Shown here one piece after another: positions 1 to 64,000 of a DNA stretch of 64,000 nt. A model generated the notes under the pieces. That model had not been told where the DNA came from. It ran no database searches and saw nothing but the letters and a program-made list of their open reading frames with translations. This DNA is from Candidatus Yanofskybacteria bacterium RIFCSPHIGHO2_01_FULL_41_21. Its GTDB lineage: Bacteria; Patescibacteriota; Minisyncoccia; 2-02-FULL-40-12; GWA2-44-9. The stretch spans positions 8,455-72,454 of the forward strand of contig MGJA01000012.1 in the NCBI GenBank assembly GCA_001794025.1, written 5' to 3'. The position numbers and the translations under genes were made by a program. Numbering within the stretch: the first letter of the stretch is position 1; each line of letters starts with the position of its first letter.

Positions 1-555
1 GTTAGTGAACCTTTCAGTTAGATTCGTTTTATCTAGGAATGCTGCGATGATGAACAGTGGCAATGTCATGCCAACTACATAGGCCAAGGTATACAATGCA
101 CCCCAGACAATTGTGCCGCTTGCCACCGAGAGCGCGAGTACTCCGGCCAACACTGGAGCACAACAGGTGGTGGCGATGGCGGAAAAAATTCCAAGGACAT
201 AAATTGAAGAAACGTGTCGTTTCATTCCGTCACGAACCAAAGTCGGGGTGGCAAACCTCTTGCCAAATAGCATCGTCAATCCCAACACAATCAAGAAAAT
301 TCCGCCGACGGTAAAGATTACATTGTGGTACTGGCTAAATAATTGAGCTAAGAAAGAAGCCCCTAATCCGATTGGCAGAAAAACCGTCAGAACACCCAAG
401 AAAAATATAAAGGTCATAAAGAAAATTTTATATTTCTCTTTGAAGATATTGCCCAAGTAGGACGGGAGCAGAACCGTGATGCAACACGGCGCAAAGAGGG
501 CGGCCACGCCGGCCACAAAAGCCGCTATCAATGATGTGCCTACAAGTATTTCCAT
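1..555 (-). CDS. CcdA/DsbD-family cytochrome c biogenesis / thiol-disulfide transporter membrane protein; partial, C-terminus runs off the window start
   Basis: Minus-strand translation from ATG at 555..553 gives MEILVGTSLIAAFVAGVAALFAPCCITVLLPSYLG... with a paired-Cys motif in the first TM helix and a polytopic membrane profile. No in-frame stop before position 1. Confidence 0.55.
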   Translation of the reverse strand, partial: MEILVGTSLIAAFVAGVAALFAPCCITVLLPSYLGNIFKEKYKIFFMTFIFFLGVLTVFLPIGLGASFLAQLFSQYHNVIFTVGGIFLIVLGLTMLFGKRFATPTLVRDGMKRHVSSIYVLGIFSAIATTCCAPVLAGVLALSVASGTIVWGALYTLAYVVGMTLPLFIIAAFLDKTNLTERFTN

Positions 556-664
556 ATAGATTTTTATATATTTATTAATCCGAGTTGGTAAACGAACAAA
601 AATACCCTTGCTAAAGGATACCTAAAGACAGCACGAAAAAGCTTGCGCTTAATGCGTGCCGTTA

Positions 665-1057
665 CTACAAAGAGGGACTGTGCTCAAATAGAGCAAGCCA
701 GGATGTAATTTTTTGCTGATGACGAGGTCTTGTCTGATTTCTATATCTGTGGAATGAAAATACGGGTTGGGGATAGAATAAATCTTTTCTTAAGATGAAA
801 AATGAAATCACCATAAGAAGCAATGAGAATAATAAAATAGAGACCGTTGACGGTATCAATGCCTGCGAAAATGTTTGTAGTACCGAAATATGATGCAGGG
901 CCATATTTAAAATGTTTGTCGGGCACACTACTCCATCTATGACGGAAGCGACGCAATCACTGCTTGGATTATGCATACTATGATCAAAAATCGCAAAACC
1001 AAAAACAGCTATCCCGATAAAGCTTATTATTAGTAGTGATGAGGTCAAATATCTCAT
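665..1057 (-). CDS. hypothetical membrane protein
   Basis: 130-aa ORF with hydrophobic segments and a CxxxxxxxxxC pair. No recognisable family. Confidence 0.3.
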   Translation of the reverse strand: MRYLTSSLLIISFIGIAVFGFAIFDHSMHNPSSDCVASVIDGVVCPTNILNMALHHISVLQTFSQALIPSTVSILLFSLLLMVISFFILRKDLFYPQPVFSFHRYRNQTRPRHQQKITSWLALFEHSPSL

Positions 1058-1106
1058 AATTCTTTGTCTTTAAAATATACCATCTTTTTTCTATTTAGTC
1101 AATAAT

Positions 1107-1328
1107 CTATAGGATCTCTCCGTGTCTTTCAAGTATTATGTGGTGAATTGTTCCGATTGCAAGCCAAATCGCGATAAGAAGAAGAATTCCAGAACAAAGC
1201 AAAGCATCGACCTTCGTGATTCCGAATACAAGATTATCGGCACTGCCGATAATTGTGAATACAAATGTAACCACTCCAGTAAGACCCGCGGCAACGCTAC
1301 CAATGTGCATTAATTTTGATAGTTTCAT
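1107..1328 (-). CDS. small hydrophobic membrane protein (hypothetical)
   Basis: 73-aa ORF with two predicted TM helices. Co-oriented with the copper operon. Preferred over the overlapping plus-strand ORF, which reads as low-complexity. Confidence 0.35.
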   Translation of the reverse strand: MKLSKLMHIGSVAAGLTGVVTFVFTIIGSADNLVFGITKVDALLCSGILLLIAIWLAIGTIHHIILERHGEIL

Positions 1329-1332
1329 AATT

Positions 1333-1956
1333 TTATTTATACCAATTATTATACCATCCTTGCATTTTAGTTATTTCCCTTGATTGAGATTCGATAATAT
1401 TATTCGCGAGAGTTAGCATCTCAAACCTATTAGTGCCAGACCTCAGCATTTGTGCCATCATAATTGCCAACTGATGATGGGGAATCATACCTTCAATAAA
1501 TGCTTCATCAAAATCTGCTGCATTTTCTAGTATTTTGATATCTTCTTTGCCACCCATATGCATTCCGCCGACCGACATCATCCCTCCACCCATTATAGAG
1601 GTATTTGTTTTTGAAACATCTTTTCCAAACCAATTTTTATACCAACTTATCATGTTTTCTATTTCCTCATTCTGCTCTTTAATAATTGTATTGGCAAGAG
1701 TTTTAATTTCTGGACGCTTTGATTTTTCAAGAGCCAACGTTGCCATGGCAATAGCTCCATCATGGTGTGGAATCATCTGCTCAATAAAATGTTTGTCAAT
1801 GTTACTCGTAATCTGAGAATTGTCAGTATTTCGATAATTACCCATCATTCTGCCACTATTATTCCAAAATACTGGAGACATCATTGACCCAAAGACACTC
1901 GCCAAAACTAACCCAACAACAACTCCTCCTATCCCAAACGAAGTTTTATTGTTCAT
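1333..1956 (-). CDS. DUF305-family periplasmic protein; copper-resistance-associated four-helix family
   Basis: Two repeats of the MIPHH motif (FIEQMIPHHDGAI and FIEGMIPHHQLAI), an N-terminal TM/signal segment and a Met/Gly-rich linker. Lies immediately downstream of copA in the same orientation. Confidence 0.75.
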   Translation of the reverse strand: MNNKTSFGIGGVVVGLVLASVFGSMMSPVFWNNSGRMMGNYRNTDNSQITSNIDKHFIEQMIPHHDGAIAMATLALEKSKRPEIKTLANTIIKEQNEEIENMISWYKNWFGKDVSKTNTSIMGGGMMSVGGMHMGGKEDIKILENAADFDEAFIEGMIPHHQLAIMMAQMLRSGTNRFEMLTLANNIIESQSREITKMQGWYNNWYK

Positions 1957-2024
1957 GTTATTTTTGTTAATTATTTTAATAAATTATCTGTTTTTCGGAA
2001 ACTTATAAATTTTTAATAATCAAT

Positions 2025-4592
2025 CTACACTCTTAAACGCAATGAATTCAAAACAACGCTGATACTGCTAAAGGCCATGGCGACACCGGCGAAAATAGGA
2101 TTGAGCAAGATTCCAAAAAACGGATAGAGGACTCCGGCAGCGACGGGGATAAAAGCAATGTTATAGAAAAATGCCCAGAATAGATTCTGTTTTATTATTT
2201 TCATCGTTTGTTTTGAAATCTTTATTACCTCGGGAATAAGCATCAAATCCCCTCTCATTAAAGTGATATTGGCCGATTCCATCGCAATATCCGTGCCTTC
2301 ACCCATGGCGATACCAATATTGGCTTGGGTAAGCGCGGGAGCGTCGTTAATACCATCGCCAATCATGGCCACAATTTTCCCTTGTTCTTGAAGCTCACGC
2401 ACTTTTTCCGACTTTTTATCGGGTAATACCTCACTCATAATATTTTCTATTCCCACCTCGGCGGCAATAGCTTTGGCGGTGCGACTATTGTCTCCGGTAA
2501 GCATCCAGACCTCTATATTACTATTTTTGAGAGCCCGGACCGCTTCAACTGATTCTTTTTTTAACACATCAGCAACGGCCAGTGCACCTTTAATCTTTTT
2601 ATCAACCGCAAGAATCATTACCGTTTTACCTTCATTTTCAAGCTTGCTAATTTCAATTTCGTATGGAGACATATCGAGACCGATATCCGCAATCAAAGCC
2701 CTATTCCCTAAGTATGCTTCAACTTTTTGAGATTGGATTTGTAAAAATCCCCGCAGACCCTTCCCGGAAATGGCCTTAAAATCTTCAAGTTTATAGAGCT
2801 CAATTTTCTCTCTGGTCGCCTCATCTATAATGGCCCTGTCCAATGGGTGTGAAGATTTTTGATCAATGCTTGCGGCATATTGCAAAATAGCTTGAGCCAA
2901 AGGGTGCTCCGACCGTTGTTCCAATGAAGCGGCAAAATTAAGAATTTCCACTTGATGTTCATAATTGAATGCGACAATATCGGTTAATTGCGGTTTCCCT
3001 TGGGTAAGAGTGCCAGTTTTATCTAAAATTACCGTGTTTATCTTGTTGGCGATTTCAAGCGAAGCGGCATCTTTTATCAAAATTCCTTTACCGGCGGCGC
3101 TACCCGAAGAAACCATAATGGCCATTGGGGTAGCCAGACCCAAAGCGCAGGGACAAGCAATTATTAAGACAGCGACAAAGTTGATTAGTGCAAAAGTAAA
3201 AGCTGGAATCGGTCCGAAAAACAACCAAGTAATAAAAGTTAAAACAGCCACAATGAATACCACCGGAACGAAATATGAAGAGACCAAATCAGCTAGACGT
3301 TGAATCGGCGCCTTAGAACCTTGGGCCTCTTCCACCATTTTAATTATTTGTGAAAGCATCGTATCTTTGCCAATCTTTGTCGCTTGGAAAGTAAACGTTC
3401 CAAATTTGTTTATAGTACTGCCGATAACCGCGCTTCCAATTTTTTTATGGACCGGCATTGATTCTCCGGTAATCATTGATTCGTCAATTTCCGATTCCCC
3501 TTCCGTTATCTTCCCGTCAACCGGAATTCTTTCTCCGGGCCGAACAATTATCATTTCTCCCACTTGCACTTCAGAGATAGGTATTTCAATTTCTTTTCCG
3601 TCTCGCAAAATCTTCGCTGTCTTGGGCTGTAACCCAATAAGTTTTTTAATGGCTTCTGAAGCTCTTCCTTTCATCAAGACCTCAAAATACTTTCCTAAAA
3701 GAATTAAGACGATAATTATCGCCGAGGTATCAAAATATATTGCAGGCGCTATCCCGCCTTTTATGAAGAAAACGGGGAAAACTGTAACCGCCACGCTGTA
3801 AAAATAAGCCGCCAAGGTGCCAATGGCAATCAAGGTGTTCATGTCGGCCGTACGGTATTTAATAAGAAGTTTAAGTCCGCTATAAAATTGGGAGCCAATC
3901 CAGAATTGGACTGGCGTCGTCAAAAGGAGAAGTATCCAATTATTATTTAAAATCTGCGGCACAAAAGAAAACCACTCCGGGAAACTGCCCAGGAATATTA
4001 AAACAGAAAGAATACCGCCAATGATAAGCTTGCGTTTCATGGTTTTTATTTGCTTCTCCCGTATAACTTTCTCTTTATCCAAAATTTCTTCTGCTTCACC
4101 TTCCTCTTCAATCGGTTTGTAGCCAGCATCAACAATAACTTTAAAAATGTTATCAACCTTTACTAAGAACGGATCAAAAACTATTTTTGCTCGCCCGTTT
4201 GAAAAATCAACGTCAATATTTTTGATACCTGACAGATTTTTAAGAGCACCTTCAACAACCATTGCGCAATGAGGAGAATCCATCCCCAAGACCTTTATTG
4301 AAATTATTTCAAATTTATTCTTGGTAGTTATTTCTTCTTTTCTATTAATAACATCTTTGGTAGACACGATTGTTTCTTTTGTTTTAATCTCAAGGTGATA
4401 ACCAACGGATTCAACAATTTTTGCGAGATCCGATTCAGAAATGATATTTTCATCAAATTCAATTAAGGCTGATTCTGAAGCGAAATTAGCCGAAGCCGAA
4501 CGCACTCCGGCAGTTTTTAAAAGAACACGCTCAATTGTGGCGACACAACTCGCACAGTGCATTCCGTGAATTTTATATGTTTCTTTTTTCAT
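2025..4592 (-). CDS. copA: copper-translocating P1B-type ATPase
   Basis: 855 aa. Two N-terminal HMA domains (GMHCASC, GMDSPHCAMVVEG). CPC motif (IIACPCALGLATP), DKTGTLT phosphorylation site, GDGINDAPAL hinge and TGE actuator region. Confidence 0.95.
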   Translation of the reverse strand: MKKETYKIHGMHCASCVATIERVLLKTAGVRSASANFASESALIEFDENIISESDLAKIVESVGYHLEIKTKETIVSTKDVINRKEEITTKNKFEIISIKVLGMDSPHCAMVVEGALKNLSGIKNIDVDFSNGRAKIVFDPFLVKVDNIFKVIVDAGYKPIEEEGEAEEILDKEKVIREKQIKTMKRKLIIGGILSVLIFLGSFPEWFSFVPQILNNNWILLLLTTPVQFWIGSQFYSGLKLLIKYRTADMNTLIAIGTLAAYFYSVAVTVFPVFFIKGGIAPAIYFDTSAIIIVLILLGKYFEVLMKGRASEAIKKLIGLQPKTAKILRDGKEIEIPISEVQVGEMIIVRPGERIPVDGKITEGESEIDESMITGESMPVHKKIGSAVIGSTINKFGTFTFQATKIGKDTMLSQIIKMVEEAQGSKAPIQRLADLVSSYFVPVVFIVAVLTFITWLFFGPIPAFTFALINFVAVLIIACPCALGLATPMAIMVSSGSAAGKGILIKDAASLEIANKINTVILDKTGTLTQGKPQLTDIVAFNYEHQVEILNFAASLEQRSEHPLAQAILQYAASIDQKSSHPLDRAIIDEATREKIELYKLEDFKAISGKGLRGFLQIQSQKVEAYLGNRALIADIGLDMSPYEIEISKLENEGKTVMILAVDKKIKGALAVADVLKKESVEAVRALKNSNIEVWMLTGDNSRTAKAIAAEVGIENIMSEVLPDKKSEKVRELQEQGKIVAMIGDGINDAPALTQANIGIAMGEGTDIAMESANITLMRGDLMLIPEVIKISKQTMKIIKQNLFWAFFYNIAFIPVAAGVLYPFFGILLNPIFAGVAMAFSSISVVLNSLRLRV

Positions 4593-4605
4593 TTTTTATT
4601 TGTTT

Positions 4606-4881
4606 TTATTTTCTTTTAAGTTTATAAACCTTTAGGATTTCGTCTCTGGCTTTATCCGTCTGGCCGGCTTTAACTTGATCCAAAATACAACTGCCCAAAT
4701 GGTTCTCAAGTAATAAGTCCTCCACGTTTGAGAGACCTTGTTTGACGGCCGAGGTTTGCGTGATGACATCAATGCAATAAGTGCCTTCTTCCACCATTTC
4801 TTGCAGTCCCCGAATCTGACCTTCAATAATCTTAAGACGACGGACAATTTGTTGTTTGTTTTTGTTGTGAGAATGTTCCAT
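4606..4881 (-). CDS. csoR: CsoR/RcnR-family metal-sensing transcriptional repressor
   Basis: Conserved C-H-C metal ligand pattern (TYCIDVITQ ... HLGSCIL) in a roughly 90-aa all-helical protein. ORF track starts at a GTG at 4887; the ATG at 4881 is the more likely start. Sits 13 nt upstream of copA. Confidence 0.85.
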   Translation of the reverse strand: MEHSHNKNKQQIVRRLKIIEGQIRGLQEMVEEGTYCIDVITQTSAVKQGLSNVEDLLLENHLGSCILDQVKAGQTDKARDEILKVYKLKRK

Positions 4882-4892
4882 ATCCACAGTAT

Positions 4893-4910
4893 ATACCCCC
4901 TAGGGGGTAT
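4893..4910. promoter_or_regulatory. candidate CsoR operator: 18-bp perfect GC-tract palindrome ATACCCCCTAGGGGGTAT overlapping a -10-like TATATA that sits 8 nt before the csoR ATG (possibly leaderless transcript)
   Basis: Perfect palindrome seen directly. The architecture ACCCCC-N-GGGGGT matches known CsoR operator types. Position is 12 nt upstream of csoR ATG. Confidence 0.55.
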
Positions 4911-4946
4911 TAGTCAAGTCGCCCTGTGGAAAACCTAACATCAATC

Positions 4947-4975
4947 ATAAAACCGCCCTAGGGCGGTTTTATGAT
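4947..4975. terminator. bidirectional rho-independent terminator downstream of hup
   Basis: AAAACCGCCC-TAG-GGCGGTTTT hairpin with A-run and T-run flanks. Confidence 0.6.
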
Positions 4976-4991
4976 TGATGAATCGGAGTCC

Positions 4992-5057
4992 CCAGGTAGT
5001 GAAATTTCCAGCGGTCTAGACCACGCGCGAAGCGCAACTGGAAATTCTACTACCTGG
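4992..5057. mobile_element. Family C MITE-like element, compact copy (C-a)
   Basis: Termini CCAGGTAGTGAAATTTCCAG ... CTGGAAATTCTACTACCTGG, same TIR family as the 14748, 53885, 55125 and 58497 copies. Inner loop contains a GCGCGAAGCGC mini-hairpin. Confidence 0.5.
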
Positions 5058-5073
5058 TCCGATACAGCATTAA

Positions 5074-5358
5074 CTAGAGAATCGCTTCTTTCAAAAGCTT
5101 ACCAGGAGTAAATCTTGGTTTCTTGGAGGCCTTAATGTGGATCGTTTCGCCGGTGCGAGGATTGCGTCCTTCGCGGGCCTTACGGTCTGCAACCTTAAAG
5201 ATACCAAAACCAGTGATATTTACTTTGTTTCCTTTGCGCATTTCGTTGGTGACGATTTCTACAAATGCGTCCACCCATTCCATGCCCTGTTTCTTAGAAA
5301 CACCCATCTTTTCGCCTAAAACGGCGCCAAGCTGACTTTTCTTCATTGCATTTGCCAT
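5074..5358 (-). CDS. hup: DNA-binding protein HU
   Basis: 94 aa with GFGIFKV...R.AREGRNPRTGE, the classic HU/IHF arm motif. Confidence 0.9.
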   Translation of the reverse strand: MANAMKKSQLGAVLGEKMGVSKKQGMEWVDAFVEIVTNEMRKGNKVNITGFGIFKVADRKAREGRNPRTGETIHIKASKKPRFTPGKLLKEAIL

Positions 5359-5756
5359 AGTTTTATAACTTGTCGGGCGCTCGACCAGTCGCCTTTGGCG
5401 ACCAAGGCCGTACGCTTTTGACCAATTTCTTCGTTAAATCCTGCGTTTACTCCTCACCATATGTTTATATGGCTCGTCGTAATACTCGGATTTTCCTTGA
5501 ACTTGGTCAAACCGACTGCGTTCTAAATTATTTGTCTTTTTCAATAGTTAACGACCAGAACTATTGTTTTCCTTGGTTATTTTAACCCTGCTTTCCAATT
5601 GTCTAGGTTTTCCGCGAAAATTGCAACCCCCCTGTTGATAATGCCCATATGCGGTCTAAAAAAAACAGGACCCATCGCGGGTATTGTTTTAAAAAAAATA
5701 AAACTAAAAGCAAGGTTAGTATTCCTGTAAAAATACCATAAAATCGGCTGGAGAAA

Positions 5757-5870
5757 CTGAAAACCTACTTTTTGACCCAGTAGCGGAAGGGGTCCCGCGA
5801 AGCGGGGAAACCGACGGTCCGCCAACTGGCGGATGGTTTCCCGGGTCTGGGGCAAATGAGCAGGTTTTCA
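5757..5870. repeat. Family A GC-rich palindromic multi-hairpin element, copy A1 (variant flanks CTGAAAACCT / AGGTTTTCAG)
   Basis: Core GACCCAGTAGCGGAAGGGGTCCCGCGAAGCGGGGAAACCGACGGTCCGCCAACTGGCGGATGGTTTCCCGGGTCTGGGG is shared with the 7583, 42909 and 59798 copies. Compensatory changes preserve the stems (GGAAACC/GGTTTCC versus GGAACC/GGTTCC; CCCGCGAAGCGGG versus CCCAGCGAAGCTGGG). Confidence 0.6.
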
Positions 5871-5872
5871 GT

Positions 5873-7405
5873 TTATCTGGCGTATTCTAATGCTCGTGTC
5901 TCTCTAATAACATTCACGCGGATTTCGCCTGGGTATTTCATTTCTTCTTCAATTTTGCGGGCGACATCTTTCGCAAGCTTGATAGCACCGAGGTCATCAA
6001 TACGGGTTGGAGTAACGAAAATACGTAATTCACGGCCGGCTTGGATAGCGTAGGATTTTTCAACGCCTTCAAAACTGGTGGCGATTCTTTCTAATTCTTC
6101 CAGACGTTTTAAGTAAACCTCAACCGTATCTTTACGCGCGCCCGGTCGAGCGCCGGAGATGGCGTCGGCGGCCTGAACAATGCGGGCTTCCAAAATCGCA
6201 TAAGGATATTCATCGTGATGGGCCTCCATAGCTTGAATCACCCGCGGGTCTACATTGAATTTTTGCAGAACTTTTCGGCCAATTTCCACGTGCGTCCCCT
6301 GCACTTCATGATCAAGAGCTTTCCCGATGTCATGGAATAAAGCGCCTTTCTTTGCCAAAGAAACATCAGCGCCTAATTCCGAAGCCAGCATGCCCGCAAT
6401 ATGAGTCATCTCTACCGAGTGGCGCAAAATATTTTGTCCGAAACTGGTTCTAAAAGCCAAACGACCTAACAAAAAAGTAAGTTTTGGATCAACTGGGCCA
6501 ACGCCGGTCTCAAATAAAGCTGCCTCCCCTTCTTCTTTAATTTTGGCATTTATCTCTTCGTTGGCCTTTTGAACTTCTTCTTCAATCTTAGCGGGATGAA
6601 TACGACCATCAGCAATAAGTTTTTCAATAGCAATTCTGGCAATTTGGCGACGAACAGGATCAAAACCGGAAATAACCAAGGCCTCCGGTGTATCATCAAT
6701 GATTACATCTACTCCCGTTAAACGTTCAATAGTTTTAATATTACGTCCCTCTTTCCCGATGATTTTACCCTTTACTTCATCTGATGGGAGACCAACAACT
6801 GTGGTCATTGAATCGGAAATATGAGAACCGGCGTAACGCTGGACAGCGAGAGTGACAATTTCACGGGCTTTCTTTTCTATTTCTTCTTGATTATCAGTAT
6901 CGAGCTTGTGTATTTTACGATAAAGTTCATCTTTTGATTCTTCTTCAATTTTAGTAATTAATTCCGCTTTGGCGGTTTCCCGATTTAAACTGGCAATACG
7001 TTCAAGTTCACTAATTTGTTTGAGACGGGTCTCTTCAATTTGAGATTTTATAACCACAACCTCTTCGGCTTTGTTTTTTAGCTGTTCTTTTTCTTGGCCC
7101 AATTCTTTGGATTTTTGTTCCAATTCGGTCTCTTTGCGGATAAGTAAACTTTCAATACGCGAAAGCTGAGCCGAACGCTCTTTTTCTTCTTTCTTTGATT
7201 CTTCCAGGGTCTTTAAAGCCGTATTCTTGGCTTCAAGAACTATGTCTTGGGCCTGCGACTTACCATCGTTGATGATTTGCTGAGCTCGTGACTCAGCGTT
7301 GGTGGCTCGTTTAGAGGCGATGAACTGTCGAGCAAAGTACCCGATTCCAATACCGAAAAGTGCGCCCAAAAGTCCCGCTACAAGCGTGGATAATACAATA
7401 GTCAT
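5873..7405 (-). CDS. rny: ribonuclease Y
   Basis: 510 aa. N-terminal TM, long coiled-coil, KH domain (VVGLPSDEVKGKIIGKEGRNIKTIE) and HD domain (HSVEMTHIAGMLASELGAD...ALFHDIGKA). Confidence 0.9.
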   Translation of the reverse strand: MTIVLSTLVAGLLGALFGIGIGYFARQFIASKRATNAESRAQQIINDGKSQAQDIVLEAKNTALKTLEESKKEEKERSAQLSRIESLLIRKETELEQKSKELGQEKEQLKNKAEEVVVIKSQIEETRLKQISELERIASLNRETAKAELITKIEEESKDELYRKIHKLDTDNQEEIEKKAREIVTLAVQRYAGSHISDSMTTVVGLPSDEVKGKIIGKEGRNIKTIERLTGVDVIIDDTPEALVISGFDPVRRQIARIAIEKLIADGRIHPAKIEEEVQKANEEINAKIKEEGEAALFETGVGPVDPKLTFLLGRLAFRTSFGQNILRHSVEMTHIAGMLASELGADVSLAKKGALFHDIGKALDHEVQGTHVEIGRKVLQKFNVDPRVIQAMEAHHDEYPYAILEARIVQAADAISGARPGARKDTVEVYLKRLEELERIATSFEGVEKSYAIQAGRELRIFVTPTRIDDLGAIKLAKDVARKIEEEMKYPGEIRVNVIRETRALEYAR

Positions 7406-7582
7406 TGGTTGGTAGAGTTAGAAAAACCATTTTGGTACTTCTAGCTAATATTAAAGGAAAGTTAACTCTACTATACCTAAAAGTTTGGTTTTATGCAAAT
7501 TGGGTTGTTAACAGTCCATTTCGCCCGATTACCATTTTATTGCGGCTTCATTGCGAGAAGTCGCACAGTAATTTAATCTTAA

Positions 7583-7762
7583 GTCACTTGGGGGTATACT
7601 CTTAGACCCAGTAGCGGAAGGGGTCCCAGCGAAGCTGGGGGAACCGACGGTCCGCCAGCTGGCGGATGGTTCCCCGGGTCTGGGGATAAGAGTATGCCCC
7701 AAGTGACGTTGATACAATTTGAGGAGCAACTGAGTCGGGAGTTGGGTGGAGGAAGTGGAATC
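7583..7762. repeat. Family A element copy A2 with 22-bp TIRs (GTCACTTGGGGGTATACTCTTA ... TAAGAGTATGCCCCAAGTGAC) and about 55-nt conserved tail
   Basis: Near-identical core to A1 and A4. Flanking TIRs and the GTTGGGTGGAGG tail are seen directly. Lies between rny and gpmI. Confidence 0.6.
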
Positions 7763-7777
7763 TGATATACTGATGAC

Positions 7778-9370
7778 ATGAGACCAATCGTTCTGACAAT
7801 TTTGGATGGGTGGGGATATTCTACTAATACAAGCGGTAATGCAATTGCCAGCGCTGAGACGCCGGTTTTAGACGAAATTTTTCAAAACTATCCATCAATG
7901 CTCTTGCAGGCCTCCGGACCGGCGGTGGGAATGACTTATGGTGAACCCGGTAACAGCGAAGTCGGCCACTTAACTATCGGTGCCGGACGAATTATATTCC
8001 AATACCTGACCAGGATTAACAAAGCAATCAATAACGGTGATTTTTTAAAAAACCCGTCCCTTGAAGAAGCGTTCCATCATATTGAAACGAACAGTTCAAC
8101 CGTCCATATTGTCGGCCTTCTAACCTCCGGAGCAGTTCATGCCCACTTTGATCACCTTGTGGCTTTAATAAAATCCGCACAAGAAAGAAAGGTCCCCTAC
8201 AAAATTCACCTTTTTACCGACGGGCGTGACTCGGGTCTTAAAGAAGCCGGGGAAATTTTAAAAAAACTTTCCGACCAAATCGGCGGACTTGAACACCTGG
8301 CCACCGTTATCGGTAGGGATTTTGCGATGGACCGAAATAATAACTGGGGAAAAACCGAGATTGCTTTTAATCTTCTGACCCAAGGTGTTGGCACCACGAG
8401 CGAAGATATTTTTAAAACACTTGAAGAATATTATAACCAAGATATACGTGACGGCGGAATTCCGGCAACAAGAATGGTAAGTAAAGGTGGTTCGCCGGTC
8501 GAAACTTTAGTGAAAGATGGTGATGCAATTGTGTTTTTTAATTTTCGGGAGGACTCCATGCATCAAATTATTCAAGTGTTCACTGATGAAACATTTGATA
8601 AATTTCCCCGTAAACTTCCAGATAATCTTTATCTTGCCTCAATGACCCGCTATATTGATCTACCAGCTGGCGGACCAATTCTACATGTATTATTTCCACC
8701 GCCACCAGTTGACCACTGTCTTTCAGAAATTTTAAGCATTAACGGGAAAAAACATTTTCATATTGCCGAGACCGAAAAATACGCTCACGCCACATTTTTT
8801 TTCAACGGTCTCCGTAATGCACCCTACGAAAACGAAACTGATTTCTTTATTGAATCACTTGAAAACCCAATTGAGCATCCGGAAATGCGAGCCATGGATA
8901 TAGCTAACAAAGTTAGCGCTGAACTGGATCGCGATGGTTATGATTTATATGTTATCAATATCGCTAACGGTGATATTTTGGCTCATCTTGGAAATCTTGA
9001 ATCAGCCACCCAAGGTGTGCGAGCAGTTGATACTGCTTTAGGGGTTATTAAAGAAAAGGTTTTAGAAAAAGATGGAATTATGATTATTACCTCCGATCAT
9101 GGCAATGTTGAATCAATGATCTACAAAAACACGGGTGCTCAAGAAACAAAACATGATGATAATCCTGTGCCATTTTATCTCGTTGCCAACGAATATAAAC
9201 ATCAACGCACAACTGAAGAAACCACTAAATCTCTAGGTCAGGCAAATGGTCTCTTGTCCGATGTCGCGCCGACGATTCTGGAATTATTAGAAATTAAAGT
9301 GCCGGTCGAGATGACCGGCACCAGCTTGCTCTCAGTCCTCAAACCGGAACTTCTTCAAGAAAGGTACTGA
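7778..9370 (+). CDS. gpmI: 2,3-bisphosphoglycerate-independent phosphoglycerate mutase
   Basis: 530 aa, N-terminus MRPIVLTILDGWGYS typical of iPGM. Full-length alkaline-phosphatase-superfamily architecture. Confidence 0.9.
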   Translation: MRPIVLTILDGWGYSTNTSGNAIASAETPVLDEIFQNYPSMLLQASGPAVGMTYGEPGNSEVGHLTIGAGRIIFQYLTRINKAINNGDFLKNPSLEEAFHHIETNSSTVHIVGLLTSGAVHAHFDHLVALIKSAQERKVPYKIHLFTDGRDSGLKEAGEILKKLSDQIGGLEHLATVIGRDFAMDRNNNWGKTEIAFNLLTQGVGTTSEDIFKTLEEYYNQDIRDGGIPATRMVSKGGSPVETLVKDGDAIVFFNFREDSMHQIIQVFTDETFDKFPRKLPDNLYLASMTRYIDLPAGGPILHVLFPPPPVDHCLSEILSINGKKHFHIAETEKYAHATFFFNGLRNAPYENETDFFIESLENPIEHPEMRAMDIANKVSAELDRDGYDLYVINIANGDILAHLGNLESATQGVRAVDTALGVIKEKVLEKDGIMIITSDHGNVESMIYKNTGAQETKHDDNPVPFYLVANEYKHQRTTEETTKSLGQANGLLSDVAPTILELLEIKVPVEMTGTSLLSVLKPELLQERY

Positions 9371-9787
9371 TGACCGATTTCGAGTGACCTTGAGGACTAT
9401 CTGGGAATACCATGGAAGAGAGTTAACATTAGAGAGGCATTCTTTGTATTCTTCCCTAAGAATTTCTCTAGCTCTAACGGAGATAGAAGAAGCGCTTACT
9501 TTATTTGGGTTTCCTAAGTTCGATACTATCTCTTCAATAACCGCTAAAATTTCTATGATGTCGCTAATCTTCCACCCAAAACGACGTTCAAGCTCACGAA
9601 TGTTACTTCTTATAACATTCTTGAGCTGAGTAGGACGATCATTGTGTTTCAAAGAACCTTTCTTATAAAATAGGGCCATCGCGTCGGTCAATCTACAAAG
9701 GGCCCTTATTCTATTCTCCTCTTCACAGAATATCTGAATGGCTTCCATGTCGATTTCATCCAACAAGAAGAATGAGTCAGTGGACAT
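9332..9787 (-). CDS. hypothetical protein
   Basis: ORF with a strong SD (GGAGG) 5 nt upstream of the ATG at 9787 (MSTDSFFLL...). The ORF-track start at 9799 is probably 4 codons too long. No family recognised. Confidence 0.45.
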   Translation of the reverse strand: MSTDSFFLLDEIDMEAIQIFCEEENRIRALCRLTDAMALFYKKGSLKHNDRPTQLKNVIRSNIRELERRFGWKISDIIEILAVIEEIVSNLGNPNKVSASSISVRAREILREEYKECLSNVNSLPWYSQIVLKVTRNRSSVPFLKKFRFED

Positions 9788-9828
9788 AGCAACCTCCAAA
9801 AAGTTGTGGGGTGCACTTCAGAAACCTA

Positions 9829-11004
9829 TCACACAATAATTCCCCCGCCAAGCATTCGTTGTCCACTGTAAAAAACAGCTGACTGACCGGAAGTAACAGC
9901 CCGTTCGGGTTTTTCAAATCTTAAAATTCCTTTTTTATTTAGAGTTGCTTTAACCGATTTAGTCCGATATCGAACTTTGATATATAAACGAGCAGGTAAA
10001 ATTGGTCTATCTAACCAATTAAAATCTTCAATTCTGGCTTCATTCCCAACAACTTGAGCGTCCGGACCAACATAAATAATATTCTTTTTTATATCTTTAG
10101 CGATGACGTAAAAAGGGCCTTTGCTAGTTTTAATATCCAGTCCATGACGTTGACCAATAGTATAATAATAGACACCATCGTGTGTACCAATCTGCGCTCC
10201 GGAAAATTCGCCTATTCGCCTATTCGCGCGAATAGGCGAATAGGGGTTCTGCTTCTTGTCAAGAAGAATGATTGGTCCTTTTTTGGGTTTGATATATGTA
10301 AGTAAAAATTCTTTCATATCTAGGGGACCAATAAAACACACCCCCTGACTGTCTTTCTTCTCGGCATTCGGTAGTTTAAATTTTTTGGCCAATTTCCTAA
10401 CTTCCGGTTTTAGTAAGTCCCCAACAGGAAATAGACAGTATTTTAACTGTTTTTGGGTCAATGTCCATAGAAAATATGATTGATCTTTATTTTTGTCTTT
10501 CGCCTGATATAATTTGTATATTTCTTTTTTTTGTATTTTTGATTTATTTAGGATTTCGTATTTAGTATTTAAAATTTCCCGCTTTATGCGGGTATAATGT
10601 CCCGTCGCAATATAATCGGCACCTTCTTTTAAGGCCCGTTTTAAAAATAGTCCAAACTTAATTTCTTTATTACACATTACATCAGGATTCGGCGTTCGAC
10701 CGGATTTGTATTCCCGAATCATATAATCGGTTACTAATTTTTTGTATTCTTTGGAAAAATCCCAAGTCAATAACGGAATCCCAATCGCTGTTGCTACCCG
10801 CATCGCATCTTCTCGATCCGCTTGCCAAAGGCAAGCAGTTTCTATTCTAGAGTTTCTAGTTTCTAGTTGTGGACTCCAGGGACGCATAAAGACCCCAACA
10901 ACATTAAATCCCTGCCTTTTCAGCAGGGCTCCTGCCACAGAACTATCTACTCCCCCTGACATCCCGACATACACTGTTTTAATTTTATGTTGACTTTTTA
11001 TCAT
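9829..11004 (-). CDS. mnmA: tRNA-specific 2-thiouridylase MnmA
   Basis: PP-loop VGMSGGVDSSV, catalytic Cys region and C-terminal barrel. Carries an in-frame palindromic insertion (see the 10207 repeat). Confidence 0.9.
   Translation of the reverse strand: MIKSQHKIKTVYVGMSGGVDSSVAGALLKRQGFNVVGVFMRPWSPQLETRNSRIETACLWQADREDAMRVATAIGIPLLTWDFSKEYKKLVTDYMIREYKSGRTPNPDVMCNKEIKFGLFLKRALKEGADYIATGHYTRIKREILNTKYEILNKSKIQKKEIYKLYQAKDKNKDQSYFLWTLTQKQLKYCLFPVGDLLKPEVRKLAKKFKLPNAEKKDSQGVCFIGPLDMKEFLLTYIKPKKGPIILLDKKQNPYSPIRANRRIGEFSGAQIGTHDGVYYYTIGQRHGLDIKTSKGPFYVIAKDIKKNIIYVGPDAQVVGNEARIEDFNWLDRPILPARLYIKVRYRTKSVKATLNKKGILRFEKPERAVTSGQSAVFYSGQRMLGGGIIV
10207..10243. repeat. intragenic perfect palindrome (CCTATTCG x2 then CGAATAGG x2) inserted in-frame in mnmA
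   Basis: Sequence ttcgCCTATTCGCCTATTCGCGCGAATAGGCGAATAGGgg. Encodes extra residues (NPYSPIRANRRIGEFSG) at a position where E. coli MnmA, from memory, has only GDE. Confidence 0.6.
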
Positions 11005-11043
11005 CTAGATGTTTAAATGTACACGAAAGGATGGACTTTTACA

Positions 11044-11817
11044 ATGTATCACAGACCACTGCCATACGTAGGAATAACTGATTTCACTCATCCGGAACAA
11101 GTTGAGCAGATGCTCGCGATTTTCAAAAAATCACTGGCAAAGCATCAACTTATGGTTGGCGTCATGATGAGCTACAAAACACTCCATGGTCTGCCAACCA
11201 AATGGACAAAAGCTTTCCCACCAAAAGAAAGTATCGCTGACATTTTCTATTCGGACGATACCTATAATTGCCTGCACTATGCAGATTACAAGGACTATTC
11301 TATTAGGCTTTGGGAAAATCTAAGTCATGTCATCTCATATGGTGGTATCGGTATTCACGCCCTGCAACTGGATATGATCTGGCCCAACCCTAATGCTATC
11401 TGGCATTCAGTCCACTCATCAAGGAAACAGTTGGAAGTCATCCTCCAACTCAATACCAACGCACTGGCGGAGGTCGGAGATAATCCAGAAGCTCTGGTTA
11501 ATAGACTGGCTGAATACGAAGGTATAGTCCATCGTGTCCTTCTCGATAAGAGTATGGGACGAGGCCTGGGAATGGACGTGAATTTCTTGCGACCATTTCT
11601 TTATGCTCTCTCAACGAAAACGCCTTGGCTATCTCTTGGGGTTGCTGGTGGACTTGGTCCAAAGACGATGCACTTATTGGGAACCTTGCCAAAAGATTTT
11701 CCCAATTTGAGTATTGATGCTCAAGGTCAACTCCGTCCAAGCGGTTCTGCTCTTGACCCAATCGATTGGGATATGGCCAGGGACTACGTTGTACAAGCAT
11801 TAACAATTTTTAGATAA
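11044..11817 (+). CDS. hypothetical protein; weak TrpF/PRAI-like TIM-barrel C-terminal motif
   Basis: ORF 11017..11817, likely starting at the second Met (MYHRPLPYVGITDF). C-terminal AGGLGPKT...IDAQGQLRPSG weakly resembles the AGGLxPxN...VDxSSGVE motif of phosphoribosylanthranilate isomerase. Confidence 0.4.
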   Translation: MYHRPLPYVGITDFTHPEQVEQMLAIFKKSLAKHQLMVGVMMSYKTLHGLPTKWTKAFPPKESIADIFYSDDTYNCLHYADYKDYSIRLWENLSHVISYGGIGIHALQLDMIWPNPNAIWHSVHSSRKQLEVILQLNTNALAEVGDNPEALVNRLAEYEGIVHRVLLDKSMGRGLGMDVNFLRPFLYALSTKTPWLSLGVAGGLGPKTMHLLGTLPKDFPNLSIDAQGQLRPSGSALDPIDWDMARDYVVQALTIFR

Positions 11818-11837
11818 ACTTTATTTACCCGCATTAA

Positions 11838-11880
11838 ACAGGAGACCCGCGCTCCAACAGTGCGGGTTTTCTGTTTTTTA
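11838..11880 (+). terminator. rho-independent terminator
   Basis: ACCCGCG-CTCCAACAG-TGCGGGT hairpin followed by TTTCTGTTTTTT. Confidence 0.55.
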
Positions 11881-11904
11881 TAAATAATCAAGTGAGGTCG
11901 TAAT

Positions 11905-12065
11905 CCAATTCGAGACAATCTAGACGTTACAGGAGTTGGTTGATATAATTAACGGTCAGCAGACCGATCAACCAACGAACTGCAATGCGAGTTTAGCTGA
12001 GGTGACGAAGGTAGCCCGAAGGGTACCAAGGAACCGGAGGCGTGTCGAGAATGGGTTACGACTCC
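11905..12065. repeat. Family B about 160-nt structured element, copy B1, immediately 3' of the 12072..13445 gene
   Basis: About 90% identical to 49908..50068. On the minus (gene-sense) strand it forms nested hairpins GUUGGUUGAU[CGGUC-UGCU-GACCG]...AUCAACCAAC and GGUACCC-UUCG-GGCUACC (UUCG tetraloop). Confidence 0.55.
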
Positions 12066-12071
12066 GCTTGA

Positions 12072-13445
12072 TTATTGAGACAGAGTTGCCAGAGATGAGG
12101 ATTGGTGTTCTTGGAGCCAGCGGAGTTTGACCAGATAGCCCTTGGTTTCGTCTTTGAGACCACCGGTCTTGGAAGTAAGGGCGTTAACCCAGTCCTGAAT
12201 ACCGCCAAGAATTGAGGCGGTGAGGGTCTTATAAACCCACCGAGGCGCGCCATTATAAGAAGAGGCCAAATATTCTTCCAACTTAGGATCATTAACAATT
12301 TCTTTACCATGAGCCAACATCAGACCTCTTAAATTCTCGTCATACAATAAGATGGCGGCCTTCATGGAATTTAAATGATCCGCAGCCCCAGTTTTAAAGT
12401 CCTTAATCAATTTGGCTGAAGGATAACTTTTTACAATATTGGCATAAGTACGGGGAGTAAATTGGAGCCAACCACAGGCGCTTGAACTATTGCAGGTGGC
12501 ATTAAAGGCCTGGTCTTGATTCGCCCCAATTATGACTTGAGCTCGTTCAATAGTATTCTGCGGGTCAATTTGAAATTCAGTAAGATCGGTTTGCTCTAGA
12601 AGTGGAATCCGACTAAAAAAATCGGAACGTGATTTAAAAACATCAATCACTAGCGTTCCGGAAATCGCGCGGGACTTAACATTAGCCACACGAAGGTCAT
12701 CAAAGGCCTTACTAATAACTGTGTTGGTGTAATCTATGCCCGATTTTACCAAATCGGATGAATGTAAATCTGGACTATACGGTGAATATAATTGATATTT
12801 TATAGTTCGTTGAGTGGAATAAACCGTCCTACCTTTTACTTTCTTAGCAACCGTAGTATCTGTTTCGTTTGGATAAACATTGGCAATAACCACACTATCC
12901 GTAGGAATATTGACTTTATAAGCGGTATTCCAGCCATTCCAAATAATTCCATTCGGACGTCGCAGAATATTAATATTAAATCCGGATGGAGCGATTAATT
13001 CTGCCCCACGTTTTATAATGGTTACAATTTTAATCTCGCCTGATGAAATATTCAAAATCGCCAGAGCAATCTCTTTTTCCGGTTCCTTGAAACTTTTTAC
13101 TGTCAGGGCCAATTTCCCTTTAACCGATGTGTAACGTGTTTCCGTGTAAGCGATAGGTTTATTCCCGACGGTTAAAGTTGTATTTCTTAAAAGTTCTTTG
13201 GCTTCTGTAATTTTTTGAGATACAGTCCAAACCGGTGTTGGAATAGGTGTTGCGGTTATAACAGGAGTCGGTGTAACTATAATTTGGCGAGGCGAAAATA
13301 GACCCATTAATATTGGAATATTTTGGGCATAAACATTAAAACTCCCCACAACAATAATAACGCCAACAATGAGGACGCCTAATAATAATTTTGTATTATA
13401 AATTTTGTTCAATTCTATTAGATAGCGCTTGTACTTTATTAGCAT
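12072..13445 (-). CDS. secreted/membrane-anchored protein with C-terminal lytic-transglycosylase-like (SLT-like) region
   Basis: N-terminal TM. C-terminal SSSACGWLQFTPRTY resembles the GxxGLMQxxPxT motif of the SLT domain. The catalytic Glu context is not evident. Confidence 0.5.
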   Translation of the reverse strand: MLIKYKRYLIELNKIYNTKLLLGVLIVGVIIVVGSFNVYAQNIPILMGLFSPRQIIVTPTPVITATPIPTPVWTVSQKITEAKELLRNTTLTVGNKPIAYTETRYTSVKGKLALTVKSFKEPEKEIALAILNISSGEIKIVTIIKRGAELIAPSGFNINILRRPNGIIWNGWNTAYKVNIPTDSVVIANVYPNETDTTVAKKVKGRTVYSTQRTIKYQLYSPYSPDLHSSDLVKSGIDYTNTVISKAFDDLRVANVKSRAISGTLVIDVFKSRSDFFSRIPLLEQTDLTEFQIDPQNTIERAQVIIGANQDQAFNATCNSSSACGWLQFTPRTYANIVKSYPSAKLIKDFKTGAADHLNSMKAAILLYDENLRGLMLAHGKEIVNDPKLEEYLASSYNGAPRWVYKTLTASILGGIQDWVNALTSKTGGLKDETKGYLVKLRWLQEHQSSSLATLSQ

Positions 13446-14736
13446 AATTTACACAATCAGCCCGAGTACTTTTAGAATTACCGCAATAATAGGCCTTGGA
13501 TGCGGCAATTTCGCCGGCTCTGGTTTTAGAATTGGCTCCACCACGAGAAAGTTTTGCCGCCGCCGCGATAAAAGCATCTTCTATATTCCAGGGATTTGCT
13601 AAGGGACGACCCGTAATTCTGGCAACCTCGTCTTTATAGCCCATCCAAGTTGAGGGAATAAACTGGGCCGGCCCCATTGCACCACCCCAACCATTACCTA
13701 TCGGACAAGACACAGCTGTCGTTTCCGGATCCATCCCTAATTCAGATGTAATTTTTAAAAATGGTTGGATATCGCGAGTAGGTTTCATAATAACTCTATA
13801 ACCCTTTGAGGGTGGATCGCCAGCCCGATTACATTTGCCGACATTTCGTCCTAACCCGGATTCAAGTTCAAGTTCAGCAATAAGAAATGCCGGGCGAATA
13901 CCGGTTGCAATTGCGGCCAGATTACCAAATTTAACAGCATCGTCAGCCGTCACGCCATTTTGCTGTAAGTAAAAAATCTCGGCTTTAATTTTTTCTATCT
14001 TAGATTGAGATTGACTTACTAATGTCTGAAATTTTGATTCTTGACCCTTTGTCTCTTTTAAAAGTTTGTCTTTTTGGGCCTTATTTTGATCAACACTTCT
14101 TTTATTAATTTCTTCCAGACCTTTCTGTTTTTCAAGATCGGTTCGTTTGTCTTCCAGTTCTTGCCCCTTTTCTTCAAGTGACACTTTGAGAGCTTGAATC
14201 CCATCTATGACCACCCTCAACTCATCTTGGGTTGTTTTAATACTATTTAAATCAGTGAAAAAATCTGAAAGCGCTTCGTGTTTGAGTAAAACAGTGGTCA
14301 ATGTCTCTTGATCGTTTTGATATAAAATTCTTAAATACTGTCCCAAGATAACCTGATTCTTGGCAATTTCTACTTCGGCTTCCTTAATTTTTTCTTGAGT
14401 GCTTTGAACTTCAGAATTTGTCTTGGCAATGGAGAGACCCAAGCTTTTTATTTCTAAGTTAAGTTGATTTATTTTGGCGTTTAATTTAGATACCTCGCTC
14501 TGAAGCGTCACTTTTGTGGGTTGAATCGCATCAATTTGTTGCTGATATTGTTCTATTTCTCGTTGAATTGCATCAATTTCAGAATATTTTTTATTTACGT
14601 CATCAGTAACAGCTGCTTGAGCCAAAAGACCGAAACACAACCCCGACATGATTATTGCCGAAAACCCGCCCAACCAGATGATTCTGGTCATTCGGGCAGG
14701 TACTAAAAACCCCCGATATTCTAATACTCGTTTCAT
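13396..14736 (-). CDS. coiled-coil protein with C-terminal lytic murein transglycosylase (SLT) domain
   Basis: ELESGLG ... GAMGPAQFIPSTW is a classic SLT catalytic motif. Long N-terminal coiled coil after a TM helix. The ORF-track start 14865 extends through Family C element C-b; the start is probably Met at 14736 (MKRVLEY) or 14691. Confidence 0.7.
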   Translation of the reverse strand: MKRVLEYRGFLVPARMTRIIWLGGFSAIIMSGLCFGLLAQAAVTDDVNKKYSEIDAIQREIEQYQQQIDAIQPTKVTLQSEVSKLNAKINQLNLEIKSLGLSIAKTNSEVQSTQEKIKEAEVEIAKNQVILGQYLRILYQNDQETLTTVLLKHEALSDFFTDLNSIKTTQDELRVVIDGIQALKVSLEEKGQELEDKRTDLEKQKGLEEINKRSVDQNKAQKDKLLKETKGQESKFQTLVSQSQSKIEKIKAEIFYLQQNGVTADDAVKFGNLAAIATGIRPAFLIAELELESGLGRNVGKCNRAGDPPSKGYRVIMKPTRDIQPFLKITSELGMDPETTAVSCPIGNGWGGAMGPAQFIPSTWMGYKDEVARITGRPLANPWNIEDAFIAAAAKLSRGGANSKTRAGEIAASKAYYCGNSKSTRADCVNYANKVQALSNRIEQNL

Positions 14737-14747
14737 CCCAGGTAGTA

Positions 14748-14872
14748 GAAATCCGACCTGCGCTTTGTTTTGCTTACTAAAACGCAAGAATAATATCTCT
14801 ATTTTATCTATTAAATGCCACAAATAGTGAAGGTTAAGCGCATGCAAAACATGTCGGATTTTCACTACCTGG
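14748..14872. mobile_element. Family C MITE-like element, long copy (C-b)
   Basis: TIRs CCAGGTAGTAGAAATCCGAC ... GTCGGATTTTCACTACCTGG. Sits 11 nt upstream of the likely start of the transglycosylase gene. Confidence 0.55.
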
Positions 14873-15008
14873 CATCCTATTCATTGTATCATATATCTAC
14901 GAGTCAAGGGATAATTAAATTACCTTTAAATATTGGTCTCAAAATGAATGGTTGATAATTATTTGGTTTTACCGTGTCAAAAAGTTATAATATATATAAC
15001 AATCCAGA

Positions 15009-17225
15009 ATGATAAAAGTCCAAAATAATCTCCGACGTTTTGTCTGTTTTCTTTTAGTTATCTTAGCATCTTTTATTTTTGTAAATTCGGTCTCAGCTGT
15101 CACTCTTGGAATTTCCGGAAATCGTTTTACTCTTGATGGCCAAGCCAAATTTTTGGTCTTAAGTGGTTATTGGGATGGCTTGGATGCTCCTAATCCATCA
15201 GCTGACCTTAATTATCTTAAATCTAAAGGGTTTGATGGTATTAGAATATTTCCTAATTTGTGGGATTATTGTGCTGGTTGTTCTTCTGAATTTACACCTG
15301 GCAACAACCCAGTTATTAAACCCGATGGAACCATAAACCAATCTAGATTAAATCAATTAATTTCAATTATAGACACGGCAAATAGTTTGGGAATGATTGT
15401 TGATGTAACATTTGCCAGAGAAACAATAGCAGGAAATTGCCAAGCTAGCGCGGGGAATCCTGTTATTTGTATCACAGAATTTAAAAATGGAGTTATATCC
15501 GTCGTTAATGCTCTTAAAAATAAAACTAATGTTTTTTACGATTTATCTAATGAATACGATCATCCAGCAATAGATGTCCCTAATGCTGATATAATAGACC
15601 TCAAAAATAGAATCCGAAGTAACGTGGGGACAAACATAATTCTCTCTGTTTCTAGTAGCCAACCCAGCGGCTCTGTAGCAATAAATAATGCCCGTTCTAT
15701 GGGTATGAATTTAGTAAGTGTTCACTGGGCTTCTGGAACAACAGAATTAAATACCAGCCTTTATCCTGGTTCAATAATTTCATCTTTGCCGACATATGTG
15801 GGAGAGCCATATAATACCCACTCTGTGTCTGGTTACACTTCAGCGGAACTTATAAATGGAGTGGTAGAAGCAAAGAAGGCCGGTATCGCCGCTTGGTTGT
15901 TCCATTCAGATGCCACTTTCTTATCAAATGGTGAATATCCAATTAGATTTCAAAGCAATGAACAAGGATTTGTAAATAGTTTTTTATCGGCTTTACAAAG
16001 TGTAACTTGGGGTGGGGGTGGGGGCGGGGGTGGGACGGTACCACCGCCAACCAGTGGGGCTTGCATAAATCCGGCACCGGCCACATCAACTGTTCCGGAC
16101 ATGAAATCGGTTGTCCAAGGGGTAGCAGCGGCTCATCCAAACTGGTTACAAGACGTGTGTAATAGTTATGATTTTATAGACGAAGTAGTAAGACAATTAA
16201 GGGCTGGCCCAGGCGGGACGAGATGGGCTTATGAAGCGAAGCGGGCCAACTTAAGTGATCCTTGGCAGGAAGGAATTTCTTATTACTACGGTTCAGGAAA
16301 CGCACCAACTCCAGGAACAATGAGTCAATATGAGGTCTTTGCAATTGATATCGTTCATCAATATTGCGGTGTTGCCGGCGGAGGCACAAATACTGCTGAT
16401 TGGAATGTTGCAGATTGGCCTTATCGCAGTCCAAACTTAGTAGAAGTCGCTTATCTCTATCCAAGAAACGCCGGTGGCTCTCTGCCTGCTCCCCAACTTT
16501 GTACGGGGCAACCCCCTCCCCAGCCGCCACCGCCGCCCACCGGTCCGCCGACAATAACCGGTATCAGTCCTCTAAGAGCGGCTATCGGTCAAACAGTAGA
16601 AATTTATGGCACGAATTTAGTTGAAGATATTAAATTAGAATTATCGGATGGAAGATTTTACACGGTAACAGGAGTAGTTGATTTTCAAAGAACAACTCTT
16701 AGTTTCACAGTCCCCGATGCTCCCGCCGGTTCCTACAAAATATCTATCACCGGACCAAGTGGTTCAGCTACCAGTCCTCAAAATTTAGAAGTAGTTGCTG
16801 GTGGTTCCGGCTTCCCCCCTCCCCTTAACCTAGGTGTGCCTTCAGAAGGTCTACCAACTGATTTAGGACAGCTTATTGAGGCAATATTCAGTTGGTCTCT
16901 TTCTTTGATTGGTTTAGTTATCTTTGTCCGTTTCTTCTATGCCGGATTCTTATGGTTTACGGCGGCGGGTAATACAAATAGGACGGGACAAGCAAAAGAT
17001 ATAATGAAAAACGCCATTTATGGCGCTTTGATTCTTTTCTCGGCTTGGTTGATTCTTAATACTATCAACCCTGATTTGGTGGGAGGGGTCTTTGATTTAC
17101 CGGGGCTATCGGGGACGGCACCAACAAGCGGGACAGGAGGAACAGGAACAGCGGTCACTTGTAACAATGGTGTTTGCAGTAATGGTTTTACTGGGCCTTG
17201 TCAGGCCCCAACTGACTGTCAATAA
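15009..17225 (+). CDS. large secreted multidomain protein: signal peptide, GH5-like glycoside hydrolase region, poly-Gly and poly-Pro linkers, IPT/TIG-like domain, C-terminal two-helix TrbC/VirB2-pilin-like module, Cys-rich tail
   Basis: Signal peptide FVCFLLVILASFIFVNSVSA. LSNEYDHP resembles the GH5 NEP acid/base motif. ITGISP...VEIYGTNL is IPT/TIG-like. The C-terminal 100 aa (LIEAIFSWSLSLIGLVIFVRFFYAGFLWFTAAGN...AKDIMKNAIYGALILFSAWLIL) has two hydrophobic helices separated by a short loop. Confidence 0.8.
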   Translation: MIKVQNNLRRFVCFLLVILASFIFVNSVSAVTLGISGNRFTLDGQAKFLVLSGYWDGLDAPNPSADLNYLKSKGFDGIRIFPNLWDYCAGCSSEFTPGNNPVIKPDGTINQSRLNQLISIIDTANSLGMIVDVTFARETIAGNCQASAGNPVICITEFKNGVISVVNALKNKTNVFYDLSNEYDHPAIDVPNADIIDLKNRIRSNVGTNIILSVSSSQPSGSVAINNARSMGMNLVSVHWASGTTELNTSLYPGSIISSLPTYVGEPYNTHSVSGYTSAELINGVVEAKKAGIAAWLFHSDATFLSNGEYPIRFQSNEQGFVNSFLSALQSVTWGGGGGGGGTVPPPTSGACINPAPATSTVPDMKSVVQGVAAAHPNWLQDVCNSYDFIDEVVRQLRAGPGGTRWAYEAKRANLSDPWQEGISYYYGSGNAPTPGTMSQYEVFAIDIVHQYCGVAGGGTNTADWNVADWPYRSPNLVEVAYLYPRNAGGSLPAPQLCTGQPPPQPPPPPTGPPTITGISPLRAAIGQTVEIYGTNLVEDIKLELSDGRFYTVTGVVDFQRTTLSFTVPDAPAGSYKISITGPSGSATSPQNLEVVAGGSGFPPPLNLGVPSEGLPTDLGQLIEAIFSWSLSLIGLVIFVRFFYAGFLWFTAAGNTNRTGQAKDIMKNAIYGALILFSAWLILNTINPDLVGGVFDLPGLSGTAPTSGTGGTGTAVTCNNGVCSNGFTGPCQAPTDCQ
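16803..17110 (+). repeat. duplicated about 308-nt C-terminal module (copy 1) shared with 19264..19571 at about 93-95% nucleotide identity
   Basis: Direct comparison of the two nucleotide stretches; they differ only at scattered positions. Confidence 0.8.
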
Positions 17226-17256
17226 AACACCTTAGAGAAAATAACAAAATAAGATA

Positions 17257-19587
17257 ATGGCAAATCGTATCCTAAAATTACTCTTAATAACGTTTCTTTT
17301 TATATTTCCCATACAATTAGTTTTTTCCAGTATTCCTCAATCTCTTCCTGCTCCGACTCATTCTATAATGTTCGGATATTATCATGTCGACTCACAATAC
17401 GGCGACTTTAAAGATGAAGTAAAGGACTACACAAACACCCAACTTATTCTTCAAGAAAGTTTTTTGAGAAGCGACCTAAATAATATCCAAGAATTTAATG
17501 ATGCTTTTGATGAGACGATAACCTTGGGACATAAAATTGTCTATGTCTTGGGGACGGACTGGAATCAAGGTCTTAATGCCGTTAAGCCCTATTGGAATAA
17601 CGTTGAGTTTATTTACTTAGCTGATGAGCCGAGTTGGGATAAAGCAACAACAGAGACCAATATTACTAATTTTAAAAATTTAGTAACCCAAGCCGGACTG
17701 GCTCAAAAACAGATAGCTATCAATTATACCCCCCAACAAATCCAAACTGGCACCAGTTATCAAGCCGTTAATCTAGACATCATCGGATTTGAAGCATATG
17801 TAGATCCGGCCAAGCAAGATGACCCCAATATCCTGACAATTTTAGAAGATCAGATAGATGCTTCCAAGCAAAAAATAGGCAATAAAAAAATGTTTATTGT
17901 TATTCAGGCCTATGACCGAAACGGTGTCTGGAAAAACATGACCTCTATTCAGGATATCCAAATTACCCCATACTTAAAATCTTACAATGATAGTAATGTC
18001 ATCGGCCTGTTTATGTTTTCTTATGCCCGATCGGGCGGAACGAGAGACAACCCGACCCTAAAAACAGCCCATCAATTAATCAGCGATACTTTGCTCGGAA
18101 AAGGACCCATTGAATCAACAATTACCGACGTCACTACAGGTTGGGGCGGTAGCTTGGCTTTTAATCCAACAAATAATACATGGATGGTTGTTAGTCACCA
18201 TCATACAATGAAAGATATATTTGCTCGTTTACTCGATAATAATGGTAACCCCTTAACCGTTATGACTACCGTTGACCAAGAACCTACATTTCTTACGGGC
18301 GGTCCAGAAGTGGCTTATTCTCCTGATATAAATAAATTCTTAATTGTCTGGTGGCAAGAAAATATTACAGACACTTCCGCGGACATTTATGGTCGTTTCA
18401 TGTCAGCTGACGGTGCTCTCTTGGGGAATGCCTTTAATCTTACCCCAAATGACTCTCGGGTTCCCTATCTCGCCGAAAGTTCAATAATGCAATACGATTC
18501 CCGCAATAAAAAATTTGTCTTTGCTTTTGAAAACAGGGCCCCAGGAAATGTGTCGGTCTATTTAAAAACGGTCGGCATAGACGGAACTGTCGGACCAACT
18601 TTGATGATAGCTGAAAATCCGCCGGATTTTTTGGGCGCACCATCATTAGCGATAAATGAAACAGGAAATGAATATTGCATAAGTTACCAAAATGCCGGCG
18701 CCAATCAACCCAATAAATTAGCCGCAGAATCAAGTAGTTTGGCTGTAAAAAGGATTGATGCCTCCACCATGCAAGTCGGACCTGAAACATTTGTTTCTAA
18801 CGATATGTACTACAACGGTGGTATCGTTTACAATTCACAAGAGGATAAATATTTTGCCACTTGGACCAACTACGCTTTAAGCACCGGACTTGCAAAAACT
18901 CTCAACTCCTGCGACGGTACAGACACTGATGATACTGAAGATATTGATATTTCTACTTCGGGAGTTATTTCTTATAACCCAAAATCAAATACTTATGCTC
19001 TGATTGCTCAAGATTGTTGTAGTGTACGCAACAACTACATTATTTTTGACACGTCTTTAAATGTCCTGGAACAAGGAACCGTGTTCACTGATTCCAAAAA
19101 ATCTGAAATAACAGGTGACCCCGAAGCTGGCGGTAATTTTGCTCCAGTAATCATGGCTAACACTAACAACGGGACATATGGTGCCACTTCCAGTATGGAT
19201 TATGCTACCACAAGATTTGCCTCCAATGTTGGTTCGACTGTTCTGCTTGGTAGAACATATAGCGGTTCCGGCTTCCCCCCTCCACTTAATCTGGGTGTAC
19301 CTTCAGAAGGTCTACCAACTGATTTAGGACAGCTTATTGAGGCAATATTCAGTTGGTCTCTTTCTTTGATTGGTTTAGTTATCTTTGTCCGTTTCTTCTA
19401 TGCCGGATTCTTATGGTTTACGGCAGCTGGTAATACATCAAATACAAGTAAAGCAAAGGATATAATGAAGAACGCCGTTTATGGCGCTTTGATTCTTTTC
19501 TCGGCTTGGTTGATTCTTAATACTATCAATCCTGACCTGGTGGGAGGGGGCTTTGATCTACCGGGATTGAGTGGTGGGATGCCTTAA
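17257..19587 (+). CDS. large secreted protein: signal peptide, glycoside-hydrolase-like region (IYLADEPSW), beta-rich repeat region, same C-terminal TrbC/VirB2-like two-helix module
   Basis: Signal peptide ILKLLLITFLFIFPIQLVFSS. C-terminal 100 aa nearly identical to the preceding gene. Confidence 0.8.
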   Translation: MANRILKLLLITFLFIFPIQLVFSSIPQSLPAPTHSIMFGYYHVDSQYGDFKDEVKDYTNTQLILQESFLRSDLNNIQEFNDAFDETITLGHKIVYVLGTDWNQGLNAVKPYWNNVEFIYLADEPSWDKATTETNITNFKNLVTQAGLAQKQIAINYTPQQIQTGTSYQAVNLDIIGFEAYVDPAKQDDPNILTILEDQIDASKQKIGNKKMFIVIQAYDRNGVWKNMTSIQDIQITPYLKSYNDSNVIGLFMFSYARSGGTRDNPTLKTAHQLISDTLLGKGPIESTITDVTTGWGGSLAFNPTNNTWMVVSHHHTMKDIFARLLDNNGNPLTVMTTVDQEPTFLTGGPEVAYSPDINKFLIVWWQENITDTSADIYGRFMSADGALLGNAFNLTPNDSRVPYLAESSIMQYDSRNKKFVFAFENRAPGNVSVYLKTVGIDGTVGPTLMIAENPPDFLGAPSLAINETGNEYCISYQNAGANQPNKLAAESSSLAVKRIDASTMQVGPETFVSNDMYYNGGIVYNSQEDKYFATWTNYALSTGLAKTLNSCDGTDTDDTEDIDISTSGVISYNPKSNTYALIAQDCCSVRNNYIIFDTSLNVLEQGTVFTDSKKSEITGDPEAGGNFAPVIMANTNNGTYGATSSMDYATTRFASNVGSTVLLGRTYSGSGFPPPLNLGVPSEGLPTDLGQLIEAIFSWSLSLIGLVIFVRFFYAGFLWFTAAGNTSNTSKAKDIMKNAVYGALILFSAWLILNTINPDLVGGGFDLPGLSGGMP
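19264..19571 (+). repeat. duplicated C-terminal module (copy 2)
   Basis: See 16803..17110. Confidence 0.8.
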
Positions 19588-20531
19588 TTTTGAAGTTTTT
19601 TCTTAAAGTCCTCTATCTCAACAACAGCAAGCGGGTCGGTGTTATTTGTTGTCGCCAATTCCAGAGCGGTCCAGTGAGCTATAATTACTGAAGAAATAAT
19701 TTTTTCAATCAAAGAAACACCAACAAGAGGTATCTTGACTACCAACATACCATGCGATTGGAATAATTTAGCGGTTAAATCCATCCGCTGACTGATACGA
19801 TTATCAATATCGTCTTGAAGAAATATAGAATGGAATCCGGCCGCCCAATCTCCTTGAAAGCCGGTAATTTCATTATGGTCTGCTTCGGGAAAACAATTGT
19901 TAAAAGCCGGCATCTTGGCGGTCTCATTTAAAATAATCTTCCAAATATACCCAAGTTCTTTTAAACTTTCTGATGTATAAATAAGGGGAATAGCCAAACC
20001 AATCTGGCGAGCAACTTGAGTACCTCCAGATTTTAACGCTTCAGCGTCAATATGTTGACATGGTGTCAATTCGGTAATATCAAAATCAATGAGAGTGGCT
20101 AATGCTATTAAATCATGAAAAACCATCATTCGTGGAGGCAAATCGCTGTGGGGTAACACGATATGAGGAACCTGGTTTTGATTGGCAATATTAATCAATT
20201 CTCCGCCAGTGGAAACAACTACTAGATTCAACCCATTTTCAATTGCTATTTTCGCCCCCGAGATTGGCTCGGTTGTATTTCCGGAATGAGAGTTTGTAAT
20301 AATAAGTGCCGAGGTAAGTACTTCTTCGTCAAATAATGGTAAATCATAATCGGAATGGATATGAATATCTAATTCCGGTTTCACCATATTTAAAATTCCG
20401 GTTGCTAACCGGGAACCGCCCATACCTAAAACGATAATTTTTTTGAACGGCCGAATCTTTTCTTTTCCGATAATTTCCGGTTTATATTCAAATTGTTTTG
20501 GAACCCCTAAAATTCCTTCTTCGTAGGTCAT
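19584..20531 (-). CDS. bifunctional phosphoglucose/phosphomannose isomerase (SIS domain, archaeal-type PGI/PMI)
   Basis: GMGGSRLATGILNMV and overall SIS-domain architecture. The ORF-track start 20561 runs through the Family D cassette; the true start is the cassette-supplied ATG at 20531 (MTYEEGILG). Confidence 0.75.
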   Translation of the reverse strand: MTYEEGILGVPKQFEYKPEIIGKEKIRPFKKIIVLGMGGSRLATGILNMVKPELDIHIHSDYDLPLFDEEVLTSALIITNSHSGNTTEPISGAKIAIENGLNLVVVSTGGELINIANQNQVPHIVLPHSDLPPRMMVFHDLIALATLIDFDITELTPCQHIDAEALKSGGTQVARQIGLAIPLIYTSESLKELGYIWKIILNETAKMPAFNNCFPEADHNEITGFQGDWAAGFHSIFLQDDIDNRISQRMDLTAKLFQSHGMLVVKIPLVGVSLIEKIISSVIIAHWTALELATTNNTDPLAVVEIEDFKKKLQN

Positions 20532-20638
20532 CCCGTTAGAAATTTTACGACCACCCACCATTTTGCGATGGTGGCTATGGTTAGTAATTTTAGTTAATAA
20601 TTTAATAAGATATTCCCGTAGGGTTAATTTCTAACGGG
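20529..20638 (-). mobile_element. Family D 112-nt promoter/leader/start-codon cassette, copy D1 (15-bp exact TIRs ATCCCGTTAGAAATT / AATTTCTAACGGGAT)
   Basis: Shared with 22202..22314 and 27780..27891. Read on the minus strand it has an entry hairpin, an AT-rich promoter-like stretch (the -10-like hexamer is poorly conserved in this copy), a conserved CCACCA-N8-UGGUGG leader hairpin and UUUCUAACGGG-ATG. It begins at the stop codon of the upstream gene and ends with the start codon of the downstream gene. Confidence 0.6.
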
Positions 20639-20639
20639 A

Positions 20640-21023
20640 TTATTGATTCAGTTTTGATTTGATTTCTTTGATATCGTTTCTAACTTCGTGAACTAAATCA
20701 TAGAGATGTTTAATATATTCATCTTCCTCACGTAAATCAATTTCTGTTTTTTCATCAATTCGTTTGTCGGCCTTGAGACCGGAGATAATTATATTTTCAC
20801 CAATAAAAAATGAGACGAATGTACCCGTCAAAAGCATAATAATAACACTTCCGACCAACCACCAACCAGGATGGATATGAGGGGCTAAATCCGCTAACTC
20901 CCAAACCGCTCGCCAGAATAAAACTATTGATACGCCACCAATTAATGCATAAGGCACTGGATGACGACTTAAGGCGTGCCGGGTTTTATCTTCTAAACGA
21001 TCAAAAAAAGAGAATAACTTCAT
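20640..21023 (-). CDS. hypothetical membrane protein
   Basis: 127 aa with two TM helices and a charged C-terminal helix. No family recognised. Confidence 0.5.
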   Translation of the reverse strand: MKLFSFFDRLEDKTRHALSRHPVPYALIGGVSIVLFWRAVWELADLAPHIHPGWWLVGSVIIMLLTGTFVSFFIGENIIISGLKADKRIDEKTEIDLREEDEYIKHLYDLVHEVRNDIKEIKSKLNQ

Positions 21024-21092
21024 GTTTTCATTGTATAGAATTTAATCGTTTTTGCCAACCTATTTAGTAACAAGAGGATATTAAATATGGAT

Positions 21093-21722
21093 TTAATCTA
21101 ATTCAAAAAATTGTATAAGGTCAAGCCAAGTTGAGAGATCGGATTGTTTTTGAACATAGCCAAGAATATTGATAGTGGAACCAATATGAATGCCCAAATG
21201 AAGATGTTTACGCTCGCCATCAGTTTCAGTGGAATAACCCTTACCGAGAATACCGAGTAAATCCCCTTTTTTTAATGATTGACCAACAACAGGATTAATA
21301 CTTTGTAATTTCAGATGACCATAAATAACCGTAACGGATTCTCCATTTAAATTACACGACTGCACGGCCACACCACCATAACCAGTGGCGTATTTTTTCA
21401 GTAACAATTTACCATCACAGAATACTGGTACAGGAATATCAATACCCGCCTCAGCGGCCGTCGTTTCAAAATCCACACCCGTATGATAACCTGCGAATTT
21501 CTCGGGTTGAACCGGAGAATTTCCCGACGTTATATAAATTCCGAAAGGTTTTTTAGTAACTCTTGTTTTGTCAAAAATGGTGTTTGTTGAGTCAGTTGTT
21601 TTACCGGGGACTAAATTTGTCGGAACAACATCTTCCGGCGCTAAAGCAATTTGATTTTTATATATAAAAATCAAAACCGCCCCAATGATAAAAACTGTGG
21701 CAACAAGAATTGTTTTCTTCAT
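21093..21722 (-). CDS. M23-family peptidoglycan metalloendopeptidase
   Basis: N-terminal TM. HTGVDF and HLHLGIHIG motifs (HxxxD ... HxH) typical of LytM/M23. Confidence 0.75.
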   Translation of the reverse strand: MKKTILVATVFIIGAVLIFIYKNQIALAPEDVVPTNLVPGKTTDSTNTIFDKTRVTKKPFGIYITSGNSPVQPEKFAGYHTGVDFETTAAEAGIDIPVPVFCDGKLLLKKYATGYGGVAVQSCNLNGESVTVIYGHLKLQSINPVVGQSLKKGDLLGILGKGYSTETDGERKHLHLGIHIGSTINILGYVQKQSDLSTWLDLIQFFELD

Positions 21723-21739
21723 ACTCTGTAAATTCTAAA

Positions 21740-22204
21740 CTACTTTACAGTAAGATTACCCTTCATACCCTGCTGGCGATGAGTGCCAATTGAACAATAA
21801 TATTCAAATGTCCCCACTTTATTGGCAACAAATTGGATGGTTTCTTGCTGACCACTTTGAAGAATTTTTGTGGCGGAATTAAACTCGTCAATTTTCCAAT
21901 CATGGGTACCCGATTCGTTTTTGAATATAATTACAACCGTATCTCCTTTGTTTACGGTTATTTGAGAAGGAGTGAAAGAAAATGGCTTACCGACAACAGT
22001 GAATGTCTTTATACTTGAGACCACGGTGGCAGTTGGAGAAGCTGAAGGAGAAACCGAAACGGTTGGAGAAACAGAGGGACTAACGGAAACTTCCGGAGAC
22101 GGACTACCGGTCGGATTGGCAACTTCTTTCGTTCCAATCTGGAACATATATGCTACCACTCCCAATAATATAACTATTACCACGAAAATGATTAATTTTT
22201 TCAT
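21740..22204 (-). CDS. cupredoxin (type-1 blue copper) domain protein with Ser/Pro-rich linker
   Basis: GTHDWKIDEF ... YYCSIGTHRQQGMKG supplies His, Cys, His and Met ligands in plastocyanin-like spacing. N-terminal TM anchor. The ORF-track N-terminus (MVCKISNG) is encoded by the Family D cassette; true start MKKLIIF at 22204. Confidence 0.7.
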   Translation of the reverse strand: MKKLIIFVVIVILLGVVAYMFQIGTKEVANPTGSPSPEVSVSPSVSPTVSVSPSASPTATVVSSIKTFTVVGKPFSFTPSQITVNKGDTVVIIFKNESGTHDWKIDEFNSATKILQSGQQETIQFVANKVGTFEYYCSIGTHRQQGMKGNLTVK

Positions 22205-22314
22205 CCCGTTAGAAATTTTACAAACCATCCACCATTTTGTAGTGGTGGAACTGGCAAGTAATCTTAATTAGTGATTTATTATAATATTCCCGTAGGGTTA
22301 ATTTCTAACGGGAT
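22202..22314 (-). mobile_element. Family D cassette, copy D2 (contains TATAAT -10-like hexamer)
   Basis: See 20529..20638. Supplies the ATG of the cupredoxin gene. Confidence 0.6.
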
Positions 22315-22362
22315 TTATAGTTTTATTGTATAATGGCTTAAGATTAATTTCAATAGAAGACA

Positions 22363-22968
22363 ATGAACAAGACAATTATTAAGCACTGTATCACTATTTT
22401 TGCCTGCCTGGCAATTATTTATCCAATTTCAGTAAACGTCGGGAATATGTCGTGGACTCTAAATTCTTCTTTAATATTCAACCTTTTCCCGATATTTGGA
22501 CTGTTTGCTTTTACACTTTTATGGCTCCACACCATCAGTGGAGCATTTGAGTCATGGCTTAGAAAATACATTGACTTTGATCAATTTGTACAGAATACGT
22601 CTATTTTGATTCTTGTTTCTATTATTCTTCATCCGCTTTTACTACTGATTCCTGTTGGTTTTAATTTTAATCAAGTATTCACTTACGGAGAAAAATATAT
22701 CTGGTTGGCGATTATCGGATGGTTTTTACTGATTACTTATGACATCGCTAAATTCTTGAAGGATAAATATGACTTTTTTGCAAAAAATTGGACTAATATT
22801 TTAATAATAAGCAACATCGGATTTTTGATAACTTTTTTTCATTCCCTTGGCGTCGGCGACGATTTACAATCAGGACCATTGAGAACTGTTTGGATTTTTT
22901 ATGGCATAACCGCCATTGTAGCCATAGTGTACACTTACGGAATCAAAAAATATCGAGCAGATAAATAG
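22363..22968 (+). CDS. polytopic membrane protein (hypothetical)
   Basis: 201 aa with 5-6 hydrophobic helices. Confidence 0.55.
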   Translation: MNKTIIKHCITIFACLAIIYPISVNVGNMSWTLNSSLIFNLFPIFGLFAFTLLWLHTISGAFESWLRKYIDFDQFVQNTSILILVSIILHPLLLLIPVGFNFNQVFTYGEKYIWLAIIGWFLLITYDIAKFLKDKYDFFAKNWTNILIISNIGFLITFFHSLGVGDDLQSGPLRTVWIFYGITAIVAIVYTYGIKKYRADK

Positions 22969-22970
22969 AA

Positions 22971-23600
22971 CTATTTTTTATTCTTATTTTCTTTATCTGT
23001 TAAAGATAAACTGGCCCACATATAACGAGCGCCATGAGTCCGGTATGGTCTCCACGTCTCTACAATCTTTTGAACCTGCTTAATAGTTGGTTCTTTTTTG
23101 AAACTATAGACCTTCTTAACACCATTCCGGAGTCCCAAATCACCATAAGAAAATACATCTTCCCGTCCAAGCGAGAAAATCATAAACATTTCTACTGACC
23201 AGATGCCAATACCTTTAATCTCCGTCAAAAGTTTTATGACTTCTTCATCGGTCAGTTTATGAACTCGTTTTATTTCTTTCTCCCGTTCCATAAAAAATCG
23301 GGCTACATTTTTAGTGTAAGCCACTTTAGAATTAGAAAACCCTGCCGAACGCAACTTCATATCGGACATTTTTAAATATTCTTGCGGGGTTGGGAATTTA
23401 TTAGATTTAAATAAGGCGACCACCCGATTCAAAATTGTCTGGGCCGCCTTACCTGATAATTGTTGGTTGGCGACGGCCCGAATAAGGGCTTCAAAATAGT
23501 TCTTCCGTAATTTGAGCGGTTGAAGTTTAACCCGCTTCATAAGAGCTCGGAGAATAGGGTCAGATTTTGCCAGATGTACTTCATTTTTATTGCTCGACAT
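22971..23600 (-). CDS. HhH-GPD DNA glycosylase (3-methyladenine DNA glycosylase II / AlkA-like)
   Basis: HhH motif LTEIKGIGIWSVEMF followed by a GDLGL region; the expected catalytic Asp is not evident. Overall length and pattern fit AlkA/HhH-GPD. Confidence 0.7.
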   Translation of the reverse strand: MSSNKNEVHLAKSDPILRALMKRVKLQPLKLRKNYFEALIRAVANQQLSGKAAQTILNRVVALFKSNKFPTPQEYLKMSDMKLRSAGFSNSKVAYTKNVARFFMEREKEIKRVHKLTDEEVIKLLTEIKGIGIWSVEMFMIFSLGREDVFSYGDLGLRNGVKKVYSFKKEPTIKQVQKIVETWRPYRTHGARYMWASLSLTDKENKNKK

Positions 23601-23610
23601 GGCAAGATAA

Positions 23611-24609
23611 TTATAACGATGCCTGATACTGGTTGGAGATATGAATCGGAATTTTTTCCAAACGATTAATCTTGGAATCTTTCAACCATACTTTAACCGC
23701 CAATCCGGTCATTGTCTCAACTGAAAAATTTTGATCAAATACAAAATTACCCAAACTATAAACAATATACTTGCCCTTATATTGCTCAACATCTTCCACC
23801 ACATGAGGATGGTGCCCAATAATTAAATCCGCTCCGGCATCAATCGCTTTGTGAGCTATTTCTTCTTGTAAAGCATTATGTACGGGAATATATTCTTCGC
23901 CCCAATGGAAAGAAACAACTACCAGTTTAGAACGACTTTTCATCAGCTGTATATCATCAACCATTTTGACCTCATCCAGTACCGCTACTCCGGCACTGTC
24001 TCCCGTAGCCGATACGGACTTGGGCAGAAGATTGGTGTACCCAAGAAAACCAACGTCTGTCTTTCCAACTTTCTTTATTACTCCCGTATGCGCTTCATAT
24101 TCATTGTGACCACCACCGACATAAGAAATCCCCGCTTCGGCAAGATGATATAAAGTATCGCTAAAGGCATCTCGGCCATAATCCCAGGCATGATTGTTGG
24201 CTACCGATAAAATATCAAAACCGGCAAAAATTAAACCACTAACTACTTTTGGGTCACTTCGAAAAGAATAAATACTGCCAACTTTAACACCCCGATTTGA
24301 TACGGGTGTTTCCAGATTGGCAAAAGTCAAATCGGCTCCATTCAAAAAATCTGCAATTTGTCTGAATGGCCATAAATAATCATTTTTAGTGGTCATGAGT
24401 GCTCCCACTGAACGCGAAAGCATAATATCACCGACAAATAACATGTTTGTTTCTGAAGGCGCCGGTGTCGGCTCGGATGATTGAGTATTTATAAAATCAA
24501 CGGAAAAAACTTTATTTAAAAATATATTTCTTTTGATACCAAAACCGACAACGACAATAACGACGACGGTTGTGAAAATGATTAAATAATTTTTGAATAT
24601 TTTAGACAT
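23611..24609 (-). CDS. CapA/PGA_cap-family metallophosphatase (poly-gamma-glutamate biosynthesis-like)
   Basis: N-terminal TM. LFVGDIML, ANNH and GHHPH motifs of the calcineurin-like CapA family. Confidence 0.75.
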   Translation of the reverse strand: MSKIFKNYLIIFTTVVVIVVVGFGIKRNIFLNKVFSVDFINTQSSEPTPAPSETNMLFVGDIMLSRSVGALMTTKNDYLWPFRQIADFLNGADLTFANLETPVSNRGVKVGSIYSFRSDPKVVSGLIFAGFDILSVANNHAWDYGRDAFSDTLYHLAEAGISYVGGGHNEYEAHTGVIKKVGKTDVGFLGYTNLLPKSVSATGDSAGVAVLDEVKMVDDIQLMKSRSKLVVVSFHWGEEYIPVHNALQEEIAHKAIDAGADLIIGHHPHVVEDVEQYKGKYIVYSLGNFVFDQNFSVETMTGLAVKVWLKDSKINRLEKIPIHISNQYQASL

Positions 24610-24836
24610 AATTGTAATTTTTGCTTTTTTGATAGTCGCTTAATTGCCACTTCACGTTTTAACGCCGTTGACCGATTTTTACATTTTTCAGTGTACACTA
24701 TTTTAATCACCTTATGCGACCTGGTATAATTTCCACCCTTCCCAAATTGATGTTCCTTAAACCTCCGCTTCATATCGGTCGTAATTCCGCAGTATAAACT
24801 GCCATCAACGCATTTTAATATATAAACAAGATACAT
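24582..24836 (-). CDS. GIY-YIG nuclease family protein
   Basis: YLVYILKCVDGSLYCGITTDMKRRFKEH: GIY...YIG with conserved Arg and Glu. Confidence 0.75.
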   Translation of the reverse strand: MYLVYILKCVDGSLYCGITTDMKRRFKEHQFGKGGNYTRSHKVIKIVYTEKCKNRSTALKREVAIKRLSKKQKLQLCLKYSKII

Positions 24837-24930
24837 TTTAAGATCTTAGCACATTCTATCACACCCTTGTATTCTATTAACCTTTTGTTACCATAAGCGC
24901 GTCAGAATGCACGCTACATAATCTTAAAAC

Positions 24931-24962
24931 AAAAACCACCTTTTGGTGGTTTTTGTTTACCT
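24931..24962. terminator. bidirectional rho-independent terminator
   Basis: AAAAACCACC-TTTT-GGTGGTTTTT hairpin downstream of the helicase gene. Confidence 0.6.
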
Positions 24963-24988
24963 GTCTAAAAAACGGAATAATTGTTTAT

Positions 24989-26203
24989 TTATTCTATAAA
25001 TGTCAGGGCCTTACCGGTCTTGTTAGCCCGACCGGTTCGGCCAATACGGTGAACATAATCATCATAAGTTGCCGGCAGGTCATAGTTAATGACATGACTG
25101 ACATCAGGAATATCAAGACCACGAGCAGCGACATCCGTTGCAATAAGAATTTGGATGTGATTTTCTTTAAACGATTTTAATGCCTTCTGACGTCGAGCAT
25201 GGTTTTTGTCACCATGAATTGACTCAGCTTTGAATCCGCTGGTAACCAAAGTGTTATATAATCGTTCAACACCATGTTTGGTTCGTCCGAATATTAAAAC
25301 CTTATTAAAACCCGGTTGAGCCAAAAGCTCTTCCAAAACTTGTAACTTGCCCTTGCCATTATTAACCCGGACAATATCTTGATCAACATTTTTAGCTGTG
25401 TCTTGGGTTTTTACCGAAATCCGAACCGGTGTTCGGAGAAATTCATTAATCAATCCTTCAATTTCACGAGTGATGGTAGCGGAAAAGAATAAAGTATGTC
25501 GTTCCTTCGGCATCGCTGCCATCATTGTGCGCATATCTTTAATAAAGCCCATATCCAACATTCTATCAGCTTCATCTAAGACAACGGTCTTGAATCTGGC
25601 TAAATTAATAAACCGACGTTCCATTAAGTCCTTAATGCGACCAGGGGTGCCGATAATAAAATTGTGCTGACGACGAAGATTAGAAATCTGATAACCGATA
25701 CTCGCCCCACCCACACAACAAACGGAAAACATTCGCATTCCCAGAGCAAATCCACGAAGTTCATCATCAATCTGAATTGCCAGTTCCCGAGTTGGAACAA
25801 CAATCAAAACATTCTCTTGTGGATTCAAAAGAACTTTATTTATCAGCGGAATAAGAAACGCGGCTGTTTTTCCGGTACCGGTATTAGCAATACCCACCAG
25901 ATCAGAACCGCGCAAAATATGCGGAATGGTTTTATCTTGGATTGGTGTTGGCTCAACGTAGCCCTTACGGGTAATGTTTGTTTTCAATCGGGTATCCACA
26001 TTAAAATCCGCGAATTTGTGTTCGGGTACAAAAACTTCAACCTGCTCGGTGATGACAGCTTTTTTGACAAAACGCGTCGGATCAATACGTTGGCCTTGAA
26101 ATCCACCACGACTTGAACGAACAGGACGACTACCTGGTTTACGACTTCCAAAACTACTTGGGCGACGACCAAAAGCCGACGCTCGGTTAAAACTTCTCTG
26201 CAT
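24989..26203 (-). CDS. DEAD-box ATP-dependent RNA helicase
   Basis: Q-motif, Walker A-like NTGTGKTAAF, DEAD, SAT, HRIGRTGR. RG-rich N-terminus. Confidence 0.9.
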   Translation of the reverse strand: MQRSFNRASAFGRRPSSFGSRKPGSRPVRSSRGGFQGQRIDPTRFVKKAVITEQVEVFVPEHKFADFNVDTRLKTNITRKGYVEPTPIQDKTIPHILRGSDLVGIANTGTGKTAAFLIPLINKVLLNPQENVLIVVPTRELAIQIDDELRGFALGMRMFSVCCVGGASIGYQISNLRRQHNFIIGTPGRIKDLMERRFINLARFKTVVLDEADRMLDMGFIKDMRTMMAAMPKERHTLFFSATITREIEGLINEFLRTPVRISVKTQDTAKNVDQDIVRVNNGKGKLQVLEELLAQPGFNKVLIFGRTKHGVERLYNTLVTSGFKAESIHGDKNHARRQKALKSFKENHIQILIATDVAARGLDIPDVSHVINYDLPATYDDYVHRIGRTGRANKTGKALTFIE

Positions 26204-26338
26204 CCTTTAATTACTCTTTGAGACCTGATGAGATAGATAAGAAAAACGATAACTCCAGATACCAAATGAGATATATTGATTGTCCTTTAATTATATCAAA
26301 AAAATATTATAAAGTCAACCGTGGTTGTTGAAAAGGTC

Positions 26339-26908
26339 TTAAACCCCTAAAAGCTTATAAATAACGAACAAAATGACGTCTTTTCCTACAAACACATAGA
26401 GGGCACAAGATATACTCTCGCCTATAAAAACGCCCAGAAGAAATTTCCGAATGTTAACCCTTAATGATCCGCACATATAACACATCAGGTCTGTCGGGGT
26501 AAAAGGGAAGAAACTCCAACTGATAACAATGGGTAATTCATTTTTTTTAAGCACTAATCTTAGCTGGGCAATTTGACGAGAGTATCGACGTTCAAAATAA
26601 TTGGCCAAGCCCAAATATTCAGCAAAATAATAAATACAAGCCGAAGAAACCATTACACCAACCATTATTAAAATATAGGCCGGAAGAGCAGGTAAAAATA
26701 TCAGACCGAGAAAAATTATATATGTAACGGGAATTAGAGTAAAACCGCGCAGACATCCCAAAATCAGAAAAACAGCATAACGCCACGATAGAGGCCTACT
26801 CATTAACCAAGATACACCTAATCGGACTAAATCATTCTGAAAAAAATAAAAATAAAAAGCGGTCAGGATAACTAAGACCCACAACAAAAATACAATGCGC
26901 TTATTCAC
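26339..26908 (-). CDS. TVP38/TMEM64 (DedA-related) family membrane protein
   Basis: Polytopic. Pattern RGFTLIPVTYIIFLGLIF ... SFFPFTPTDLMCYMCG resembles VTT-domain proteins. Confidence 0.55.
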   Translation of the reverse strand: MNKRIVFLLWVLVILTAFYFYFFQNDLVRLGVSWLMSRPLSWRYAVFLILGCLRGFTLIPVTYIIFLGLIFLPALPAYILIMVGVMVSSACIYYFAEYLGLANYFERRYSRQIAQLRLVLKKNELPIVISWSFFPFTPTDLMCYMCGSLRVNIRKFLLGVFIGESISCALYVFVGKDVILFVIYKLLGV

Positions 26909-26923
26909 TTTTACGGAGATGCT

Positions 26924-27322
26924 TTATTCGCTCGTCACACCGTCAAAATGTTCATCTTCATCGGCAATAGCATCAGCTTTAGTTGTGTGCACCACACCGT
27001 CCCGATGATTAGGCGGGGAATAAACTGTATAAAGTTTAAGAGGAGTATCCGAAGACGTATTGATAATATTATGTTTGGCTCCAGCCGGAACTACGACTGC
27101 AAATCCATCTTTAACATCATGTTCCACTCCGTCTAAAATTGCTTTGCCTTGGCCGGCCTCAACCCGTATAAACTGATCCAGCTGATGAATTTCTTCACCA
27201 ATATCTTCATTGGGATTTAAACTCATAACTACAAGCTGACTGTTTTTGGCAGTGTATAAAACCCTACGAAAATTTTCGTTTTTAATTGATTCCTCCTCTA
27301 TGTTTATAATATATCCTTTCAT
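26924..27322 (-). CDS. cupin domain protein
   Basis: HQLDQFIRVEAGQG ... VVVPAGAKHNIIN: two cupin motifs, G(X)5HXH-like and PxGxxHxxxN. Confidence 0.7.
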   Translation of the reverse strand: MKGYIINIEEESIKNENFRRVLYTAKNSQLVVMSLNPNEDIGEEIHQLDQFIRVEAGQGKAILDGVEHDVKDGFAVVVPAGAKHNIINTSSDTPLKLYTVYSPPNHRDGVVHTTKADAIADEDEHFDGVTSE

Positions 27323-27335
27323 TTATTTATTTTTA

Positions 27336-27782
27336 TTATTTATTTTTTCTAAAATATTTTTCTAACCCCCAATAATTACCGGCCCTGAAAACGGCTAGTA
27401 CAATCAAGACCGCAATGTAAATAATATGCTCATCAACAATAAACGAATTTAAACTTGGAAAACCCGGGTAAGGAAACTTGAGAATTGGAAGATAATACAA
27501 AACCATAAGTAAAACCCCGAGAGGAGCACTCCAGCGAACAAATATACCTAAAATTAACGAAGCCCCCAGTAATGTTAAGCCCCATTCATTCATAAAATTA
27601 GTAATTGGCAACATTCCTGGAGAAGCAAACCAACTAAATAATTCCGGAAATGTTTTGGCCCCCTGTAAAAATTTCTCTGCTGACCAGGCCGGATTTAATA
27701 CCTTAGTAATCCCCGCCCAGAAAAAAACCCAGCCCAGCCCGATTCGTAAAACAAATAATGAAATTCTTTGTAATTTATTCAT
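27336..27782 (-). CDS. DoxX-family membrane protein
   Basis: LFVLRIGLGWVFFWAGITK is the DoxX signature. Start codon is the terminal CAT of the Family D cassette. Confidence 0.7.
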   Translation of the reverse strand: MNKLQRISLFVLRIGLGWVFFWAGITKVLNPAWSAEKFLQGAKTFPELFSWFASPGMLPITNFMNEWGLTLLGASLILGIFVRWSAPLGVLLMVLYYLPILKFPYPGFPSLNSFIVDEHIIYIAVLIVLAVFRAGNYWGLEKYFRKNK

Positions 27783-27891
27783 CCCGTTAGAAATTCACAA
27801 ACCGTTCACCATTTTGTGGTGGTAGGACCGGCAAGCAAATTTAATTAGTAATTTATTATGATATTCCCGTAGGGTTAATTTCTAACGGGAT
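27780..27891 (-). mobile_element. Family D cassette, copy D3 (CATAAT -10-like)
   Basis: See 20529..20638. Confidence 0.6.
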
Positions 27892-27952
27892 TAATTTATT
27901 GCTTGCTATAATTATAATACTAACAAAAACCCGACACAAGCTAAAAAAGTGG

Positions 27953-29350
27953 TTATTTTTGAGATGGTAAATTACGAACTTCTTTTCGTCTTTCTTTAAT
28001 ATCAATCGGGTATTTACCAGTAAAACAAGAAGTACAAAACAAGGACTCTTTAAGCCCGGTGGCTTTAACCATGCCCGAATATGATAGGAAGTTGAGCGAA
28101 GTTGAGCCAAGGTAAGTATTCATCTGTTCAATGGTTTTATCAACAACCAGAAGGCCATATTGCCAAGGTAAATCAATGCCATAAAAATCCGGGAATCGGA
28201 CCGGCGGCGAACTGACCAGAAAATGAACTTCTTTCGCGCCGGTTTCAAAAAGCATCTTTACGATTTGGCGTGATGTCGTCCCCCGAACAATAGAATCATC
28301 AATCACAATTACCCGTTTTCCTTTTATAATTTCTTTGAGAGGCGCGAGTTTTAATTTTACGCCCTGCTCCCGAATATGTTGTTCCGGCTCAATAAATGTC
28401 CGGTGAATATACCGACTTTTTATCAATCCCATTTCAAAAGGAATACCGGAAGCATTGGCATAACCGATTGCTACAGGGATGGCGGTCTCGGGAACCGGAA
28501 TGACTACATCTGCAGAAATTTTATTTTCTTCAAATAATTTTTCCCCGAATTTTTTTCTGACATCATAAACCGATTGTCCCAATAAAATACTGTCCGGCCG
28601 AGAAAAATAAACAAATTCAAAGATGTCCAGTTTTTGAATGCTTTTAACAATCTGTTTTTTGTGAATTCCATTTTTATCAACTACGACTATCTCGCCCGGT
28701 TTTACAACACCTATAAATTCTGCGCCAATTGGATGAAAAGCGCATGTCTCGGAAGCAAAAACATAACCCCCATTTAATTTACCGATGGAAAGCGGGCGGA
28801 TACCATATTGGTCACGCACGGCAATTAGTTTGTCTTTGGTCATAATTAAAAGCGAAAAAGACCCCGTCATTAGGGGAAAAATTTCTTCAAGGGCTTTTTC
28901 TATTTTCATTCCTTCCTTCGTGAGGCAATAGAGCGCTTCAGTGATGAGTTTTGAATCAGAAACATCCGACAAGACCACACCTTTTTTCTTTAAAAAACTA
29001 TTAAGCGCTTTTACCGACGGTAAATTACCATTATGAGCCAAGGCGATTGAATGATCGGCGGTTTCAATGGGTTGGGCGTGTTTTACATCAGTACCCGATG
29101 AAGTAGAATAGCGATTATGTCCAATGGCGCAATGGCCAAATAAACTCCTGATTATTTCTTCATTAAAAACTTGAGCGACAAGACCATTATCTTTATAGCA
29201 GTAAATATTATTGCCGTCAGTTGAGGCAATTCCGGAACTCTCCTGTCCCCGATGTTGTAAGGCATATAAACCAAAAAAGGTCAGGCGACTTACATCCAGA
29301 CCTTTCCCATAAATCCCGAAAACAGCGCATTTTTCTCCAATGCTTTTCAT
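27953..29350 (-). CDS. purF: amidophosphoribosyltransferase
   Basis: Propeptide then nucleophile Cys (EKCAVFGIYG), glutamine amidotransferase type-2 N-domain, PRTase motif VVIDDSIVRGTT and C-terminal Cys cluster CFTGKYP. Confidence 0.9.
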   Translation of the reverse strand: MKSIGEKCAVFGIYGKGLDVSRLTFFGLYALQHRGQESSGIASTDGNNIYCYKDNGLVAQVFNEEIIRSLFGHCAIGHNRYSTSSGTDVKHAQPIETADHSIALAHNGNLPSVKALNSFLKKKGVVLSDVSDSKLITEALYCLTKEGMKIEKALEEIFPLMTGSFSLLIMTKDKLIAVRDQYGIRPLSIGKLNGGYVFASETCAFHPIGAEFIGVVKPGEIVVVDKNGIHKKQIVKSIQKLDIFEFVYFSRPDSILLGQSVYDVRKKFGEKLFEENKISADVVIPVPETAIPVAIGYANASGIPFEMGLIKSRYIHRTFIEPEQHIREQGVKLKLAPLKEIIKGKRVIVIDDSIVRGTTSRQIVKMLFETGAKEVHFLVSSPPVRFPDFYGIDLPWQYGLLVVDKTIEQMNTYLGSTSLNFLSYSGMVKATGLKESLFCTSCFTGKYPIDIKERRKEVRNLPSQK

Positions 29351-29386
29351 ATAATTTCAGTATACCGCACTACTATAAAACAATAA

Positions 29387-29632
29387 TTAAATTAATTTCT
29401 TCGTCCTTCGGCCACGAAAATAAGCGACTAAAATCCAAATGATCAAAGAAATTATACACAAAATTCCAAAAATAGTCACGTAAATTAGGGCTACTACTGG
29501 CATAACAATTACGCCACCCAAACCTGCCTTACTTGACGGAGACGCTAAGTGATAAAAAACGTACACGATAATACTCAGTGAACCCAAAACAAAAACGATA
29601 AAATGATAAATGAATATTTTAGCTTTTTTCAT
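29387..29632 (-). CDS. small membrane protein (hypothetical)
   Basis: 81 aa with 2 TM helices. Confidence 0.4.
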   Translation of the reverse strand: MKKAKIFIYHFIVFVLGSLSIIVYVFYHLASPSSKAGLGGVIVMPVVALIYVTIFGILCIISLIIWILVAYFRGRRTKKLI

Positions 29633-29931
29633 TATATATTTTCCAACCTAGGTTTAAGCCACTTTATAAGCCGATCGTATAAATTAGTTAAATGTGCGTA
29701 TTCCTCAGGAGAAGTGCTTTGAAGAAAAGATTTTTCAACGAATAAAACATTGGAAAGGTTTTCCAGGGCCAGAACATCCTCTTCTTCTATTGCTCTAATA
29801 TGAACATTTTTGAGATCTTCACCATAACGGTCAGTTTTGTCCTTATATCGCCCTTCAACCCAAATTCTAAGGCCTTCCTTAGGAAGAGTTGGACCTAATT
29901 CATTTATTTCTATAGATTTTTCGGGAGACAT
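29632..29931 (-). CDS. hypothetical protein
   Basis: 99-aa soluble ORF. Start overlaps the stop of the upstream gene (operon-like). Confidence 0.4.
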   Translation of the reverse strand: MSPEKSIEINELGPTLPKEGLRIWVEGRYKDKTDRYGEDLKNVHIRAIEEEDVLALENLSNVLFVEKSFLQSTSPEEYAHLTNLYDRLIKWLKPRLENI

Positions 29932-29940
29932 GGATTGCTT

Positions 29941-30171
29941 TTAGGTATTATTCTTTTTAAAATATTTTTTCCAGAGATTAAGACAATTATTCTTTGTCTT
30001 TTGCCACCTCGGCCAACGGTCACCAAAAACCATATCCAGTCCAATAATAAGCAAGATTGACCCGGGCGTGAACGGAGTAATTAAAATTAGAAAACCAACG
30101 ATAATAAAAAAGATGCCGAGCAATTTTTTCGTCTTTGCTGGCTGGTTTATCTCTTGCTGGTAGGTCATCAA
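29941..30171 (-). CDS. small membrane protein (hypothetical)
   Basis: 76 aa with one TM hairpin. Confidence 0.4.
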   Translation of the reverse strand: MMTYQQEINQPAKTKKLLGIFFIIVGFLILITPFTPGSILLIIGLDMVFGDRWPRWQKTKNNCLNLWKKYFKKNNT

Positions 30172-30234
30172 AGATATTATATGTCTTTTAAATAATATCT
30201 CCTAGTGACAAATTATTCGTACTGGCTAGGTCTT

Positions 30235-30798
30235 TTATTTGTTTATCATTTTGCTTATCAATAATTTACTGACGAGAATTCCCAATACCAACAAAATAAG
30301 ATAGGTACCCGCAAAATATAGAATATGCGGTCTGAATGTCCTCGGTAATTGGGTAATCACGAATATACTGTACCAAGACAAAATTGAGACGGTTCCGGAA
30401 AACGCAAGTCGCCATGATATTTTTTTTATTTTTTCTGCAGTCAAAGAAGAATCAACCAACTGTTTCAATCTTGGAAAAATATAAAATTTAAAAAACAGTC
30501 CATTTAAAAATACGATCCCTACCAACGACAATTTCGTTTGCCAACGTGGAGAAGACAACAAGGCCAAAGAACCCTGCTCTGCATAAATCAAAGCGAAGAT
30601 AATCAATCCGGATACAATTAATAATCCCAGACCAACCCAAATAACTTTTGATAAAATGCCCAGAAACTCCAAATTTTCACGGGATAAGTATCGCTTCCGC
30701 AATACTTTGAAAAAAGTGATATCACTCACAGTTGCCCCGCCAAGACCAAGAGCAAACCCCACAAGATGCACAGCCAACAAAATTTTTTGTATATCCAT
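30235..30798 (-). CDS. membrane protein (hypothetical)
   Basis: 187 aa with 4-5 TM helices. Confidence 0.5.
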   Translation of the reverse strand: MDIQKILLAVHLVGFALGLGGATVSDITFFKVLRKRYLSRENLEFLGILSKVIWVGLGLLIVSGLIIFALIYAEQGSLALLSSPRWQTKLSLVGIVFLNGLFFKFYIFPRLKQLVDSSLTAEKIKKISWRLAFSGTVSILSWYSIFVITQLPRTFRPHILYFAGTYLILLVLGILVSKLLISKMINK

Positions 30799-30926
30799 AT
30801 TTATTAATACTTTAACTAAGTTATAACTTTAGCTGCTGCCGAGCCGCGATTCGAACTAATGTTAAATTTCCTCTTAAAACCTTGATTTTTTATTCTATAT
30901 TTCAGTTCAAATCTTAGACCCAGTCC

Positions 30927-32744
30927 TTATTTAAAAGTTGCTTCAAAAAAATCTGCTATTCTTTGATATAAAACTTTTTGATTCTTCGGTTTTGAAATTC
31001 CGTGCCCCTCATCATCAAAAATTAATTTTTCGTAAGGGATATCATACTCTTTTAGTTTCTCCTCGACCGCTTTTACATTTTCTGGAGTAACGTTTGGGTC
31101 TCGAGCGCCTTGAACGATTAAAAGTTTGCCTTTTATATTTTCAATAAAGTTAATTGGAGACCGTTCTTTATAAATTTCAGGAACTTGAGTCGGTGAACCA
31201 CCCATCATTTCCTCACCGTAAACCCTAAGGTCTGGTCGAGTTGTATTATAATCCACCACCAAATCGGTCATTCCACAAATAGGAGCTGCGACTGAAATAT
31301 ACTCCAACGGAAAATGAGTAATCGCATACCACGAAGAATACCCGCCATACGAAGTACCGGTCATGGCAACTTTAAATGGCTCGGCAATCCCATCTTTGAT
31401 TAATGCTTTAATACCCTCGAGTATATCCAGTTGTTCTTTACCACCCCAACTATCTTTTTTAATTAACTCTTGAAATTCTAACCCGAATCCCGTGCTGCCC
31501 CGGTAATTTGGGTCAAAGACATTAAAGCCACGAGAAACATAGTATTGGATTTCTCGATCAAAAGAATCATCACTATGGCTGGTTGGTCCACCATGAACTG
31601 AAACAATAGTCCCTCTTGTTTTTCCTTGTACCTTGTATAGCCATCCTTGAATTTTTAATCCATCAACTGATTGCCAATAGTACGGTTCTGCTTTAGCCAA
31701 GTCTTCTTGAGAATATGGCACATGTTTAAAAACATCGGTTATATTTTTAATAACTTGTCCTGAGTTAGTATTCCATAAAACCAAAGTGTCTGGCTGTTTT
31801 GAATTAAAATATCTACTTAACCAAGTATCTTCTAATACTGGGGTAATCGGTAGTATTGTTCTTGTTTTAGGAAGGGCTGTCTCTTTAAAAGAAATGGGAT
31901 TAACAAATAAAGTTTTATATTGAGCATCTTCGATTTCAGTAATTTTAAATAAATCAGTACCATATGGATTCACAATAGAAGTTATGTTTCTTTTGGGGTC
32001 ATCGACGATCCATTTGATTTGATCAGTTTCAATATTGTATATGCCGGCCCTACGAAATTTATTTTCTTCAGTGGTGAAAAGAATATCTTTGCCGTTGTTA
32101 TGCCAAGATGCCCAGACTTTTGAAGTTGGGCCAAAGTTTAAGATCTCTTTGTCTTTTTTGCCATCAATATCCACGAGCCAAATTTGGACACCTGCAGGAT
32201 TAATATCATTGCGAGTGTAGAAAATATAGATACCGGTATAGTTCATCTCGACATCTGTATATCCTGGTTTTTGAGGTTTAGCCAACGCAATCCGTTCATC
32301 TGTTTCGAGATTGTGTTTATAAATAAACGCTATTTCAGTTTCTTTCTGTTCTCCAAAATCATAGTTAGCAGCATAAACTAAAAATTTTCCGTCGGGAGTA
32401 ACCTGCCCGCCATGGATATAATAATTTGGGTGCTCTGGCGTTAATGGTTTTGTTTCCAATGTCTCGGTATTCACCAAATATAGCCGGGCGCGCTCATCGC
32501 CATCATAATCATGGCTTACTACCACATGTTTGTTATCTGTAAACCATGAACGGAATCTGGTATGTTGTTTAAAGTCAGTTATCTTTTTCGCAGGAGCAGA
32601 ACCATCACTTGGAGAAAAATATAAATCCCTTACTGGGGCAAGGTTAACCCAATTCCAAACAACCCATTTGGCATCTGGGCTCGTACTAACATTGCCGATC
32701 TTAGGTGTTTTTAATAAATTATCTAGATTTAATTCCATAGTCAT
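30927..32744 (-). CDS. S9-family serine peptidase (prolyl oligopeptidase / acylaminoacyl-peptidase-like)
   Basis: N-terminal beta-propeller region. C-terminal alpha/beta hydrolase with GTSYGGYSS nucleophile elbow and DDEGHG near the C-terminus. Confidence 0.85.
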   Translation of the reverse strand: MTMELNLDNLLKTPKIGNVSTSPDAKWVVWNWVNLAPVRDLYFSPSDGSAPAKKITDFKQHTRFRSWFTDNKHVVVSHDYDGDERARLYLVNTETLETKPLTPEHPNYYIHGGQVTPDGKFLVYAANYDFGEQKETEIAFIYKHNLETDERIALAKPQKPGYTDVEMNYTGIYIFYTRNDINPAGVQIWLVDIDGKKDKEILNFGPTSKVWASWHNNGKDILFTTEENKFRRAGIYNIETDQIKWIVDDPKRNITSIVNPYGTDLFKITEIEDAQYKTLFVNPISFKETALPKTRTILPITPVLEDTWLSRYFNSKQPDTLVLWNTNSGQVIKNITDVFKHVPYSQEDLAKAEPYYWQSVDGLKIQGWLYKVQGKTRGTIVSVHGGPTSHSDDSFDREIQYYVSRGFNVFDPNYRGSTGFGLEFQELIKKDSWGGKEQLDILEGIKALIKDGIAEPFKVAMTGTSYGGYSSWYAITHFPLEYISVAAPICGMTDLVVDYNTTRPDLRVYGEEMMGGSPTQVPEIYKERSPINFIENIKGKLLIVQGARDPNVTPENVKAVEEKLKEYDIPYEKLIFDDEGHGISKPKNQKVLYQRIADFFEATFK

Positions 32745-32843
32745 TAGTTTTAACTTTTTAAAACCTATGGGTCTAGGTCATGGGGTCTAGGACTAGAACC
32801 AAAATAACCCGCAATACACCTAGGTCCTCGATACTTCCAACCT

Positions 32844-32917
32844 TGGCTGCGGGGGAAGGAATCGAACCTTCATTTTAGGATTCAAAGTCCCGCGTCCTAC
32901 CGTTAGACGACCCCGCA
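32844..32917 (-). tRNA. tRNA-Gln (anticodon TTG), CCA encoded
   Basis: Minus strand: UGCGGGG-UC-GUCUAACGGUAGGAC-G-CGGGA-CUUUGAA-UCCUA-AAAU-GAAGG-UUCGAUU-CCUUC-CCCCGCA-G-CCA. Cloverleaf folds with a 7-bp acceptor, GG-containing D-loop, UUCGAUU T-loop and anticodon UUG. One C-A mismatch closes the anticodon stem. Confidence 0.75.
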
Positions 32918-32921
32918 AATA

Positions 32922-33617
32922 TTATTTTTTTGGAATAGAATTTATTATACCATTTGTCCAGCCAGAAATCTTTCTATTTAATTCAGAACTTGCCAATATG
33001 TTAATCCTCAATACCCCATAATAATCGTTACCAACATTCATTCTCCTTGTATTAATCTTATTCTTTTTAAAATAGATGTGCCTGAACTTATCCACCAAAA
33101 TAGATGTTTCTTTTGACCAAAACTTTATCACTGCCGGTATTCTATCTCTGTGACTTTCATGTATGTAGATTTCTGGAATAATCCTTTCTTTAGAAATACC
33201 GCATACTTTAACTAACCAAAACATGAAAAATCTTATCATATTTTGGTCAGAATTGCTAAATTTAGCTGAAGACCCCGGACGCAACTCTTTTTCTTTAGAT
33301 CCTTCTGCCCAATAAAGAGCAACGCCTATGAGCCACAATTCCCTTTTGGATAATACTCCTATTTCTTCTTCAGCTATTGTTTTAATTCTATAACTTCGTT
33401 CAATTCTTTGTTCCTTTTTTTTAAGGCCCCCTCGCAATGCAGAAGCTAATTTTTTGTCAGTAAGTCGTTGTTTCTGTTTTTTAGATAATCCAACGGACTG
33501 TAACCAAAGAGCTAAACTAGATTTTGCAACCGGAATTTGAGCAAGAATTTCAGAATAAGAAAGACCTTGTTTTCTCAATTCTACGGCCTTAATTTTTTCT
33601 GATTCTTTTTTAATCAT
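32922..33617 (-). CDS. HTH-domain protein with degenerate single-motif LAGLIDADG-like endonuclease fold
   Basis: N-terminal resolvase-type HTH (GLSYSEILAQIPVAKSSLALWL). WLIGVALYWAEGSKE ... FFMFWLVKVCGI parallels the LAGfvDGDGS ... fLdkLvdeiGvG of I-CreI-like proteins. Stop codon is 5 nt from the tRNA-Gln 5' end. Confidence 0.45.
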   Translation of the reverse strand: MIKKESEKIKAVELRKQGLSYSEILAQIPVAKSSLALWLQSVGLSKKQKQRLTDKKLASALRGGLKKKEQRIERSYRIKTIAEEEIGVLSKRELWLIGVALYWAEGSKEKELRPGSSAKFSNSDQNMIRFFMFWLVKVCGISKERIIPEIYIHESHRDRIPAVIKFWSKETSILVDKFRHIYFKKNKINTRRMNVGNDYYGVLRINILASSELNRKISGWTNGIINSIPKK

Positions 33618-33760
33618 CCGAACCTAGGTTATACACTTAAGTATATCATCTAGGTTTTTGGTTGCAAGTGTATAATTTTTATTATGCATTATTCTTAAAC
33701 TTCTCAAATAAATTTGACAGATGTTAATAATGATTATATATTCCACAAAGGGGGCACATA

Positions 33761-34030
33761 ATGTCAATATACAGTTTGGTCAGAACTAGAATATTGCAAG
33801 TTATTATATACTCACTCATTCTTGGTCTGGGTGTAACTTCACCGTTTCTTTCGTTTCAATTGGCGATTTTAATTATCGTTGCCGTATCAACGCTCTTCAC
33901 CACATACTGGCTTCGAGGCCGGTTCATGAGTTTCATTGAAATATGGATAATTCCCCTGCTGTTTTACTCGGGATTTATCTTGGGAACAATCGTAAAATTC
34001 GTTTTATACCTGTACTTCCCCTCTGGTTAA
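33761..34030 (+). CDS. small membrane protein (hypothetical)
   Basis: 89 aa with 3 TM helices. Preceded by SD GGGGG and an extended -10 TGTATAAT about 70 nt upstream. Confidence 0.45.
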   Translation: MSIYSLVRTRILQVIIYSLILGLGVTSPFLSFQLAILIIVAVSTLFTTYWLRGRFMSFIEIWIIPLLFYSGFILGTIVKFVLYLYFPSG

Positions 34031-34112
34031 CAAACCAGCAACCGCCCGGCGCATTGCGCCGGGCCATTTCTTTTTTAACTAAATTTGAAACTACCAATCA
34101 AGGATGAATCCT

Positions 34113-35183
34113 TTACAAGGACATCACCGCGAGTTCCAGGGGTAGTTGAGGAATAGGAGAGAATTTTATTTGGCTTCGGGCTAAAGTAAACGTATTTATA
34201 ATTTTGATGAGTTTTTCGTTATCTATAGTATTAAGGGCAGAGAATTGTTGGTGAGCTTCGGGACCTTCAATGGAGGCCGAGAGGGTTGGATTTACCCGTG
34301 AAAGCAAAGCGCTTCGGGCGTAAGATATAAATTCCTTAGTAAAATGTTCCAAGTCCATGCCCGCATCATGAATGGTATGAATAAGGGCTACAGCCGAGGC
34401 CTTGTCGCCCGAAGCAAGAAATCCTAATAATTTAGGATGATAGGAAATAGGTATTAAACCCAAGACATCTGCCACTTCTTTTTCTCCAATTGGACCCGAA
34501 GGAATCATGCTTCGGATTTTGGTTAATGCCACTTCGGCGTCACGAAGCGCGCCATCGGATGATTTGGCAATCGCCAACAAGGCCAAGTCATCAATCTGAA
34601 TTTTTTCGGCTTGAGCGATGGATTTTAATTTAGTGACCATTTCGGCGGGAGTAATGCGTTTGAAATCAAAACGCTGGACGCGGGAAAGAACCGTCGCTAA
34701 AATTTTATGGGGTTCGGTTGTGGCGAGAATAAACACCACGTGAGCCGGCGGTTCTTCAAGAATTTTTAATAAGGCATTAAAAGAATCCTTAGTAAGCATA
34801 TGAACCTCGTCAATCAAAAAGACCTTATATCCGCCCGACGGCGCAGAGACCTGGGCCGATTCTTTGAGAGCACGAATTTCATCAATTCCGCGATTAGAAG
34901 CGGCATCTATTTCAATTAAATCCAACGAGGTGCCATTATTGACCGAGAGACAGGCCTCACATGTATTACAGGGTAGGATAGTCCCCTTCTTCCCAAAATC
35001 TGCGCAATTGAGCGCCTTCGCAAAGATTCTCGCTATTGTTGTCTTTCCTGTCCCTCGCGGGCCCGTAAATAAATAGGCCTGACCCACTCGGCCAGACGAA
35101 AGCGCCCCTTCAAGAGTTCTGACCACATGCTCTTGTCCTACTAATTGTGAGAATACTTGAGGTCGGTATTTTCTGTACAGCAT
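34113..35183 (-). CDS. dnaX: DNA polymerase III subunit gamma/tau (short form)
   Basis: MLYRKYRPQVFSQLVGQEHV, Walker A GPRGTGKTT, zinc module CNTCEAC, SRC motif. Confidence 0.9.
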   Translation of the reverse strand: MLYRKYRPQVFSQLVGQEHVVRTLEGALSSGRVGQAYLFTGPRGTGKTTIARIFAKALNCADFGKKGTILPCNTCEACLSVNNGTSLDLIEIDAASNRGIDEIRALKESAQVSAPSGGYKVFLIDEVHMLTKDSFNALLKILEEPPAHVVFILATTEPHKILATVLSRVQRFDFKRITPAEMVTKLKSIAQAEKIQIDDLALLAIAKSSDGALRDAEVALTKIRSMIPSGPIGEKEVADVLGLIPISYHPKLLGFLASGDKASAVALIHTIHDAGMDLEHFTKEFISYARSALLSRVNPTLSASIEGPEAHQQFSALNTIDNEKLIKIINTFTLARSQIKFSPIPQLPLELAVMSL

Positions 35184-35188
35184 AAAAT

Positions 35189-35218
35189 AGTAATTAGCGA
35201 TTAGAACCTAGGACTTAG
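35189..35218. repeat. left inverted repeat / heptamer array (AGTAATTAG-CGATTAG-AACCTAG-GACTTAG) flanking the four-helix-bundle gene
   Basis: Matches 35573..35602 in inverted orientation, with the two middle heptamers swapped. Confidence 0.45.
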
Positions 35219-35558
35219 CCCTTTTTATCATACTATTCAACATTTTCCTAACTTCAGTAAGTAAGTTAACTATATCAGTATAACCTGACTTTATATAGTT
35301 CAGTTCATATGCCAATATTAATTGGGATTCAATTTCACTTGTTGAACCAAATGCCATAGAAAGAAACTGCTGTCCCTCTTTAAATGTTCTTCTACTAAAT
35401 CCTTCTGCAATATTGGACATAACTGAAACAGAAGCTCTTCTGAGCTGATTAGTGAGCCCGTATATTTCAGACCTAGGAAATGATTCTGTTACCCGATATA
35501 TTTCCTTAGTAAGGACCAGCGATTTCTGCCAAACAATTAGATCTTTGTAAGAATTCAT
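35208..35558 (-). CDS. four-helix-bundle protein (family commonly found in 23S rRNA intervening sequences)
   Basis: DLIVWQKS...E.YGLTNQLRRASVSVMSNIAEGFSR...E..QFL.MA.GS..E...QL.LA is the characteristic pattern of this family. Confidence 0.8.
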   Translation of the reverse strand: MNSYKDLIVWQKSLVLTKEIYRVTESFPRSEIYGLTNQLRRASVSVMSNIAEGFSRRTFKEGQQFLSMAFGSTSEIESQLILAYELNYIKSGYTDIVNLLTEVRKMLNSMIKRAKS

Positions 35559-35572
35559 ATCCTTCTGTTTTT

Positions 35573-35602
35573 CTAAGTCCTAATCGCTAGGTTCTAATTA
35601 CT
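35573..35602. repeat. right inverted repeat of the four-helix-bundle cassette
   Basis: CTAAGTC-CTAATCG-CTAGGTT-CTAATTACT. Confidence 0.45.
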
Positions 35603-36269
35603 TCCTGAAGACGGCGAGTTTGAAGCCGACGAAACTGAAGACCAAAGCTATTGCCGAACCGGCGACAGCACCGACGTTAGCCCAGATATGGGCGTTCAAA
35701 CCGGCAAAAGGTTGAATATAATTTACAACCAATGTGGCGATGCCAACATTAATAGAGAATGAAACAACAGTGACTATAAAAAACTTACCGAATTCAGTGG
35801 CTCCGCCTTCGTTATTTTTGGAGTGAAAAGCCCAATATTTATTCCAAATATAACTGGAACAAAGAGCAATCAGAAACGAGATTGATTTCATGGCCGAATA
35901 ACCCTTGCCGTCAACGAAACCAGTTTGCGAGATAAGAATATTTAAAATTCCAAAATCAACGGCAGCATTTGTAAAGCCAATAGCCGAAAATTTTCCGAAT
36001 TGGTTGAAAAATTCCAACCACTCCCCAAGAAGGTACCCCAACAATACACCAAGAATCCAAAGAACAGGAACCAGAAATATTAACCAAGTCCAAGAAATGC
36101 CATCTGTCGCAGACCCGAAACAATAACCCATATCACAATTTATTCCACTGGAAAGTAATTCCGGTATTTTTAAAAACTCAAATATCTTCCACCCAATCGT
36201 GCCCGTGAGCAATCCTGTCAACACCGCAAACCCCAGATCACGCTTAGTAAATTTTCGCAAAAAATTCAT
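35598..36269 (-). CDS. GtrA-like family membrane protein
   Basis: C-terminal half has the GtrA pattern (G..N...DF..LN.L ... NKYWAF) with 4 TM helices. N-terminal extra TM region. Confidence 0.5.
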   Translation of the reverse strand: MNFLRKFTKRDLGFAVLTGLLTGTIGWKIFEFLKIPELLSSGINCDMGYCFGSATDGISWTWLIFLVPVLWILGVLLGYLLGEWLEFFNQFGKFSAIGFTNAAVDFGILNILISQTGFVDGKGYSAMKSISFLIALCSSYIWNKYWAFHSKNNEGGATEFGKFFIVTVVSFSINVGIATLVVNYIQPFAGLNAHIWANVGAVAGSAIALVFSFVGFKLAVFRK

Positions 36270-36271
36270 GA

Positions 36272-36622
36272 TTAAATGTTATTCTGTTTTAATTTTTCTT
36301 TTTTCGCTTCATAAGCAGCTTGATACACTGCCTGTTTACGCCATAATTCTGTATTTAGTATATCTAACTCCTCTTTTCGTGGTCCAACCGCATTTTCCCA
36401 TTCTTCATAAAATTCATTATCGAGAAGCATGGTCTTTTTAGCATTAAGTTCTGCAGGGGAAGAATCTCCGTTTAATAATTCATTAAACAACTGAATCTCT
36501 TCAGCAGTCACTTCAAGTTTAAATATACTATTCTGGCGTTCATGCCACGCAAATACTTCTTTTAATTTTGTTGGGACTTCTTCTTTCTTTTCTGTTGAAT
36601 TGTCAGGCATTTCATGACTCAT
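36272..36622 (-). CDS. hypothetical acidic protein
   Basis: 116-aa soluble ORF translationally coupled (3-nt gaps) between the VirB4-like and GtrA-like genes. Confidence 0.45.
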   Translation of the reverse strand: MSHEMPDNSTEKKEEVPTKLKEVFAWHERQNSIFKLEVTAEEIQLFNELLNGDSSPAELNAKKTMLLDNEFYEEWENAVGPRKEELDILNTELWRKQAVYQAAYEAKKEKLKQNNI

Positions 36623-36625
36623 GAT

Positions 36626-39061
36626 TTATTTTGTTAATTTATTTTGATTGAATTTGGCTTTGATTTCGTCTTCAACTTCTTGGCGATGGCGGGCAAATTT
36701 GGAACGGGATAATTGCTTGAGGTACGCAGTCATCTCAGGATTGCCGGCGCCAAAGACCCGTTCGGTTTCCAATTTAATATTGAACGGTAAAGCGGTTTGA
36801 CCGCCGATAAGCAAATTAACATATGCGTTCAAATTATCAATGTTCATAATATCTTGGGCATTAAAAACGGGTTCAAATTTATTCTTCATAAACTCGGCAT
36901 CGTCGGGACCGATACGGAAGGAAGCAATTGAACCGACATTGCCGAAGACGGCGTCGCGAATCCCATCTTTTAATTGTTTGACGAACTGGTGGGCAATAAT
37001 CAAGTCCAAATGATATTTGCGGGCTTCGGACAGAATTGTGGAAATGCTGTCGGTGGTAAAGTTTTGGAATTCATCAATATACAAATACATGTCCTTACGG
37101 GCGGATTCGTCGGCAATATCAACCCGCGACAGCGCCGACATGAGAAGTTTGCCCACAATAATCATACCCAAAAGATTGGCGTTGAGGTCGCCGATGCGAC
37201 CTTTAGACAGATTGACGACCAAAATTTTCTGACTATCCATAACTTCTCGGAAATTGAATGAACTCTTTTGTTGATTGATAATCGGTCGGAGAAATTCATT
37301 AAAAACAAATGACGTAATCTTTGAGGTGATATACGGCGCCATACTGGCTAAACTTTGTTCACCTTGAGCTTTCTCGGCTTCAAGTTGCCAAAATTGAACA
37401 ACGAGCGGATTTGTTTCCCGAGTTAATTTGTCAGCCCGATAAGCGTCGTCCACTAACACGCGAGAAATATCCGCCAAGGTCGGCACTTCATGCGCGTAAT
37501 CATCCAACAAAAGTAAAGCTGAATTTTTGAAATATTTTTCAAACATCGGTCCGCCGGTTGTTTTTAAGTCGTACAATTTATCAAAAATCCCAAACAACTC
37601 ATCAATAACCATAGATTTTTGTTCGGGATGAGTCGGGTCAATTTCAAACATATTTAGACCCATGGGAAAATCAATATCACCGGGGTCAAAATAAATGACA
37701 TCTTCGGCCCGTTCGGGTGGAACGATTGAAAGGACGAATTCAGCAAAATCACCGTGAGGATCAATCACACAAACACCTTTACCATTCTCCACATCTTGTC
37801 TAAGCATGGATTTCATAAAGACGGTTTTGCCCGTACCCGTCTGTCCGATAACATACAAATGACGTCGGCGGTCGGCATCGGACATCCGAACCTCTTTTTC
37901 AATCCCCCGAAAAACACTTTTGCCAAGCACCACGCCTTCATTGGGAAGATTCAAGGGAGCGGGAGCGGATTTTGAATTGACAAATTTTACGCCCGCCGAA
38001 GTGGTGGAAATCGGAAAATGATATAAACTGGCGAGTTCTTCAGATGAAAGTAAGACCTTCTGACTTTCGTTAAACATTCGAAATGAAAAATTAAAAAGGA
38101 AAGAACGCAGATAGCGACCCGTCATTTTGTTAAGCGAAAATTCATTTTGATCAGTCGTTGAAAATTGAGCCAGCGCACCCGCCAAAATATCTAACAATTG
38201 ACTGGCCCGCGGTTCTGATTCAGCGGAGACAACCAATCGGATATTGGCATCAAACCATGGTTTGGATGCTTTCGTTTGAATACCTTTAATCACTTCTTCC
38301 TCAAAAGGCGTAACGACTTTGGGTGGTTGTTTGGCTAATTCTTCAGGAGTCGGTTCTTTGGGTGGATTCTTAGTCCGTTTTATGGCGTCTTTGAGTTGGT
38401 GGCCATGTTGCATTTGCCGAACCACTTTTTCCGCAAATTTACGTTGACCATCTTGATGAGATGGTCTGAATAAAATTTGAAGTGCGGCACCCTCTCCTTG
38501 ATGATTGATTTTAGAAAGACAAGCTAAAATTTCTCCCAGCGGATCGCTTTCTAATTTTTGATAGGTCTTGATAGGCAAGATTGAATCATTTTTCTGGGTG
38601 ACAGAAGCGCCTAGGGCCACACCTCCGGGATGAAAAACGGAATAATCCTGCACCGGTTCAATGTGGGCTTCGGGATACAGGCCGTGAATTTGTTTTTCAA
38701 AAATATCTTCAATGCTTCTGGGTACGGCCATATAGAATTGAATATCCTGGCCGATATGTCTCACGGCAATTTCTAAAACTAGATATGGCTCACCATATAT
38801 AAACTTGTTCCAACCCTTGGTGTGGATATTGGTAAAAGACCCGTATAACTGTTCCATGATGCCAATAAGTTCTTTTTCGGGACGTTGAGGAGCACCTTGA
38901 AAACCCGGCAATGTCGGTCGTGGAAGCGTAATTGAAAAAAGCGCCATATTCAGCGCCCGAGCGATTGAACCCTTAGAACGTAAAGAATTAAGCGTAACTA
39001 GCGCTGAAACAATAATCAAAACCAGAACGACACCATATACAATCAGAAGAAATATAGACAC
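36626..39061 (-). CDS. VirB4/TrbE/CagE-family type IV secretion ATPase-like protein
   Basis: 811 aa. N-terminal TM. Walker A GQTGTGKT at about residue 405, Walker B LYIDEFQNF, and downstream AHQ region. Placement of the NTPase domain in the C-terminal half is typical of VirB4. Confidence 0.65.
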   Translation of the reverse strand: MSIFLLIVYGVVLVLIIVSALVTLNSLRSKGSIARALNMALFSITLPRPTLPGFQGAPQRPEKELIGIMEQLYGSFTNIHTKGWNKFIYGEPYLVLEIAVRHIGQDIQFYMAVPRSIEDIFEKQIHGLYPEAHIEPVQDYSVFHPGGVALGASVTQKNDSILPIKTYQKLESDPLGEILACLSKINHQGEGAALQILFRPSHQDGQRKFAEKVVRQMQHGHQLKDAIKRTKNPPKEPTPEELAKQPPKVVTPFEEEVIKGIQTKASKPWFDANIRLVVSAESEPRASQLLDILAGALAQFSTTDQNEFSLNKMTGRYLRSFLFNFSFRMFNESQKVLLSSEELASLYHFPISTTSAGVKFVNSKSAPAPLNLPNEGVVLGKSVFRGIEKEVRMSDADRRRHLYVIGQTGTGKTVFMKSMLRQDVENGKGVCVIDPHGDFAEFVLSIVPPERAEDVIYFDPGDIDFPMGLNMFEIDPTHPEQKSMVIDELFGIFDKLYDLKTTGGPMFEKYFKNSALLLLDDYAHEVPTLADISRVLVDDAYRADKLTRETNPLVVQFWQLEAEKAQGEQSLASMAPYITSKITSFVFNEFLRPIINQQKSSFNFREVMDSQKILVVNLSKGRIGDLNANLLGMIIVGKLLMSALSRVDIADESARKDMYLYIDEFQNFTTDSISTILSEARKYHLDLIIAHQFVKQLKDGIRDAVFGNVGSIASFRIGPDDAEFMKNKFEPVFNAQDIMNIDNLNAYVNLLIGGQTALPFNIKLETERVFGAGNPEMTAYLKQLSRSKFARHRQEVEDEIKAKFNQNKLTK

Positions 39062-39079
39062 GGATTGAATTTATAAAAA

Positions 39080-39487
39080 CTACTTAACGACCTCTACTCG
39101 CTTCTGTTCCACGAGCATTTGATAGAGGTTGCCCGTCAGAGCGCTGTGAAATGCATCAATCAGAGCAATGTCATTAGAGTCCTTGGCAGTTTTAATCCCC
39201 TCGGCCAAACTTTTGGTAAAAGCGATATTAACCCAGCCCTGAATTTTTTCTTGAGCATCCGGAGGTAAAGAATCGTCAGTCGTGGTCGTATGAGACGAGG
39301 CCTTAAATTCCGGGACGTGTTGTTGAATCGCTCCCTCAATAACTTGAGACATTGTCTCATGTTCAGTTGGTGATGGTGCCTCGGCACCCAATTCGCCCCG
39401 TTCTTTCATTTGTTGCTCAATCTCCGCCCGCTTCTGCTGGTATTCCTGTTCCACTTGCTGTAATTGTTCGGCCGATGTTCCTTCCAT
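39080..39487 (-). CDS. hypothetical protein (Gln/Glu-rich N-terminus)
   Basis: 135-aa ORF, first gene of the minus-strand cluster ending at 35598. Confidence 0.45.
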   Translation of the reverse strand: MEGTSAEQLQQVEQEYQQKRAEIEQQMKERGELGAEAPSPTEHETMSQVIEGAIQQHVPEFKASSHTTTTDDSLPPDAQEKIQGWVNIAFTKSLAEGIKTAKDSNDIALIDAFHSALTGNLYQMLVEQKRVEVVK

Positions 39488-39568
39488 TCCTATATTCTAT
39501 AATACCAGCCAGAATTAACTATCGGTATGTGTGGATAAAAATCACGTAAATTCTGATATTATTAATAC

Positions 39569-41083
39569 ATGCAAAGATACTCGCACAGAGAAATATTAAT
39601 TATTGTTGGTATTCTTATTATCGCATCATTCTTCCGGTTCTATCAATTAGATAAATATCCGCCGGGTCTCTATCCCGACGAAGCCATGAATGGTTCCAAC
39701 GCTCTCGTCGCCAATGCTACGGGTGATTATAAAATTTTCTATCCTGAAAATTTTGGCCGAGAGGGCTTATTTATTAATATCCAAGCCCTCTCAATTAAGT
39801 GGTTCGACGTCAATTCGTGGTCGCTACGAAGCGTTTCCGCCATTTTCGGAATTCTAACTGTCTTGGGTCTTTTTCTGTTGGCCCGAGAACTATTTAGTTG
39901 GCAGGTTGGAGCAGTATCAAGTTTTTTGCTGGCAATTTCATTTTGGCATGTAAATTTTTCTCGGATTGGATTCAGGGCAATTATGTTGCCTTTTATTTTG
40001 GTCTATTTATTTTATTTCCTCTGGAAGGGTCTGAAACATTCAAGTTGGATAGATTTCTTTTGGGCTGGAATTTTAGGTGGATTGGGATTTTATACCTATA
40101 CCTCATACCGTATCGCGCCTTTAATCGCCATCCTTATCTTCATTAACTACTGGATGTTTATAAAAAAGGACTTTCATCACGAAAATTACGAACATACCCG
40201 CAATCGTTTTTTGGGTGGTTTCTCTCTTTTTATGATTACTGTCTTTTTTGTTGCTCTGCCAATTGGTATCTACTTCTTGAAAAATCCGGAAAACTTTATG
40301 CAACGCAACACGCAATCGGTGTTTGCTCAAGAACAATCATTTCGTGAGCTTGGGGGTAGCGTCATTAAAACACTAGGCATGTTTACCTTTCAAGGTGATG
40401 GTAATGTCCGCCATAATCTAGATAGTCAACCCATGTTGGGCTGGCCAATTGCTATTTTGTTTGCTATTGGATTTTTAAAAGAGTTATATCATTGGTTAAG
40501 ACGAAAACACGGTCATTTTTCACCCGTCCATACGTTATTGTTTGTCTGGTTCTTCGTGTTTCTTATTCCGGGATTTCTTTCAACCGAAGCACCTCACGCC
40601 TTGCGCGCTGTCGGCGTAATTCCCGTCGTTATGATATTTGCTGCGAGGGGTTTTATGTGGTTATTTAACGCCGCTGAAGGATGGGAAAAAATTACTCATC
40701 CCTGGATGGCCCAAGGCCACCGTCAATTTGTTTTACCAATTTTAGTAGCATTTTCCCTCTTGGGCGCATTCAGTTTCTACGAATACAACCGGTATTTTAA
40801 TATTTGGGGACCAAGCCAAAAAACGGCCGATTCTTTCTCTGTAAATTATGTTGAGATTGCCAATGAAATAAATGCCTCACCAATAACTAAAAAGAAATAT
40901 GTTATTGTAAGCCCTTCATCAGTTGATGCTTATGGTTTACCAATTCGTGCCGAAACGGTTATGTTTTTAACTGACACGGTTTTACCTCCCACTCAGCGCG
41001 CTAAAAATTTAACCTACCTAACAGTTGACCAAGCAAAAAATTATAAATTCAGCCCAAACGCTTCGGTTTGGTATGTTAAATAA
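39569..41083 (+). CDS. GT39/ArnT-like (PMT-family) polyprenyl-phosphate-sugar-dependent glycosyltransferase
   Basis: N-terminal YPPGLYPDEAMNGSNA (DE motif in first loop) and about 11 TM helices. Confidence 0.75.
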   Translation: MQRYSHREILIIVGILIIASFFRFYQLDKYPPGLYPDEAMNGSNALVANATGDYKIFYPENFGREGLFINIQALSIKWFDVNSWSLRSVSAIFGILTVLGLFLLARELFSWQVGAVSSFLLAISFWHVNFSRIGFRAIMLPFILVYLFYFLWKGLKHSSWIDFFWAGILGGLGFYTYTSYRIAPLIAILIFINYWMFIKKDFHHENYEHTRNRFLGGFSLFMITVFFVALPIGIYFLKNPENFMQRNTQSVFAQEQSFRELGGSVIKTLGMFTFQGDGNVRHNLDSQPMLGWPIAILFAIGFLKELYHWLRRKHGHFSPVHTLLFVWFFVFLIPGFLSTEAPHALRAVGVIPVVMIFAARGFMWLFNAAEGWEKITHPWMAQGHRQFVLPILVAFSLLGAFSFYEYNRYFNIWGPSQKTADSFSVNYVEIANEINASPITKKKYVIVSPSSVDAYGLPIRAETVMFLTDTVLPPTQRAKNLTYLTVDQAKNYKFSPNASVWYVK

Positions 41084-42897
41084 TGAAAAGATATTCGCTC
41101 ATCGCTGGCGTATTGATTGTTGTCACCAGTATTATCGCCATTGCCAGTGCTTGGCATGATTCCCCTATTGTTGACGAAATTCCTCACATCGGCGCCGGTT
41201 ATTCATACGTTTCCGGTCATACATATCAATTCAATCCCGAACATCCTCCGCTGGCAAAAGATTTTGCCGGTCTAGCCCTTCTGACACTCAAGATTAATCC
41301 CAACTTTCTTTCATCTTATAATATTTCTCACCAAGGAATAGTAAACGACCAATGGAATTTTGGACGACAACTGATATACCACTCCGGCGTTGATCCGGCT
41401 ACTATTGTTCATACTGCTAAACTCCCCCTTATATTATTCTTTATTTTATCCGGTTGGCTTATCTATGCTTGGGGAAAACGAACATATAATCACCGTACCG
41501 CTCTTCTGGCGGTATTTCTGTTTGCATTTTCTCCGACTATAATCGCTCACAGTCGATTTGTGACAACCGATGTCCCCGCTCTCTTTGGAATTTTATTCGC
41601 GACCTATTTTTTTCTTCGTTACCTGCGAGAACATAACACTTTAAATTTTTGGTTGGCTTCAGTCACATTCGGCGTCGCCCTGCTCACTAAGTTTTCAACA
41701 TTTCTCCTTATTCCCTACTTCTTACTCTTGGCTCTTGTTTGGGTCTGGATTCAAAACAATGAGTATATTAAACCCACTTTTCGTTTGCTTACAAGGACCG
41801 CCCTCGTAATGGTGGTGGGATTCGTTGTAATTGTTGGACCGATTTATCAATTACAAATTTTTAATTATCCACCCACTCAGCAAAAAAATGACACTGAAAT
41901 AATTCTTAGAAATTATCCCGTCCCCACCCTTTCTAAAGCCGTCATCTGGGCGTCGGACAAACCAGTACTTCGGTCATACGCTCAATGGGGTCTGGGAATG
42001 GCAATGGTTTTTCAACGCGCCGAAGGCGGTAACAATACTTATTTCCTTGGTCAATTCTCTAATAAATCATTTAAAGCATATTTCCCAGTTGTCTATGTCC
42101 TTAAAGAACCAATTCCGTTTTTAATTCTTCTTTTAAGCGCAATCTGGCTCGGTTGGAGGGCGTGGCGTAATAATCGCGAACCATTTAAAAATAAACTGCG
42201 TGACCGCTTTCCGGTTTTTGCTATGCTTCTTTGGATTTTTATCTATGTCGCCACAAGTATCAACGCCAATCTTAATATCGGCGTTCGCCATCTTATTCCA
42301 ATCTACGGATTTATCTTTATTCTAACGGCCGGGGCAATTGAAAAAATGATTACGGATTACGGATTACGGATTAAAACCGGATCGGGTAAATTCGTAATTC
42401 GTAATTCGCAATTCGTAATTGTTGGATTATTAATTTGGTATTTGGTTGAATTTATCTCCTTCTATCCTAACTACCTAACCTACTTTAATCAATTTGCTCT
42501 TTTCCGTCCTTCTTGGGTTTCAGAAGAACAAAAAAATTGGCCGAGAGGCGGATATAATTATGTCGTTGATTCTAATCTTGATTGGGGTCAAGATCTCTGG
42601 CGTTTGGACGATTTTATAAAACAAAATAAAATTCAAAAGATATATCTTGATTATTTCGGCTGGGCTGATCCAACCTTTTATCTCGGTGACGCCTTTGTTT
42701 GGATAGTGGGCGGAAAATACACCAGCGCCGAGTCCTTTCTTAAAGACAACCCCGCCGGCGGTTGGCTTGGCGTCTCCGCCAGTTTCTACCAAGAATCAAC
42801 CGTTAATCCCGCCAGTCCATATACCTGGCTTGAAAATATAAAACCGACGGCGATGGTTGGTAACTCAATTTTCGTCTGGCATATCACTCAACCTTAG
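41083..42897 (+). CDS. GT39/GT83-like membrane glycosyltransferase, second copy
   Basis: N-terminal HDSPIVDEIPHIGAGYSY...EHPPLAK, polytopic. Start overlaps the stop of the upstream gene. Contains an in-frame tandem/inverted heptamer insertion (see 42355). Confidence 0.7.
   Translation: MKRYSLIAGVLIVVTSIIAIASAWHDSPIVDEIPHIGAGYSYVSGHTYQFNPEHPPLAKDFAGLALLTLKINPNFLSSYNISHQGIVNDQWNFGRQLIYHSGVDPATIVHTAKLPLILFFILSGWLIYAWGKRTYNHRTALLAVFLFAFSPTIIAHSRFVTTDVPALFGILFATYFFLRYLREHNTLNFWLASVTFGVALLTKFSTFLLIPYFLLLALVWVWIQNNEYIKPTFRLLTRTALVMVVGFVVIVGPIYQLQIFNYPPTQQKNDTEIILRNYPVPTLSKAVIWASDKPVLRSYAQWGLGMAMVFQRAEGGNNTYFLGQFSNKSFKAYFPVVYVLKEPIPFLILLLSAIWLGWRAWRNNREPFKNKLRDRFPVFAMLLWIFIYVATSINANLNIGVRHLIPIYGFIFILTAGAIEKMITDYGLRIKTGSGKFVIRNSQFVIVGLLIWYLVEFISFYPNYLTYFNQFALFRPSWVSEEQKNWPRGGYNYVVDSNLDWGQDLWRLDDFIKQNKIQKIYLDYFGWADPTFYLGDAFVWIVGGKYTSAESFLKDNPAGGWLGVSASFYQESTVNPASPYTWLENIKPTAMVGNSIFVWHITQP
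42355..42420. repeat. intragenic tandem-inverted heptamer repeat (GATTACG x2.5 then AATTCGT x4) in-frame within the GT39-like gene
   Basis: acggattacggattacggattaaaaccggatcgggtaaattcgtaattcgtaattcgcaattcgtaatt, encoding ITDYGLRIKTGSGKFVIRNSQFVIV. Confidence 0.45.
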
Positions 42898-42908
42898 TGG
42901 TTTTCTTG

Positions 42909-43127
42909 CGGCTTCCGCTCGGAGTTCGCTCCCTCCACCCCAAACTCGATTATCCATCAAATTGTGTCAACGTCACTTGGGGTATACTCTTATCCCCAGA
43001 CCCAGGGAACCAGTCCCGTCGGTTCCCGAGGCGATTCTAGAGGCGGCTAAAGCACGCCTCCAAGAAACTTCGCCTTGACCAAAGGGTCCCCTTCCGCTAC
43101 TGGGTCTAAGAGTATACCCCAAGTGAC
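42909..43127. repeat. Family A element copy A3 (inverted orientation; GCGAAGC hairpin replaced by a 56-nt nested-hairpin insert)
   Basis: TIRs GTCACTTGGGGTATACTCTTA ... TAAGAGTATACCCCAAGTGAC. Core and tail match A2/A4 in reverse complement. Confidence 0.6.
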
Positions 43128-43171
43128 TTAAAATTAAATTACTCTCTTTTTTGGGTATTTTTTTAAATAAA

Positions 43172-43210
43172 AAAAGACCCCGTCGGAAGTCGCAATGTGG
43201 ACGGGGCTTT
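43172..43210 (-). terminator. rho-independent terminator (strong on minus strand)
   Basis: GACCCCGTC-GGAAGTCGCAATGTG-GACGGGGC. On the minus strand it is followed by UCUUUUUUUAUUU. Confidence 0.6.
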
Positions 43211-43700
43211 GTAGATTTTGGAGAGTAACGGGTCCGGACGGTGCGAACGAGTGATTTCCTCGTCGCACCGTCCGGCCGCCAGCCGGGCGATCGGCACGGA
43301 TCTTGGGCGCGGAGGTGTCACACCGCCCTCACCTTTAGCCGACCGCCCCGACTTCGTTTTCTCTGGCCGCCACAGAATTGTCATTGGTGCCGGTACGGGT
43401 ACGGGGAGCTCTCCCGACCCATGCGGCCCACCAAGCAATTGGTGAGGGCCAGACGTTCATCGCGATTGAGTCGCGACACTTACAGACCGGGTAAATAAAG
43501 GTCTCTATGAGAACATCGTCGAACCCCTCCTGGGGTGTACCTTTATCCACACACGGTCTTTTTAATGACCTGGGTTGCTGGAGACAGTTGGACGTCTCGG
43601 AGTTTTTTATTTCTCCGGCTCCCTTAGGCCCAGGTCAATTCATGAGCAACGGGCTCGCAAAAACCAATACCTACTCGCCCGTCCGTAGTTATACGGAGGA
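43211..43700 (-). ncRNA. GC-rich (about 60% GC) roughly 500-nt non-coding island with multiple stable hairpins; candidate structured ncRNA of unknown class, or a decayed GC-rich mobile insertion
   Basis: No credible ORF. Composition is very different from the roughly 38% GC surroundings. Has a 15-bp hairpin GGACGGUGCGAACGAG/CUCGUCGCACCGUCC and ends at the 43172 terminator on the minus strand. I tested tmRNA, RNase P and SRP consensus motifs by eye and could not place them. Confidence 0.3.
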
Positions 43701-44031
43701 GGGCTAACGCTCGCTATATATACGAACTTCTCTATGTTTCTATCGGCCTATTCAACTAAATAAAGTGATGATGCCTGAAAATAGCGTATTTACTGGTTTT
43801 TGCGAGCCCATTACTGGGCTCTTTATAAAGAACAGACCTATACAACCATTATAGCACCCTGCGCCTAGGAAGTCAACCCCGCCGTTGAGAAGCGACATTT
43901 AGGGCTAATTAATGGCTTTAAACCTATGTAAATTGTTCCCACCATTATTTTACCTATAGTCCATTTGAAGAATATTCATCGCTTCTCAACGGCGGGGTCA
44001 ATACCCCACAAAATTGGTATAACATAAGGGG

Positions 44032-44886
44032 CTATTTGAAGTATACTCGGTCATCAAAGCGTAAATCTATGTATTGGGGTTTAAGTGTTCCATTGGCCAT
44101 TTTCTGGGTTCTAAATATACGAAACGTATCAAGCTGGTTTTGAAGATTTGAATCAATACTAAACTTAACTAAATAACTTGCTCCAATCGGTAAGATGGGG
44201 TCATTAACCAGAACATCAAACTCTGTGTATGTATCAACGGGGATGGTAATATTTTTAACTTTAACACCTTGCTCAATCAAAATTGGGACGACAGTTTGGA
44301 TGGCTTTAAGAAATTTTGAATAGACCGTTAATGGAGACGTTGATGCCGATTGAATTCGCATATCATTAACGTTGAGTAAAAGCACGCCCGATGATTGAAT
44401 CGCTTGGCCAAACGTCACACCATCGTGGTCAAAGTATCGACAATCGGGAATTTCTTGAGATGAACCCGTAGAAACAAAACACCAGACCCCTTCTGCCCGA
44501 CGTTCGGTCACGGATATTTTTAAGGTATGCAAATATTTTTTCTTAACGGAAACATTCTCTATAAATGAGAATCGGGAAATTAATTCAGCGACTAAAGAAT
44601 CAGATTGAACAAAAAATATATCTCGTCCTATTGGAATACCGAACACTTTACGATTCAGATTCTCATCAATGACCCCCTGAACATCTCTCTGGTGCCCGTC
44701 AGTCAATCCTTCATATGAAATAGTGGTTACTCTCAACCACGGCGCATAAAAAAGAGCGTAACCAATGCCGACAAGAATAACGACAACAACAAAAATAATT
44801 AATCCTATTTTTATCTCAAAACGATGGCGTCGTTTAGACGCCAATTTATCGTTGTGTTTAAATTTTTTAATATCAACAGGACGCAT
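44032..44886 (-). CDS. ftsQ: cell division protein FtsQ/DivIB-like (TM + POTRA)
   Basis: Single TM (IGLIIFVVVVILVGIGYALF) followed by a POTRA-like region. The ORF-track N-terminus MAVMCG is encoded by the TIR of the 44885 element; start is probably MRPVDIKKF at 44886. Confidence 0.6.
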   Translation of the reverse strand: MRPVDIKKFKHNDKLASKRRHRFEIKIGLIIFVVVVILVGIGYALFYAPWLRVTTISYEGLTDGHQRDVQGVIDENLNRKVFGIPIGRDIFFVQSDSLVAELISRFSFIENVSVKKKYLHTLKISVTERRAEGVWCFVSTGSSQEIPDCRYFDHDGVTFGQAIQSSGVLLLNVNDMRIQSASTSPLTVYSKFLKAIQTVVPILIEQGVKVKNITIPVDTYTEFDVLVNDPILPIGASYLVKFSIDSNLQNQLDTFRIFRTQKMANGTLKPQYIDLRFDDRVYFK

Positions 44887-45022
44887 CCCGCACATAACAG
44901 CCATAAATTGCTTTAAGGCAGTACTACGTGTTTAGTACTCGCATGCAACTTCACTATAGCTGTGATTATTAAACTAAGTTAGTCCCGCAATTAGTACTGC
45001 AAATGGCTGTTATGTGCGGGAT
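44885..45022. mobile_element. about 138-nt element with perfect 20-bp TIRs (ATCCCGCACATAACAGCCAT / ATGGCTGTTATGTGCGGGAT) bridging the serS stop and ftsQ start
   Basis: TIRs seen directly. The right TIR contains the last 3 codons and stop of serS; the left TIR overlaps the ftsQ ATG. The interior has AT-rich -10-like hexamers on the minus strand. Confidence 0.55.
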
Positions 45023-46281
45023 TTGATTTCTTTGAATCCGCAATATTTTTGGAGGACTTTGGGGATTTTAATGGAACCGTTTTTTTGTTGGAAGTTTTCT
45101 ATGATGGCAATTGGCCAGCGACTTGAATAATTAATGGCCGTGCCGTTAAGTGTGTGAACAAATTCAGTATCGCCGTTTTCTTTTCGGTAACGAATATTTA
45201 ATCGGCGGGCCTGAAAGTCAGTGCAATTAGAAGCACTGGTAATTTCTCCGTATCCGCCGGTTGATGAGGCGGAGTCGCCTTTCATGACCATCCAGGCCTC
45301 AATATCAAATTTACGGTAAGCCGGCCCACCTAGATCTTGGCTCGCCACGTCTATCACACGATATGGGAATCCAAGTCCACTAGCAATTTCACGTTCAATG
45401 GTTAAAATTTCCTGATGCATTACTTCACTTTCTTCGGGTTTACAAAAAACAAACATCTCTAATTTCACGAATTGATGGACCCGATACATACCTTTTGAAG
45501 TCCGACCATAAGCTCCGGCTTCGGTACGAAAACAATGAGACAAAGCCACATATTTCTTTGGACCCTTAGAAAGATCTAGAATTTCGTTGGCGTGATATCC
45601 CCCGATTGTAATCTCGGCTGTTCCTATTAAAGATAGGTCATTATTATCAATTGAATATATTTGTGTTTCCGGGCCGCGGGGATTAAATCCGATTCCTTCC
45701 AAAATTTCGTCTTTGGCTAAATCGGGGGTCTCCATTAATTCATAACCATGTTTGGTAACAATATCAATGCCGTACTGAATCAGGGCCTGATTTAATCGGA
45801 CCAAGTCACCTTTAGAAAAGAAAAACTTATTACCGGCTACTTTGGTACCACGTTCAAAATCTATCAGACCTAAATCCAGCAAAATGGCTTCGTGGTCTTT
45901 TGGTTCAAAATTAAACTTTGGTATTTTGCCTTCGGTTGCCAGGACTTTGAAATCCTCCTCTCCACCGATGGGAGTTTCGGGATGGGTTAAATTGGGTACT
46001 GCTTTTAATAATTTATTATAATCAATCTCAATAGTTGCCAACTCTTTTTCAAGCGTCGCTATCTGATCACCGACTTGGCGCATTTTGGCGATATCTTCCT
46101 CGCTCGGTTTGCCTTTGGAACCCTGATTTCTTTGGGCCCGTAATTCTTCAATTTGAGCCATATGCGCCCGACGATCACGATCAAGCGTTAAAAGATTATC
46201 CAAATCCAAAACCACACCTCTGTTTTTCAAATTTTCTTTTATCAGTTCCGCGTGTTCGCGAATATATTTTATATCAAGCAT
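45010..46281 (-). CDS. serS: seryl-tRNA synthetase
   Basis: N-terminal coiled-coil arm. Class II motifs 2 (FRTEAGAYGR-like: CFRTEAGAYGRTSKGMYRVHQF) and 3 (GGYG...). 423 aa. Confidence 0.9.
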   Translation of the reverse strand: MLDIKYIREHAELIKENLKNRGVVLDLDNLLTLDRDRRAHMAQIEELRAQRNQGSKGKPSEEDIAKMRQVGDQIATLEKELATIEIDYNKLLKAVPNLTHPETPIGGEEDFKVLATEGKIPKFNFEPKDHEAILLDLGLIDFERGTKVAGNKFFFSKGDLVRLNQALIQYGIDIVTKHGYELMETPDLAKDEILEGIGFNPRGPETQIYSIDNNDLSLIGTAEITIGGYHANEILDLSKGPKKYVALSHCFRTEAGAYGRTSKGMYRVHQFVKLEMFVFCKPEESEVMHQEILTIEREIASGLGFPYRVIDVASQDLGGPAYRKFDIEAWMVMKGDSASSTGGYGEITSASNCTDFQARRLNIRYRKENGDTEFVHTLNGTAINYSSRWPIAIIENFQQKNGSIKIPKVLQKYCGFKEIKSRT

Positions 46282-46282
46282 T

Positions 46283-46322
46283 TTTTAGGATTTAGAACTT
46301 AGGAATTAGGACTTAGAACTTA
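46283..46322. repeat. tandem heptamer array NNNNTAG (GATTTAG-AACTTAG-GAATTAG-GACTTAG-AACTTAG) between serS and lysS
   Basis: Same heptamer family as the arrays flanking the four-helix-bundle gene. Confidence 0.35.
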
Positions 46323-46353
46323 GTTTCTGACCCTATGTCCTAATGGCTAATTA

Positions 46354-47688
46354 CTAGTGGCTATCTTTGGGTCGCATGGTTGGGAAAAGAATAACTTCGC
46401 GCAGGGAATGGGAATCGGTTAAAAGGGCGACGAGGCGGTCAATGCCGATACCGAAGCCGGCTGAAGGTGGCATGCCGTATTCAAGGGCTTCAATGAAATC
46501 ATTGTCCATGCGTTGAGCTTCTTCATCACCTTTGGCGCGCATATTTTCTTGGGCCTTAAATCTTTCCTGTTGATCAATCGGGTCGTTTAATTCGGTGAAG
46601 GCCTTAACTAGCTCTGTTCCGCCGGCATAAAATTGAAAGGCCTCTACGACATCCGTACCGGGCTTTAATTTAGTAAGAGGTAACATATCTTTTGGATAGT
46701 CCATAACAAATGTTGGTTCAATCAGTGTCCCCCGAATTTTTTCTTTAAAAACAGTGTCCTCCAAACTGCCAACGTCCTGCATGAGTTCTTTGTAGGTAAT
46801 TCGGCGAAATGGTTTTTTGAATCTTTCAGGCGCAATTGTAACCATTAAGTCCTCAATAAAATCCATACCCCAATTATAGTCCTTATAAGCGACATAAAAT
46901 TCTACGGCTGAAAATTCAGGATTGTGTTCTCGATCAATGCCTTCATTTCTAAAATTAGTGGTAAATTCAAAAACCCGATCTAACCCGCCAACCAAAAGAC
47001 GCTTTAAATATAGTTCCGGCGCAATACGAAGAAACATATCTTGATCAAGAGCATTTAAATGGGTCTTGAACGGGCGGGCAGAAGCACCACCATATAACGG
47101 TTGCAGAGTCGGTGTGGTTACTTCCAAAAATTCATGTTTCATTAAATAGTGACGAATGGCTTGGATAATCTCGGCGCGCTTGATAAATTTCTCGCGAACT
47201 TCAGTACTCATCAATAAATCAAGATAGCGTTTACGGAAACGTTCTTCCACATCAATCAATCCGTGCCACTTTTCCGGCAACGGCAAAAGGGTCTTGGTCA
47301 ATATCCCTATTTCGGTGGCTTCTATAGTGCGTTCGTCTTTTTTGGTTTTGAAAAGAGTTCCCCTAACCTCAATGATGTCACCAATATCAATCAGTTCATT
47401 AAAAAATTTAAACCCATCCGCGCCAAGGGTGTCTTCTTTGGCACAACCTTGGATTTTTGAACCATCTTCATTCAAGTCAAAGAAAATAAGTCCGCCATGT
47501 CCACGTTGGGCCATAATCCTGCCAGCTAGGGTTACCTCTTTTTTTGACTCTGCAAGTTCATCAAATCTTTCCAATGCTTCAACCACGCTCATTGAGCGTT
47601 TTGTTGTCGCCGGATACGGATCTATCCCCATCTTCCGTATTTCCTTCAACTTATCCATTTTTACTTGCCGAATATCATCAAGAGCCAT
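46354..47688 (-). CDS. lysS: lysyl-tRNA synthetase (class II)
   Basis: OB-fold N-domain and class II catalytic core (motif 2 FRNEG, motif 3 GIGIDRL). Start is likely the internal Met (MALDDIRQ) rather than the ORF-track 47727. Confidence 0.9.
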   Translation of the reverse strand: MALDDIRQVKMDKLKEIRKMGIDPYPATTKRSMSVVEALERFDELAESKKEVTLAGRIMAQRGHGGLIFFDLNEDGSKIQGCAKEDTLGADGFKFFNELIDIGDIIEVRGTLFKTKKDERTIEATEIGILTKTLLPLPEKWHGLIDVEERFRKRYLDLLMSTEVREKFIKRAEIIQAIRHYLMKHEFLEVTTPTLQPLYGGASARPFKTHLNALDQDMFLRIAPELYLKRLLVGGLDRVFEFTTNFRNEGIDREHNPEFSAVEFYVAYKDYNWGMDFIEDLMVTIAPERFKKPFRRITYKELMQDVGSLEDTVFKEKIRGTLIEPTFVMDYPKDMLPLTKLKPGTDVVEAFQFYAGGTELVKAFTELNDPIDQQERFKAQENMRAKGDEEAQRMDNDFIEALEYGMPPSAGFGIGIDRLVALLTDSHSLREVILFPTMRPKDSH

Positions 47689-47878
47689 CCGAGTAGTAGA
47701 AGTTCCGGAATAATAATACAGACCCAAGCAGCCGGAACTTCACTACTTGGTTCATAGTATTAAGTATATAGTATTACGTATTATGTATCCAGAGCTTTAA
47801 AATATCAAATAAAACTAAACGCCGTCTCGGAACACCTCCTTGTTAGTGATGGCGTTTAGTGAGACGGCGGAAATTTGG

Positions 47879-49222
47879 CTAAGAGGGGGTGGGCAACGAG
47901 ATTCCCAGTTCTTCAACAAGAACACGCTTTACTTCAGCGACTGGGTCTTTTTCGTTAAGGACTTGGCGACCTAACACGATGTAATTAGCACCGTTTTCAA
48001 TGGCCCGTTTCGGCCTAGCAATCTCATCTGACCTGACTCCCGGCGTGACAAAAATCTTATCGAACGGGAACATTGCTTTCAGGCGTGAAACCTCTTGCGG
48101 TGGGCATACAAAACCGTCTGTCCTACCATTGTCAGCTTCAGTTGCCAGTCGTTTGACAGTATTGAGCAAAGTTTTTCTGTAGATCATCTTGCAGTCATCG
48201 TCACTCAAAGACGTCAGAGCCGTAATTGCCAAGACCTTGGTATTAGTATTGAATAATGCTTCCTTAGCAGCCCTGACCATTCTCATACCGCCCGAGGCGT
48301 GAACTGTTACGGCCCACACATTATGTTTGGCCAGACGCCGACAAGTGTTTTCAACGGTATTGGGAATATCGTGACACTTGAGATCAACCATGATTCGTCC
48401 ATAGACGGACAGTTCCGGCAACAAGTGATCCATTCCTTCAGCAAACAATAAATCATTCACCTTAAGAATGCACCCCATTGTCCGCAACTGTTCTACGATT
48501 GGCAGAATTTCATCCCACGACTTGCCATCAAGGGCAACAATGATTGGGTTTTGTTCTTTGACCGCCTCGTCGCATTGCTTCATCTCGCCCATATTGATGA
48601 GCTCACGGCGGACGTCATGAAGTGTCATCCCAGACCAAACATCAACACCCAAAATTCGCATGGTTTCTTTCCAGCCCTGCTGACGATCAACCAGAACCAC
48701 CAGAGCCAGGACGTCAAGACCAAGATTGAAGCACTCATTACAAGGAATGAACTTCGTCGTGCCATCGGTAATAACGTCGTCAATCAGACAGACCTGTTCG
48801 CCTTTGACGGCATCACCAATCACTTTTGCATTGCCGACACGGCCTTCTTTGGCCTCGCCCCGAATCGTGAGATACGGGATATTTGAAGCCACCGATAGTG
48901 TTCCGGCAAAACAAGAAACCGAGTCCGGTATTTCTACGAACCGCTGAACATTGAGCCGTTGCAACGGCTCCATGAACAGTTCTGTAAGAAAACTGATAGC
49001 TTTGGAATTATTTCGCGCATCACGCAAGTTGATATAGATGTCCGTTTTGCCACCACTCGCCAAGGGTAGGTTCCGACCGTTATCAAACTCCAACAATCCG
49101 AAGTCAAGTAGACGCCTGACAACTTCCCGTTGGTGCTCGCGCGGAATCCACGGCTGTTTCATTGATAATAGTTTCAAGGTACACACTCCTCCAGCCAAAT
49201 TTGGCTGGCCATATTCTGCCAT
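47879..49222 (-). CDS. bifunctional orotate phosphoribosyltransferase / orotidine-5'-phosphate decarboxylase (PyrE-PyrF fusion, UMP-synthase-like order)
   Basis: N-terminal PRTase motif VCLIDDVITDGTT. C-terminal ODCase motifs IVALDG, DLKCHDIPNT, VHASGG, VTPGVR, LGRQV. Local GC is visibly higher than the surroundings. Confidence 0.85.
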   Translation of the reverse strand: MAEYGQPNLAGGVCTLKLLSMKQPWIPREHQREVVRRLLDFGLLEFDNGRNLPLASGGKTDIYINLRDARNNSKAISFLTELFMEPLQRLNVQRFVEIPDSVSCFAGTLSVASNIPYLTIRGEAKEGRVGNAKVIGDAVKGEQVCLIDDVITDGTTKFIPCNECFNLGLDVLALVVLVDRQQGWKETMRILGVDVWSGMTLHDVRRELINMGEMKQCDEAVKEQNPIIVALDGKSWDEILPIVEQLRTMGCILKVNDLLFAEGMDHLLPELSVYGRIMVDLKCHDIPNTVENTCRRLAKHNVWAVTVHASGGMRMVRAAKEALFNTNTKVLAITALTSLSDDDCKMIYRKTLLNTVKRLATEADNGRTDGFVCPPQEVSRLKAMFPFDKIFVTPGVRSDEIARPKRAIENGANYIVLGRQVLNEKDPVAEVKRVLVEELGISLPTPS

Positions 49223-49328
49223 TTCGTATAAATAAAATCAAGCAAACCCCTTAAAAATCCAAGGTGGAACCTTATATTTTTAAGTTGACATTATAACTAT
49301 CCTAGTATATAATACGCAACAGACGGCT

Positions 49329-49823
49329 TTGTTTCCGCCCACAATGGGCAAGGAGGTTGCGATGGGTTTGAAAAAGTTGAATCGGTTGACACCAGTGATG
49401 ATGGACGATATCGTTGCTGGTCAGACGTACATCAGAGTAATTGTAGATGTGTACGGCTGGATGAGATTGTCGTACCAAGTTTTCTACGGAAGGGCTTTCA
49501 AAGACAAAGCGATTGTTGTGGATTCTTGGTGGATTAGAATCTCTGAAAACGGGAGAGCAGTTCAGGTTCAGTCATTAACGGATATGGGTATGGATCCATC
49601 CCATTTTCACAACGACCATCGAACCTTCAGAAACACGGGGAAAAACGAGCAGAAGCTCAATGATCTCGTAGAACGCCAAGCTCTCGCCGAGTACCTTACT
49701 CTCATTGGTTACAGTGACCCAAAAGATGAGGTTGCCAAGATTAAGGTTCAAGGTGAAGATCACCGTAGATTCGCTCGCGTGTTAGACAGCATGAAATATG
49801 AATCGGATGATCTTTCGCTTTAA
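49329..49823 (+). CDS. hypothetical protein
   Basis: 164-aa ORF in the GC-richer patch. No family recognised. Confidence 0.4.
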   Translation: MFPPTMGKEVAMGLKKLNRLTPVMMDDIVAGQTYIRVIVDVYGWMRLSYQVFYGRAFKDKAIVVDSWWIRISENGRAVQVQSLTDMGMDPSHFHNDHRTFRNTGKNEQKLNDLVERQALAEYLTLIGYSDPKDEVAKIKVQGEDHRRFARVLDSMKYESDDLSL

Positions 49824-49907
49824 CCGAACCACCCCCCGGACGACTAGGACGTCCGGGGGTAAATTATTTTATACAAAAAAATCACTTAAAGTAACCAGGA
49901 GTCCTTG

Positions 49908-50068
49908 CCAATTTGAGACAATCGAGACGTTGCAGGAGTTGGTTGATATAATATTTGGTCAGCAGACCGATCAACCAACGAACTGCAATGCGAGTTTAGC
50001 TGAGGTGACGAAGGTAGCCCGAAGGGTACCGAGGAGCCGGAGGCGTGTCGAGAATGGTAAGGACTCTT
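49908..50068. repeat. Family B structured element, copy B2, ending 2 nt before the greA stop codon
   Basis: See 11905..12065. Confidence 0.55.
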
Positions 50069-50070
50069 GG

Positions 50071-50532
50071 TTACTTAACTTCCAAAATCTTGTACTGCTC
50101 TATACCGCGAGGGGTGCGGACTTCGACAGTGTCGCCTTTTTTGTGGCCGAGGAAGGCCTTACCAAGAGGTGACTCATTGGAGATAAACCCGGCGGTTGGG
50201 TTTGATTCGGTCACGCCGACAATAACAAATTGCTGAGAACCTTTACCGGATTCAACCTTAACATTTGAACCGACAACAACAACTCCACCGGACTTGGCGC
50301 CGTCAGATACAATAATGGCATTTTCAATGGTTTGACGGATTTCTTCTATTCGCCCTTCATTGATTGATTGGGCTTCTTTGGCGGCATCAAACTCGGCATT
50401 TTCGGATAAGTCGCCCTGTTCTTTTGCCTCTTTGATACGCTTGGAAATTTCCGGGCGAAGAACACTAGTTCTTTCCAAAAGCTCATTTTTAAGTTTTTCC
50501 AGACCTTCCTTGCTAAAATATTGGTTAGACAT
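50071..50532 (-). CDS. greA: transcription elongation factor GreA
   Basis: 153 aa. N-terminal coiled-coil with acidic tip (DLSENAEFD), C-terminal FKBP-like domain. Confidence 0.9.
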   Translation of the reverse strand: MSNQYFSKEGLEKLKNELLERTSVLRPEISKRIKEAKEQGDLSENAEFDAAKEAQSINEGRIEEIRQTIENAIIVSDGAKSGGVVVVGSNVKVESGKGSQQFVIVGVTESNPTAGFISNESPLGKAFLGHKKGDTVEVRTPRGIEQYKILEVK

Positions 50533-50701
50533 TCAATAAATGGGGTTATATTGCTTTTATGATACCGAACTATACTACGATTATTATCATTCTGCAAGAT
50601 GATGTGGATAAATATATCTTTCCTACTAATTACAAATATTTACTAATGTACAAATAAAGAATTCTGTATTCGTATATTTGTATTGATTAGTAATTAGTAG
50701 T

Positions 50702-52651
50702 TCATCGTGTGAAGTACCATTTCAAAACATTATTGGCGGTGCGGATGGCTAAACCATCAATGATGGGATTTTCCACCAATATTGTCATAGCGATTTGGGG
50801 ATGATCAAACGGCGCAAAAACTGTAAAAAGAGAATTGATTTGTTGGCCACTAACTACCTGTGTAGTACCGGTTTTGGCTCCGACCGTAACGGGTAAGTCA
50901 TTTAATAAGGTTGCGGTTCCTGATAAAATTGTTTCTCTCATATCTTCTTTCATGATTGTCATATTCTGATCACTGAAAGGAAGTTTACCGATAATTTTAG
51001 GATCAAAAGTTTCAAGAGTATCTTTATTATTATCAACGATCCGGCTCGCGACTTGGGGCTTATAAATTGTTCCACCATTTGCAATCGCGGAGAGATAGGT
51101 GTTAAGCCAAAGAGGAGTAACGGATAAATCGCCCTGACCAATAGAGATGTTGTAGGTGTCTCCTTGATACCATGGCTCGCCTCTTGTCTCTTCTTTCCAA
51201 TCCGGTGTAGGCACAAAACCACGGCCTTCACCGGGCAAATCAATACCCAAAACCTTATCAACAAAACTATTTTTAAAATATTGCACCATTTTGTTAACCC
51301 CGAGACCAACAATGTCACCGAATCCACCGCCCACAGAAGCAAAGAAAATATTGCAGGAATTAGCGATAGAACGACGCAAATTAAATGGGCCAAGATCTAC
51401 TCGCCAGTTATGAAAAGTATAGGCATCATCGGGATTAAATGGATTAAGAATAGAAATACTAATACAATCCTGAATTGTGGTATTAGGTGTAATTACATGC
51501 TCCTGTAAACCCATTAAACCGATTAAGGGCTTAATGGTTGAACCCGGATTATAGATACCGCTTACAACCCTATTAAATAAGGGTCGGCCTGGATTTTTAA
51601 ATATTAAATTATATTCGGCTTGAGATAGAGTGCCTGAAAAAATATTATTATCAAATCCCGGGAAACTGACCATTGCCAAAACTGCGCCCGTTTGAGGGTT
51701 TTGAATAATCGCTGCTCCCCGAGATAAACCCGCACCAACCAAAACACTTCGAAGTTCTTTATAAAGATGTTCCTGGAGTTCCGAATCAATATTCAAAACA
51801 ATATTCCCTCCATTTTTGGCATCAATATTTATTGTATTGGTTGTATCGCCAAAAAATATCCGACCATGTTCACCGCGAAGTATTGATTCATATTGGGCCT
51901 CAATACCCATTCGACCGATAGTGTCAGTGGCCATATAATATTGGTCTTCTTTGAGATCGTCTTTATTTACTTTACCAACATACCCAAGCACAGTTGAAAA
52001 TTCCGGCCCATTTACATAAACCCGCTGAACATCGGGAATGATATAGATACCCGGAGTATTAAGGCCTTGAATGGCCAGAATTTGTTCTTTTTTTAAATTA
52101 TTGGAAATGAAAAAGACATTTGCCTGTTGAACTTGTTCATTAAGCATCGTCCTAAGAGTATCGGCGTCCATATTCAAGGCCGAGCCAAGTTGCTCAAGGT
52201 TAAGTGTTTCATTCTTGAGAGCTGTTTTAACTTCCTTAGAAACAGCAACCACATCAAATTGAGGAATATTTTTAACTAACGGTTGACCAAGTTTATCAAA
52301 AATAATTCCCCGAGCCGGTGGAATGGAAAAATTTGCAGAGCGATTTTGAAAAGCAAGATTTGAATAATATGAATGGTTAATAATACTCAAATTAGCGCTC
52401 GCCAAAAACATAAACCCCAGTACTCCCGTCACGCCCCAAAATATCACCCTAAAGATAGTGGGGCGAATTGGCCGTTCAATATCCGAAAACGTACTATCAC
52501 CATCCAAAAGGGTCTCCTCCGGAGCAATGACATGATCCTCAATGTTGACATGGTATTCTTTAGGCATAGTTAAATTTTCACTACCCGGCATTTTTGGGGT
52601 AATAAATAAAACGAAATATAAAAAGTGCGACAACGAGCTCAATCGCGACAA
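50702..52651 (-). CDS. mrdA: penicillin-binding protein 2 (elongasome transpeptidase)
   Basis: SxxK (GSTIKP), SxN (ANSCN) and KTGT (GAKTGTTQ) motifs. N-terminal TM and dimerisation domain. N-terminal codons MPGSENLT are encoded by a Family C half-element, so the true start may be the internal Met at about 52561. Confidence 0.85.
   Translation of the reverse strand: MSRLSSLSHFLYFVLFITPKMPGSENLTMPKEYHVNIEDHVIAPEETLLDGDSTFSDIERPIRPTIFRVIFWGVTGVLGFMFLASANLSIINHSYYSNLAFQNRSANFSIPPARGIIFDKLGQPLVKNIPQFDVVAVSKEVKTALKNETLNLEQLGSALNMDADTLRTMLNEQVQQANVFFISNNLKKEQILAIQGLNTPGIYIIPDVQRVYVNGPEFSTVLGYVGKVNKDDLKEDQYYMATDTIGRMGIEAQYESILRGEHGRIFFGDTTNTINIDAKNGGNIVLNIDSELQEHLYKELRSVLVGAGLSRGAAIIQNPQTGAVLAMVSFPGFDNNIFSGTLSQAEYNLIFKNPGRPLFNRVVSGIYNPGSTIKPLIGLMGLQEHVITPNTTIQDCISISILNPFNPDDAYTFHNWRVDLGPFNLRRSIANSCNIFFASVGGGFGDIVGLGVNKMVQYFKNSFVDKVLGIDLPGEGRGFVPTPDWKEETRGEPWYQGDTYNISIGQGDLSVTPLWLNTYLSAIANGGTIYKPQVASRIVDNNKDTLETFDPKIIGKLPFSDQNMTIMKEDMRETILSGTATLLNDLPVTVGAKTGTTQVVSGQQINSLFTVFAPFDHPQIAMTILVENPIIDGLAIRTANNVLKWYFTR
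52573..52588. repeat. Family C half-element (solo TIR AATTTTCACTACCCGG) at the PBP2 start
   Basis: Matches the right-hand TIR of C-c and C-e. No partner TIR within 150 nt. Confidence 0.35.
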
Positions 52652-53102
52652 TAATAATTACTACCGGAGAAAATACAATCCGGAACAAAGTTGACGGACT
52701 AAGTCCTGATTCATATGCCAAACGACTTATTACCCACAGCGCCCCTTCACCAACAGCAAAAATAACAATTCCGAATAAAGTAAACGGGATAATAGTTCCG
52801 AAGAAATTATTTTCGTTCATTGATTCTATATTTAAAAATTTAAAAAAAACATGTCCGATCCATGCCATCACTAGCCATGTCCCTATAATCACACCGAAAT
52901 ATGCTCCAAGAATTAGTTCGGTAACGCCAGCGATAATTATTCCGGAACCAATCACCCAACGATGAACACCGAAAGTTATCATTAAAGCCAATAAAAACAC
53001 CAGTATTCCAAAACCAGCAGGTAAACTGGTTAACGCCGGTAGAATGATACCGTCACTGACAAAGATAATAAACCAAATAACAACAACTAGGAGACGTCTC
53101 AT
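52581..53102 (-). CDS. mreD: rod shape-determining protein MreD
   Basis: 173-aa polytopic membrane protein in the conserved position between mreC and mrdA. Confidence 0.55.
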   Translation of the reverse strand: MRRLLVVVIWFIIFVSDGIILPALTSLPAGFGILVFLLALMITFGVHRWVIGSGIIIAGVTELILGAYFGVIIGTWLVMAWIGHVFFKFLNIESMNENNFFGTIIPFTLFGIVIFAVGEGALWVISRLAYESGLSPSTLFRIVFSPVVIIIVAIELVVALFIFRFIYYPKNAG

Positions 53103-53884
53103 TACCGTATAACAACGACCGAACCTTGACCAGGTTGAACCGAAGGATTAACACTTATTTTTTTAAAAAGTTGGGTGTCATTATTATCAATATTCCGAAC
53201 AACCCCAATCACTAAACCGGCCGGAGTTGTATCGTCTCCTGTTGTAATAATTATATCTTCTTCCGAAATGACATCGACCTGGGTGATAAGGTTAAAATTC
53301 ATGCCATCAGCCAATGCGCCATGGATAATACCGCTGGTTTGACCGTTTAATACACGGGCGGTAACTGAAAAGGCGGGATCAGTTATAAGCATCACTCGAG
53401 ATGACGTTGAAAAAACTGAACTTATTTTACCGATAAGCTCTCCATTCAAAGAAACAGCCATTTGGTCCACAGTGACTCCATCCGTCAATCCCTTGTTAAT
53501 CAACGCGTAATGGCCATCGGGTCCAAGAGAGATGTTAAATATTCCGGCCGACAACAAATCACGTTTTAAACGGGTCTTCAGACCAATTGCTTTTTTTAAA
53601 ATATCATTTTCGTTTTGGAGCGCTTCAATAGTCGCCAAGGTTGAGACCTGATTGGCGATTAAATCACGGAGCTTGGCGTTTTCAGTAGATAAATTTTTCC
53701 ATTGTTTAACATATCCGAACCATTCCCTTGTCTGGCCGACAATATCAAATAACGAAACCCCCGCAGATATCCCCGGCGCATATTGACGACGCACAGCGTG
53801 AAGCAAAACAATGTTTAGGGCGATTAGGACCGTAAGAATTATGGCTGAAATAAATAATAGTTTAGAAATATTTTCACTGCGCAT
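53102..53884 (-). CDS. mreC: rod shape-determining protein MreC
   Basis: N-terminal TM, coiled-coil, then beta-domains with G-rich motifs (LINKGLTDGVTVDQMAV ... GQTSGIIHG). Confidence 0.8.
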   Translation of the reverse strand: MRSENISKLLFISAIILTVLIALNIVLLHAVRRQYAPGISAGVSLFDIVGQTREWFGYVKQWKNLSTENAKLRDLIANQVSTLATIEALQNENDILKKAIGLKTRLKRDLLSAGIFNISLGPDGHYALINKGLTDGVTVDQMAVSLNGELIGKISSVFSTSSRVMLITDPAFSVTARVLNGQTSGIIHGALADGMNFNLITQVDVISEEDIIITTGDDTTPAGLVIGVVRNIDNNDTQLFKKISVNPSVQPGQGSVVVIR

Positions 53885-54020
53885 CCGGGATAGTAGAAAT
53901 TCGACCTGCGCTTTAGGTTTTTATACCTAAATGCGTACTATCGAATATCATTAAAAACATAATTATGACAAATATTTAATCTAGGCGCCAAAAAAACCCA
54001 GTCGAATTTTCACTACCCGG
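53885..54020. mobile_element. Family C MITE-like element, long copy (C-c), abutting the mreC ATG
   Basis: TIRs CCGGGATAGTAGAAATTCGAC ... GTCGAATTTTCACTACCCGG. Interior shares GACCTGCGCTTTAGGTTTTT and AAACCCAGTCG with C-e. Confidence 0.55.
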
Positions 54021-54025
54021 CATCG

Positions 54026-55075
54026 TTAAAACAAATTATCGCTTTGCGTGGATAAAAGCATCGGACGAAGTTCATCAAGATGTTCAAGCACAAAACCACA
54101 ACCACGAGCGACCGCCGTCAGTGGATCATCTACAATTTTAACATCTAATTTTGTTTCATGAGAAATCAATTCATCAAAACCTTTCAGAAGCGCGCCCCCA
54201 CCAGCTAAGTAAATGTTGCGATTAACTAAGTCGGCCGTCAGTTCTGGTGGAATTTCTTCAATTGTATTTTTAATGGCGGACACAATACTCTTAACCGACC
54301 TTTGCATAGCTGTCCTAATTTCTTCTGAAGTAACCACAACTTCTTTTGGTAATCCCGAAACCAAATCCCGGCCTCGAATTCGGCCTTCAAGTTCTTCCTC
54401 CAGCGGATAGGCGGAACCGAGATGAATTTTTAAATTTTCGGCCGTTGCTTCGCCGACCAGCAGATTTCGTTCTTGACGCATATAACGAAGAATATCGTCA
54501 GTGAGCTTGTCTCCGGCAACCCGAAGAGAGCGTGAAGCAATCATCCCGCCCATTGAAATCACCGCCACTTCCGTAGTGCCACCACCCATATCAACAATTA
54601 CGTTAGCTACTGCATCTTGAACGGGCAGACGCGAACCAATCGCGGCGGCCATCGGTTCTTCAATTAAATAGACCTCTCGGGCGCCGGCGCTATAAGCAGC
54701 ATCTTCAACCGCACGCTTTTCCACTTCGGTCACACCTGATGGTACACCAATCACAACTCTTGGCCGAGGTAATAATGAAAATCGGCCCTGATGAACTTTG
54801 TCAATAAAATATTTGAGCATCTGCTCGGTAACTTCAAAATCCGAAACGACACCGTTCACCAACGGACGGGTAACAGTAATATAACCGGGTGTCCGGCCAA
54901 CCATGGTTCGGGCTTGAGTACCGATTGCCAGAATTTTTCCTGTTTTTTGATTTAAGGCGACAATTGACGGTTCATTGATTGTAATCCCCTTGTCATGCAC
55001 ATAAACCAGCGTATTTGCGGTTCCTAAATCAATCCCGATATCTTGTGACCAGAAGCTAAAAAGCTTATTTAACAT
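54026..55075 (-). CDS. mreB: rod shape-determining protein MreB
   Basis: Actin-fold motifs IGIDLGTANT, DMGGGTTEVAVIS, GGGALL. Confidence 0.95.
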   Translation of the reverse strand: MLNKLFSFWSQDIGIDLGTANTLVYVHDKGITINEPSIVALNQKTGKILAIGTQARTMVGRTPGYITVTRPLVNGVVSDFEVTEQMLKYFIDKVHQGRFSLLPRPRVVIGVPSGVTEVEKRAVEDAAYSAGAREVYLIEEPMAAAIGSRLPVQDAVANVIVDMGGGTTEVAVISMGGMIASRSLRVAGDKLTDDILRYMRQERNLLVGEATAENLKIHLGSAYPLEEELEGRIRGRDLVSGLPKEVVVTSEEIRTAMQRSVKSIVSAIKNTIEEIPPELTADLVNRNIYLAGGGALLKGFDELISHETKLDVKIVDDPLTAVARGCGFVLEHLDELRPMLLSTQSDNLF

Positions 55076-55124
55076 ATAAAAATAGTGTGCATTTTTATGA
55101 CAATCTCCAACGTGGATACCTTAG

Positions 55125-55191
55125 CCAGGTAGTGAAAGTTGTTGAGTATCTTCAGCGACTTTCAGTCGCAACAGCAACTTCTACTACCTGG
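55125..55191. mobile_element. Family C element, compact copy (C-d)
   Basis: CCAGGTAGTGAAAGTTG ... CAACTTCTACTACCTGG with internal GCGACTTTCAGTCGC hairpin. Lies between proS and mreB. Confidence 0.5.
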
Positions 55192-55233
55192 TTAGGATAT
55201 CAGAAAAAAGTGAGGAAACAAGAGGATAAAAAA

Positions 55234-56694
55234 CTAGTAGGACTGGGCAAAGAGCCACTTATGGAGAGCGGGTTTGCCACAGTGGACACAGGGCGTGTCG
55301 GAGAGAACTTCTTGGATGCGGTCCAATTCAAGACAACGGGTACCGGCTTTGGTTTCTTCCTTGATAGTCGCTTCGCAGGATGCATCTTCACACCAAGGAG
55401 CGCGAATAAACATTTTCTTATCGGTCATGACTGATTTAAATTCATCCCAAGTTGAAACTTCTGTAGTCAGGTCATTACGGGACTGCTCCGATTTTTTGTA
55501 TAAGTCCTTTTGAATAATTTCCAACAAAGCCGGCACTTCCAATGACAATAAGTCGGTGTTGGTCTGATGCTTCGCGAAAGTATCACGTCGGACTAGGGTG
55601 GTATTTTGGGCTTCTAATTCTTTACCACCGACTTCAATCCGCAAAGGCACACCTTTCAATTCCCAATCATTAATTCTAAAACCAAGTGTTTTTCTGAAAT
55701 CAATATCGGAGACCACACGGACACCGGCATCTTTAAGTATTTTATGAATATGGCCGACATAAGTAGCCACTTTTTCTTCCATTTCTTGATCTTTACCGGC
55801 TATACCAATAATTACAACTTGTTGGGGCGCGACAGCCGGAGGCAAGACCAATCCTGAATCATCACCGTGGACAAATATCAGTCCACCAATGGCCCGAGTT
55901 GAAAGACCCCATGATGTTTGATGGGCCAATTTTTTATTCCCTTCTTCGTCTAAATATTCAACATTAAAGACCTTAGTGAAATGGTCGGCGAGATAATGAG
56001 AAGTAGCCGACTGTAATGCTTTGCCGTCCGGGACAACAATTTCCACTGAATAAGTATCTTCTGCGCCGGCGAACTTTTCTGATTGACTTTTTAGACCAAC
56101 ATACGGGGCAATGGCGAAATATCCACGATAAAATTTGGAATACCATTCAAGCGCGGTCATAACCATAACCATGGCATCTTTTTTGTCAGCATGAACGGTG
56201 TGACCTTCTTGCCACAAAAATTCCGAGGTTCTTAAAAACGGATAGGTACGTTTTTCCCAACGGACAATATTGCACCATTGGTTAAGCTTCATAGGTAAAT
56301 CACGATGACTCTGAACCCAATCGGAGAATTTTTGCGTAATAACAATTTCTGAAGTTGGGCGAACGGCCAGTGGTTCGGCCAGTTCTTCTCCGCCGGCGTG
56401 AGTAACAACCGCCAGTTCCGGGGAAAATCCTTCCACGTGTTCTTTTTCTTTTTGAAACGCACTCATGGGAATAAAGACCGGGAAATAACAATTCTGGACA
56501 CCATCTTCTTTAAACCAACCATCTAACACGCTTTGAGTTTTCTCCCATAACGCATAACCGTGGGGTTTGATAATCATGCAACCCTTAACGTCAGCGTACT
56601 CCGCCAAACCAGCCCGCAATACGACATCATGATACCAATCCGAAATATTTTCGGATTTTTTGGTCAGACCTTTTTTTCCAAAAACTTTAGACAT
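55234..56694 (-). CDS. proS: prolyl-tRNA synthetase (archaeal/eukaryotic-type, C-terminal zinc-binding domain)
   Basis: Class II core, anticodon-binding domain, C-terminal CVHCGKP. No bacterial-type INS editing domain. Confidence 0.9.
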   Translation of the reverse strand: MSKVFGKKGLTKKSENISDWYHDVVLRAGLAEYADVKGCMIIKPHGYALWEKTQSVLDGWFKEDGVQNCYFPVFIPMSAFQKEKEHVEGFSPELAVVTHAGGEELAEPLAVRPTSEIVITQKFSDWVQSHRDLPMKLNQWCNIVRWEKRTYPFLRTSEFLWQEGHTVHADKKDAMVMVMTALEWYSKFYRGYFAIAPYVGLKSQSEKFAGAEDTYSVEIVVPDGKALQSATSHYLADHFTKVFNVEYLDEEGNKKLAHQTSWGLSTRAIGGLIFVHGDDSGLVLPPAVAPQQVVIIGIAGKDQEMEEKVATYVGHIHKILKDAGVRVVSDIDFRKTLGFRINDWELKGVPLRIEVGGKELEAQNTTLVRRDTFAKHQTNTDLLSLEVPALLEIIQKDLYKKSEQSRNDLTTEVSTWDEFKSVMTDKKMFIRAPWCEDASCEATIKEETKAGTRCLELDRIQEVLSDTPCVHCGKPALHKWLFAQSY

Positions 56695-56857
56695 ATATCT
56701 TATAATACTATAACGTAGCTGGCTTGACTAAGTTCGAGGCAAAATCGAGCACCAGGCCGAGCCATATAGACATATGGTGAGGACTGGGCGGAGATTTTAA
56801 CGAAGGAATTGGTCAAGAGCGTCCTCGCCAAAGATTGTGGCGAGAGCGGCCAGCAAG

Positions 56858-57940
56858 TTATTTGATAAAAAATCTAGCAATATCTTTATAGGTAATATAG
56901 AGCATAAGGACAATAAGAAGATAAAAACCGGCGATGTTAATCAAATTTTCAGCGCTCTTGTGAACCGGCGAACCCTTGGCTTTTTCAATCAAGAGAAGCA
57001 CGACTCGGCCACCATCAAGCGCGGGAAAGGGAATAATGTTTAGGACGGCTAAGTTAATTGAAATCATCGCCACGAACTGTAAAAGATAATTAAATCCCAC
57101 CCGAGCAGCTTGCCCCGTTAGGCCGGCGATACCAATCGGTCCTGAAACATCTGCAATCAATCTACCATGAATAAACAAGGTTTTCAAAAGCGAATAATAG
57201 CCCTGGACTGTGGCGATAGTCAAAAAAGCAGCATCAGAAATACCCCGCCAAATTGCCTCATGCCATGGATAAACAATTGTCCCCGTTAAAGCCAGCGAGA
57301 TTCCAATCGCTCCTTGACCCTCGGGTGGATTAACACGAGGAGTCAATGTCTTTTCCACGACGCCGGTTCCGCTTTCAATCTCCAATGTTAAAGGACGACC
57401 CAAATGAGAGGCGACGGCATCTTGAACATCTTGAGTTGTATGAATCGGCACAACGACGCCGTTTTCTTTATAACCCTCAATCGCATCAAGAGGTCGCAAA
57501 CCGGCAATTTCAGCGGGACTGCCGGCCGTAACGCTGACGATTTGAACTTTTATATTTTGGGCCGAACCGGTATCGCCGTCTATAAGACCAATCCGCAATC
57601 CGAAGAAATTTACAATCATCAGCAAGACCGCCGCCAAAAAGAAATTCATAACGACACCGGCTACCAACACCAGTAACCGATTTAAAAAAGACGCCGAAGC
57701 AAAACTGTGTGGAGCGCGTGTGTCACCGTCTTCTCCTAAAATTTTCACAAACCCGCCGAAAGGAATCCAATTAAAAGAATAAACGGTCTCACCTTTTTTC
57801 CAACTAAACAAACGGGGTGGAAATCCAAATCCAAATTCCTCCACTTTCATCCCCGCTCTTTTGGCCATTATAAAATGACCAAACTCGTGCACCAGCACGA
57901 GCACCCCAATCACAATAATAAAAATAATCGCGGTTAACAC
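56858..57940 (-). CDS. rseP: RIP metalloprotease RseP (site-2 protease)
   Basis: HEFGHF zinc motif in TM1, PDZ domain, C-terminal LDGG motif. Confidence 0.85.
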   Translation of the reverse strand: MLTAIIFIIVIGVLVLVHEFGHFIMAKRAGMKVEEFGFGFPPRLFSWKKGETVYSFNWIPFGGFVKILGEDGDTRAPHSFASASFLNRLLVLVAGVVMNFFLAAVLLMIVNFFGLRIGLIDGDTGSAQNIKVQIVSVTAGSPAEIAGLRPLDAIEGYKENGVVVPIHTTQDVQDAVASHLGRPLTLEIESGTGVVEKTLTPRVNPPEGQGAIGISLALTGTIVYPWHEAIWRGISDAAFLTIATVQGYYSLLKTLFIHGRLIADVSGPIGIAGLTGQAARVGFNYLLQFVAMISINLAVLNIIPFPALDGGRVVLLLIEKAKGSPVHKSAENLINIAGFYLLIVLMLYITYKDIARFFIK

Positions 57941-58518
57941 TAGCTTGTCATTAATTCTTGCTCTTTTTTCTTAACCATCTCGTCAATCTTTTTTTGGAGG
58001 TCGTCTACGATTTTTTGAAGTTCGTCTTTGGCTTTGAAGGCCTCATCTTCGCGGGCAGTTTTTTCTTTGACGGCGGTTTGAACTTTTTTAAGAATATCTT
58101 CACGGGTTTGGCGGATGCGGATGCGGACTTCTTCTATTTTTTGATGGAGAATTTTGGTGAATTCTTTGCGTCGTTCTTCATTTAAGGGTGGAATAGTGAG
58201 ACGAATAGTATGACCGTCATTAGCCGGATTCAAACCCAACGAGCTTTCACGAATCGCTTTTTCAATTAATGGCACGACAGTCGCATCCCAGGGTTGAATC
58301 ACAATCACCCGCGGTTCCGGCGCACTAATACTGGCCAGTTCTTTGACTCGTGAACGCGCGCCCAAATATTCAACTTGAATATCTTCTACCAATGATGGGT
58401 TAGCTCGGCCTGTCCGAATTGAGGCCGCTTCCATTTTGGCCATTTCTAAAGCCGAATCAAAATCCTTTTTCCTAGATGCGATTAATTCCTTATACACCAG
58501 GTAGTAGAAATCCGACAT
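57940..58518 (-). CDS. frr: ribosome recycling factor
   Basis: IRTGRANPSLVEDIQVEYLG and C-terminal helical arm. First 8 codons (MSDFYYLV) are encoded by the TIR of Family C element C-e. Confidence 0.85.
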   Translation of the reverse strand: MSDFYYLVYKELIASRKKDFDSALEMAKMEAASIRTGRANPSLVEDIQVEYLGARSRVKELASISAPEPRVIVIQPWDATVVPLIEKAIRESSLGLNPANDGHTIRLTIPPLNEERRKEFTKILHQKIEEVRIRIRQTREDILKKVQTAVKEKTAREDEAFKAKDELQKIVDDLQKKIDEMVKKKEQELMTS

Positions 58519-58632
58519 GCACCTTAGGTTTTAGACCTAACCATGCAACATCAAATTACTTGTTTATATTTAAATTCCCAGATAGTTGATATAATCGGTG
58601 CTACTAAAACCCAGTCGGATTTTCACTACCTG
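58497..58632. mobile_element. Family C MITE-like element, long copy (C-e), overlapping the frr start
   Basis: TIRs CCAGGTAGTAGAAATCCGAC ... GTCGGATTTTCACTACCTGG. Interior contains TTGATATAAT (a -10-like sequence). Confidence 0.55.
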
Positions 58633-58647
58633 GTACATAATCTTATC

Positions 58648-59502
58648 TTAGAGGTTTATTAAAGTATTTTCAAGGAGGGCGCGATGGTTGTATTGAGGTT
58701 GGTTTATGTACTGATGGAGCATTAAGAGCTGACTAAGAACGTGGTGGGCGTTGGTAAGGGTGGCGCGGTTGGTGTAGGCCCAAGCAAGCCAATAATTAAC
58801 CTGTTCTTGGTAGGGCTGTTTTTCAAAAAGTGTTTTAGCAAAAAGCATTCGTTCGGCGAGCGGACTTTTTAAAATCGTACTGAAATCGACGACGGCCTGT
58901 TTGATATCTTTTATATTTCCACTCTCACTGGCGGTAATAGCCCAGCCAATCCGACCCCGAGCCAAAGCGGTGACTAATTCTTGATCGGTTTTGGATAATT
59001 TAGTGATTACAAGTGATTGAGCAACAATTTTATCGTTGTGAGGCAAAAAAGAAATATGTTGACCACGAGAACTGATGGTCTGGAGTAATTCTTGGGGTTG
59101 GCTAGTAACTAATACGAAAACGACCTTGCCCGTCGGTTCTTCTAAAAGTTTTAAAAACGCATTTGACGCTTCAGGGGTCAGACGATGGGCGTCATCAATA
59201 ATCACAAATTGATAGGGGCCATAATAGGGCCGAAACGAAAGAAATGTTTTTAAATCACGGATGTCTTCTATGTATATTTTTGTATCCCCCTCGGTCACGC
59301 GCGGAGCGATATTAAATAAATCCGGGTCGGTAGAATCAAATTTTTCTCGCCCATTTACCTGTACAAATAAGTCCTGGGCAAACATTTTCTTCCCGATATG
59401 TTTGGGCCCCTGAAAAATATAAGCGTGCGACAAAGCACCTTGTTTAATCAGGTCTTCAAACGTCTTTTTCTGATTATCAAATCCGATTGTTCGCCAAGTC
59501 AT
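58648..59502 (-). CDS. holB: DNA polymerase III delta-prime subunit
   Basis: AAA+ fold with degenerate Walker A (GPKHIGKKMFA), hhhhDDAH box (FVIIDDAHRL) and SRC-like TISSRGQ. Confidence 0.75.
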   Translation of the reverse strand: MTWRTIGFDNQKKTFEDLIKQGALSHAYIFQGPKHIGKKMFAQDLFVQVNGREKFDSTDPDLFNIAPRVTEGDTKIYIEDIRDLKTFLSFRPYYGPYQFVIIDDAHRLTPEASNAFLKLLEEPTGKVVFVLVTSQPQELLQTISSRGQHISFLPHNDKIVAQSLVITKLSKTDQELVTALARGRIGWAITASESGNIKDIKQAVVDFSTILKSPLAERMLFAKTLFEKQPYQEQVNYWLAWAYTNRATLTNAHHVLSQLLMLHQYINQPQYNHRALLENTLINL

Positions 59503-59797
59503 ATGATAATTTAACCATATCTAGAATCACTTCGCCACTGGGTTTATTATCGCGGCTTCCTCTTGGACTATTTCTACTCGCTTCTCCTAATTTCTCTGAC
59601 CGCCCGAAGCAACTCCTGTCGGGCCATGCGGCTTCGCTTCGCTCACCCGTTCCCGACATCCTCGGAACGGTTCCCAGAGAAATAGCGTTGAAACTCGTGA
59701 AATAGAACCAATCGTGCAGATGCTCAATAAACCCAGTGGCTCAGTGCTTTTTCTAGAAAAACCCAAAGCGAGAAGTCACGTAGCAATTTAATTCTAA

Positions 59798-59958
59798 GTC
59801 ACTTGGGGTATACTCTTAGACCCAGTAGCGGAAGGGGTCCCAGCGAAGCTGGGGGAACCGACGGGACTGGTTCCCCGGGTCTGGGGATAAGAGTGTACTC
59901 CAAGTGACGTTGATACAGACGGATAATCAAGTCGGGGGTTGGGGTGGAGGGAGCGGAG
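59798..59958. repeat. Family A element copy A4 (TIRs + core + tail; tail overlaps the last codons of murG)
   Basis: Near-identical to A2, with a shortened central hairpin (GGAACCGACGGGACTGGTTCC). Confidence 0.6.
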
Positions 59959-61098
59959 CTATTGCAGCAAAATTTGGGCTATATTTTGGGCGGCGTTGGG
60001 TTTGGCGAAGGTTTTTATTTTGGCGCTTACTTCCGCATAACGAGTGGGCTCAAGGAGTTCTTGAATTTGGTTGACGATAATGTGGGGGGTGATATTGGCT
60101 TCTTCAATGACCACGGCACCATATTTATGAAATTCATTAGCGTTATCAATTTGGTCGCCCCGGCTAGCAGAAGTGGAAAGTGGAATAATAATCGCCGGTT
60201 TCCCAAGAGAAGCAATCTCAAATAAATTAGAAGCGCCACCCCGAGAAATAATAATATCTGTCACCGAATAAGCCATGCCCATATCTTGAGGATTTAAAAA
60301 CGGATAGAGACGATAGTTGGCGCTAATCATGGGACCATAGGAATTCTCTCCTTCTTTTGTATATTGGTCAACGACGGTCTTCACATTTTCGTATTGGGAA
60401 TCACCGCACTGATGAATAATTTGAAAATTCTGAACCAACGGAACTAGGGCCTCAAGGATGGCCTCATTGATTCGCTTGGCACCCTGACTGCCTCCGGTAA
60501 CTAGAATTGTTTTCTTATCCGCCAGAAAATTAAACTGCTGAAGAGCAACTGCTTTATCCCCCGTCAATAATTCCGGCCGGACAGGATTACCGACAAGAAT
60601 TGCTTTACCCGGTTTACCCCGCCCATCCGGGCGGGGCGAGAAATATTTGGCCGTGGATTCAAATGATGTAAATACTGTTTTTGCGACCTTACTGATAACC
60701 TTATTAGCCAGACCGGGAACAGAATCCGATTCGTGGGTATAAACGGGAATAAAATATAACCTAGCAACAAAAGAAGGCATTATTGATGTGTAACCACCCT
60801 TGGTAAAGATAGCGTCTGGCATATATACAAATAGAATCCAAAGAGATTGAAAAAATCCGATAATTGCCTGAAATGGCGCCAGAAAAGTCCAGAAACTAAA
60901 ATAACGACGAAGTTTGCCGGCTTTGACTGTTTTATATGGTAAACCAGCTGCTGTTACAGCATCAGCGAGAAATGGGCCATTACCAAGCACGAGGAGTTCA
61001 ACTCCTGCATCAGCCGTACGCAAGGCCTCCGCCACCGCTATGAGCGGAAAAACGTGGCCACCGGAACCACCACCGACAAGTAAGATTCGTTTAGACAT
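59959..61098 (-). CDS. murG: UDP-N-acetylglucosamine--N-acetylmuramyl-(pentapeptide) pyrophosphoryl-undecaprenol N-acetylglucosamine transferase
   Basis: RILLVGGGSGGHVFP N-terminal G-loop, GT28 fold. The ORF-track start 61209 overlaps ogt; likely start MSKRILL at 61098. Confidence 0.85.
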   Translation of the reverse strand: MSKRILLVGGGSGGHVFPLIAVAEALRTADAGVELLVLGNGPFLADAVTAAGLPYKTVKAGKLRRYFSFWTFLAPFQAIIGFFQSLWILFVYMPDAIFTKGGYTSIMPSFVARLYFIPVYTHESDSVPGLANKVISKVAKTVFTSFESTAKYFSPRPDGRGKPGKAILVGNPVRPELLTGDKAVALQQFNFLADKKTILVTGGSQGAKRINEAILEALVPLVQNFQIIHQCGDSQYENVKTVVDQYTKEGENSYGPMISANYRLYPFLNPQDMGMAYSVTDIIISRGGASNLFEIASLGKPAIIIPLSTSASRGDQIDNANEFHKYGAVVIEEANITPHIIVNQIQELLEPTRYAEVSAKIKTFAKPNAAQNIAQILLQ

Positions 61099-61102
61099 TA
61101 AA

Positions 61103-61381
61103 TTACTTAAATACTTTTTCTCCTTTAAGTAATTGTAACTTTTTATTGGGCCCGGACGCAAATCCTCCAATAGTGCCATCAGACCTGATAACACGATGAC
61201 ATGGGACATTCCCTCCCAAATTAAAAGAAAAAGGATTTTTATTTAAAACATTCCCGACAGCCCGATACGCTTTGGGTCTGCCAACCCCAACGGCGACCTG
61301 TTTGTATGTTAAAACTTTCCCTTTAGGAATTTTACGAACAAATTCATATACTTCTTTTTGAAATTGAGTAATAGATGGCAA
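61103..61381 (-). CDS. ogt: methylated-DNA--protein-cysteine methyltransferase (C-terminal DNA-binding domain only)
   Basis: PCHRVIRSDG active-site motif, 92 aa. Confidence 0.8.
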   Translation of the reverse strand: MPSITQFQKEVYEFVRKIPKGKVLTYKQVAVGVGRPKAYRAVGNVLNKNPFSFNLGGNVPCHRVIRSDGTIGGFASGPNKKLQLLKGEKVFK

Positions 61382-61384
61382 AAT

Positions 61385-62005
61385 CTAGGTAACCTTATCT
61401 GGTTCGGCTTTAACTTGACCTTGAGGAACTTTTTTCTTTAAGTCCTTAAAAATAAGAATTTGCATCAATCCACCGAAGATGGCAAAAATCCCGCCAATAA
61501 TAAATACGAAATTAAAACCGAATCTTTGGGCAATAATACCGCCCAAAGCGGCTGCGCCCGCCGCCGCTAAACCAATAGACACCGAATCAAGCGTCCATTC
61601 AAAACTTTCGTGCATTTTATCTAAGTGTCTGGAAAAAATCGCGTACCAAGGGGGCACGACAAACGCGATACCGACCCCATATATTGCCTGTATAATATAG
61701 ATGTGAATTATTGAATTAGCAAAAAGATAAGCAAAAGGGACCATAGCAATAAGGGTACTACCGATAATAAGAGAATAAAAATCATCATACTCGCCATGGT
61801 TTTTATCTAAAATTTTAGCCAAAGGTAACTCAACAATTATTTTACACAATTGAACAATGGCCGCACCAAAACCTATTGCTTCAATGGTTCCGCCGGAAAT
61901 TTGGCGGGTAATAAAAATCGCCACCACGGGCGCAAAGACACTAAATCCGGCATTCACAAAAAAATCAGCTAGAACTAAAGTTCTAATAACGCGATTAATA
62001 CGCAT
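61385..62005 (-). CDS. MFS-type transporter (6-TM half-size)
   Basis: 206 aa with 6 TM helices and MFS-like loops. Confidence 0.5.
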   Translation of the reverse strand: MRINRVIRTLVLADFFVNAGFSVFAPVVAIFITRQISGGTIEAIGFGAAIVQLCKIIVELPLAKILDKNHGEYDDFYSLIIGSTLIAMVPFAYLFANSIIHIYIIQAIYGVGIAFVVPPWYAIFSRHLDKMHESFEWTLDSVSIGLAAAGAAALGGIIAQRFGFNFVFIIGGIFAIFGGLMQILIFKDLKKKVPQGQVKAEPDKVT

Positions 62006-62104
62006 GCAAGTTTACGGTTTACAGTTTCTTGTTTACAGTATAGCAAAATTAAAACAGCCAGCAAATCGCTGATCTGTAAACTGTGAACTAGAAACTAGAA
62101 ACTT

Positions 62105-63295
62105 TTACAACTGTGGCATCCCCCAACCGGAATCGGAATCATCGCCGGAAGGAAGGATATCCAAAGAAAATTTATGTAAAAGTTCGCGCGTGGCTTGGGC
62201 TGGCTTTTTAGCATATGTCTCCCATTCTTTAGCGGCTAAGCCGGTAATGTGAGCAGCAGCCATAGAAGCACCGGATGAAGTCGTATAGTAACCATTGTTT
62301 GCGGTTGATTCAATATTTACTCCCGGTCCGACAAGTTCCAAATCGCCGAAATTTCTTTCATATGAAGTGGAGGCCTCATTATTCCCTCGAGCGCTCCAAT
62401 CAGGAACAACAAGAATTTCATCAACCACTCCGACACTTACAACATCTACGTTGGAGGCCGGATAATCAATACTGTTCTTGTAAGGGCCATCGTTGCCGGC
62501 GGCACCGATAATCATTACTCCTTTTTCTGTGGCATAAGAAATTGCATCATTAATAAGTGAGCTTTCGGAATCAGAACCCAAACTCAAGAGGATGATATTA
62601 GCTCCAGTGTCAACGCTTTGTCTGATTGCTTCGGCAACGTCATCCGTGAAACAAGTACCGTCATTATTACAGACCTTATAAATCATTAATCCGGATTGAG
62701 GGGCGACGCCATAAATACCTTTACCCATCGGTCCGCCATTGCCGGCGACAACACCCGCCACCAAAGTTCCGTGACCGTTTTTATCTTCGCAACTTTCTTC
62801 AACAAAGGAATCAAAGCCCGACAAATCGTTGCAAGCGATAATTTGATCTTTTAAATCAGGATGATTGACTAAAACACCCGTATCTAAGATTGCAACCTTA
62901 ATTCCATCGCCACCGGATGGTACTGCATCATTAAGAGTATCACCGTAAATGGCCTTAACACCCCAGCCAATCTGACTCGTTGGGGTCTTGATAACAGGTT
63001 TCGTAGTTGTCTTTTTAACTGCTACTGTCGTGGCTAGAATATTTAACCTTTTGACTGGAGTCACTTCAACGCCAAAGACCTTGGCGACTTTTAATTGCCA
63101 ATCTGTGAGATTAGCCGTAAATCCGGAATCAAAAACATTCCGTACTTGAAACGATTTTTTCCAGAATTGAGAGGTGGATTTTACGAAATAACGACTATCG
63201 GTCCCTTGGTTAGATTGACTAGCTGCCTGGACACCCGACGTCGCCACAAAAAACAAGGTAAAGACCAAGCAAACTAGGGCTTTCTTTATATTCAT
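62105..63295 (-). CDS. secreted subtilisin-like serine protease (S8 family)
   Basis: Catalytic triad contexts ILDTGV (Asp), HGTLVAGVVAG (His), GTSMAAAHITG-like GASMAAAHITG (Ser). Signal peptide MNIKKALVCLVFTLFFVATSGVQA; start is the internal Met at 63295 rather than 63454. Confidence 0.85.
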   Translation of the reverse strand: MNIKKALVCLVFTLFFVATSGVQAASQSNQGTDSRYFVKSTSQFWKKSFQVRNVFDSGFTANLTDWQLKVAKVFGVEVTPVKRLNILATTVAVKKTTTKPVIKTPTSQIGWGVKAIYGDTLNDAVPSGGDGIKVAILDTGVLVNHPDLKDQIIACNDLSGFDSFVEESCEDKNGHGTLVAGVVAGNGGPMGKGIYGVAPQSGLMIYKVCNNDGTCFTDDVAEAIRQSVDTGANIILLSLGSDSESSLINDAISYATEKGVMIIGAAGNDGPYKNSIDYPASNVDVVSVGVVDEILVVPDWSARGNNEASTSYERNFGDLELVGPGVNIESTANNGYYTTSSGASMAAAHITGLAAKEWETYAKKPAQATRELLHKFSLDILPSGDDSDSGWGMPQL

Positions 63296-63355
63296 GGTTA
63301 TGCTGGCTAGTATAGCATAATGGGGGCAAGCCAGCAATCCACAGGGGTCGCTCGA

Positions 63356-63546
63356 CCATTGTATTCTTCTCGCTGTTCTCTCCGCCTGTCTCGTAACCTC
63401 AATTTCCTCATTGCTTCCGAACAAATAGGCCACCTTGCCTTCAGCCACCCTCAAAGGGTGGCTTTCGGTTCCTATTTGTTACCGAAAGAATTTCGGAAAT
63501 TTTCGGACGAGAAGACGGCGTCGTTCAGCGCTCAAGAATACAATGG
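63356..63546. repeat. about 190-nt nested palindromic intergenic element (outer IR CCATTGTATTCTTCTCGCTG / CAGCGCTCAAGAATACAATGG with inner hairpins)
   Basis: Outer 20-bp imperfect IR, inner GAACAAATAGG...CCTATTTGTT and GCCACCC-TCAAA-GGGTGGC hairpins. Between the S8 protease start and the DedA stop. Confidence 0.4.
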
Positions 63547-63573
63547 CCTCACTCTTTTTAAAAAAGATGGTGT

Positions 63574-64000
63574 TTACGACAAAAACTTATCAATGCCGTC
63601 TCGGAATTTGTCGCCGAGGTCGTGGAGGTGTTCGGTGGTGGTGAGGGACTGGATGAATTTTGATTTAAATATCACTTTGAATACATAGACGAGGATAATG
63701 GCGCTGGCCAAGAAAAGCGCAATGTAACCGATATTATTAACGAGAGTAACCGCGCGATAGCCCTTCCCGAAAACATATCCCACAGTAAACGTGATCGTAA
63801 CCCAACCAAGACCGCCGATAAAATTGTAGTACGAAAATTTTCTAAAATTGTATTTAAATGAGCCGGCCATAATCATGGTTGCAATCGTGAGGGACCAAGT
63901 TAATTTTGTAAAAACAATAGCCCGCCCGCTATAGCGATGGAAATAACGTTCAACGGTCTCAATAATTTTTCGGCTCTTGGGATCTTTTCGTCCCCACTTA
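63574..64000 (-). CDS. DedA-family membrane protein (partial; N-terminus beyond window end)
   Basis: The reading frame stays open upstream of the listed Met to the window edge. C-terminal region FKYNFRKFSYYNFIGGLGWVTITFTVGY fits the DedA conserved segment. Confidence 0.55.
   Translation of the reverse strand, partial: KWGRKDPKSRKIIETVERYFHRYSGRAIVFTKLTWSLTIATMIMAGSFKYNFRKFSYYNFIGGLGWVTITFTVGYVFGKGYRAVTLVNNIGYIALFLASAIILVYVFKVIFKSKFIQSLTTTEHLHDLGDKFRDGIDKFLS

What the first reader, a model, noticed from the sequence alone, without database searches (positions are those of the whole stretch)
5757..59958. Family A: GC-rich multi-hairpin palindromic repeat with compensatory base changes between copies, in an AT-rich genome
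Four copies (5757..5870, 7583..7762, 42909..43127 inverted, 59798..59958) share a roughly 80-nt core of three hairpins. Stems are maintained by paired substitutions:
- GGAAACC...GGUUUCC in A1 versus GGAACC...GGUUCC elsewhere.
- CCCGC-GAA-GCGGG versus CCCAGC-GAA-GCUGGG; this is the hyper-stable GCGAAGC mini-hairpin.
- The central hairpin is shortened in A3 and A4.
- In A3 the GCGAAGC hairpin is replaced by a 56-nt nested hairpin.
Three copies add 22-bp flanking TIRs GTCACTTGGGGTATACTCTTA and a conserved 55-nt tail ...GTTGGGGTGGAGG. Covariation argues for selection on structure (RNA or cruciform DNA), REP/BIME-like or a structured sRNA family.
Basis: seen in the sequence. Interest (0 to 1): 0.7.

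Follow-up and report, generated by a model that had tools for sequence, protein, structure and literature searches.

The report
Nested GC-rich palindromic repeats in Yanofskybacteria
The four copies belong to an apparently undescribed family of small GC-rich, hairpin-forming repeats in an ultra-small groundwater bacterium (Candidatus Yanofskybacteria). The repeats keep their fold by paired mutations, sit next to gene ends, nest inside other palindromes, and in relatives sit in-frame inside protein-coding genes, much like the palindromic elements of Rickettsia.

Summary
The window holds exactly four copies, all intergenic, and none is expected by chance.

I collected 52 distinct copies from related groundwater Patescibacteria contigs. 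They share a three-way junction:
- an outer stem P1 of 14-28 bp;
- P2 (CCCAG/CUGGG);
- two hairpins, Pa and Pb.

The unpaired blocks are near-invariant: GACCCAGUAGCGGAAGGGG, GNCGGGACU and GGGUCUGGGG.

Covariation is massive. 22 of 37 pairs change on both sides, and 90% of cells pair against 72% in shuffles. Wobble pairs favour one strand, 35 against 10.

The family behaves as mobile or selfish DNA rather than as an sRNA gene:
- two subfamilies carry identical long arms at unrelated loci;
- relatives show filled and empty sites, including one exact 90-nt difference;
- the core is inverted at orthologous sites;
- copies nest inside other palindromic elements;
- copies lie in-frame and stop-free inside a UvrD/PcrA-like helicase (three copies) and Wzy-like membrane proteins (two sites).

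I found no Rfam match, no promoter or terminator signal, and mixed orientation with a roughly 75% antisense bias.

It is most like Rickettsia palindromic elements and REP/REPIN, but the conservation pattern is inverted: conserved centre, variable arms. The mobilising enzyme and any host role remain unknown. I rate it a new variant of a known kind, of moderate to high interest.

The parts
5750..5878 (+). Copy A1 (subfamily S2). P1 arms are about 5750-5773 and 5853-5878; the core is 5774-5852; the Pb-loop insert hairpin TCCGCCAACTGGCGGA is at 5818-5833. The 3' arm contains the rny stop codon (5873-5875, minus strand). A minus-strand terminator follows at 5682-5670, so A1 lies in the rny 3' UTR in antisense orientation.
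   Evidence: (93 bits).
7580..7710 (+). Copy A2 (subfamily S1). P1 arms are 7583-7604 and 7687-7707; the core is 7605-7685; the Pb-loop insert hairpin is at 7651-7666. It lies in the divergent rny/gpmI spacer and is the only such 'divergent' case found.
   Evidence: 106 bits.
42972..43127 (-). Copy A3 (subfamily S1), inverted. The core is 42994-43106. An extra nested hairpin of about 57 nt (about 43027-43083) sits where the other copies carry the Pa hairpin. It lies after the stop codon of the PMT_2 gene (42897) and beside a terminator at 43163-43215.
   Evidence: (71 bits). The same nested hairpin, with compensatory changes, occurs in L031 and L032.
59795..59911 (+). Copy A4 (subfamily S1). 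P1 arms are 59798-59818 and 59888-59908; the core is 59819-59886. It lies between holB and murG, antisense to both.
   Evidence: 128 bits.
7708..7762 (+). Right arm ('tail') of the outer palindromic element O that hosts A2. The degenerate left part is about 7553-7582.
   Evidence: alignment of 15 S1 copies with flanks. The left arm CACCCTAACCCCC pairs with the right arm GGGGGTTGGGGTG.
42909..42971 (-). Right arm ('tail') of outer element O hosting A3. It ends 12 nt from the PMT_2 stop codon. The left remnant is 43128-43145.
59760..59797 (+). Left part of outer element O hosting A4.
59909..59958 (+). Right arm ('tail') of outer element O hosting A4. The murG stop codon (59959-59961) follows immediately.
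59554..59721 (+). Separate structured repeat ('M module'). In several loci it lies about 75-225 nt upstream of a family-A copy in the same orientation. It belongs to the composite but not to family A.

Best explanation
Family A is a lineage-specific family of non-coding, GC-rich palindromic repeat elements in Candidatus Yanofskybacteria and close Patescibacteria relatives. I read it as mobile or selfish DNA of the REP/REPIN, Rickettsia-palindromic-element (RPE) and MITE kind, not as an RNA gene.

**Anatomy.** Each copy is a three-way junction.
- P1 is a 14-28-bp inverted repeat whose sequence differs between loci.
- P2 is (G)NCCCAG/CUGGGN(C).
- Pa is a hairpin, CCC[variable]GGG.
- Pb is a hairpin, GRAACC[GNCGGGACU]GGUUYC.
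- The junction strand UAGCGGARGGGG is near-invariant and contains GTAG.

**Shown here.**
- Copies occupy short spacers next to stop codons.
- They spread as subfamilies with identical arms.
- They are gained or lost between relatives.
- The core inverts between its arms.
- Copies nest in other palindromes and take small hairpins into their own loops.
- They survive inside genes only when in-frame and stop-free.
- Stems are kept by compensatory change, with G-T/G-U tolerance on one strand.

**Inferred.**
- The unit that matters is one folded single strand, most probably single-stranded DNA.
- That strand is recognised by shape plus the conserved junction bases by a trans-acting enzyme. The working model is a RAYT or IS200/IS605-type HUH enzyme; none was found.
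- Gene conversion between copies may help keep the cores alike.
For: **Real, structured family.**
- 52 distinct copies were collected.
- 90.1% of cells pair against 72.1% in shuffles. 22 of 37 pairs change on both sides. The covariation score is 0.471 against 0.161 (0 of 500 shuffles reach it), and slid controls stay at or below 0.175.
- RNAalifold independently recovers P1, P2, Pa and Pb.
- A26->C and G92->U variants turn the A-G mismatch into Watson-Crick pairs, which fixes the P2 register.

**Strand asymmetry.**
- P1 wobble pairs number 35 on the + strand and 10 on the - strand (binomial p = 2.5e-4).
- The + strand folds better in 47 of 51 copies.

**Mobility.**
- Subfamilies S1 (19 copies) and S2 (6 copies) carry the same long arms at unrelated loci.
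- L036 (filled) and L060 (empty) differ by exactly 90 nt within near-identical flanks.
- L043 is filled where L034 is empty. L004 is filled where L051 is empty and the window holds another repeat.
- The core is inverted at both orthologous Wzy sites. At site 1 the arms are homologous.

**In-frame coding copies.**
- There are three in the L032 UvrD/PcrA-like ORF. The PcrA alignment shows about 49 and 64 extra residues at two of the sites.
- Two sites lie in Wzy_C-like proteins P0001, P0003, P0004, P0005 and the L036 ortholog. These were seen on independent assemblies.

**DNA-like features.**
- 42 of 53 Pa terminal loops are triloops. 22 of 51 copies carry GCGAAGC. From memory, d(GCGAAGC) is an unusually stable DNA mini-hairpin.

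**REP analogy.**
- TnpA-REP binds single-stranded REP but not its complement, and needs GTAG (PMC8266576).
- REPIN hairpins show compensatory changes (PMC3116915).
- RPEs insert in-frame into genes (PMC10969869).
Against: - No transposase or other candidate enzyme was found. A crude HUH/Y1 motif scan of about 775 open segments in the held DNA found none, and whole genomes could not be searched.
- No clean target-site duplication was seen.
- The conservation pattern (centre conserved, arms variable) is the reverse of MITEs and REPINs.
- Cores stay almost identical at orthologous sites. One pair matches at 67 of 68 positions while the flanking coding DNA is 77-79% identical. Selfishness alone does not predict this; it needs gene conversion or host-level selection.
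- The favoured (+) strand sits on the C-rich, gene-antisense strand in 40 of 51 copies. On the usual reading of GC skew, that is not the lagging-strand template used by IS608-type elements.
- Copies were collected with an exact 19-mer, so conservation of that block is partly ascertained. Only 9 copies were found by the model alone, plus further copies found through a peptide search.
Confidence: 0.6

Rival explanations
1. A structured RNA family. The junction would be a functional RNA: an sRNA, a 3'-UTR stabiliser or processing signal, a protein-binding motif, or a new self-cleaving ribozyme. Selection on the RNA fold would explain the covariation.
For: - Unpaired junction and loop bases are near-invariant while helices vary with compensation, which is the classic signature of a functional RNA.
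- Wobble asymmetry points to one strand.
- Most copies sit between a stop codon and a terminator, that is, in 3' UTRs.
- Cores are conserved far above flanking coding DNA.
Against: - There is no Rfam match even at E <= 10.
- There is no -10 enrichment upstream and no T-tails. At least 6 T follow P1 in 2 of 51 copies on the + strand and 10 of 51 on the - strand.
- Orientation is mixed, and neighbouring mRNAs mostly carry the - strand, the strand with A-C mismatches.
- Copies lie inside ORFs in both orientations. An obligatory terminator or self-cleaver would destroy those mRNAs.
- Triloops dominate rather than GNRA/UNCG tetraloops.
Confidence: 0.2
2. Neutral palindrome dynamics. These would be old, inactive MITE relics whose arms stay paired through hairpin-templated repair (quasipalindrome correction), and whose cores stay alike through gene conversion. 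No selection on fold or function would be involved.
For: - Cores invert between homologous arms.
- A1 and A2, which lie 1.8 kb apart and have different arms, share a Pb-loop hairpin that A1's ortholog in L014 lacks.
- Identity decays outward from the core.
Against: - Template switching predicts no strand asymmetry, yet wobble pairs are 35 against 10. Known deamination biases predict the opposite direction.
- Subfamilies with identical arms at unrelated loci, and an exact 90-nt filled/empty difference in near-identical flanks, indicate recent movement.
- The Pb pair 61-79 is A-U or G-C and never unpaired in 23 copies.
Confidence: 0.12
3. A host-exapted DNA site. The folded or cruciform element would be a binding site for a host protein, for example in nucleoid organisation, as a replication or transcription barrier, or as an uptake or recombination signal. 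It would be kept by host-level selection.
For: - Conservation at orthologous sites.
- Preference for gene 3' ends and avoidance of divergent promoter spacers: 11 convergent cases against 1 divergent.
- Orientation bias of 40 of 51.
Against: - Density is low, about 1 per 16 kb in the window.
- Sites are readily empty or filled by unrelated palindromic families in relatives.
- Presence inside coding sequences is hard to reconcile with a positional role.
Confidence: 0.08

Closest known systems
Rickettsia palindromic elements (RPE)
   Same: Both are small (about 100-150 bp) palindromic repeats in a reduced genome. Both are found in spacers and, strikingly, in-frame inside unrelated protein-coding genes, where they add a peptide. 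No transposase is known for either (PMC10969869; here).
   Different: - The phylum is different and the sequence appears unrelated (not compared directly).
- This family is GC-rich in a roughly 41% G+C genome.
- It has a defined three-way junction with near-invariant unpaired bases.
- The nucleic-acid fold, with both arms paired, is still maintained inside genes.
- The core inverts in situ.
- Only two host gene families have been found so far, against dozens for RPE.
REP / REPIN elements with RAYT (TnpA-REP) transposases
   Same: - Both are repeated palindromes.
- An invariant GTAG lies 5' of paired sequence.
- Hairpins are kept by compensatory changes.
- Recognition of one single strand would explain the wobble asymmetry (here).
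   Different: - In REPINs the conserved parts are the two inverted REPs and the spacer varies. Here the centre is conserved and the arms vary.
- GTAG sits at a multi-helix junction, 10 nt before Pa, not directly before a simple hairpin.
- Copies are not strictly extragenic.
- No RAYT gene was found, though whole genomes were not searchable.
Bacterial MITEs (Correia/NEMIS, ERIC, RUP, BOX and similar)
   Same: Both are short, non-coding and multi-copy, with inverted-repeat ends. Both favour intergenic positions and show presence/absence between strains and occasional in-frame intragenic copies.
   Different: - Terminal repeats are not conserved across the family.
- No parent insertion sequence was found.
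- No clear target-site duplication was seen.
GC clusters of yeast mitochondria and double-hairpin elements of chytrid mitochondria (from memory; not checked in the library)
   Same: Both are GC-rich, hairpin-forming mobile repeats in small AT-rich genomes. Both insert in spacers and occasionally in coding regions, and structure is conserved more than sequence.
   Different: Those are organellar with unrelated sequences. The comparison rests on my recollection only.

Membership tests
REP/REPIN-RAYT | A conserved GTAG tetranucleotide lies 0-2 nt 5' of a simple imperfect palindrome. | tested here: inconclusive
   GTAG is invariant in all 52 collected copies, although the collection patterns required it. 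It sits at the P2/junction boundary. That is 10 nt before Pa, and directly before only a weakly supported 3-bp helix (35-83, 36-82, 37-81; no double changes).
REP/REPIN-RAYT | Two conserved REPs lie in inverted orientation around a variable spacer. | tested here: not met
   The centre is conserved and the arms vary. 18 of 20 P1 pairs change on both sides.
REP/REPIN-RAYT | The genome holds a single-copy RAYT (Y1 HUH) gene, usually flanked by REPs. | not testable with these tools
   Only about 390 kb of related DNA is held. A crude HUH plus Tyr motif scan of 775 open segments found nothing.
REP/REPIN-RAYT | Strictly extragenic location. | tested here: not met
   In-frame copies lie inside UvrD-like and Wzy-like ORFs.
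Rickettsia palindromic elements | Palindromic repeats of about 100-150 bp inserted in-frame in protein-coding genes. | tested here: met
   - L032 ORF 2219-5638 carries 3 copies, and the ORF is intact across the Pfam domains UvrD-helicase, UvrD_C and PDDEXK_1.
- Wzy-like proteins carry copies at 2 sites.
Rickettsia palindromic elements | Sequence homology to RPE families of Rickettsia. | not tested
   No RPE sequences were available in the tools. The organism is Ca. Yanofskybacteria. I therefore claim 'works like', not membership.
Classical MITE | Terminal inverted repeats are conserved across the family and match a parent insertion sequence. | tested here: not met
   Arms are conserved only within subfamilies S1 and S2. 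No parent element was seen in the held DNA.
Classical MITE | Target-site duplication of fixed length. | tested here: inconclusive
   - L036 and L060 differ by exactly 90 nt. The empty site TATTGGCGGCCAATA is itself palindromic, so a 7-15-bp duplication, insertion at a palindrome centre, and deletion between repeats cannot be told apart.
- L043 against L034 shows no duplication.
Any Rfam RNA family (including known self-cleaving ribozymes) | A match to a curated covariance model. | tested here: not met
   The gathering-threshold scan of the window and of L003/L004 found only one tRNA. The E <= 10 scan of 7500-7800 gave one spurious CRISPR-repeat hit outside the element.
Integron attC site | Conserved outer R''/R' core sites (RYYYAAC...GTTRRRY) with a variable centre, in cassette arrays beside an integrase. 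| tested here: not met
   Conservation is central, not terminal. The neighbours are housekeeping genes (rny, gpmI, murG, holB, proS) and there is no array.

The most novel reading that the evidence does not exclude
The conserved three-way junction is a functional single-stranded nucleic-acid motif under purifying selection even inside coding sequences. It would be one of two things:
- the substrate of a dedicated, still unidentified enzyme, making this a REPIN-RAYT-like long-term partnership in the candidate phyla radiation with a new substrate architecture; or
- a new class of structured or catalytic RNA carried on a mobile palindrome.

Together with the outer element O, the M module and the small loop hairpins, it would form a multi-level system of palindromes that insert into one another's loops.
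Probability: 0.25. Interest if true: 0.8.

Novelty: new variant of a known kind. Interest (0 to 1): 0.62.

Why it matters
Patescibacteria have tiny, streamlined genomes in which selfish repeats are not expected to persist. Yet this lineage carries several interlocking palindromic families, at about one family-A copy per 16 kb in the window.

The family offers a second, independent case of the Rickettsia phenomenon of palindromic DNA living in-frame inside essential-type genes. Here the nucleic-acid fold is visibly maintained within coding sequence, so two overlapping constraints can be studied together.

The inverted conservation pattern and the strand-asymmetric wobble pairs give a concrete handle for finding whatever recognises the fold.

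There are practical consequences too. These repeats can break or mis-join metagenome assemblies. They add peptides to annotated proteins, and they supply or abut stop codons of neighbouring genes.

Tried and rejected
- **Genome and viral scans with the 19-mer.** Besides two true copies in a related MAG, they returned chance hits in GC-rich coding DNA (L001, L002, L005-L007). About 14 further chance hits came from the metagenome scan. All were discarded.
- **Alternative P2 register GACCC/GGGUC.** Rejected, because GCCCCAG variants are not compensated in GGGUC, whereas position 26-92 becomes C-G or A-U.
- **Pseudoknot between the Pb loop GGGAC and GUCCC.** Rejected by inspection of the copies, because the N before CCC varies without compensation.
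- **'Orthologous copies at the rny 3' end in six genomes'.** This was my own early reading and it was wrong. Only A1 and L014 are syntenic; the others are subfamily S2 copies at other loci.
- **Outer arms copied from the target.** The idea is suggested by L036 against L060 but contradicted by L043 against L034, where the whole 25-bp arm is extra. It remains unresolved.
- **Own promoter or intrinsic terminator.** Consensus scans and a position-specific -10 and T-run count show nothing above the opposite-strand control.
- **Search of 1.84 billion representative proteins with a 30-residue window peptide.** No hits; the query was too short.
- **Concatenated six-frame peptide query.** It gave only 5 significant proteins, so the number of host gene families is a lower bound.
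- **Crude HUH/Y1 motif scan for a transposase.** Nothing found.
- **Literature searches for Patescibacteria or CPR palindromic elements or MITEs.** No description found.

Full report
**1. The observation**

- The 19-mer GACCCAGTAGCGGAAGGGG occurs four times (5774+, 7605+, 43088-, 59819+). None is expected in shuffled sequence.
- The 21-nt arm GTCACTTGGGGTATACTCTTA flanks A2, A3 and A4 as inverted pairs (the 7583 arm carries one extra G).
- A1 has its own, different arm of about 25 bp.
- A covariance model built later, run without filters, finds exactly these four copies. Everything else scores 21 bits or less and is a plain hairpin.
- The copies are 56-60% G+C in a roughly 41% G+C window. They fold with z-scores from -4.6 to -9.0.
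- All four are intergenic. A1 lies just past the stop codon of rny. A2 lies between rny and gpmI. A3 lies just past a PMT_2-family gene. A4 lies between holB and murG.

- the Pb stem A-U versus G-C;
- the Pa stem GC versus AGC/GCU;
- the central hairpin present in A1 and A2 only;
- a nested hairpin of about 57 nt in A3.

**2. Organism and wider sample**

Window proteins are exact matches to Candidatus Yanofskybacteria bacterium RIFCSPHIGHO2_01_FULL_41_21, on a contig of 104,896 bp.

Scans with the exact 19-mer gave:
- two copies in a related Patescibacteria MAG;
- about 36 in groundwater metagenome contigs;
- chance hits in GC-rich coding DNA, which I discarded.

Model R1 added nine copies that lack the exact 19-mer. 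Further copies came from contigs found through proteins. In all I have 52 distinct complete copies. Several loci are syntenic with the window at 72-92% nucleotide identity.

**3. Anatomy**

Every copy has these parts:
- P1, an outer stem of 14-28 bp;
- P2, (G)NCCCAG paired with CUGGGN(C);
- the junction strand UAG[C/U]GGA[A/G]GGGG-N;
- hairpin Pa, CCC[variable]GGG;
- one G;
- hairpin Pb, G[A/G]AACC-G[A/C/U]CGGGACU-GGUU[U/C]C;
- a variable 1-3-nt linker;
- GGGUCUGGG[G/U].

On a gapless 23-copy alignment the pair counts are as follows:

| Measure | Observed | Control |
|---|---|---|
| Cells that pair | 90.1% | 72.1% in shuffles |
| Pairs that change on both sides | 22 of 37 | - |
| Covariation score | 0.471 | 0.161 in shuffles (0 of 500 reach it) |
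| Covariation score, register slid by 1-3 columns | - | at most 0.175 |

- 18 of 20 P1 pairs covary.
- Pb pair 61-79 is A-U in 12 copies, G-C in 11 and never unpaired.
- RNAalifold, given no structure, predicts the same four helices.
- Model-only copies show A26->C and G92->U, and G25->A with C93->U. These turn the usual A-G mismatch into Watson-Crick pairs. That supports the P2 register and a continuous P1-P2 helix.
- Pa ranges from 3 bp to 16 bp, and its loops are not conserved.

**4. Which strand folds?**

I compared the outer stem alone on both strands.
- G-U (G-T) pairs number 35 on the strand written GACCCAGUAGCGG (the + strand) and 10 on its complement (binomial p = 2.5e-4).
- The whole element is more stable on the + strand in 47 of 51 copies (the earlier count was 28 against 9).

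The flanks of the + strand are C-rich in 40 of 51 copies. The gene on the element's 3' side is on the opposite strand in 32 of 39. Known deamination biases on coding or leading strands would therefore produce the opposite asymmetry. This argues for selection on one folded single strand. It does not say whether that strand is RNA or DNA.

**5. Evidence that it is mobile or selfish DNA**

(a) *Subfamilies.*
- 19 copies share the arm GTCACTTGGGGTATACTCTTA (S1).
- 6 copies share CCAGATAAACTRAAAACCTRCTCTTT (S2, which includes A1).
- Both occur at unrelated loci.
- The other 27 copies have individual arms. These still share an inner consensus (..ACCTGCYCTTT) and diverge outward.

(b) *Filled and empty sites.*
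- L036 and L060 carry near-identical flanks and differ by exactly 90 nt: a 62-nt core plus 14-bp arms.
- L043 carries a copy between a stop codon and a terminator hairpin where L034 has none.
- L004/L023 carry a copy between proS and rseP. There L051 has a spacer of about 12-20 nt, and the window has an unrelated repeat.

(c) *Inversion.* In the Wzy-like gene the core is inverted between orthologs at both sites. At site 1 the arms remain homologous in gene orientation.

(d) *Nesting.*
- S1 copies sit at the centre of a second palindromic element, which I call O. Its left arm is CACCCTAACCCCC and its right arm GGGGGTTGGGGTG.
- L023 has O with a different interior.
- Small hairpins recur as inserts in Pa, in the Pb loop and in the O left arm. 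They are TCCGCCARCTGGCGGA, CCTGCC..GGCAGG and CCACTTT..AAAGTGG.
- The nested A3 hairpin recurs, with compensatory changes, in L031 and L032 under different arms.

(e) *The same spacer holds different palindromic families in different relatives.* The rny-gpmI spacer holds A2/O in the window, the M module in L021, and a 142-nt inverted-repeat element in L014.

**6. In-frame copies inside genes**

*UvrD/PcrA-like helicase-nuclease.*
- L032 has a 1139-residue ORF (2219-5638) with the domains UvrD-helicase, UvrD_C and PDDEXK_1.
- It runs straight through three copies. Two are antisense and one is sense.
- Against PcrA, the query has about 49 and 64 extra residues at exactly two of those places.

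*Wzy_C-like membrane proteins.*
- A six-frame peptide query recovered five Wzy_C-like membrane proteins with element-derived peptides.
- One of them, P0003, is from the same genome as the window, probably on the same contig outside the window.
- At the DNA level these copies are complete, with about 20-bp arms inside the coding sequence.
- Site 1 is filled in four orthologs, one of them inverted, and lacks the element in L036, where another sequence occupies it. Site 2 is filled in L058, L062 and L036 and cleanly empty in L060.
- The proteins occur on several independent assemblies.
- Five of the six reading frames of the core are free of stop codons.

This is the behaviour described for Rickettsia palindromic elements (PMC10969869).

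**7. Constraint in situ**
- The site-1 copies of L058 and L062 match at 67 of 68 core positions, while their flanking coding DNA is 77-79% identical.
- Their arms have diverged at about a third of positions. They stay well paired in most orthologs, though L062's arms carry several mismatches.
- A1 and its syntenic partner in L014 are identical outside the Pa loop and the Pb insert, next to an rny gene that is 82% identical.

Either selection or gene conversion between copies keeps the cores alike. A hint of conversion is that A1 and A2, 1.8 kb apart with different arms, share the Pb-loop hairpin that the L014 ortholog lacks.

**8. Against an RNA gene or a regulatory RNA**
- No Rfam family matches, including all known small ribozymes.
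- Promoter-like and terminator-like sites around the window copies are at chance level.
- Across 51 copies, -10-like hexamers upstream are no better on the + strand than on the - strand. T-runs follow the stem in 2 copies (+) against 10 (-).
- Where transcription can be inferred, the mRNA carries the - strand, which is the worse folder. For A1 this is the rny 3' UTR ahead of the terminator at 5682-5670. For A3 it is the PMT_2 3' region. For A4 it is the holB-murG operon spacer.
- Sense and antisense copies inside ORFs show that neither orientation is an obligatory terminator or self-cleaver, if those genes are functional.
- Pa loops are mostly triloops (42 of 53), and 22 of 51 copies carry GCGAAGC. 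From memory, d(GCGAAGC) is an exceptionally stable DNA mini-hairpin, while variable hairpins in functional RNAs are usually capped by GNRA or UNCG tetraloops. This is an inference, not a test.

**9. Best explanation**

Family A is a lineage-specific palindromic repeat family that behaves like REP/REPIN, RPE and MITE elements.
- *Shown:* repetition, fold, covariation, strand asymmetry, gain and loss, inversion, nesting, and in-frame coding copies.
- *Inferred:* one folded single strand (most likely DNA) is recognised, by shape plus the invariant junction bases (which include GTAG), by a trans-acting enzyme.

The working model is TnpA-REP/RAYT. That enzyme binds single-stranded REP but not its complement and needs GTAG (PMC8266576). 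Its REPIN substrates show compensatory hairpin changes (PMC3116915).

I could not find such an enzyme. A crude motif scan of the held DNA was negative, and I could not search whole genomes. The strand that folds best is on the C-rich, gene-antisense side, which does not fit the IS608 paradigm in a simple way. I put 0.6 on 'mobile palindromic DNA family' and much less, about 0.3, on the specific HUH-type mechanism.

**10. Comparison, novelty and score**

- *What it works like:* RPE (in-frame coding insertions) and REP/REPIN (folded single strand, GTAG, compensatory stems).
- *What it is not a member of:*
  - REPIN, because the conservation pattern is reversed and copies are not extragenic;
  - classical MITEs, because there are no family-wide terminal repeats, no parent insertion sequence and no clear target duplication;
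  - attC sites;
  - any Rfam family.
- *Literature:* searches of the paper library found no description of palindromic repeats or MITEs in Patescibacteria.

I rate it a new variant of a known kind, with interest 0.62. The most novel reading not excluded is a selected single-stranded motif with a dedicated partner enzyme, or a new structured RNA riding on a multi-level nested palindrome system. I give that a probability of about 0.25.

**Caveats**
- Copies were ascertained with an exact 19-mer.
- Many copies are related, so the counts are not independent events.
- Gene context rests on crude ORF calls.
- All data are metagenome assemblies.

Noticed in passing
window 43165-43876 (minus strand): A roughly 650-nt GC-rich stretch has no long ORF. 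It has a near-consensus promoter (TTGACT-17-TATAAT with TG, 43876-43848) and a strong terminator (stem 43191-43176 followed by T7). There is no Rfam or ARAGORN match. Its 5' part, and a similar promoter, are conserved in L031 (about 7870-8042). It is possibly an unrecognised non-coding RNA gene.
   Followed up: partly
window 59554-59721 (+); also L021 169-337, L028 5115-5287, L030 3068-3197, L034 (three copies), L056, L023, L020: A second structured repeat ('M module') shows its own compensatory changes (for example CCGAAG/CCUCGG versus CUGGGG/CCCCAG). In several loci it lies about 75-225 nt upstream of a family-A copy in the same orientation (about 500 nt in L056). The reverse complement of its first roughly 25 nt reappears just past the O right arm in several loci, which suggests a still larger palindromic composite.
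   Followed up: partly
window 7553-7582 with 7708-7762; 42909-42971 with 43128-43145; 59760-59797 with 59909-59958; L023 3634-3878: Outer palindromic element 'O' (CACCCTAACCCCCAGCGAGAA ... GAGTCGGGGGTTGGGGTGGAGGGAG) hosts the S1 copies. In L023 it has a different interior. In at least 5 loci its right end is followed within a few nt by YTATTK, the reverse complement of the ..AA-TAR stop of the convergent gene.
   Followed up: partly
window 14734-14875, 53882-54023, 58493-58636; L014 5820-5960: Another inverted-repeat element of about 142 nt has arms of the CCAGGTAGTAGAAATCCGAC type. In L014 it occupies the rny-gpmI spacer, where the window has A2 and L021 has the M module.
   Followed up: no
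window 5412-5525 and 56709-56822: A 114-nt repeat occurs in inverted orientation at 78% complementarity. The second copy fills the proS-rseP spacer, where L004/L023 have a family-A copy and L051 has almost no spacer.
   Followed up: no
window 11905-12054 and 49908-50057; L054 5063-5199: A 150-nt direct repeat at 94% identity is also present in a related contig.
   Followed up: no
window 43873-44001: A palindrome has 20-bp GC-rich arms (ACCCCGCCGTTGAGAAGCGA / TCGCTTCTCAACGGCGGGGT) around an 85-nt AT-rich centre. It lies between ftsQ and the putative RNA gene. L031 has a family-A copy at the equivalent place.
   Followed up: no
window 16803-17102 and 19264-19563: A 300-nt direct repeat at 92% identity lies inside two adjacent large ORFs (15009-17225 and 17257-19587). 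These are probably tandem paralogous genes.
   Followed up: no
window 9332-9799 (minus strand): A 155-residue ORF lies between gpmI and the next gene. It is absent from the syntenic loci L014, L012 and L021, which carry a family-A copy in that spacer instead.
   Followed up: no
window 35188-35602 and 46287-46356; L046 2430-2470: Short TTAGGAAT / CTAGG-type repeats occur in inverted pairs. A similar-looking sequence fills the holB-murG spacer of L046, where the window has the M module plus A4.
   Followed up: no

What the first reader, a model, noticed from the sequence alone, without database searches (positions are those of the whole stretch)
10207..10243. Perfect 34-37-nt palindrome inserted in-frame inside mnmA; a second tandem-inverted heptamer insertion lies inside a GT39 gene (42355..42420)
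The mnmA insertion is CCTATTCG x2 followed by its exact reverse complement. It keeps the reading frame and adds about 15 residues in a loop where E. coli MnmA (from memory) has only GDE. The GT39-like gene at 41083..42897 contains GATTACG x2.5 followed by AATTCGT x4, also in-frame (ITDYGLRIKTGSGKFVIRNSQFVIV). Both resemble Rickettsia-palindromic-element-style intragenic insertions, that is, selfish palindromes tolerated in surface loops of proteins.
Basis: seen in the sequence. Interest (0 to 1): 0.6.

Follow-up and report, generated by a model that had tools for sequence, protein, structure and literature searches.

The report
Dispersed palindromic element inside mnmA
A 34-base perfect palindrome that adds a dozen tolerated residues to a tRNA-modifying enzyme is a stray copy of a short palindromic DNA element found mostly between genes in many groundwater-type metagenome contigs, at least some of them from ultra-small Patescibacteria, where it clusters around a small DNA-binding protein gene; I found no description of this family.

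Summary
Both observations are real. Paired heptamer arrays, (GATTACG)3.7 and (AATTCGT)4.6, sit in frame inside a PMT/GT39-type gene.

Both add residues that insertion-free orthologues lack: 19 aa in MnmA and about 17 aa in the GT39 protein.

The mnmA palindrome is not a local oddity. It equals the consensus of a dispersed family, CTATTCG-CCTATTCG-CG-CGAATAGG-CGAATAG:
- It occurs in 48 unrelated metagenome contexts, none of them mnmA.
- Most copies lie at gene junctions.
- At least four copies are in frame in other housekeeping genes, always read as (Y)SPIRANR.
- The family clusters around a conserved 86-90-aa ArsR/SmtB-type regulator gene of Patescibacteria. Four of four genomes chosen by that protein alone carry copies on both sides of it.

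The GT39 element is a heptanucleotide simple-sequence repeat with an inverted partner. Its AATTCGT unit is about 8-fold commoner in viral contigs than control heptamers.

How the element spreads, and whether the regulator binds it, remain unknown.

The parts
10211..10244 (-). Perfect 34-nt palindrome CCTATTCGCCTATTCG|CG|CGAATAGGCGAATAGG. It is identical to the consensus of the dispersed 'ATTCG palindrome' family and is translated as (P)YSPIRANRRIG.
   Evidence: sequence, self-complementarity. (family half-site consensus G-CGAATAGG-cGAATAg). (48 other contexts).
10201..10257 (-). The whole 57-nt (19-aa) insertion in MnmA, residues 250-268 KKQNPYSPIRANRRIGEFS. It is absent from distant and from insertion-free close orthologues.
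   Evidence: Alignments. AlphaFold pLDDT <50 at residues 255-265.
9829..11004 (-). Host gene mnmA (tRNA 2-thiouridine synthase). The ORF is intact and the catalytic motifs are conserved.
   Evidence: Pfam PF03054/PF20259/PF20258. Invariant columns.
10834..10866 (-). Second insertion hot spot in mnmA (site 1, LETRNSRIETA), built from heptamer CTAGAAA/AGAAACT repeats. It holds the same 18-mer as the intergenic hairpin at 62086-62103.
   Evidence: The relative L001 has a completely different, 57-nt longer heptamer hairpin at this site.
10528..10575 (-). Third insertion in mnmA (site 2, ILNTKYEILNKSKIQK), from decayed AAATACT heptamer repeats. The model shows a long beta-hairpin here.
42348..42373 (+). 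Left arm of the GT39 element, (GATTACG)x3.7, translated ITDYGLRI.
42374..42388 (+). 15-nt spacer (AAACCGGATCGGGTA) between the two arms. It encodes the turn (KTGS) between two predicted helices. The homologous spacer is present in orthologue L089.
42389..42420 (+). Right arm of the GT39 element, (AATTCGT)x4.6, translated KFVIRNSQFVIV. The single imperfect unit AATTCGC turns an in-frame TAA into CAA (Gln).
   Evidence: Arrays of the same unit occur in 61 stretches of viral contigs, against 8, 8 and 5 for other heptamers.
41083..42897 (+). Host gene, a PMT_2/GT39-type membrane glycosyltransferase.
   Evidence: Orthologue alignment.
62009..62103 (-). Intergenic heptamer tandem-inverted hairpin (GTTTACx ... 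CTAGAAA) that fills the gap between two genes. Same class as the GT39 element.
   Evidence: Fold -27.1 kcal/mol, z -3.5.
46285..46356 (-). Intergenic heptamer (TTAGAAC/TTAGGAA) array with a partial inverted arm.
50623..50700 (-). Intergenic 78-nt hairpin with zero spacer and AT-rich repeat-like arms (79% complementary).
   Evidence: Fold z -6.2.

Best explanation
The mnmA palindrome is one copy of a short (~32-36 nt) palindromic element family whose named carriers are Patescibacteria. I call it here the ATTCG palindrome, consensus CTATTCG-CCTATTCG-CG-CGAATAGG-CGAATAG.

The family's usual place is the boundary between genes: just after a stop codon, or 14-60 nt before a start codon. It is densest around a conserved 86-90-aa ArsR/SmtB-type winged-helix gene. 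That protein is the most likely binder of the element, which would make the element its operator. This step is inferred.

One copy came to lie in a beta-hairpin turn of MnmA. The two-unit form is open in only one reading frame, and that frame is the same on both strands, so it is translated as YSPIRANRRIG. It sits in a low-confidence surface loop and is tolerated. It has been at this site at least since the window lineage split from a relative with 91% nucleotide identity.

Inferred: arm-to-arm identity is kept by hairpin-templated (template-switch) copying during replication, and the 7-8-nt sub-repeats grow and shrink by slippage.

The GT39 element is the same style of structure but a different instance: two heptanucleotide simple-sequence arrays (unit TAATTCG-like) in inverted order. 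It is shared with an orthologue 75% identical, is kept in frame by selection, and lengthens two membrane helices.

Neither insert is likely to serve the host protein.
For: Shown:
- Family membership. A metagenome scan for the 18-nt core gave 54 loci (48 unique contexts), none with mnmA.
- The palindrome extends beyond the queried core in most of them: among 85 unique elements pooled from these and related loci the median perfect length is 28 nt and the maximum 44.
- Positions never selected for (10-16 from the centre) give cGAATAg at 68-79%. The tandem second unit is therefore a family property, and the window copy equals the consensus.
- The arms co-vary. At position 10 they agree in 75% of elements against 34% expected, and 0 of 500 shuffles reach that.
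- About 40 of 48 contexts are intergenic. Of 84 elements, 40 have a gene start within 90 nt, many at 14-35 nt.
- In-frame copies reading (Y)SPIRANR occur in an ArgRS, an MTS methyltransferase, a class-V aminotransferase and an HhH-GPD glycosylase.
- Regulator link. 5 of 91 neighbouring ORFs are homologous ArsR-type proteins. All named homologues are Patescibacteria.
- Reverse test. Four genomes picked by the protein alone all carry elements upstream of it and at or just after its stop. They hold 13 ATTCG-NN-CGAAT in 17 kb (0.76/kb), against 0.004/kb in 1.14 Mb of other bacteria.
- Insertion status and tolerance.
- Translation rather than removal: the TAA-to-CAA change in GT39.
- GT39 element homologous in L089, including its spacer.
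- The AATTCGT array is about 8-fold commoner than two composition-matched control heptamers in viral contigs, and 8 of 63 arrays have an inverted partner.
Against: - The window has only this one family copy in 64 kb, and no ArsR-type homologue was found in it. Nothing shows the element is active or bound in this genome.
- 16 other Patescibacteria loci (287 kb) have no copy at all, so the family is patchy.
- No target-site duplication, empty site or mobilising enzyme was found. Spread is inferred only from dispersal.
- On a tree built without the insert columns, the MnmA orthologues that carry the palindrome do not form a clade. Either it was gained several times at one site or lost many times, and the data do not say which.
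- The copy in L084 is decaying, so the palindrome is not universally maintained.
- The genes downstream of the elements have no common theme, which is odd for a simple regulon.
- About 10 of the 54 scan hits extend no further than 18-20 nt and may be chance.
Confidence: 0.6

Rival explanations
1. Local origin. The palindromes arose on the spot, in permissive loops, by replication slippage (tandem 7-8-mers) followed by hairpin-templated template switching. They have no relation to copies elsewhere.
For: - Heptanucleotide tandem repeats are enriched in the window. PMC4679880, summarising Mrazek et al. [quoted passage not shown]
- mnmA site 1 carries entirely different heptamer hairpins in two genomes 91% identical, which shows very fast local turnover.
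- An ordinary terminator-like hairpin in L001 is a perfect 42-nt palindrome in the window.
- This remains a good account of the GT39 arrays and of the intergenic heptamer hairpins.
Against: - The mnmA palindrome is base-for-base the consensus of a family present in 48 unrelated contexts with contig GC 32-61%. Independent convergence on 32 nt is not credible.
- L004 and L086 each carry two copies of one hairpin at two sites of mnmA. In L004 the two are in opposite orientation.
Confidence: 0.2
2. Functional intragenic site. The palindrome is kept inside mnmA because it works there. It could be an operator or roadblock for the ArsR-type protein, or an mRNA hairpin that tunes translation, folding or decay of mnmA or of the downstream ORF.
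For: - The core is conserved at the same site in orthologues down to 66% aa identity while the flanking insert residues are unalignable. The one central change (CG to TA in L085) is symmetric.
- The GT39 hairpin is much more stable on the sense strand.
- The family sits at expression-relevant positions elsewhere.
Against: - The copy decays in L084.
- Many close orthologues lack it or carry unrelated hairpins at the site.
- No cognate regulator was seen in the window or its relatives.
- The two closest GT39 relatives have a different loop.
Confidence: 0.12
3. Phase-variation switch. The heptanucleotide arrays in the surface glycosyltransferase gene change copy number, and because 7 is not a multiple of 3 this switches the gene on and off.
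For: - The unit length of 7 would shift the frame with each unit gained or lost.
- Surface glycosyltransferases are classic phase-variable genes (my own knowledge).
- Heptameric repeats are linked to phase variation in Haemophilus (abstract of PMC12721329).
Against: - The arrays are short (3.7 and 4.6 units) and interrupted.
- Orthologue L089 has an even more degenerate version with an intact ORF.
- All orthologues retrieved are full length.
- No frame-shifted variant was seen.
Confidence: 0.04
4. Classical non-autonomous transposon (a MITE or true RPE relative), moved by a transposase that recognises terminal inverted repeats.
For: Dispersed copies, both orientations, in-frame copies in several genes. 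The window also carries several MITE-like 130-170-nt families.
Against: - At 32-36 nt the element is all stem, with no internal sequence.
- No target-site duplications were seen.
- No transposase appears among the families listed for 91 neighbours (only the top 25 of 73 shown).
- Elements near the wHTH gene are directional relative to the genes.
Confidence: 0.04

Closest known systems
Rickettsia palindromic elements (RPE; Ogata et al. 2000, from my own knowledge; mentioned in PMC10969869 and PMC1779305)
   Same: A dispersed palindromic repeat that is found between genes and also inserted in frame in housekeeping genes, where it is translated and tolerated on the protein surface. It occurs in a reduced-genome bacterium.
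   Different: RPEs are about 100-150 bp, imperfect, and specific to Rickettsia. This element is 32-36 nt, often a perfect palindrome with no spacer, built of 7-8-nt sub-repeats, found in Patescibacteria, and linked to a wHTH gene.
REP/BIME elements and their RAYT (TnpA-REP) transposase (PMC8266576, PMC2817692, PMC3733652)
   Same: Size (20-40 nt), palindromic stem, location at gene ends within operons, many copies in some genomes, and a dedicated protein gene flanked by copies of the element.
   Different: No GTAG/CGTC tag. The flanked gene is an 86-90-aa ArsR-type wHTH with no catalytic domain, not a Y1 transposase. Copies are commonly perfect palindromes. In-frame coding copies exist.
Heptanucleotide simple-sequence repeats of prokaryotes (Mrazek et al. 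2007 as summarised in PMC4679880; TAACTGA repeats of Beggiatoaceae and cyanobacteria; cyanobacterial STRR from my own knowledge)
   Same: Tandem 7-nt units, a few copies per array, mostly just upstream of start codons. One particular heptamer recurs across unrelated taxa with no known means of transfer. This fits the GT39 arrays and the intergenic heptamer hairpins of the window.
   Different: Here the arrays come as inverted pairs that form hairpins, and some are inside genes and translated. The unit is AATTCGT, not TAACTGA.
ArsR/SmtB-family operators (inverted repeats near the regulator's own promoter; my own knowledge; closest solved relatives HlyU, NolR, YgaV, CzrA)
   Same: An inverted repeat directly upstream of the regulator gene, next to a -10-like hexamer.
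   Different: Copies also lie at the regulator's stop codon, at many other gene junctions and inside genes. The arms stay complementary out to 16-18 nt and carry tandem sub-repeats. Binding is untested.
Coding palindromes in Nematomorpha mitochondrial genes (PMC6649704), and inverted-repeat homogenisation by template switching (PMC5941160, PMC8604942)
   Same: Perfect inverted repeats embedded in protein-coding sequence. Arm identity is explained by template switching rather than by selection on the protein.
   Different: Those are up to 284 bp, organellar, and not members of a dispersed intergenic family.

Membership tests
Rickettsia palindromic elements (RPE) | Length about 100-150 bp with an extended imperfect stem | tested here: not met
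   The element is 34 nt in the window and 18-44 nt across 85 copies.
Rickettsia palindromic elements (RPE) | In-frame insertion in conserved genes, absent from orthologues | tested here: met
   MnmA has +19 aa compared with distant and close orthologues. In-frame copies occur in ArgRS, a methyltransferase, an aminotransferase and a glycosylase.
Rickettsia palindromic elements (RPE) | Sequence similarity to RPE-1 to RPE-8 consensus; Rickettsiales host | not tested
The host is Patescibacteria.
REP elements | 20-40 nt palindromic unit, repeated, mainly extragenic | tested here: met
   Median perfect length 28 nt. About 40 of 48 contexts are intergenic. Density is 0.76/kb near the wHTH gene. In the window itself there is only one copy, and it is intragenic.
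REP elements | Conserved GTAG or CGTC tetranucleotide at one end | tested here: not met
   The consensus CTATTCGCCTATTCGCGCGAATAGGCGAATAG has neither.
REP elements | Associated RAYT (Y1 transposase) gene flanked by REPs | tested here: inconclusive
   No Y1 transposase appears among the families listed for 91 neighbour ORFs, but only the top 25 of 73 families were shown. The gene that is flanked by copies is an ArsR-type wHTH.
Heptanucleotide simple-sequence repeats (LSSR) | Three or more head-to-tail copies of a 7-nt unit, more than chance | tested here: met
   GATTACG x3.7 and AATTCGT x4.6. Period-7 regions number 5 against 0.1 expected.
Phase-variable SSR locus | Copy-number polymorphism that shifts the reading frame between alleles | not testable with these tools
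   No read-level data. All orthologues retrieved are in frame.
ArsR/SmtB operator | Inverted repeat overlapping the promoter region of the regulator's own gene | tested here: met
   Elements lie 17-42 nt upstream of the wHTH start in L118, L123, L139, L227, L229 and L233, and about 60-100 nt upstream in L231, where a GC-rich hairpin splits the element.
ArsR/SmtB operator | Specific binding by the regulator | not testable with these tools
   Needs EMSA, footprinting or ChIP.
MITE | Terminal inverted repeats around an internal segment, with target-site duplications | tested here: not met
   The element is all stem with a 0-2-nt centre. The flanks are mirror-symmetric, not direct repeats.

The most novel reading that the evidence does not exclude
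The ATTCG palindromes and the 86-90-aa ArsR-type winged-helix gene form a previously undescribed two-part system in Patescibacteria. A dedicated DNA- or RNA-hairpin-binding protein would act with a short palindromic 'punctuation' element that marks gene junctions (stop codon, hairpin, next start). The element would spread within and between genomes, occasionally into coding sequence where it becomes new peptide loops. It would be a functional analogue of REP-RAYT, but without a transposase domain.
Probability: 0.3. Interest if true: 0.75.

Novelty: new variant of a known kind. Interest (0 to 1): 0.6.

Why it matters
- Patescibacteria have tiny genomes and, to my knowledge, very few regulators, and almost nothing is known about how they organise gene expression. 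A conserved cis element at gene junctions, paired with a conserved small DNA-binding protein, would be a concrete and testable handle on that.
- It is a second, independent example beside Rickettsia of short palindromes becoming translated loops in essential enzymes. MnmA alone has at least four such hot spots in this lineage, with orthologue lengths of 331-437 aa.
- These inserts inflate and scramble alignments of marker proteins from uncultured lineages, so recognising them improves annotation and phylogenies.
- The recurrence of one heptamer, AATTCGT, across viral contigs of 29-67% GC is unexplained. It echoes the open TAACTGA puzzle.

Tried and rejected
- Assembly artefact: rejected. The same palindrome is in independent JGI, NCBI and ENA assemblies.
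- Known RNA family: none. Rfam at gathering threshold over the window finds only tRNA-Gln.
- DNA-uptake-sequence idea: rejected. The octamer occurs only inside the palindrome in 64 kb.
- Cyanobacterial origin of the window (heptamer repeats resemble STRR): rejected. All named homologues are Patescibacteria.
- Phage-borne element: the 18-mer core has a single hit in the viral collection, and no ArsR-type gene lies near the viral AATTCGT arrays.
- Common regulon: genes downstream of elements and of the wHTH gene are heterogeneous (SerRS, LysE, ceramidase-like, RmuC and others).
- A fixed promoter within the element: -10-like hexamers follow it at variable distance, and only in 20 of 40 cases, which is unremarkable for AT-rich spacers.
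It served only as a source of distant orthologues and of background sequence.
- Single ancient insertion in mnmA: not supported by the NJ tree, though the tree is rough.
- Literature searches for the motif, for CPR palindromes and for heptamer hairpins found no description.
Full report
**1. What is in the sequence**

The + strand at 10211-10244 is CCTATTCGCCTATTCGCGCGAATAGGCGAATAGG. It is a perfect 34-nt palindrome with no spacer, made of two CCTATTCG units, a central CG and two CGAATAGG units.

It lies in ORF 9829..11004 on the - strand (391 aa). This ORF matches all three MnmA Pfam domains and keeps the invariant residues of the family. The palindrome encodes P254-G265, PYSPIRANRRIG.

In ORF 41083..42897 (+, PMT_2/PMT, the GT39 type) there are two heptamer arrays. 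(GATTACG)3.7 is at 42348-42373 and (AATTCGT)4.6 at 42389-42420, separated by 15 nt. They read KMITDYGLRIKTGSGKFVIRNSQFVIV.

Period-7 repeats are strongly enriched in the window: 5 regions against 0.1 expected. A 34-nt perfect palindrome is expected about 4e-6 times by chance (my arithmetic).

**2. Organism**

The named homologues of both proteins are from Patescibacteria (Paceibacteria, Yanofsky-, Taylor- and Zambryskibacteria), apart from a few records named only '[bacterium]'.

**3. Both elements are insertions**

- Compared with Klebsiella, Planococcus, Streptococcus, three other Patescibacteria and the close but insertion-free P0008, P0014 and P0030, the window MnmA has +6 aa (site 1), about +16 aa (site 2) and +19 aa (site 3, KKQNPYSPIRANRRIGEFS, 10201-10257).
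- Across 30 close orthologues, lengths run from 331 to 437 aa. The differences sit at four or more hot spots filled with mirror-like peptides.
- The AlphaFold model (mean pLDDT 80.6) has its lowest confidence, below 50, exactly at residues 255-265.
- In the GT39 protein, several orthologues (P0129, P0132, P0134, P0135, P0137) have a loop about 17 aa shorter.
- In the GT39 model the insert lengthens two helices (H401-431 and H436-471). The turn, KTGS, is encoded by the DNA spacer.

**4. DNA of the orthologues**

- At mnmA site 3 the relative L001 (91% nucleotide identity) has the same palindrome with one mismatch.
- L084 has a decayed version.
- L085 has CCTATTCG-TA-CGAATAGG, a symmetric change at the centre.
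- At site 1 the window and L001 carry completely different heptamer hairpins.
- L086 carries one hairpin at two sites of mnmA with a compensating G/C swap.
- L004 carries one 39-nt hairpin twice in mnmA, in opposite orientation.
- The GT39 hairpin, spacer included, is shared with L089 (75% aa). The two closest relatives (90% and 85% aa) have an unrelated loop.
- In the right arm, the single imperfect unit changes what would be an in-frame TAA into CAA. The repeat is therefore translated and under selection to stay open.
- On a neighbour-joining tree built without the insert columns, the orthologues bearing the PIRAN-type insert do not form a clade. That implies repeated gain at one site or repeated loss.

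**5. The palindrome belongs to a dispersed family**

A scan of the metagenome collection for the 18-nt core CCTATTCGCGCGAATAGG returned 54 loci (48 unique contexts). Contig GC ranged from 32 to 61%, and none encodes MnmA.

- In most of them the palindrome continues well beyond the 18 nt: the perfect length is 18-44 nt, and at least 22 nt in 40 of the 49 unique hits.
- About 10 hits stop at 18-20 nt and may be chance. One is the native LLFARIG motif of a UvrA.
- Pooling 85 unique elements, the positions that were never selected for give cGAATAg at 68-79%. The family consensus is therefore CTATTCG-CCTATTCG-CG-CGAATAGG-CGAATAG, which is the window sequence.
- Variable positions are mirrored in the other arm far more often than expected. 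At position 10 the figure is 75% against 34%, and 0 of 500 shuffles reach it. These copies are related, so this is not a strict probability.
- The same loci hold sibling palindromes of identical architecture with other units (CCATTCG-CCAATTCG, AACATTCT x2, TATTCTC-TTATTCG and others).

**6. Where the family sits**

- About 40 of 48 contexts are intergenic.
- Of 84 elements, 40 have a gene start within 90 nt, and many have it only 14-35 nt from the centre.
- At least four copies are inside long ORFs in the frame (Y)SPIRANR: an ArgRS (within its N-terminal domain, where 91 residues align to 80 profile positions), an MTS methyltransferase, a class-V aminotransferase and an HhH-GPD glycosylase.
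- The two-unit form has stop codons in two of its three frames, and being a palindrome it reads the same on both strands. That explains the constant peptide.

**7. Link to a small regulator**

- Among 91 ORFs flanking the palindromes, five are mutually homologous ArsR-type winged-helix proteins of 88-93 aa. I estimate well under one would be expected by chance.
- Their homologues (204 at E<=1e-5) are, wherever named, from Patescibacteria. The closest solved relatives are HlyU, NolR, YgaV and CzrA.
- I then reversed the test. Four genomes were chosen by the protein alone: Doudna-, Uhr- and Liptonbacteria, and Paceibacterota. All carry TAATTCGCGCGAAT... elements upstream of the gene and at or just after its stop.
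- In three of the four, the stop codon TAA lies in the left arm, TC-TAA-TTCG. More copies sit at neighbouring gene junctions, all on the same strand as the genes.
- Density there is 13 copies in 17 kb (0.76/kb). The comparison values are 0.004/kb in 1.14 Mb of non-Patescibacteria loci, none in 287 kb of other Patescibacteria loci, and 0.016/kb in the window.
- No such regulator gene was found in the window or in its close relatives.

**8. The heptamer**

- A 20-mer of (AATTCGT)n occurs in 61 stretches of viral contigs with GC 29-67%. One is clearly cyanobacterial (it carries the GCGATCGC repeat).
- Two composition-matched control heptamers gave 8 and 8 hits, and AGAAACT gave 5.
- 8 of 63 arrays have an inverted (ACGAATT)n partner nearby.
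- This fits the known but unexplained class of heptanucleotide repeats. PMC4679880 cites Mrazek et al. 2007 for heptanucleotide repeats being the most abundant class and possibly favoured by polymerase slippage. It also describes TAACTGA repeats just upstream of start codons in unrelated phyla.

**9. Interpretation**

Shown:
- the insertions;
- their translation;
- family membership of the mnmA palindrome;
- the family's junction habitat and its in-frame copies;
- its clustering around the wHTH gene.

Inferred:
- that the wHTH protein binds the element;
- that arm identity is kept by template switching. A terminator-like hairpin that is imperfect in L001 is a perfect 42-nt palindrome in the window, and the mechanism is documented elsewhere (PMC5941160, PMC8604942);
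- that sub-repeats change by slippage;
- that the inserts are neutral for the host proteins.

Unknown: how copies reach new sites. I saw no duplications, empty sites or transposase.

**10. Comparison with known systems**

- It works like RPEs (in-frame, tolerated) and like REPs (short junction palindromes, with a protein gene flanked by copies).
- It fails defining features of both: RPE length, the REP GTAG/CGTC tag, and the RAYT.
- I found no description of the motif or of such elements in Patescibacteria.
- I rate it a new variant of a known kind.

Noticed in passing
window 20510-20642, 22184-22316, 27761-27893: Three copies of a ~133-nt intergenic repeat with terminal inverted repeats ATCCCGTTAGAAATT...AATTTCTAACGGGAT (66-77% identity to the reference copy). 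Each fills a gap between genes. It looks MITE-like or like a small-RNA gene, and has no Rfam match.
   Followed up: partly
window 14735-14875, 53883-54023, 58490-58640 (shorter forms 4992-5057, 55115-55201): A second ~140-nt family with arms CCAGGTAGTAGAAATCCGAC / GTCGGATTTTCACTACCTGG. A copy lies at a non-syntenic place in the relative L088 (8120-8281), which suggests mobility.
   Followed up: partly
window 7553-7716, 59768-59917, 42958-43136, fragment 5804-5852: A third repeat family of ~150-170 nt with a GC-rich structured core (GGGGTATACTCTTAGACCCAG...CTGGGGATAAGAGTATGCCCC). Two copies share an identical 60-nt stretch (7591-7650 and 59805-59864). Copies also occur in L087 and L088. No Rfam family matches.
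   Followed up: partly
window 11905-12054 and 49908-50057; L001 4994-5153: A 150-nt repeat (94% identical copies). In the relative L001 one copy sits directly beside mnmA. In the window that place holds an extra ORF instead (11017..11817, 266 aa, no Pfam match).
   Followed up: no
window 44885-44904 and 45003-45022: A perfect 20-nt inverted repeat. One arm is the first 20 nt, start codon included, of ORF 44032..44904 (-). The other arm lies ~100 nt upstream, so the pair could sequester the start codon in the mRNA.
   Followed up: no
window 4939-4980; L001 11462-11494: A 42-nt perfect palindrome with no loop, located between genes. Its counterpart in L001 is an ordinary imperfect terminator-like hairpin with a loop, as if hairpins in this genome get 'perfected'.
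   Followed up: partly
window 14667-14702; L001 8183-8203; L088 14819-14848, 1789-1806, 2203-2220; L231 about 1880-1900: A separate family of GC-rich small hairpins sharing CCTGCC(C/T)G. They appear as in-frame 21-36-nt indels inside genes (iPGM, SerRS and others). Two copies flank a GIY-YIG ORF in L088. One is nested in the centre of an ATTCG palindrome in L231.
   Followed up: partly
L004 10131-10173 and 10952-10990: The 39-43-nt hairpin inserted twice in the Yanofskybacteria mnmA carries TTATCCACA (the DnaA-box consensus, from my own knowledge) in both arms. This may be coincidence.
   Followed up: no
window 42900-44030: A 1.1-kb stretch without a long ORF, richer in G+C than its surroundings and holding strong hairpins. 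It is conserved with indels in L088. No Rfam family reaches threshold (best match trpB motif, 30 bits against a gathering score of 59).
   Followed up: partly
window 16803-17102 and 19264-19563: A 300-nt direct repeat (92%) inside two adjacent large ORFs (15009..17225 and 17257..19587). These are probably tandem paralogues that share a C-terminal domain.
   Followed up: no

Follow-up and report, generated by a model that had tools for sequence, protein, structure and literature searches.

Several described systems approach a short structured repeat at gene ends. Correia elements (CREE/NEMIS) of Neisseria and the ERIC, RUP and BOX repeats have conserved terminal inverted repeats and a direct target duplication (TA in Correia elements), and occur in tens to hundreds of copies. 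The transposase-encoding IS1397 is directed at a conserved REP sequence, and group IIC introns are large ribozymes with a reverse transcriptase that insert after a stem, not inside it. The genomes of CPR bacteria are tiny, with few known regulators and almost no described non-coding RNAs, and a literature search on intergenic repeats or structured RNAs in CPR/Patescibacteria yielded nothing specific. The family described here is small and previously uncatalogued; its repeats, ~190 bases long, occur in a narrow set of groundwater bacteria that have not been cultured. This family, Family B, is dispersed and non-coding, has a low copy number and is restricted to one lineage, a subclade of Candidatus Yanofskybacteria.

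The window, i.e. the whole 64,000-nucleotide stretch of DNA that was analysed, contains a direct repeat at 11905-12054 and 49908-50057, with 94% identity over 150 nt. A preliminary description had put the identity at about 90%; the repeat is real, while this figure needs correction. Its placement of two equally oriented copies, each beside the stop codon of a minus-strand gene, is borne out by stops at 12072-12074 (copy 1) and 50071-50073 (copy 2). The copies had been reported to end 2-7 nt from these codons. They do adjoin them, but the conserved block ends 10-14 nt away; the intervening bases belong to an inverted repeat that differs between loci and also covers the stop codons. The convergent gene adjoining copy 1 (12072-13445, 457 aa) had been taken for an SLT-like gene; it has no match in a Pfam search, and the SLT_2 domain is located in the following gene, 13396-14865. 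The features of the two copies, with bit scores for our covariance model R1, are:

11836-11876, no strand assigned: terminator-like hairpin of the upstream plus-strand ORF 11017-11817 (context, outside the element), 7 nt before P1 of copy 1; its match to the Thr_leader model is confined to the terminator part
11883-11907, plus strand: 5' arm of the closing helix P1 of copy 1, AATAATCAAGTGAGGTCGTAATCCA; inverted repeat pairing over 25 positions with 3 G:U and one A.C
11912-12046, plus strand: core of copy 1 (R1 160.9 bits, E=3e-36), with P1b GACA:UGUC, P2 at 11919-11990 and P3 at 11996-12041
11941-11949, plus strand: TGATATAAT box of copy 1; TAGACG-17-TATAAT with TG, 10/12
12052-12076, plus strand: 3' arm of P1 of copy 1; in the convergent 457-aa gene it covers the stop 12072-12074 and 2 nt of the codon before it
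49833-49859, plus strand: terminator-like hairpin of the upstream plus-strand ORF 49329-49823 (context, outside the element), ~29 nt before P1 of copy 2
49889-49910, plus strand: 5' arm of P1 of copy 2, AAGTAACCAGGAGTCCTTGCCA; inverted repeat in which 22/22 positions pair, 2 of them G:U
49915-50049, plus strand: core of copy 2 (R1 166.8 bits, E=1e-37), with P2 at 49922-49993 and P3 at 49999-50044
49938-49947/49970-49979, plus strand: 10-bp helix of P2 of copy 2, with the bulge at 49948-49955 and the apical hairpin at 49956-49969
49944-49952, plus strand: TGATATAAT box of copy 2
50055-50076, plus strand: 3' arm of P1 of copy 2; overlaps the greA stop 50071-50073 and last codon 50074-50076

The upstream plus-strand ORFs (266 and 164 aa), which have no match in Pfam or PHROG, were considered as partners of the element and dismissed, as they are mutually unrelated and absent from L003 and relatives.

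With just two copies within the 64-kb window, a plain segmental duplication or a chance similarity had to be considered, and the preliminary description had contrasted a duplication, with only two copies and duplicated neighbouring sequence, with a functional family. Homology is lost sharply at both ends of both copies, hence the flanks are not duplicated. More copies exist at three other loci in other assemblies, and a 21-mer of the element, with a chance expectation of 0.01, matches the window solely at the two copies. Duplication and chance are thus refuted and retain practically no probability. The 8 core differences between copy 1 and copy 2 comprise both transitions and transversions, along with a change of 3 nt in a loop. 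A template/variable repeat pair of a diversity-generating retroelement was rejected, since the differences are not confined to adenines and neither copy is coding.

The 21-mer retrieved five loci among 241 million metagenome records, and covariance model R1 added a divergent copy, L026. One of the five, L004, is window copy 2 itself; it was rejected as an independent copy because it is identical to the window until mid-greA and then diverges, i.e. it is a chimeric or recombinant contig. In total, 7 distinct copies at 5 loci were found in at least 4 Candidatus Yanofskybacteria (CPR) assemblies:

downstream of the 457-aa gene: window copy 1, L003, L021
downstream of greA: window copy 2
beside two different convergent genes: L002, L005
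between divergent gltX and priA: L001
upstream of gpmI: L026

Three of the five loci begin 0-7 nt past the stop codon of a convergent gene, and the remaining two (L001, L026) are not downstream of any gene on the element's minus strand. The neighbours comprise the 457-aa protein of unknown function, greA, mnmA, gltX, priA, gpmI and glycosyltransferase-type genes; all copies are confined to the spaces between transcription units. The density is low, with 2 copies in 64 kb and 2 + 1 on two contigs of 362 and 371 kb, or ~2-3 copies per 0.36-0.7 Mb. An exact-pattern scan of GTDB species representatives with two conserved stretches gave 0 matches and then 3 chance matches that failed the covariance model, three exact patterns had 0 matches in IMG/VR, and blastn against phage and plasmid collections found nothing. 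A 124-aa ORF is called across the core on some contigs, and a protein search with the conceptual translation of the core's open frame returned no match.

Orthologous sites lack the element in L022, L023 and L026 and in L009-L011, in closer as well as in more distant relatives. The cores of L003 and L005 differ at 1/135 positions from each other and at 12-13 from their positional orthologs, and type-1 cores differ at only 3-8/135 between genomes with ~12% flank divergence. The core has spread or been exchanged between loci. Other, unrelated element families occupy the same slots, several of them in hairpin apices at the same greA site; the element that follows greA in L006-L008 was rejected as a distant homolog, as R1 gives no match and its fold is different.

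On the plus strand the conserved core of 135 nt is predicted to adopt a three-way junction whose internal loops are of the tandem G.A type. The five internal loops flanking the P1, P2 and P3 helices (GA/GA, GA/GAA, GA/GGA, GA/GA, GAA/GA) consist purely of G and A on this strand. Both the apex of P2 and the distal part of P3 vary, with a 49-nt insertion at the former in L001 and an unrelated hairpin at the latter in L026, where the UUCG-loop arm is lost. A check proposed earlier, whether the copies differ by compensatory pairs, turned out positive once L026 was included: in a model-fitted alignment, 9 pairs are changed on both sides, in two lineages (L003/L005 and L026), a value reached in 0/500 shuffles, and 3 of these are U:A to C:G changes within the 10-bp P2 helix of L026. 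The other suggested check, cmscan against Rfam, places the element in no Rfam 15 family at either the gathering or a permissive threshold. At the gathering threshold the whole window contains only tRNA-Gln, and permissive scans of both copies gave sub-threshold noise (the top match on the element being mir-133, 16.7 bits vs 55.5; C/D sR53, 14 vs 49). An archaeal-type C/D box/kink-turn was rejected as well. Such a kink-turn is formed by box C (RUGAUGA) and box D (CUGA), while GUGACGA and CCGA in P3 score only 14 and 7.9 bits and the arm is replaced in L026.

The hairpins quoted in the preliminary description are present on the gene-sense strand, but the opposite (plus) strand folds much better: for copy 2 the plus strand reaches -77.4 kcal/mol (z -7.8) and the minus strand -53.8 kcal/mol. 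The plus-strand fold is favoured by 9-27 kcal/mol in the six full copies and by 17 in the truncated seventh (L026). Among the six full copies, 32 G:U cells face 3 A.C 1x1 mismatches on the plus strand, and with L026 included there are ~16 independent G:U events vs 4 A.C. The fold is under constraint on one strand only, the window plus strand, antisense to greA and the 457-aa gene; the G:U asymmetry as such could also result if mutation is biased between strands or if the DNA passes through a single-stranded intermediate. These data bear on a 3'-UTR stability, processing or terminator element co-transcribed with the minus-strand genes. The start of three loci just past a convergent stop codon, the C(UUCG)G loop on the minus strand, the still significant minus-strand fold (z -3.7 to -4.5) and the U-rich tails after P1 on that strand, e.g. 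AUUAUUUAU and UUACUUUAAGUGAUUUUUUU, are consistent with it. The minus strand is, however, the weaker one in every full copy, wobbles become A.C mismatches and internal loops UC/UC on it, neither L001 nor L026 follows a minus-sense gene, and the UUCG arm is replaced in L026. We hence consider a 3'-UTR role very unlikely; among the three readings offered earlier it is the least supported, while an antisense sRNA gene and a small mobile element are both viable and jointly fit best.

The extended -10 box TGATATAAT is invariant in 7/7 copies, including the divergent L026, where the adjoining helix covaries, and TTGATATAAT, previously noted on the plus strand, is present at 11940-11949 and 49943-49952. 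The box lies at a helix-bulge junction: its TGAT forms the end of the 10-bp P2 helix and its ATAAT the start of the 8-nt bulge, so that its -12/-11 boundary coincides with the junction. TGNTATAAT occurs 11 times in the window vs 3.8 expected, one copy being 27 nt upstream of tRNA-Gln. An internal promoter would be unable to make the full fold, as the 5' halves of P1 and P2 are upstream of its start site, and no -10/-35 at a fixed distance common to the copies was found upstream of P1.

The copies may form a family of trans-acting sRNA genes (sibling sRNAs) on the plus strand, with P1 as a sequence-free closing, processing or terminator stem; functional constraint and gene conversion between paralogs would preserve the similarity of the cores. 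The RNAs might, for example, act as a sigma-binding decoy like 6S RNA, with the duplex TG and single-stranded ATAAT as a 'fork junction' look-alike. This reading draws on the same strand and structure evidence as our preferred one, to which we come below, and on the few differences among type-1 cores despite their flank divergence; multi-copy RNA genes typically evolve in concert. The position of the box boundary at the helix-bulge junction and the combination of variable arms with a conserved junction, as typical of functional RNAs, also agree with it. Presence/absence turnover between close relatives, unrelated elements in the same slots and the lack of a promoter or terminator frame common to the copies argue against it, as do, for the decoy function, the missing Rfam 6S match and the lack of a central bubble or of a template strand opposite the bulge; we know of no precedent for sigma recognition of an RNA -10 mimic. 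A family of sibling sRNAs is therefore a plausible but doubtful explanation.

The core is enclosed by P1, a nearly perfect closing hairpin of 19-25 bp that differs from locus to locus. The four complete loci have P1 arms of unrelated sequence, which nonetheless pair over 19-25 bp in every case, and at both window copies the foot of P1 overlaps the neighbour's stop codon. The 5' arm of copy 1 is also found in the ortholog L003, with 4 transitions. At loci A and B the 5' foot is A-rich and the 3' foot U-rich on both strands. As an intrinsic terminator P1 would have a 'loop' of ~145 nt; no terminator was called there by the scan, loci C and D have no U tract, and no clear terminator follows P1 on the plus strand. 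The ends of the element form a short imperfect pair, CCAATTY...GAATGG at loci A, B and E but ATCA...TGAT at loci C and D.

Two origins of the locus-specific stem can be envisaged: a boundary hairpin of the host may have been invaded at its apex, or the stem may have been built later by replication template switching, with neighbouring sequence copied in reverse complement. Template switching creates and expands inverted repeats (PMC8794818, PMC13100816) and would give, in one step, perfect long stems with one arm being a reverse-complement copy of the neighbour; it is a mutational process, which accounts for the closing stem and leaves the conserved, dispersed core unexplained. Neither origin fits every locus, since a terminator is not expected between the divergent genes that flank L001, and relatives without locus A have no hairpin at that site. 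Long hairpins are also found elsewhere in these sequences. The window holds 'empty' perfect ones, e.g. 4939-4980, the clearest stem with an arm reverse-complementing neighbouring functional sequence is at 44885-45022, beside serS, and an in-frame palindrome lies inside mnmA.

A mobile origin was assessed by a MITE/Correia-like transposase and copy-number test covering the window, the metagenome contigs and 26 window ORFs. A direct target-site duplication is absent at all four complete loci, where the flanks are reverse complements, and none of the 26 ORFs is a transposase, reverse transcriptase or integrase. With the low copy number, this leaves classical transposition unsupported. An element acting at the DNA level, as ssDNA on one strand, would be a non-autonomous relative of IS200/IS605-type PATEs or of integron attC-like sites, inserting into or recognised via hairpin apices, and its wobble tolerance would reflect G.T pairs in folded ssDNA. 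The strand-specific pairing bias, the copies in apices of long hairpins next to 'empty' hairpins in the same window, and the several unrelated families in hairpin apices at one greA site speak for such an element. Against it are the lack of an HUH, tyrosine or DEDD recombinase among the 26 ORFs, ends without a conserved cleavage tetranucleotide, the very low copy number, and the purine-only tandem G.A loops and compensatory changes, which are more typical of RNA. We regard an ssDNA element as decidedly unlikely.

As judged from sequence comparison and predicted folds, we tentatively favour, at not quite even chances, a spreading RNA-type module that lives at transcription-unit boundaries, as opposed to a 3'-UTR element belonging to the flanking genes. 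The element would be made as plus-strand RNA, with a core that folds by itself and propagates as a module through insertion, gene conversion or both. Such a module may be tolerated at unit boundaries because its own ends pair, so that the surrounding long hairpin still closes, and there it would probably act as a bidirectional hairpin barrier or an RNase III-type processing site. The TGATATAAT box would probably fire outward, to the 3' neighbour. A bolder version, a self-propagating structured RNA (or ssDNA) module whose spread is coupled to long hairpins and whose duplex-TG/single-stranded ATAAT junction mimics an open promoter and recruits RNA polymerase, appears unlikely. The coupling might arise by structure-specific integration into the apex of a boundary hairpin, or by insertion or maintenance generating an inverted copy of adjacent host sequence. 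Several unrelated families in the same genomes have the design of a core inside a locus-specific long stem, which could hence be a general, undescribed mode of intergenic elements in CPR.

Family B offers a concrete, testable ncRNA candidate in CPR: its fold and strand are defined, a covariance model is available, and sites with and without the element are known. If structured cores in long locus-specific hairpins reaching stop codons are general, they bear on intergenic space, terminators and new RNA hairpins in reduced genomes. Gene calling is affected too, with spurious ORFs and false start codons called across such elements; should the family be just another selfish intergenic repeat, its practical value would be for annotation only.

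Compared with known systems, the element resembles retron msr/msd ncRNAs in size (~170 nt) and in internal hairpins bracketed by element-specific inverted repeats (a1/a2), but several element copies have one common core; a retron ncRNA was rejected, as neither the neighbours of the copies nor the 26 window ORFs tested include a reverse transcriptase. It recalls 6S RNA in its length (~180 nt in 6S RNA), long closing stem and, for the element, possible promoter-DNA mimicry, and 6S RNA also occurs in more than one copy in some bacteria; 6S models, however, give no match on the element at E<=10, and it has a three-way junction instead of a central bubble, no template strand for product RNA, and loci that turn over. 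With IS1397/ISKpn1, which enter REP loops, and with group IIC introns, found at terminator hairpins, it shares the placement of a mobile sequence at a gene-boundary hairpin, but has neither a REP target, a transposase, a ribozyme nor a reverse transcriptase. Correia, ERIC, RUP and BOX repeats are likewise ~100-200 bp, non-coding, intergenic and often near gene ends, form long RNA hairpins that are RNase III substrates, may carry outward promoter boxes and differ in presence between strains. The element is set apart from these Correia-type repeats by an outer stem that differs per locus, flanks that are inverted and not direct, ~2-3 copies per genome, and a core that forms a three-way junction constrained on one strand.

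A repeat search of the window recovered a two-copy direct repeat (11905-12054 and 49908-50057; 150 nt) with 94% identity, which bears out the near-identical pair of the preliminary description and corrects its figure of about 90%; all motifs quoted there were found. A 21-mer from this family, family B, matches only these two sites in the window with 3 mismatches permitted (0.01 expected). As described, both copies adjoin the stop codon of a minus-strand gene, ORF 12072-13445 and greA (50071-50532). The label greA was correct, while the label SLT-like was not: ORF 12072-13445 (457 aa) has no Pfam hit, and SLT_2 lies in the next gene (13396-14865). Just upstream of the copies are two mutually unrelated + strand ORFs without Pfam or PHROG hit, each with a terminator-like hairpin behind it: 11017-11817 (266 aa), missing from L003, a relative's contig, and 49329-49823 (164 aa), which more distant relatives lack between greA and asnS, together with a pyrF-type gene.

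When the two copies are aligned with their flanks, similarity is lost abruptly at both edges, hence the neighbours are not duplicated. A simple duplication, with just two copies and duplicated flanks, had been named as the alternative; the flanks are unduplicated and further copies exist at other loci, and family B is a real finding that goes beyond a duplication. In a scan of JGI metagenome contigs, the 21-mer matched five loci. L004 corresponds to copy 2 of the window itself; its contig (Ga0209343_10106040) diverges only inside greA. Compared with window 49750-50526, it is identical over 482 nt that span the element and greA's 3' half, and identity then falls to roughly 75-80%, owing either to chimeric assembly or to a recombination breakpoint within greA. 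L003 occupies the position orthologous to copy 1, and its genome flanks are 88% identical. L002 and L005 share one locus, where the element ends 6-7 nt past the stops of two different convergent genes. L001, with a 49-nt insertion at the P2 apex, lies between divergent gltX and priA, 31 nt from each start codon. Judged by GreA, the organism belongs to Candidatus Yanofskybacteria.

A covariance model of the core (R1), built from six distinct cores, was searched against ~300 kb (window and fetched relatives). Besides the known copies and their identical strain variants (L015-L019 and L021), it matched a single new, divergent copy: L026, at 107 bits. This copy is truncated by the contig end, and gpmI follows it immediately in the same orientation. 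Nothing else was matched. Searches of GTDB species representatives, IMG/VR and the phage and plasmid collections gave no member of family B, and the suggested Rfam comparison returned no matching family. Family B is uncatalogued, of narrow range and low in copy number, structurally constrained on one strand, and bears signs of having spread between loci. The + strand ORFs spanning the element (49798-50172 and 11936-12130), the 124-aa member of which has been annotated as a gene on public contigs L015-L017, are very probably false gene calls.

Every copy shares one common fold on the + strand:

P1, + strand: 19-25-bp closing helix, outermost part of the fold
Between P1 and the three-way junction, + strand: GA/GA-type loop, then 4-bp helix GACA:UGUC
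Inside the 4-bp helix, + strand: three-way junction with arms P2 and P3
P2, + strand: UCG:CGA, 8-bp helix, 10-bp helix GUUGGUUGAU:AUCAACCAAC, 8-nt bulge AUAAUNNN, 5-bp hairpin with AGCA loop
P3, + strand: several GA-rich internal loops

All seven copies fold better on the + than on the - strand.

Fold energies of the family B copies on either strand (kcal/mol)
Copy 1: + strand -82.1; - strand -65.1
Copy 2: + strand -93.9; - strand -66.6
L003: + strand -87.7; - strand -78.4
L002: + strand -87.8; - strand -73.4
L005: + strand -89.8; - strand -69.2
L001: + strand -119.0; - strand -100.1
L026 (truncated): + strand -62.7; - strand -45.7

Across the six full copies, 32 G:U pairs stand against three A.C 1x1 mismatches in the + strand folds, or about 16 versus 4 when independent events are counted and L026 is included; for a palindrome with unselected transitions a ratio near 1:1 is expected. 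Five internal loops flanking the P1/P2/P3 helices hold only G and A on the + strand (GA/GA, GA/GAA, GA/GGA, GA/GA, GAA/GA) and are UC/UC on the opposite strand. Tandem G.A is a familiar motif of structured RNAs. The initial idea of a 3'-UTR element would fit the position at the neighbours' stop codons but puts the structure on their mRNA strand rather than the better-folding one, and appears unlikely.

L026 altered the helices while leaving TGATATAAT, a promoter-like extended -10 box, the junction strands and both ends unaltered. Its 10-bp P2 helix, GCCGGCUGAU:AUCAGCUGGU, carries three U:A to C:G double changes and two G:C to G:U changes, and at the base of P3 U:G became U:A and U:R became C:G. 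In place of the distal half of P3 (UUCG/CGAA apex, GA loops) L026 has a perfect hairpin unrelated to it; the C(UUCG)G loop reported earlier does exist on the minus strand, but its arm is not conserved. In the proposed check for compensatory pairs, 9 of 43 pairs are altered on both sides when L026 is included (0/500 shuffles reach 9; slid registers 0-3), in an alignment fitted to R1 and with three helix-8 "changes" deriving from the replaced arm; without L026 only two core pairs covary, both from the L003/L005 lineage.

The inverted repeats that bracket the core and form P1 differ wholly in sequence between copies 1 and 2:

11883-11907 with 12052-12076: inverted repeat of copy 1
49889-49910 with 50055-50076: inverted repeat of copy 2

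Their 3' arms reach into the neighbours' stop codons, at greA into the last codon as well. At the four complete loci the P1 sequences are mutually unrelated, each pairing over 19-25 bp, which speaks against ordinary terminal inverted repeats; direct target duplications are absent at these loci. A conserved core inside a locus-specific long stem is an unusual design. P1 has two possible origins, neither of which accounts for every locus. The core may have invaded the apex of host boundary hairpins: downstream of the 457-aa gene and of greA, P1 has a foot with an A-rich and a U-rich side, as in a bidirectional terminator; "empty" perfect ~20-bp hairpins occur in the window, such as 4939-4980, where a 42-nt palindrome without insert forms a 19-20-bp stem and has a GC core and A and U tracts; and in L031 a 29-bp perfect inverted repeat (A-tract, GC stem, U-tract) that includes the last codon and stop codon of greA encloses a different element located behind that gene. 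However, L001 lies between divergent genes, no hairpin is seen at empty sites after the 457-aa gene, and the P1 wobble pairs favour the + strand, not the mRNA strand. Alternatively, the stems may have been made or lengthened by replication template switching, a documented process for building inverted-repeat stems (PMC8794818, PMC13100816). This is supported by a perfect 20-bp inverted repeat around 98 nt between serS and the next gene (44885-44904 / 45003-45022), one arm of which consists of the last 13 nt of serS, stop codon included, and 7 nt. In relatives L009, L011 and L013, either no gap or one of 3 nt separates the stop codon of serS from the start codon that follows, so the far arm must be a reverse-complement copy; it gives the downstream gene a false ATG start (MAVMCG...), the real start being MRPVD.

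The site after the 457-aa gene is filled in the window, L021 and L003. Relatives with 83%, 81% and 75% identity in the 457-aa protein have an empty site there, with mnmA following at 35-80 nt and a long hairpin absent. The greA site is filled only in the window's strain group. In relatives whose GreA is 83-84% identical, asnS is preceded by a gap of 43-59 nt or by a plain terminator, and those at 92%, 91%, 85% and 84% carry other, unrelated structured elements there. The short interval following greA forms a hot spot, with a different structured or palindromic element in each Yanofskybacteria lineage examined:

L006-L008, 10462-10760: element after greA
L012, 10462-11095: element after greA
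L013, 2443-2593: element after greA
L031, 588-830: element after greA

The slot upstream of gpmI likewise holds family B in L026 and family A, a second structured repeat, in the window (7553-7742). Although at different loci, the L003 and L005 cores, from the same metagenome, differ at 1 of 135 positions, versus 12-13 differences each from their own positional orthologs; therefore at least seven shared derived changes moved between loci, by either conversion or re-insertion. No transposase, integrase or reverse transcriptase domain was found in the 26 window ORFs tested.

The box TGATATAAT is invariant in 7/7 copies. In the consensus fold its TGAT closes the 10-bp P2 helix and ATAAT opens the bulge; a promoter scan of copy 1 scored TAGACG-17-TATAAT with TG upstream. 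Because TGNTATAAT is enriched in the window (11 observed versus 3.8 expected), with one copy 27 nt upstream of tRNA-Gln, the box is a credible predicted local promoter. It points toward the 3' neighbour: at three loci it reads antisense into a convergent gene, and at the other two it faces priA and gpmI, each of which has its own -10 box nearer the ATG. A transcript from the box would not contain the 5' halves of P1 and P2, so the constrained fold calls for either a longer + strand RNA or folded single-stranded DNA. It is speculative to read the box as mimicking an open promoter in RNA form. We tentatively favour a propagating RNA-type module at transcription-unit boundaries, whose function and expression we infer from sequence. 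A true sRNA gene family is possible but less likely, and an element acting as single-stranded DNA is unlikely; the G.A loops resemble RNA motifs.

Other repeats accompany family B. Family A (5739-5889, 7553-7742, 42937-43143 in opposite orientation, 59768-59917; L005 5342-5519, about 110 nt from family B) has a conserved core GACCCAGTAGCGGAAGGGGTCCC...GGGRAACCGACGG...TGGTTCCCCGGGTCTGGGG with two variable hairpin slots and no Rfam hit at the gathering threshold; three copies have the closing stem GTCACTTGGGGTATACTCTTA in common, and the fourth (5739-5889) has a different, covarying one. A third repeat (window 63368-63564; L002 5170-5365, about 50 nt upstream of family B) is about 85% identical between the two sites. 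Another family of inverted repeats is marked by the conserved arms CCAGGTAGTAGAAAT.../...TTTCACTACCTGG (4992-5057, 14735-14875, 53883-54023, 55115-55201, 58490-58640). Several of its copies stop at the CAT that is a minus-strand gene's start codon; the family has related motifs upstream of asnS in L012 and L013 and may represent a conserved hairpin of leader or regulatory type. The mnmA coding sequence (9829-11004) contains a perfect 34-nt palindrome (10211-10244), which coincides with a 19-aa in-frame insertion (NPYSPIRANRRIGEFSGAQ) that MnmA of L026 does not have; it can be likened to the in-frame palindromic elements of Rickettsia.
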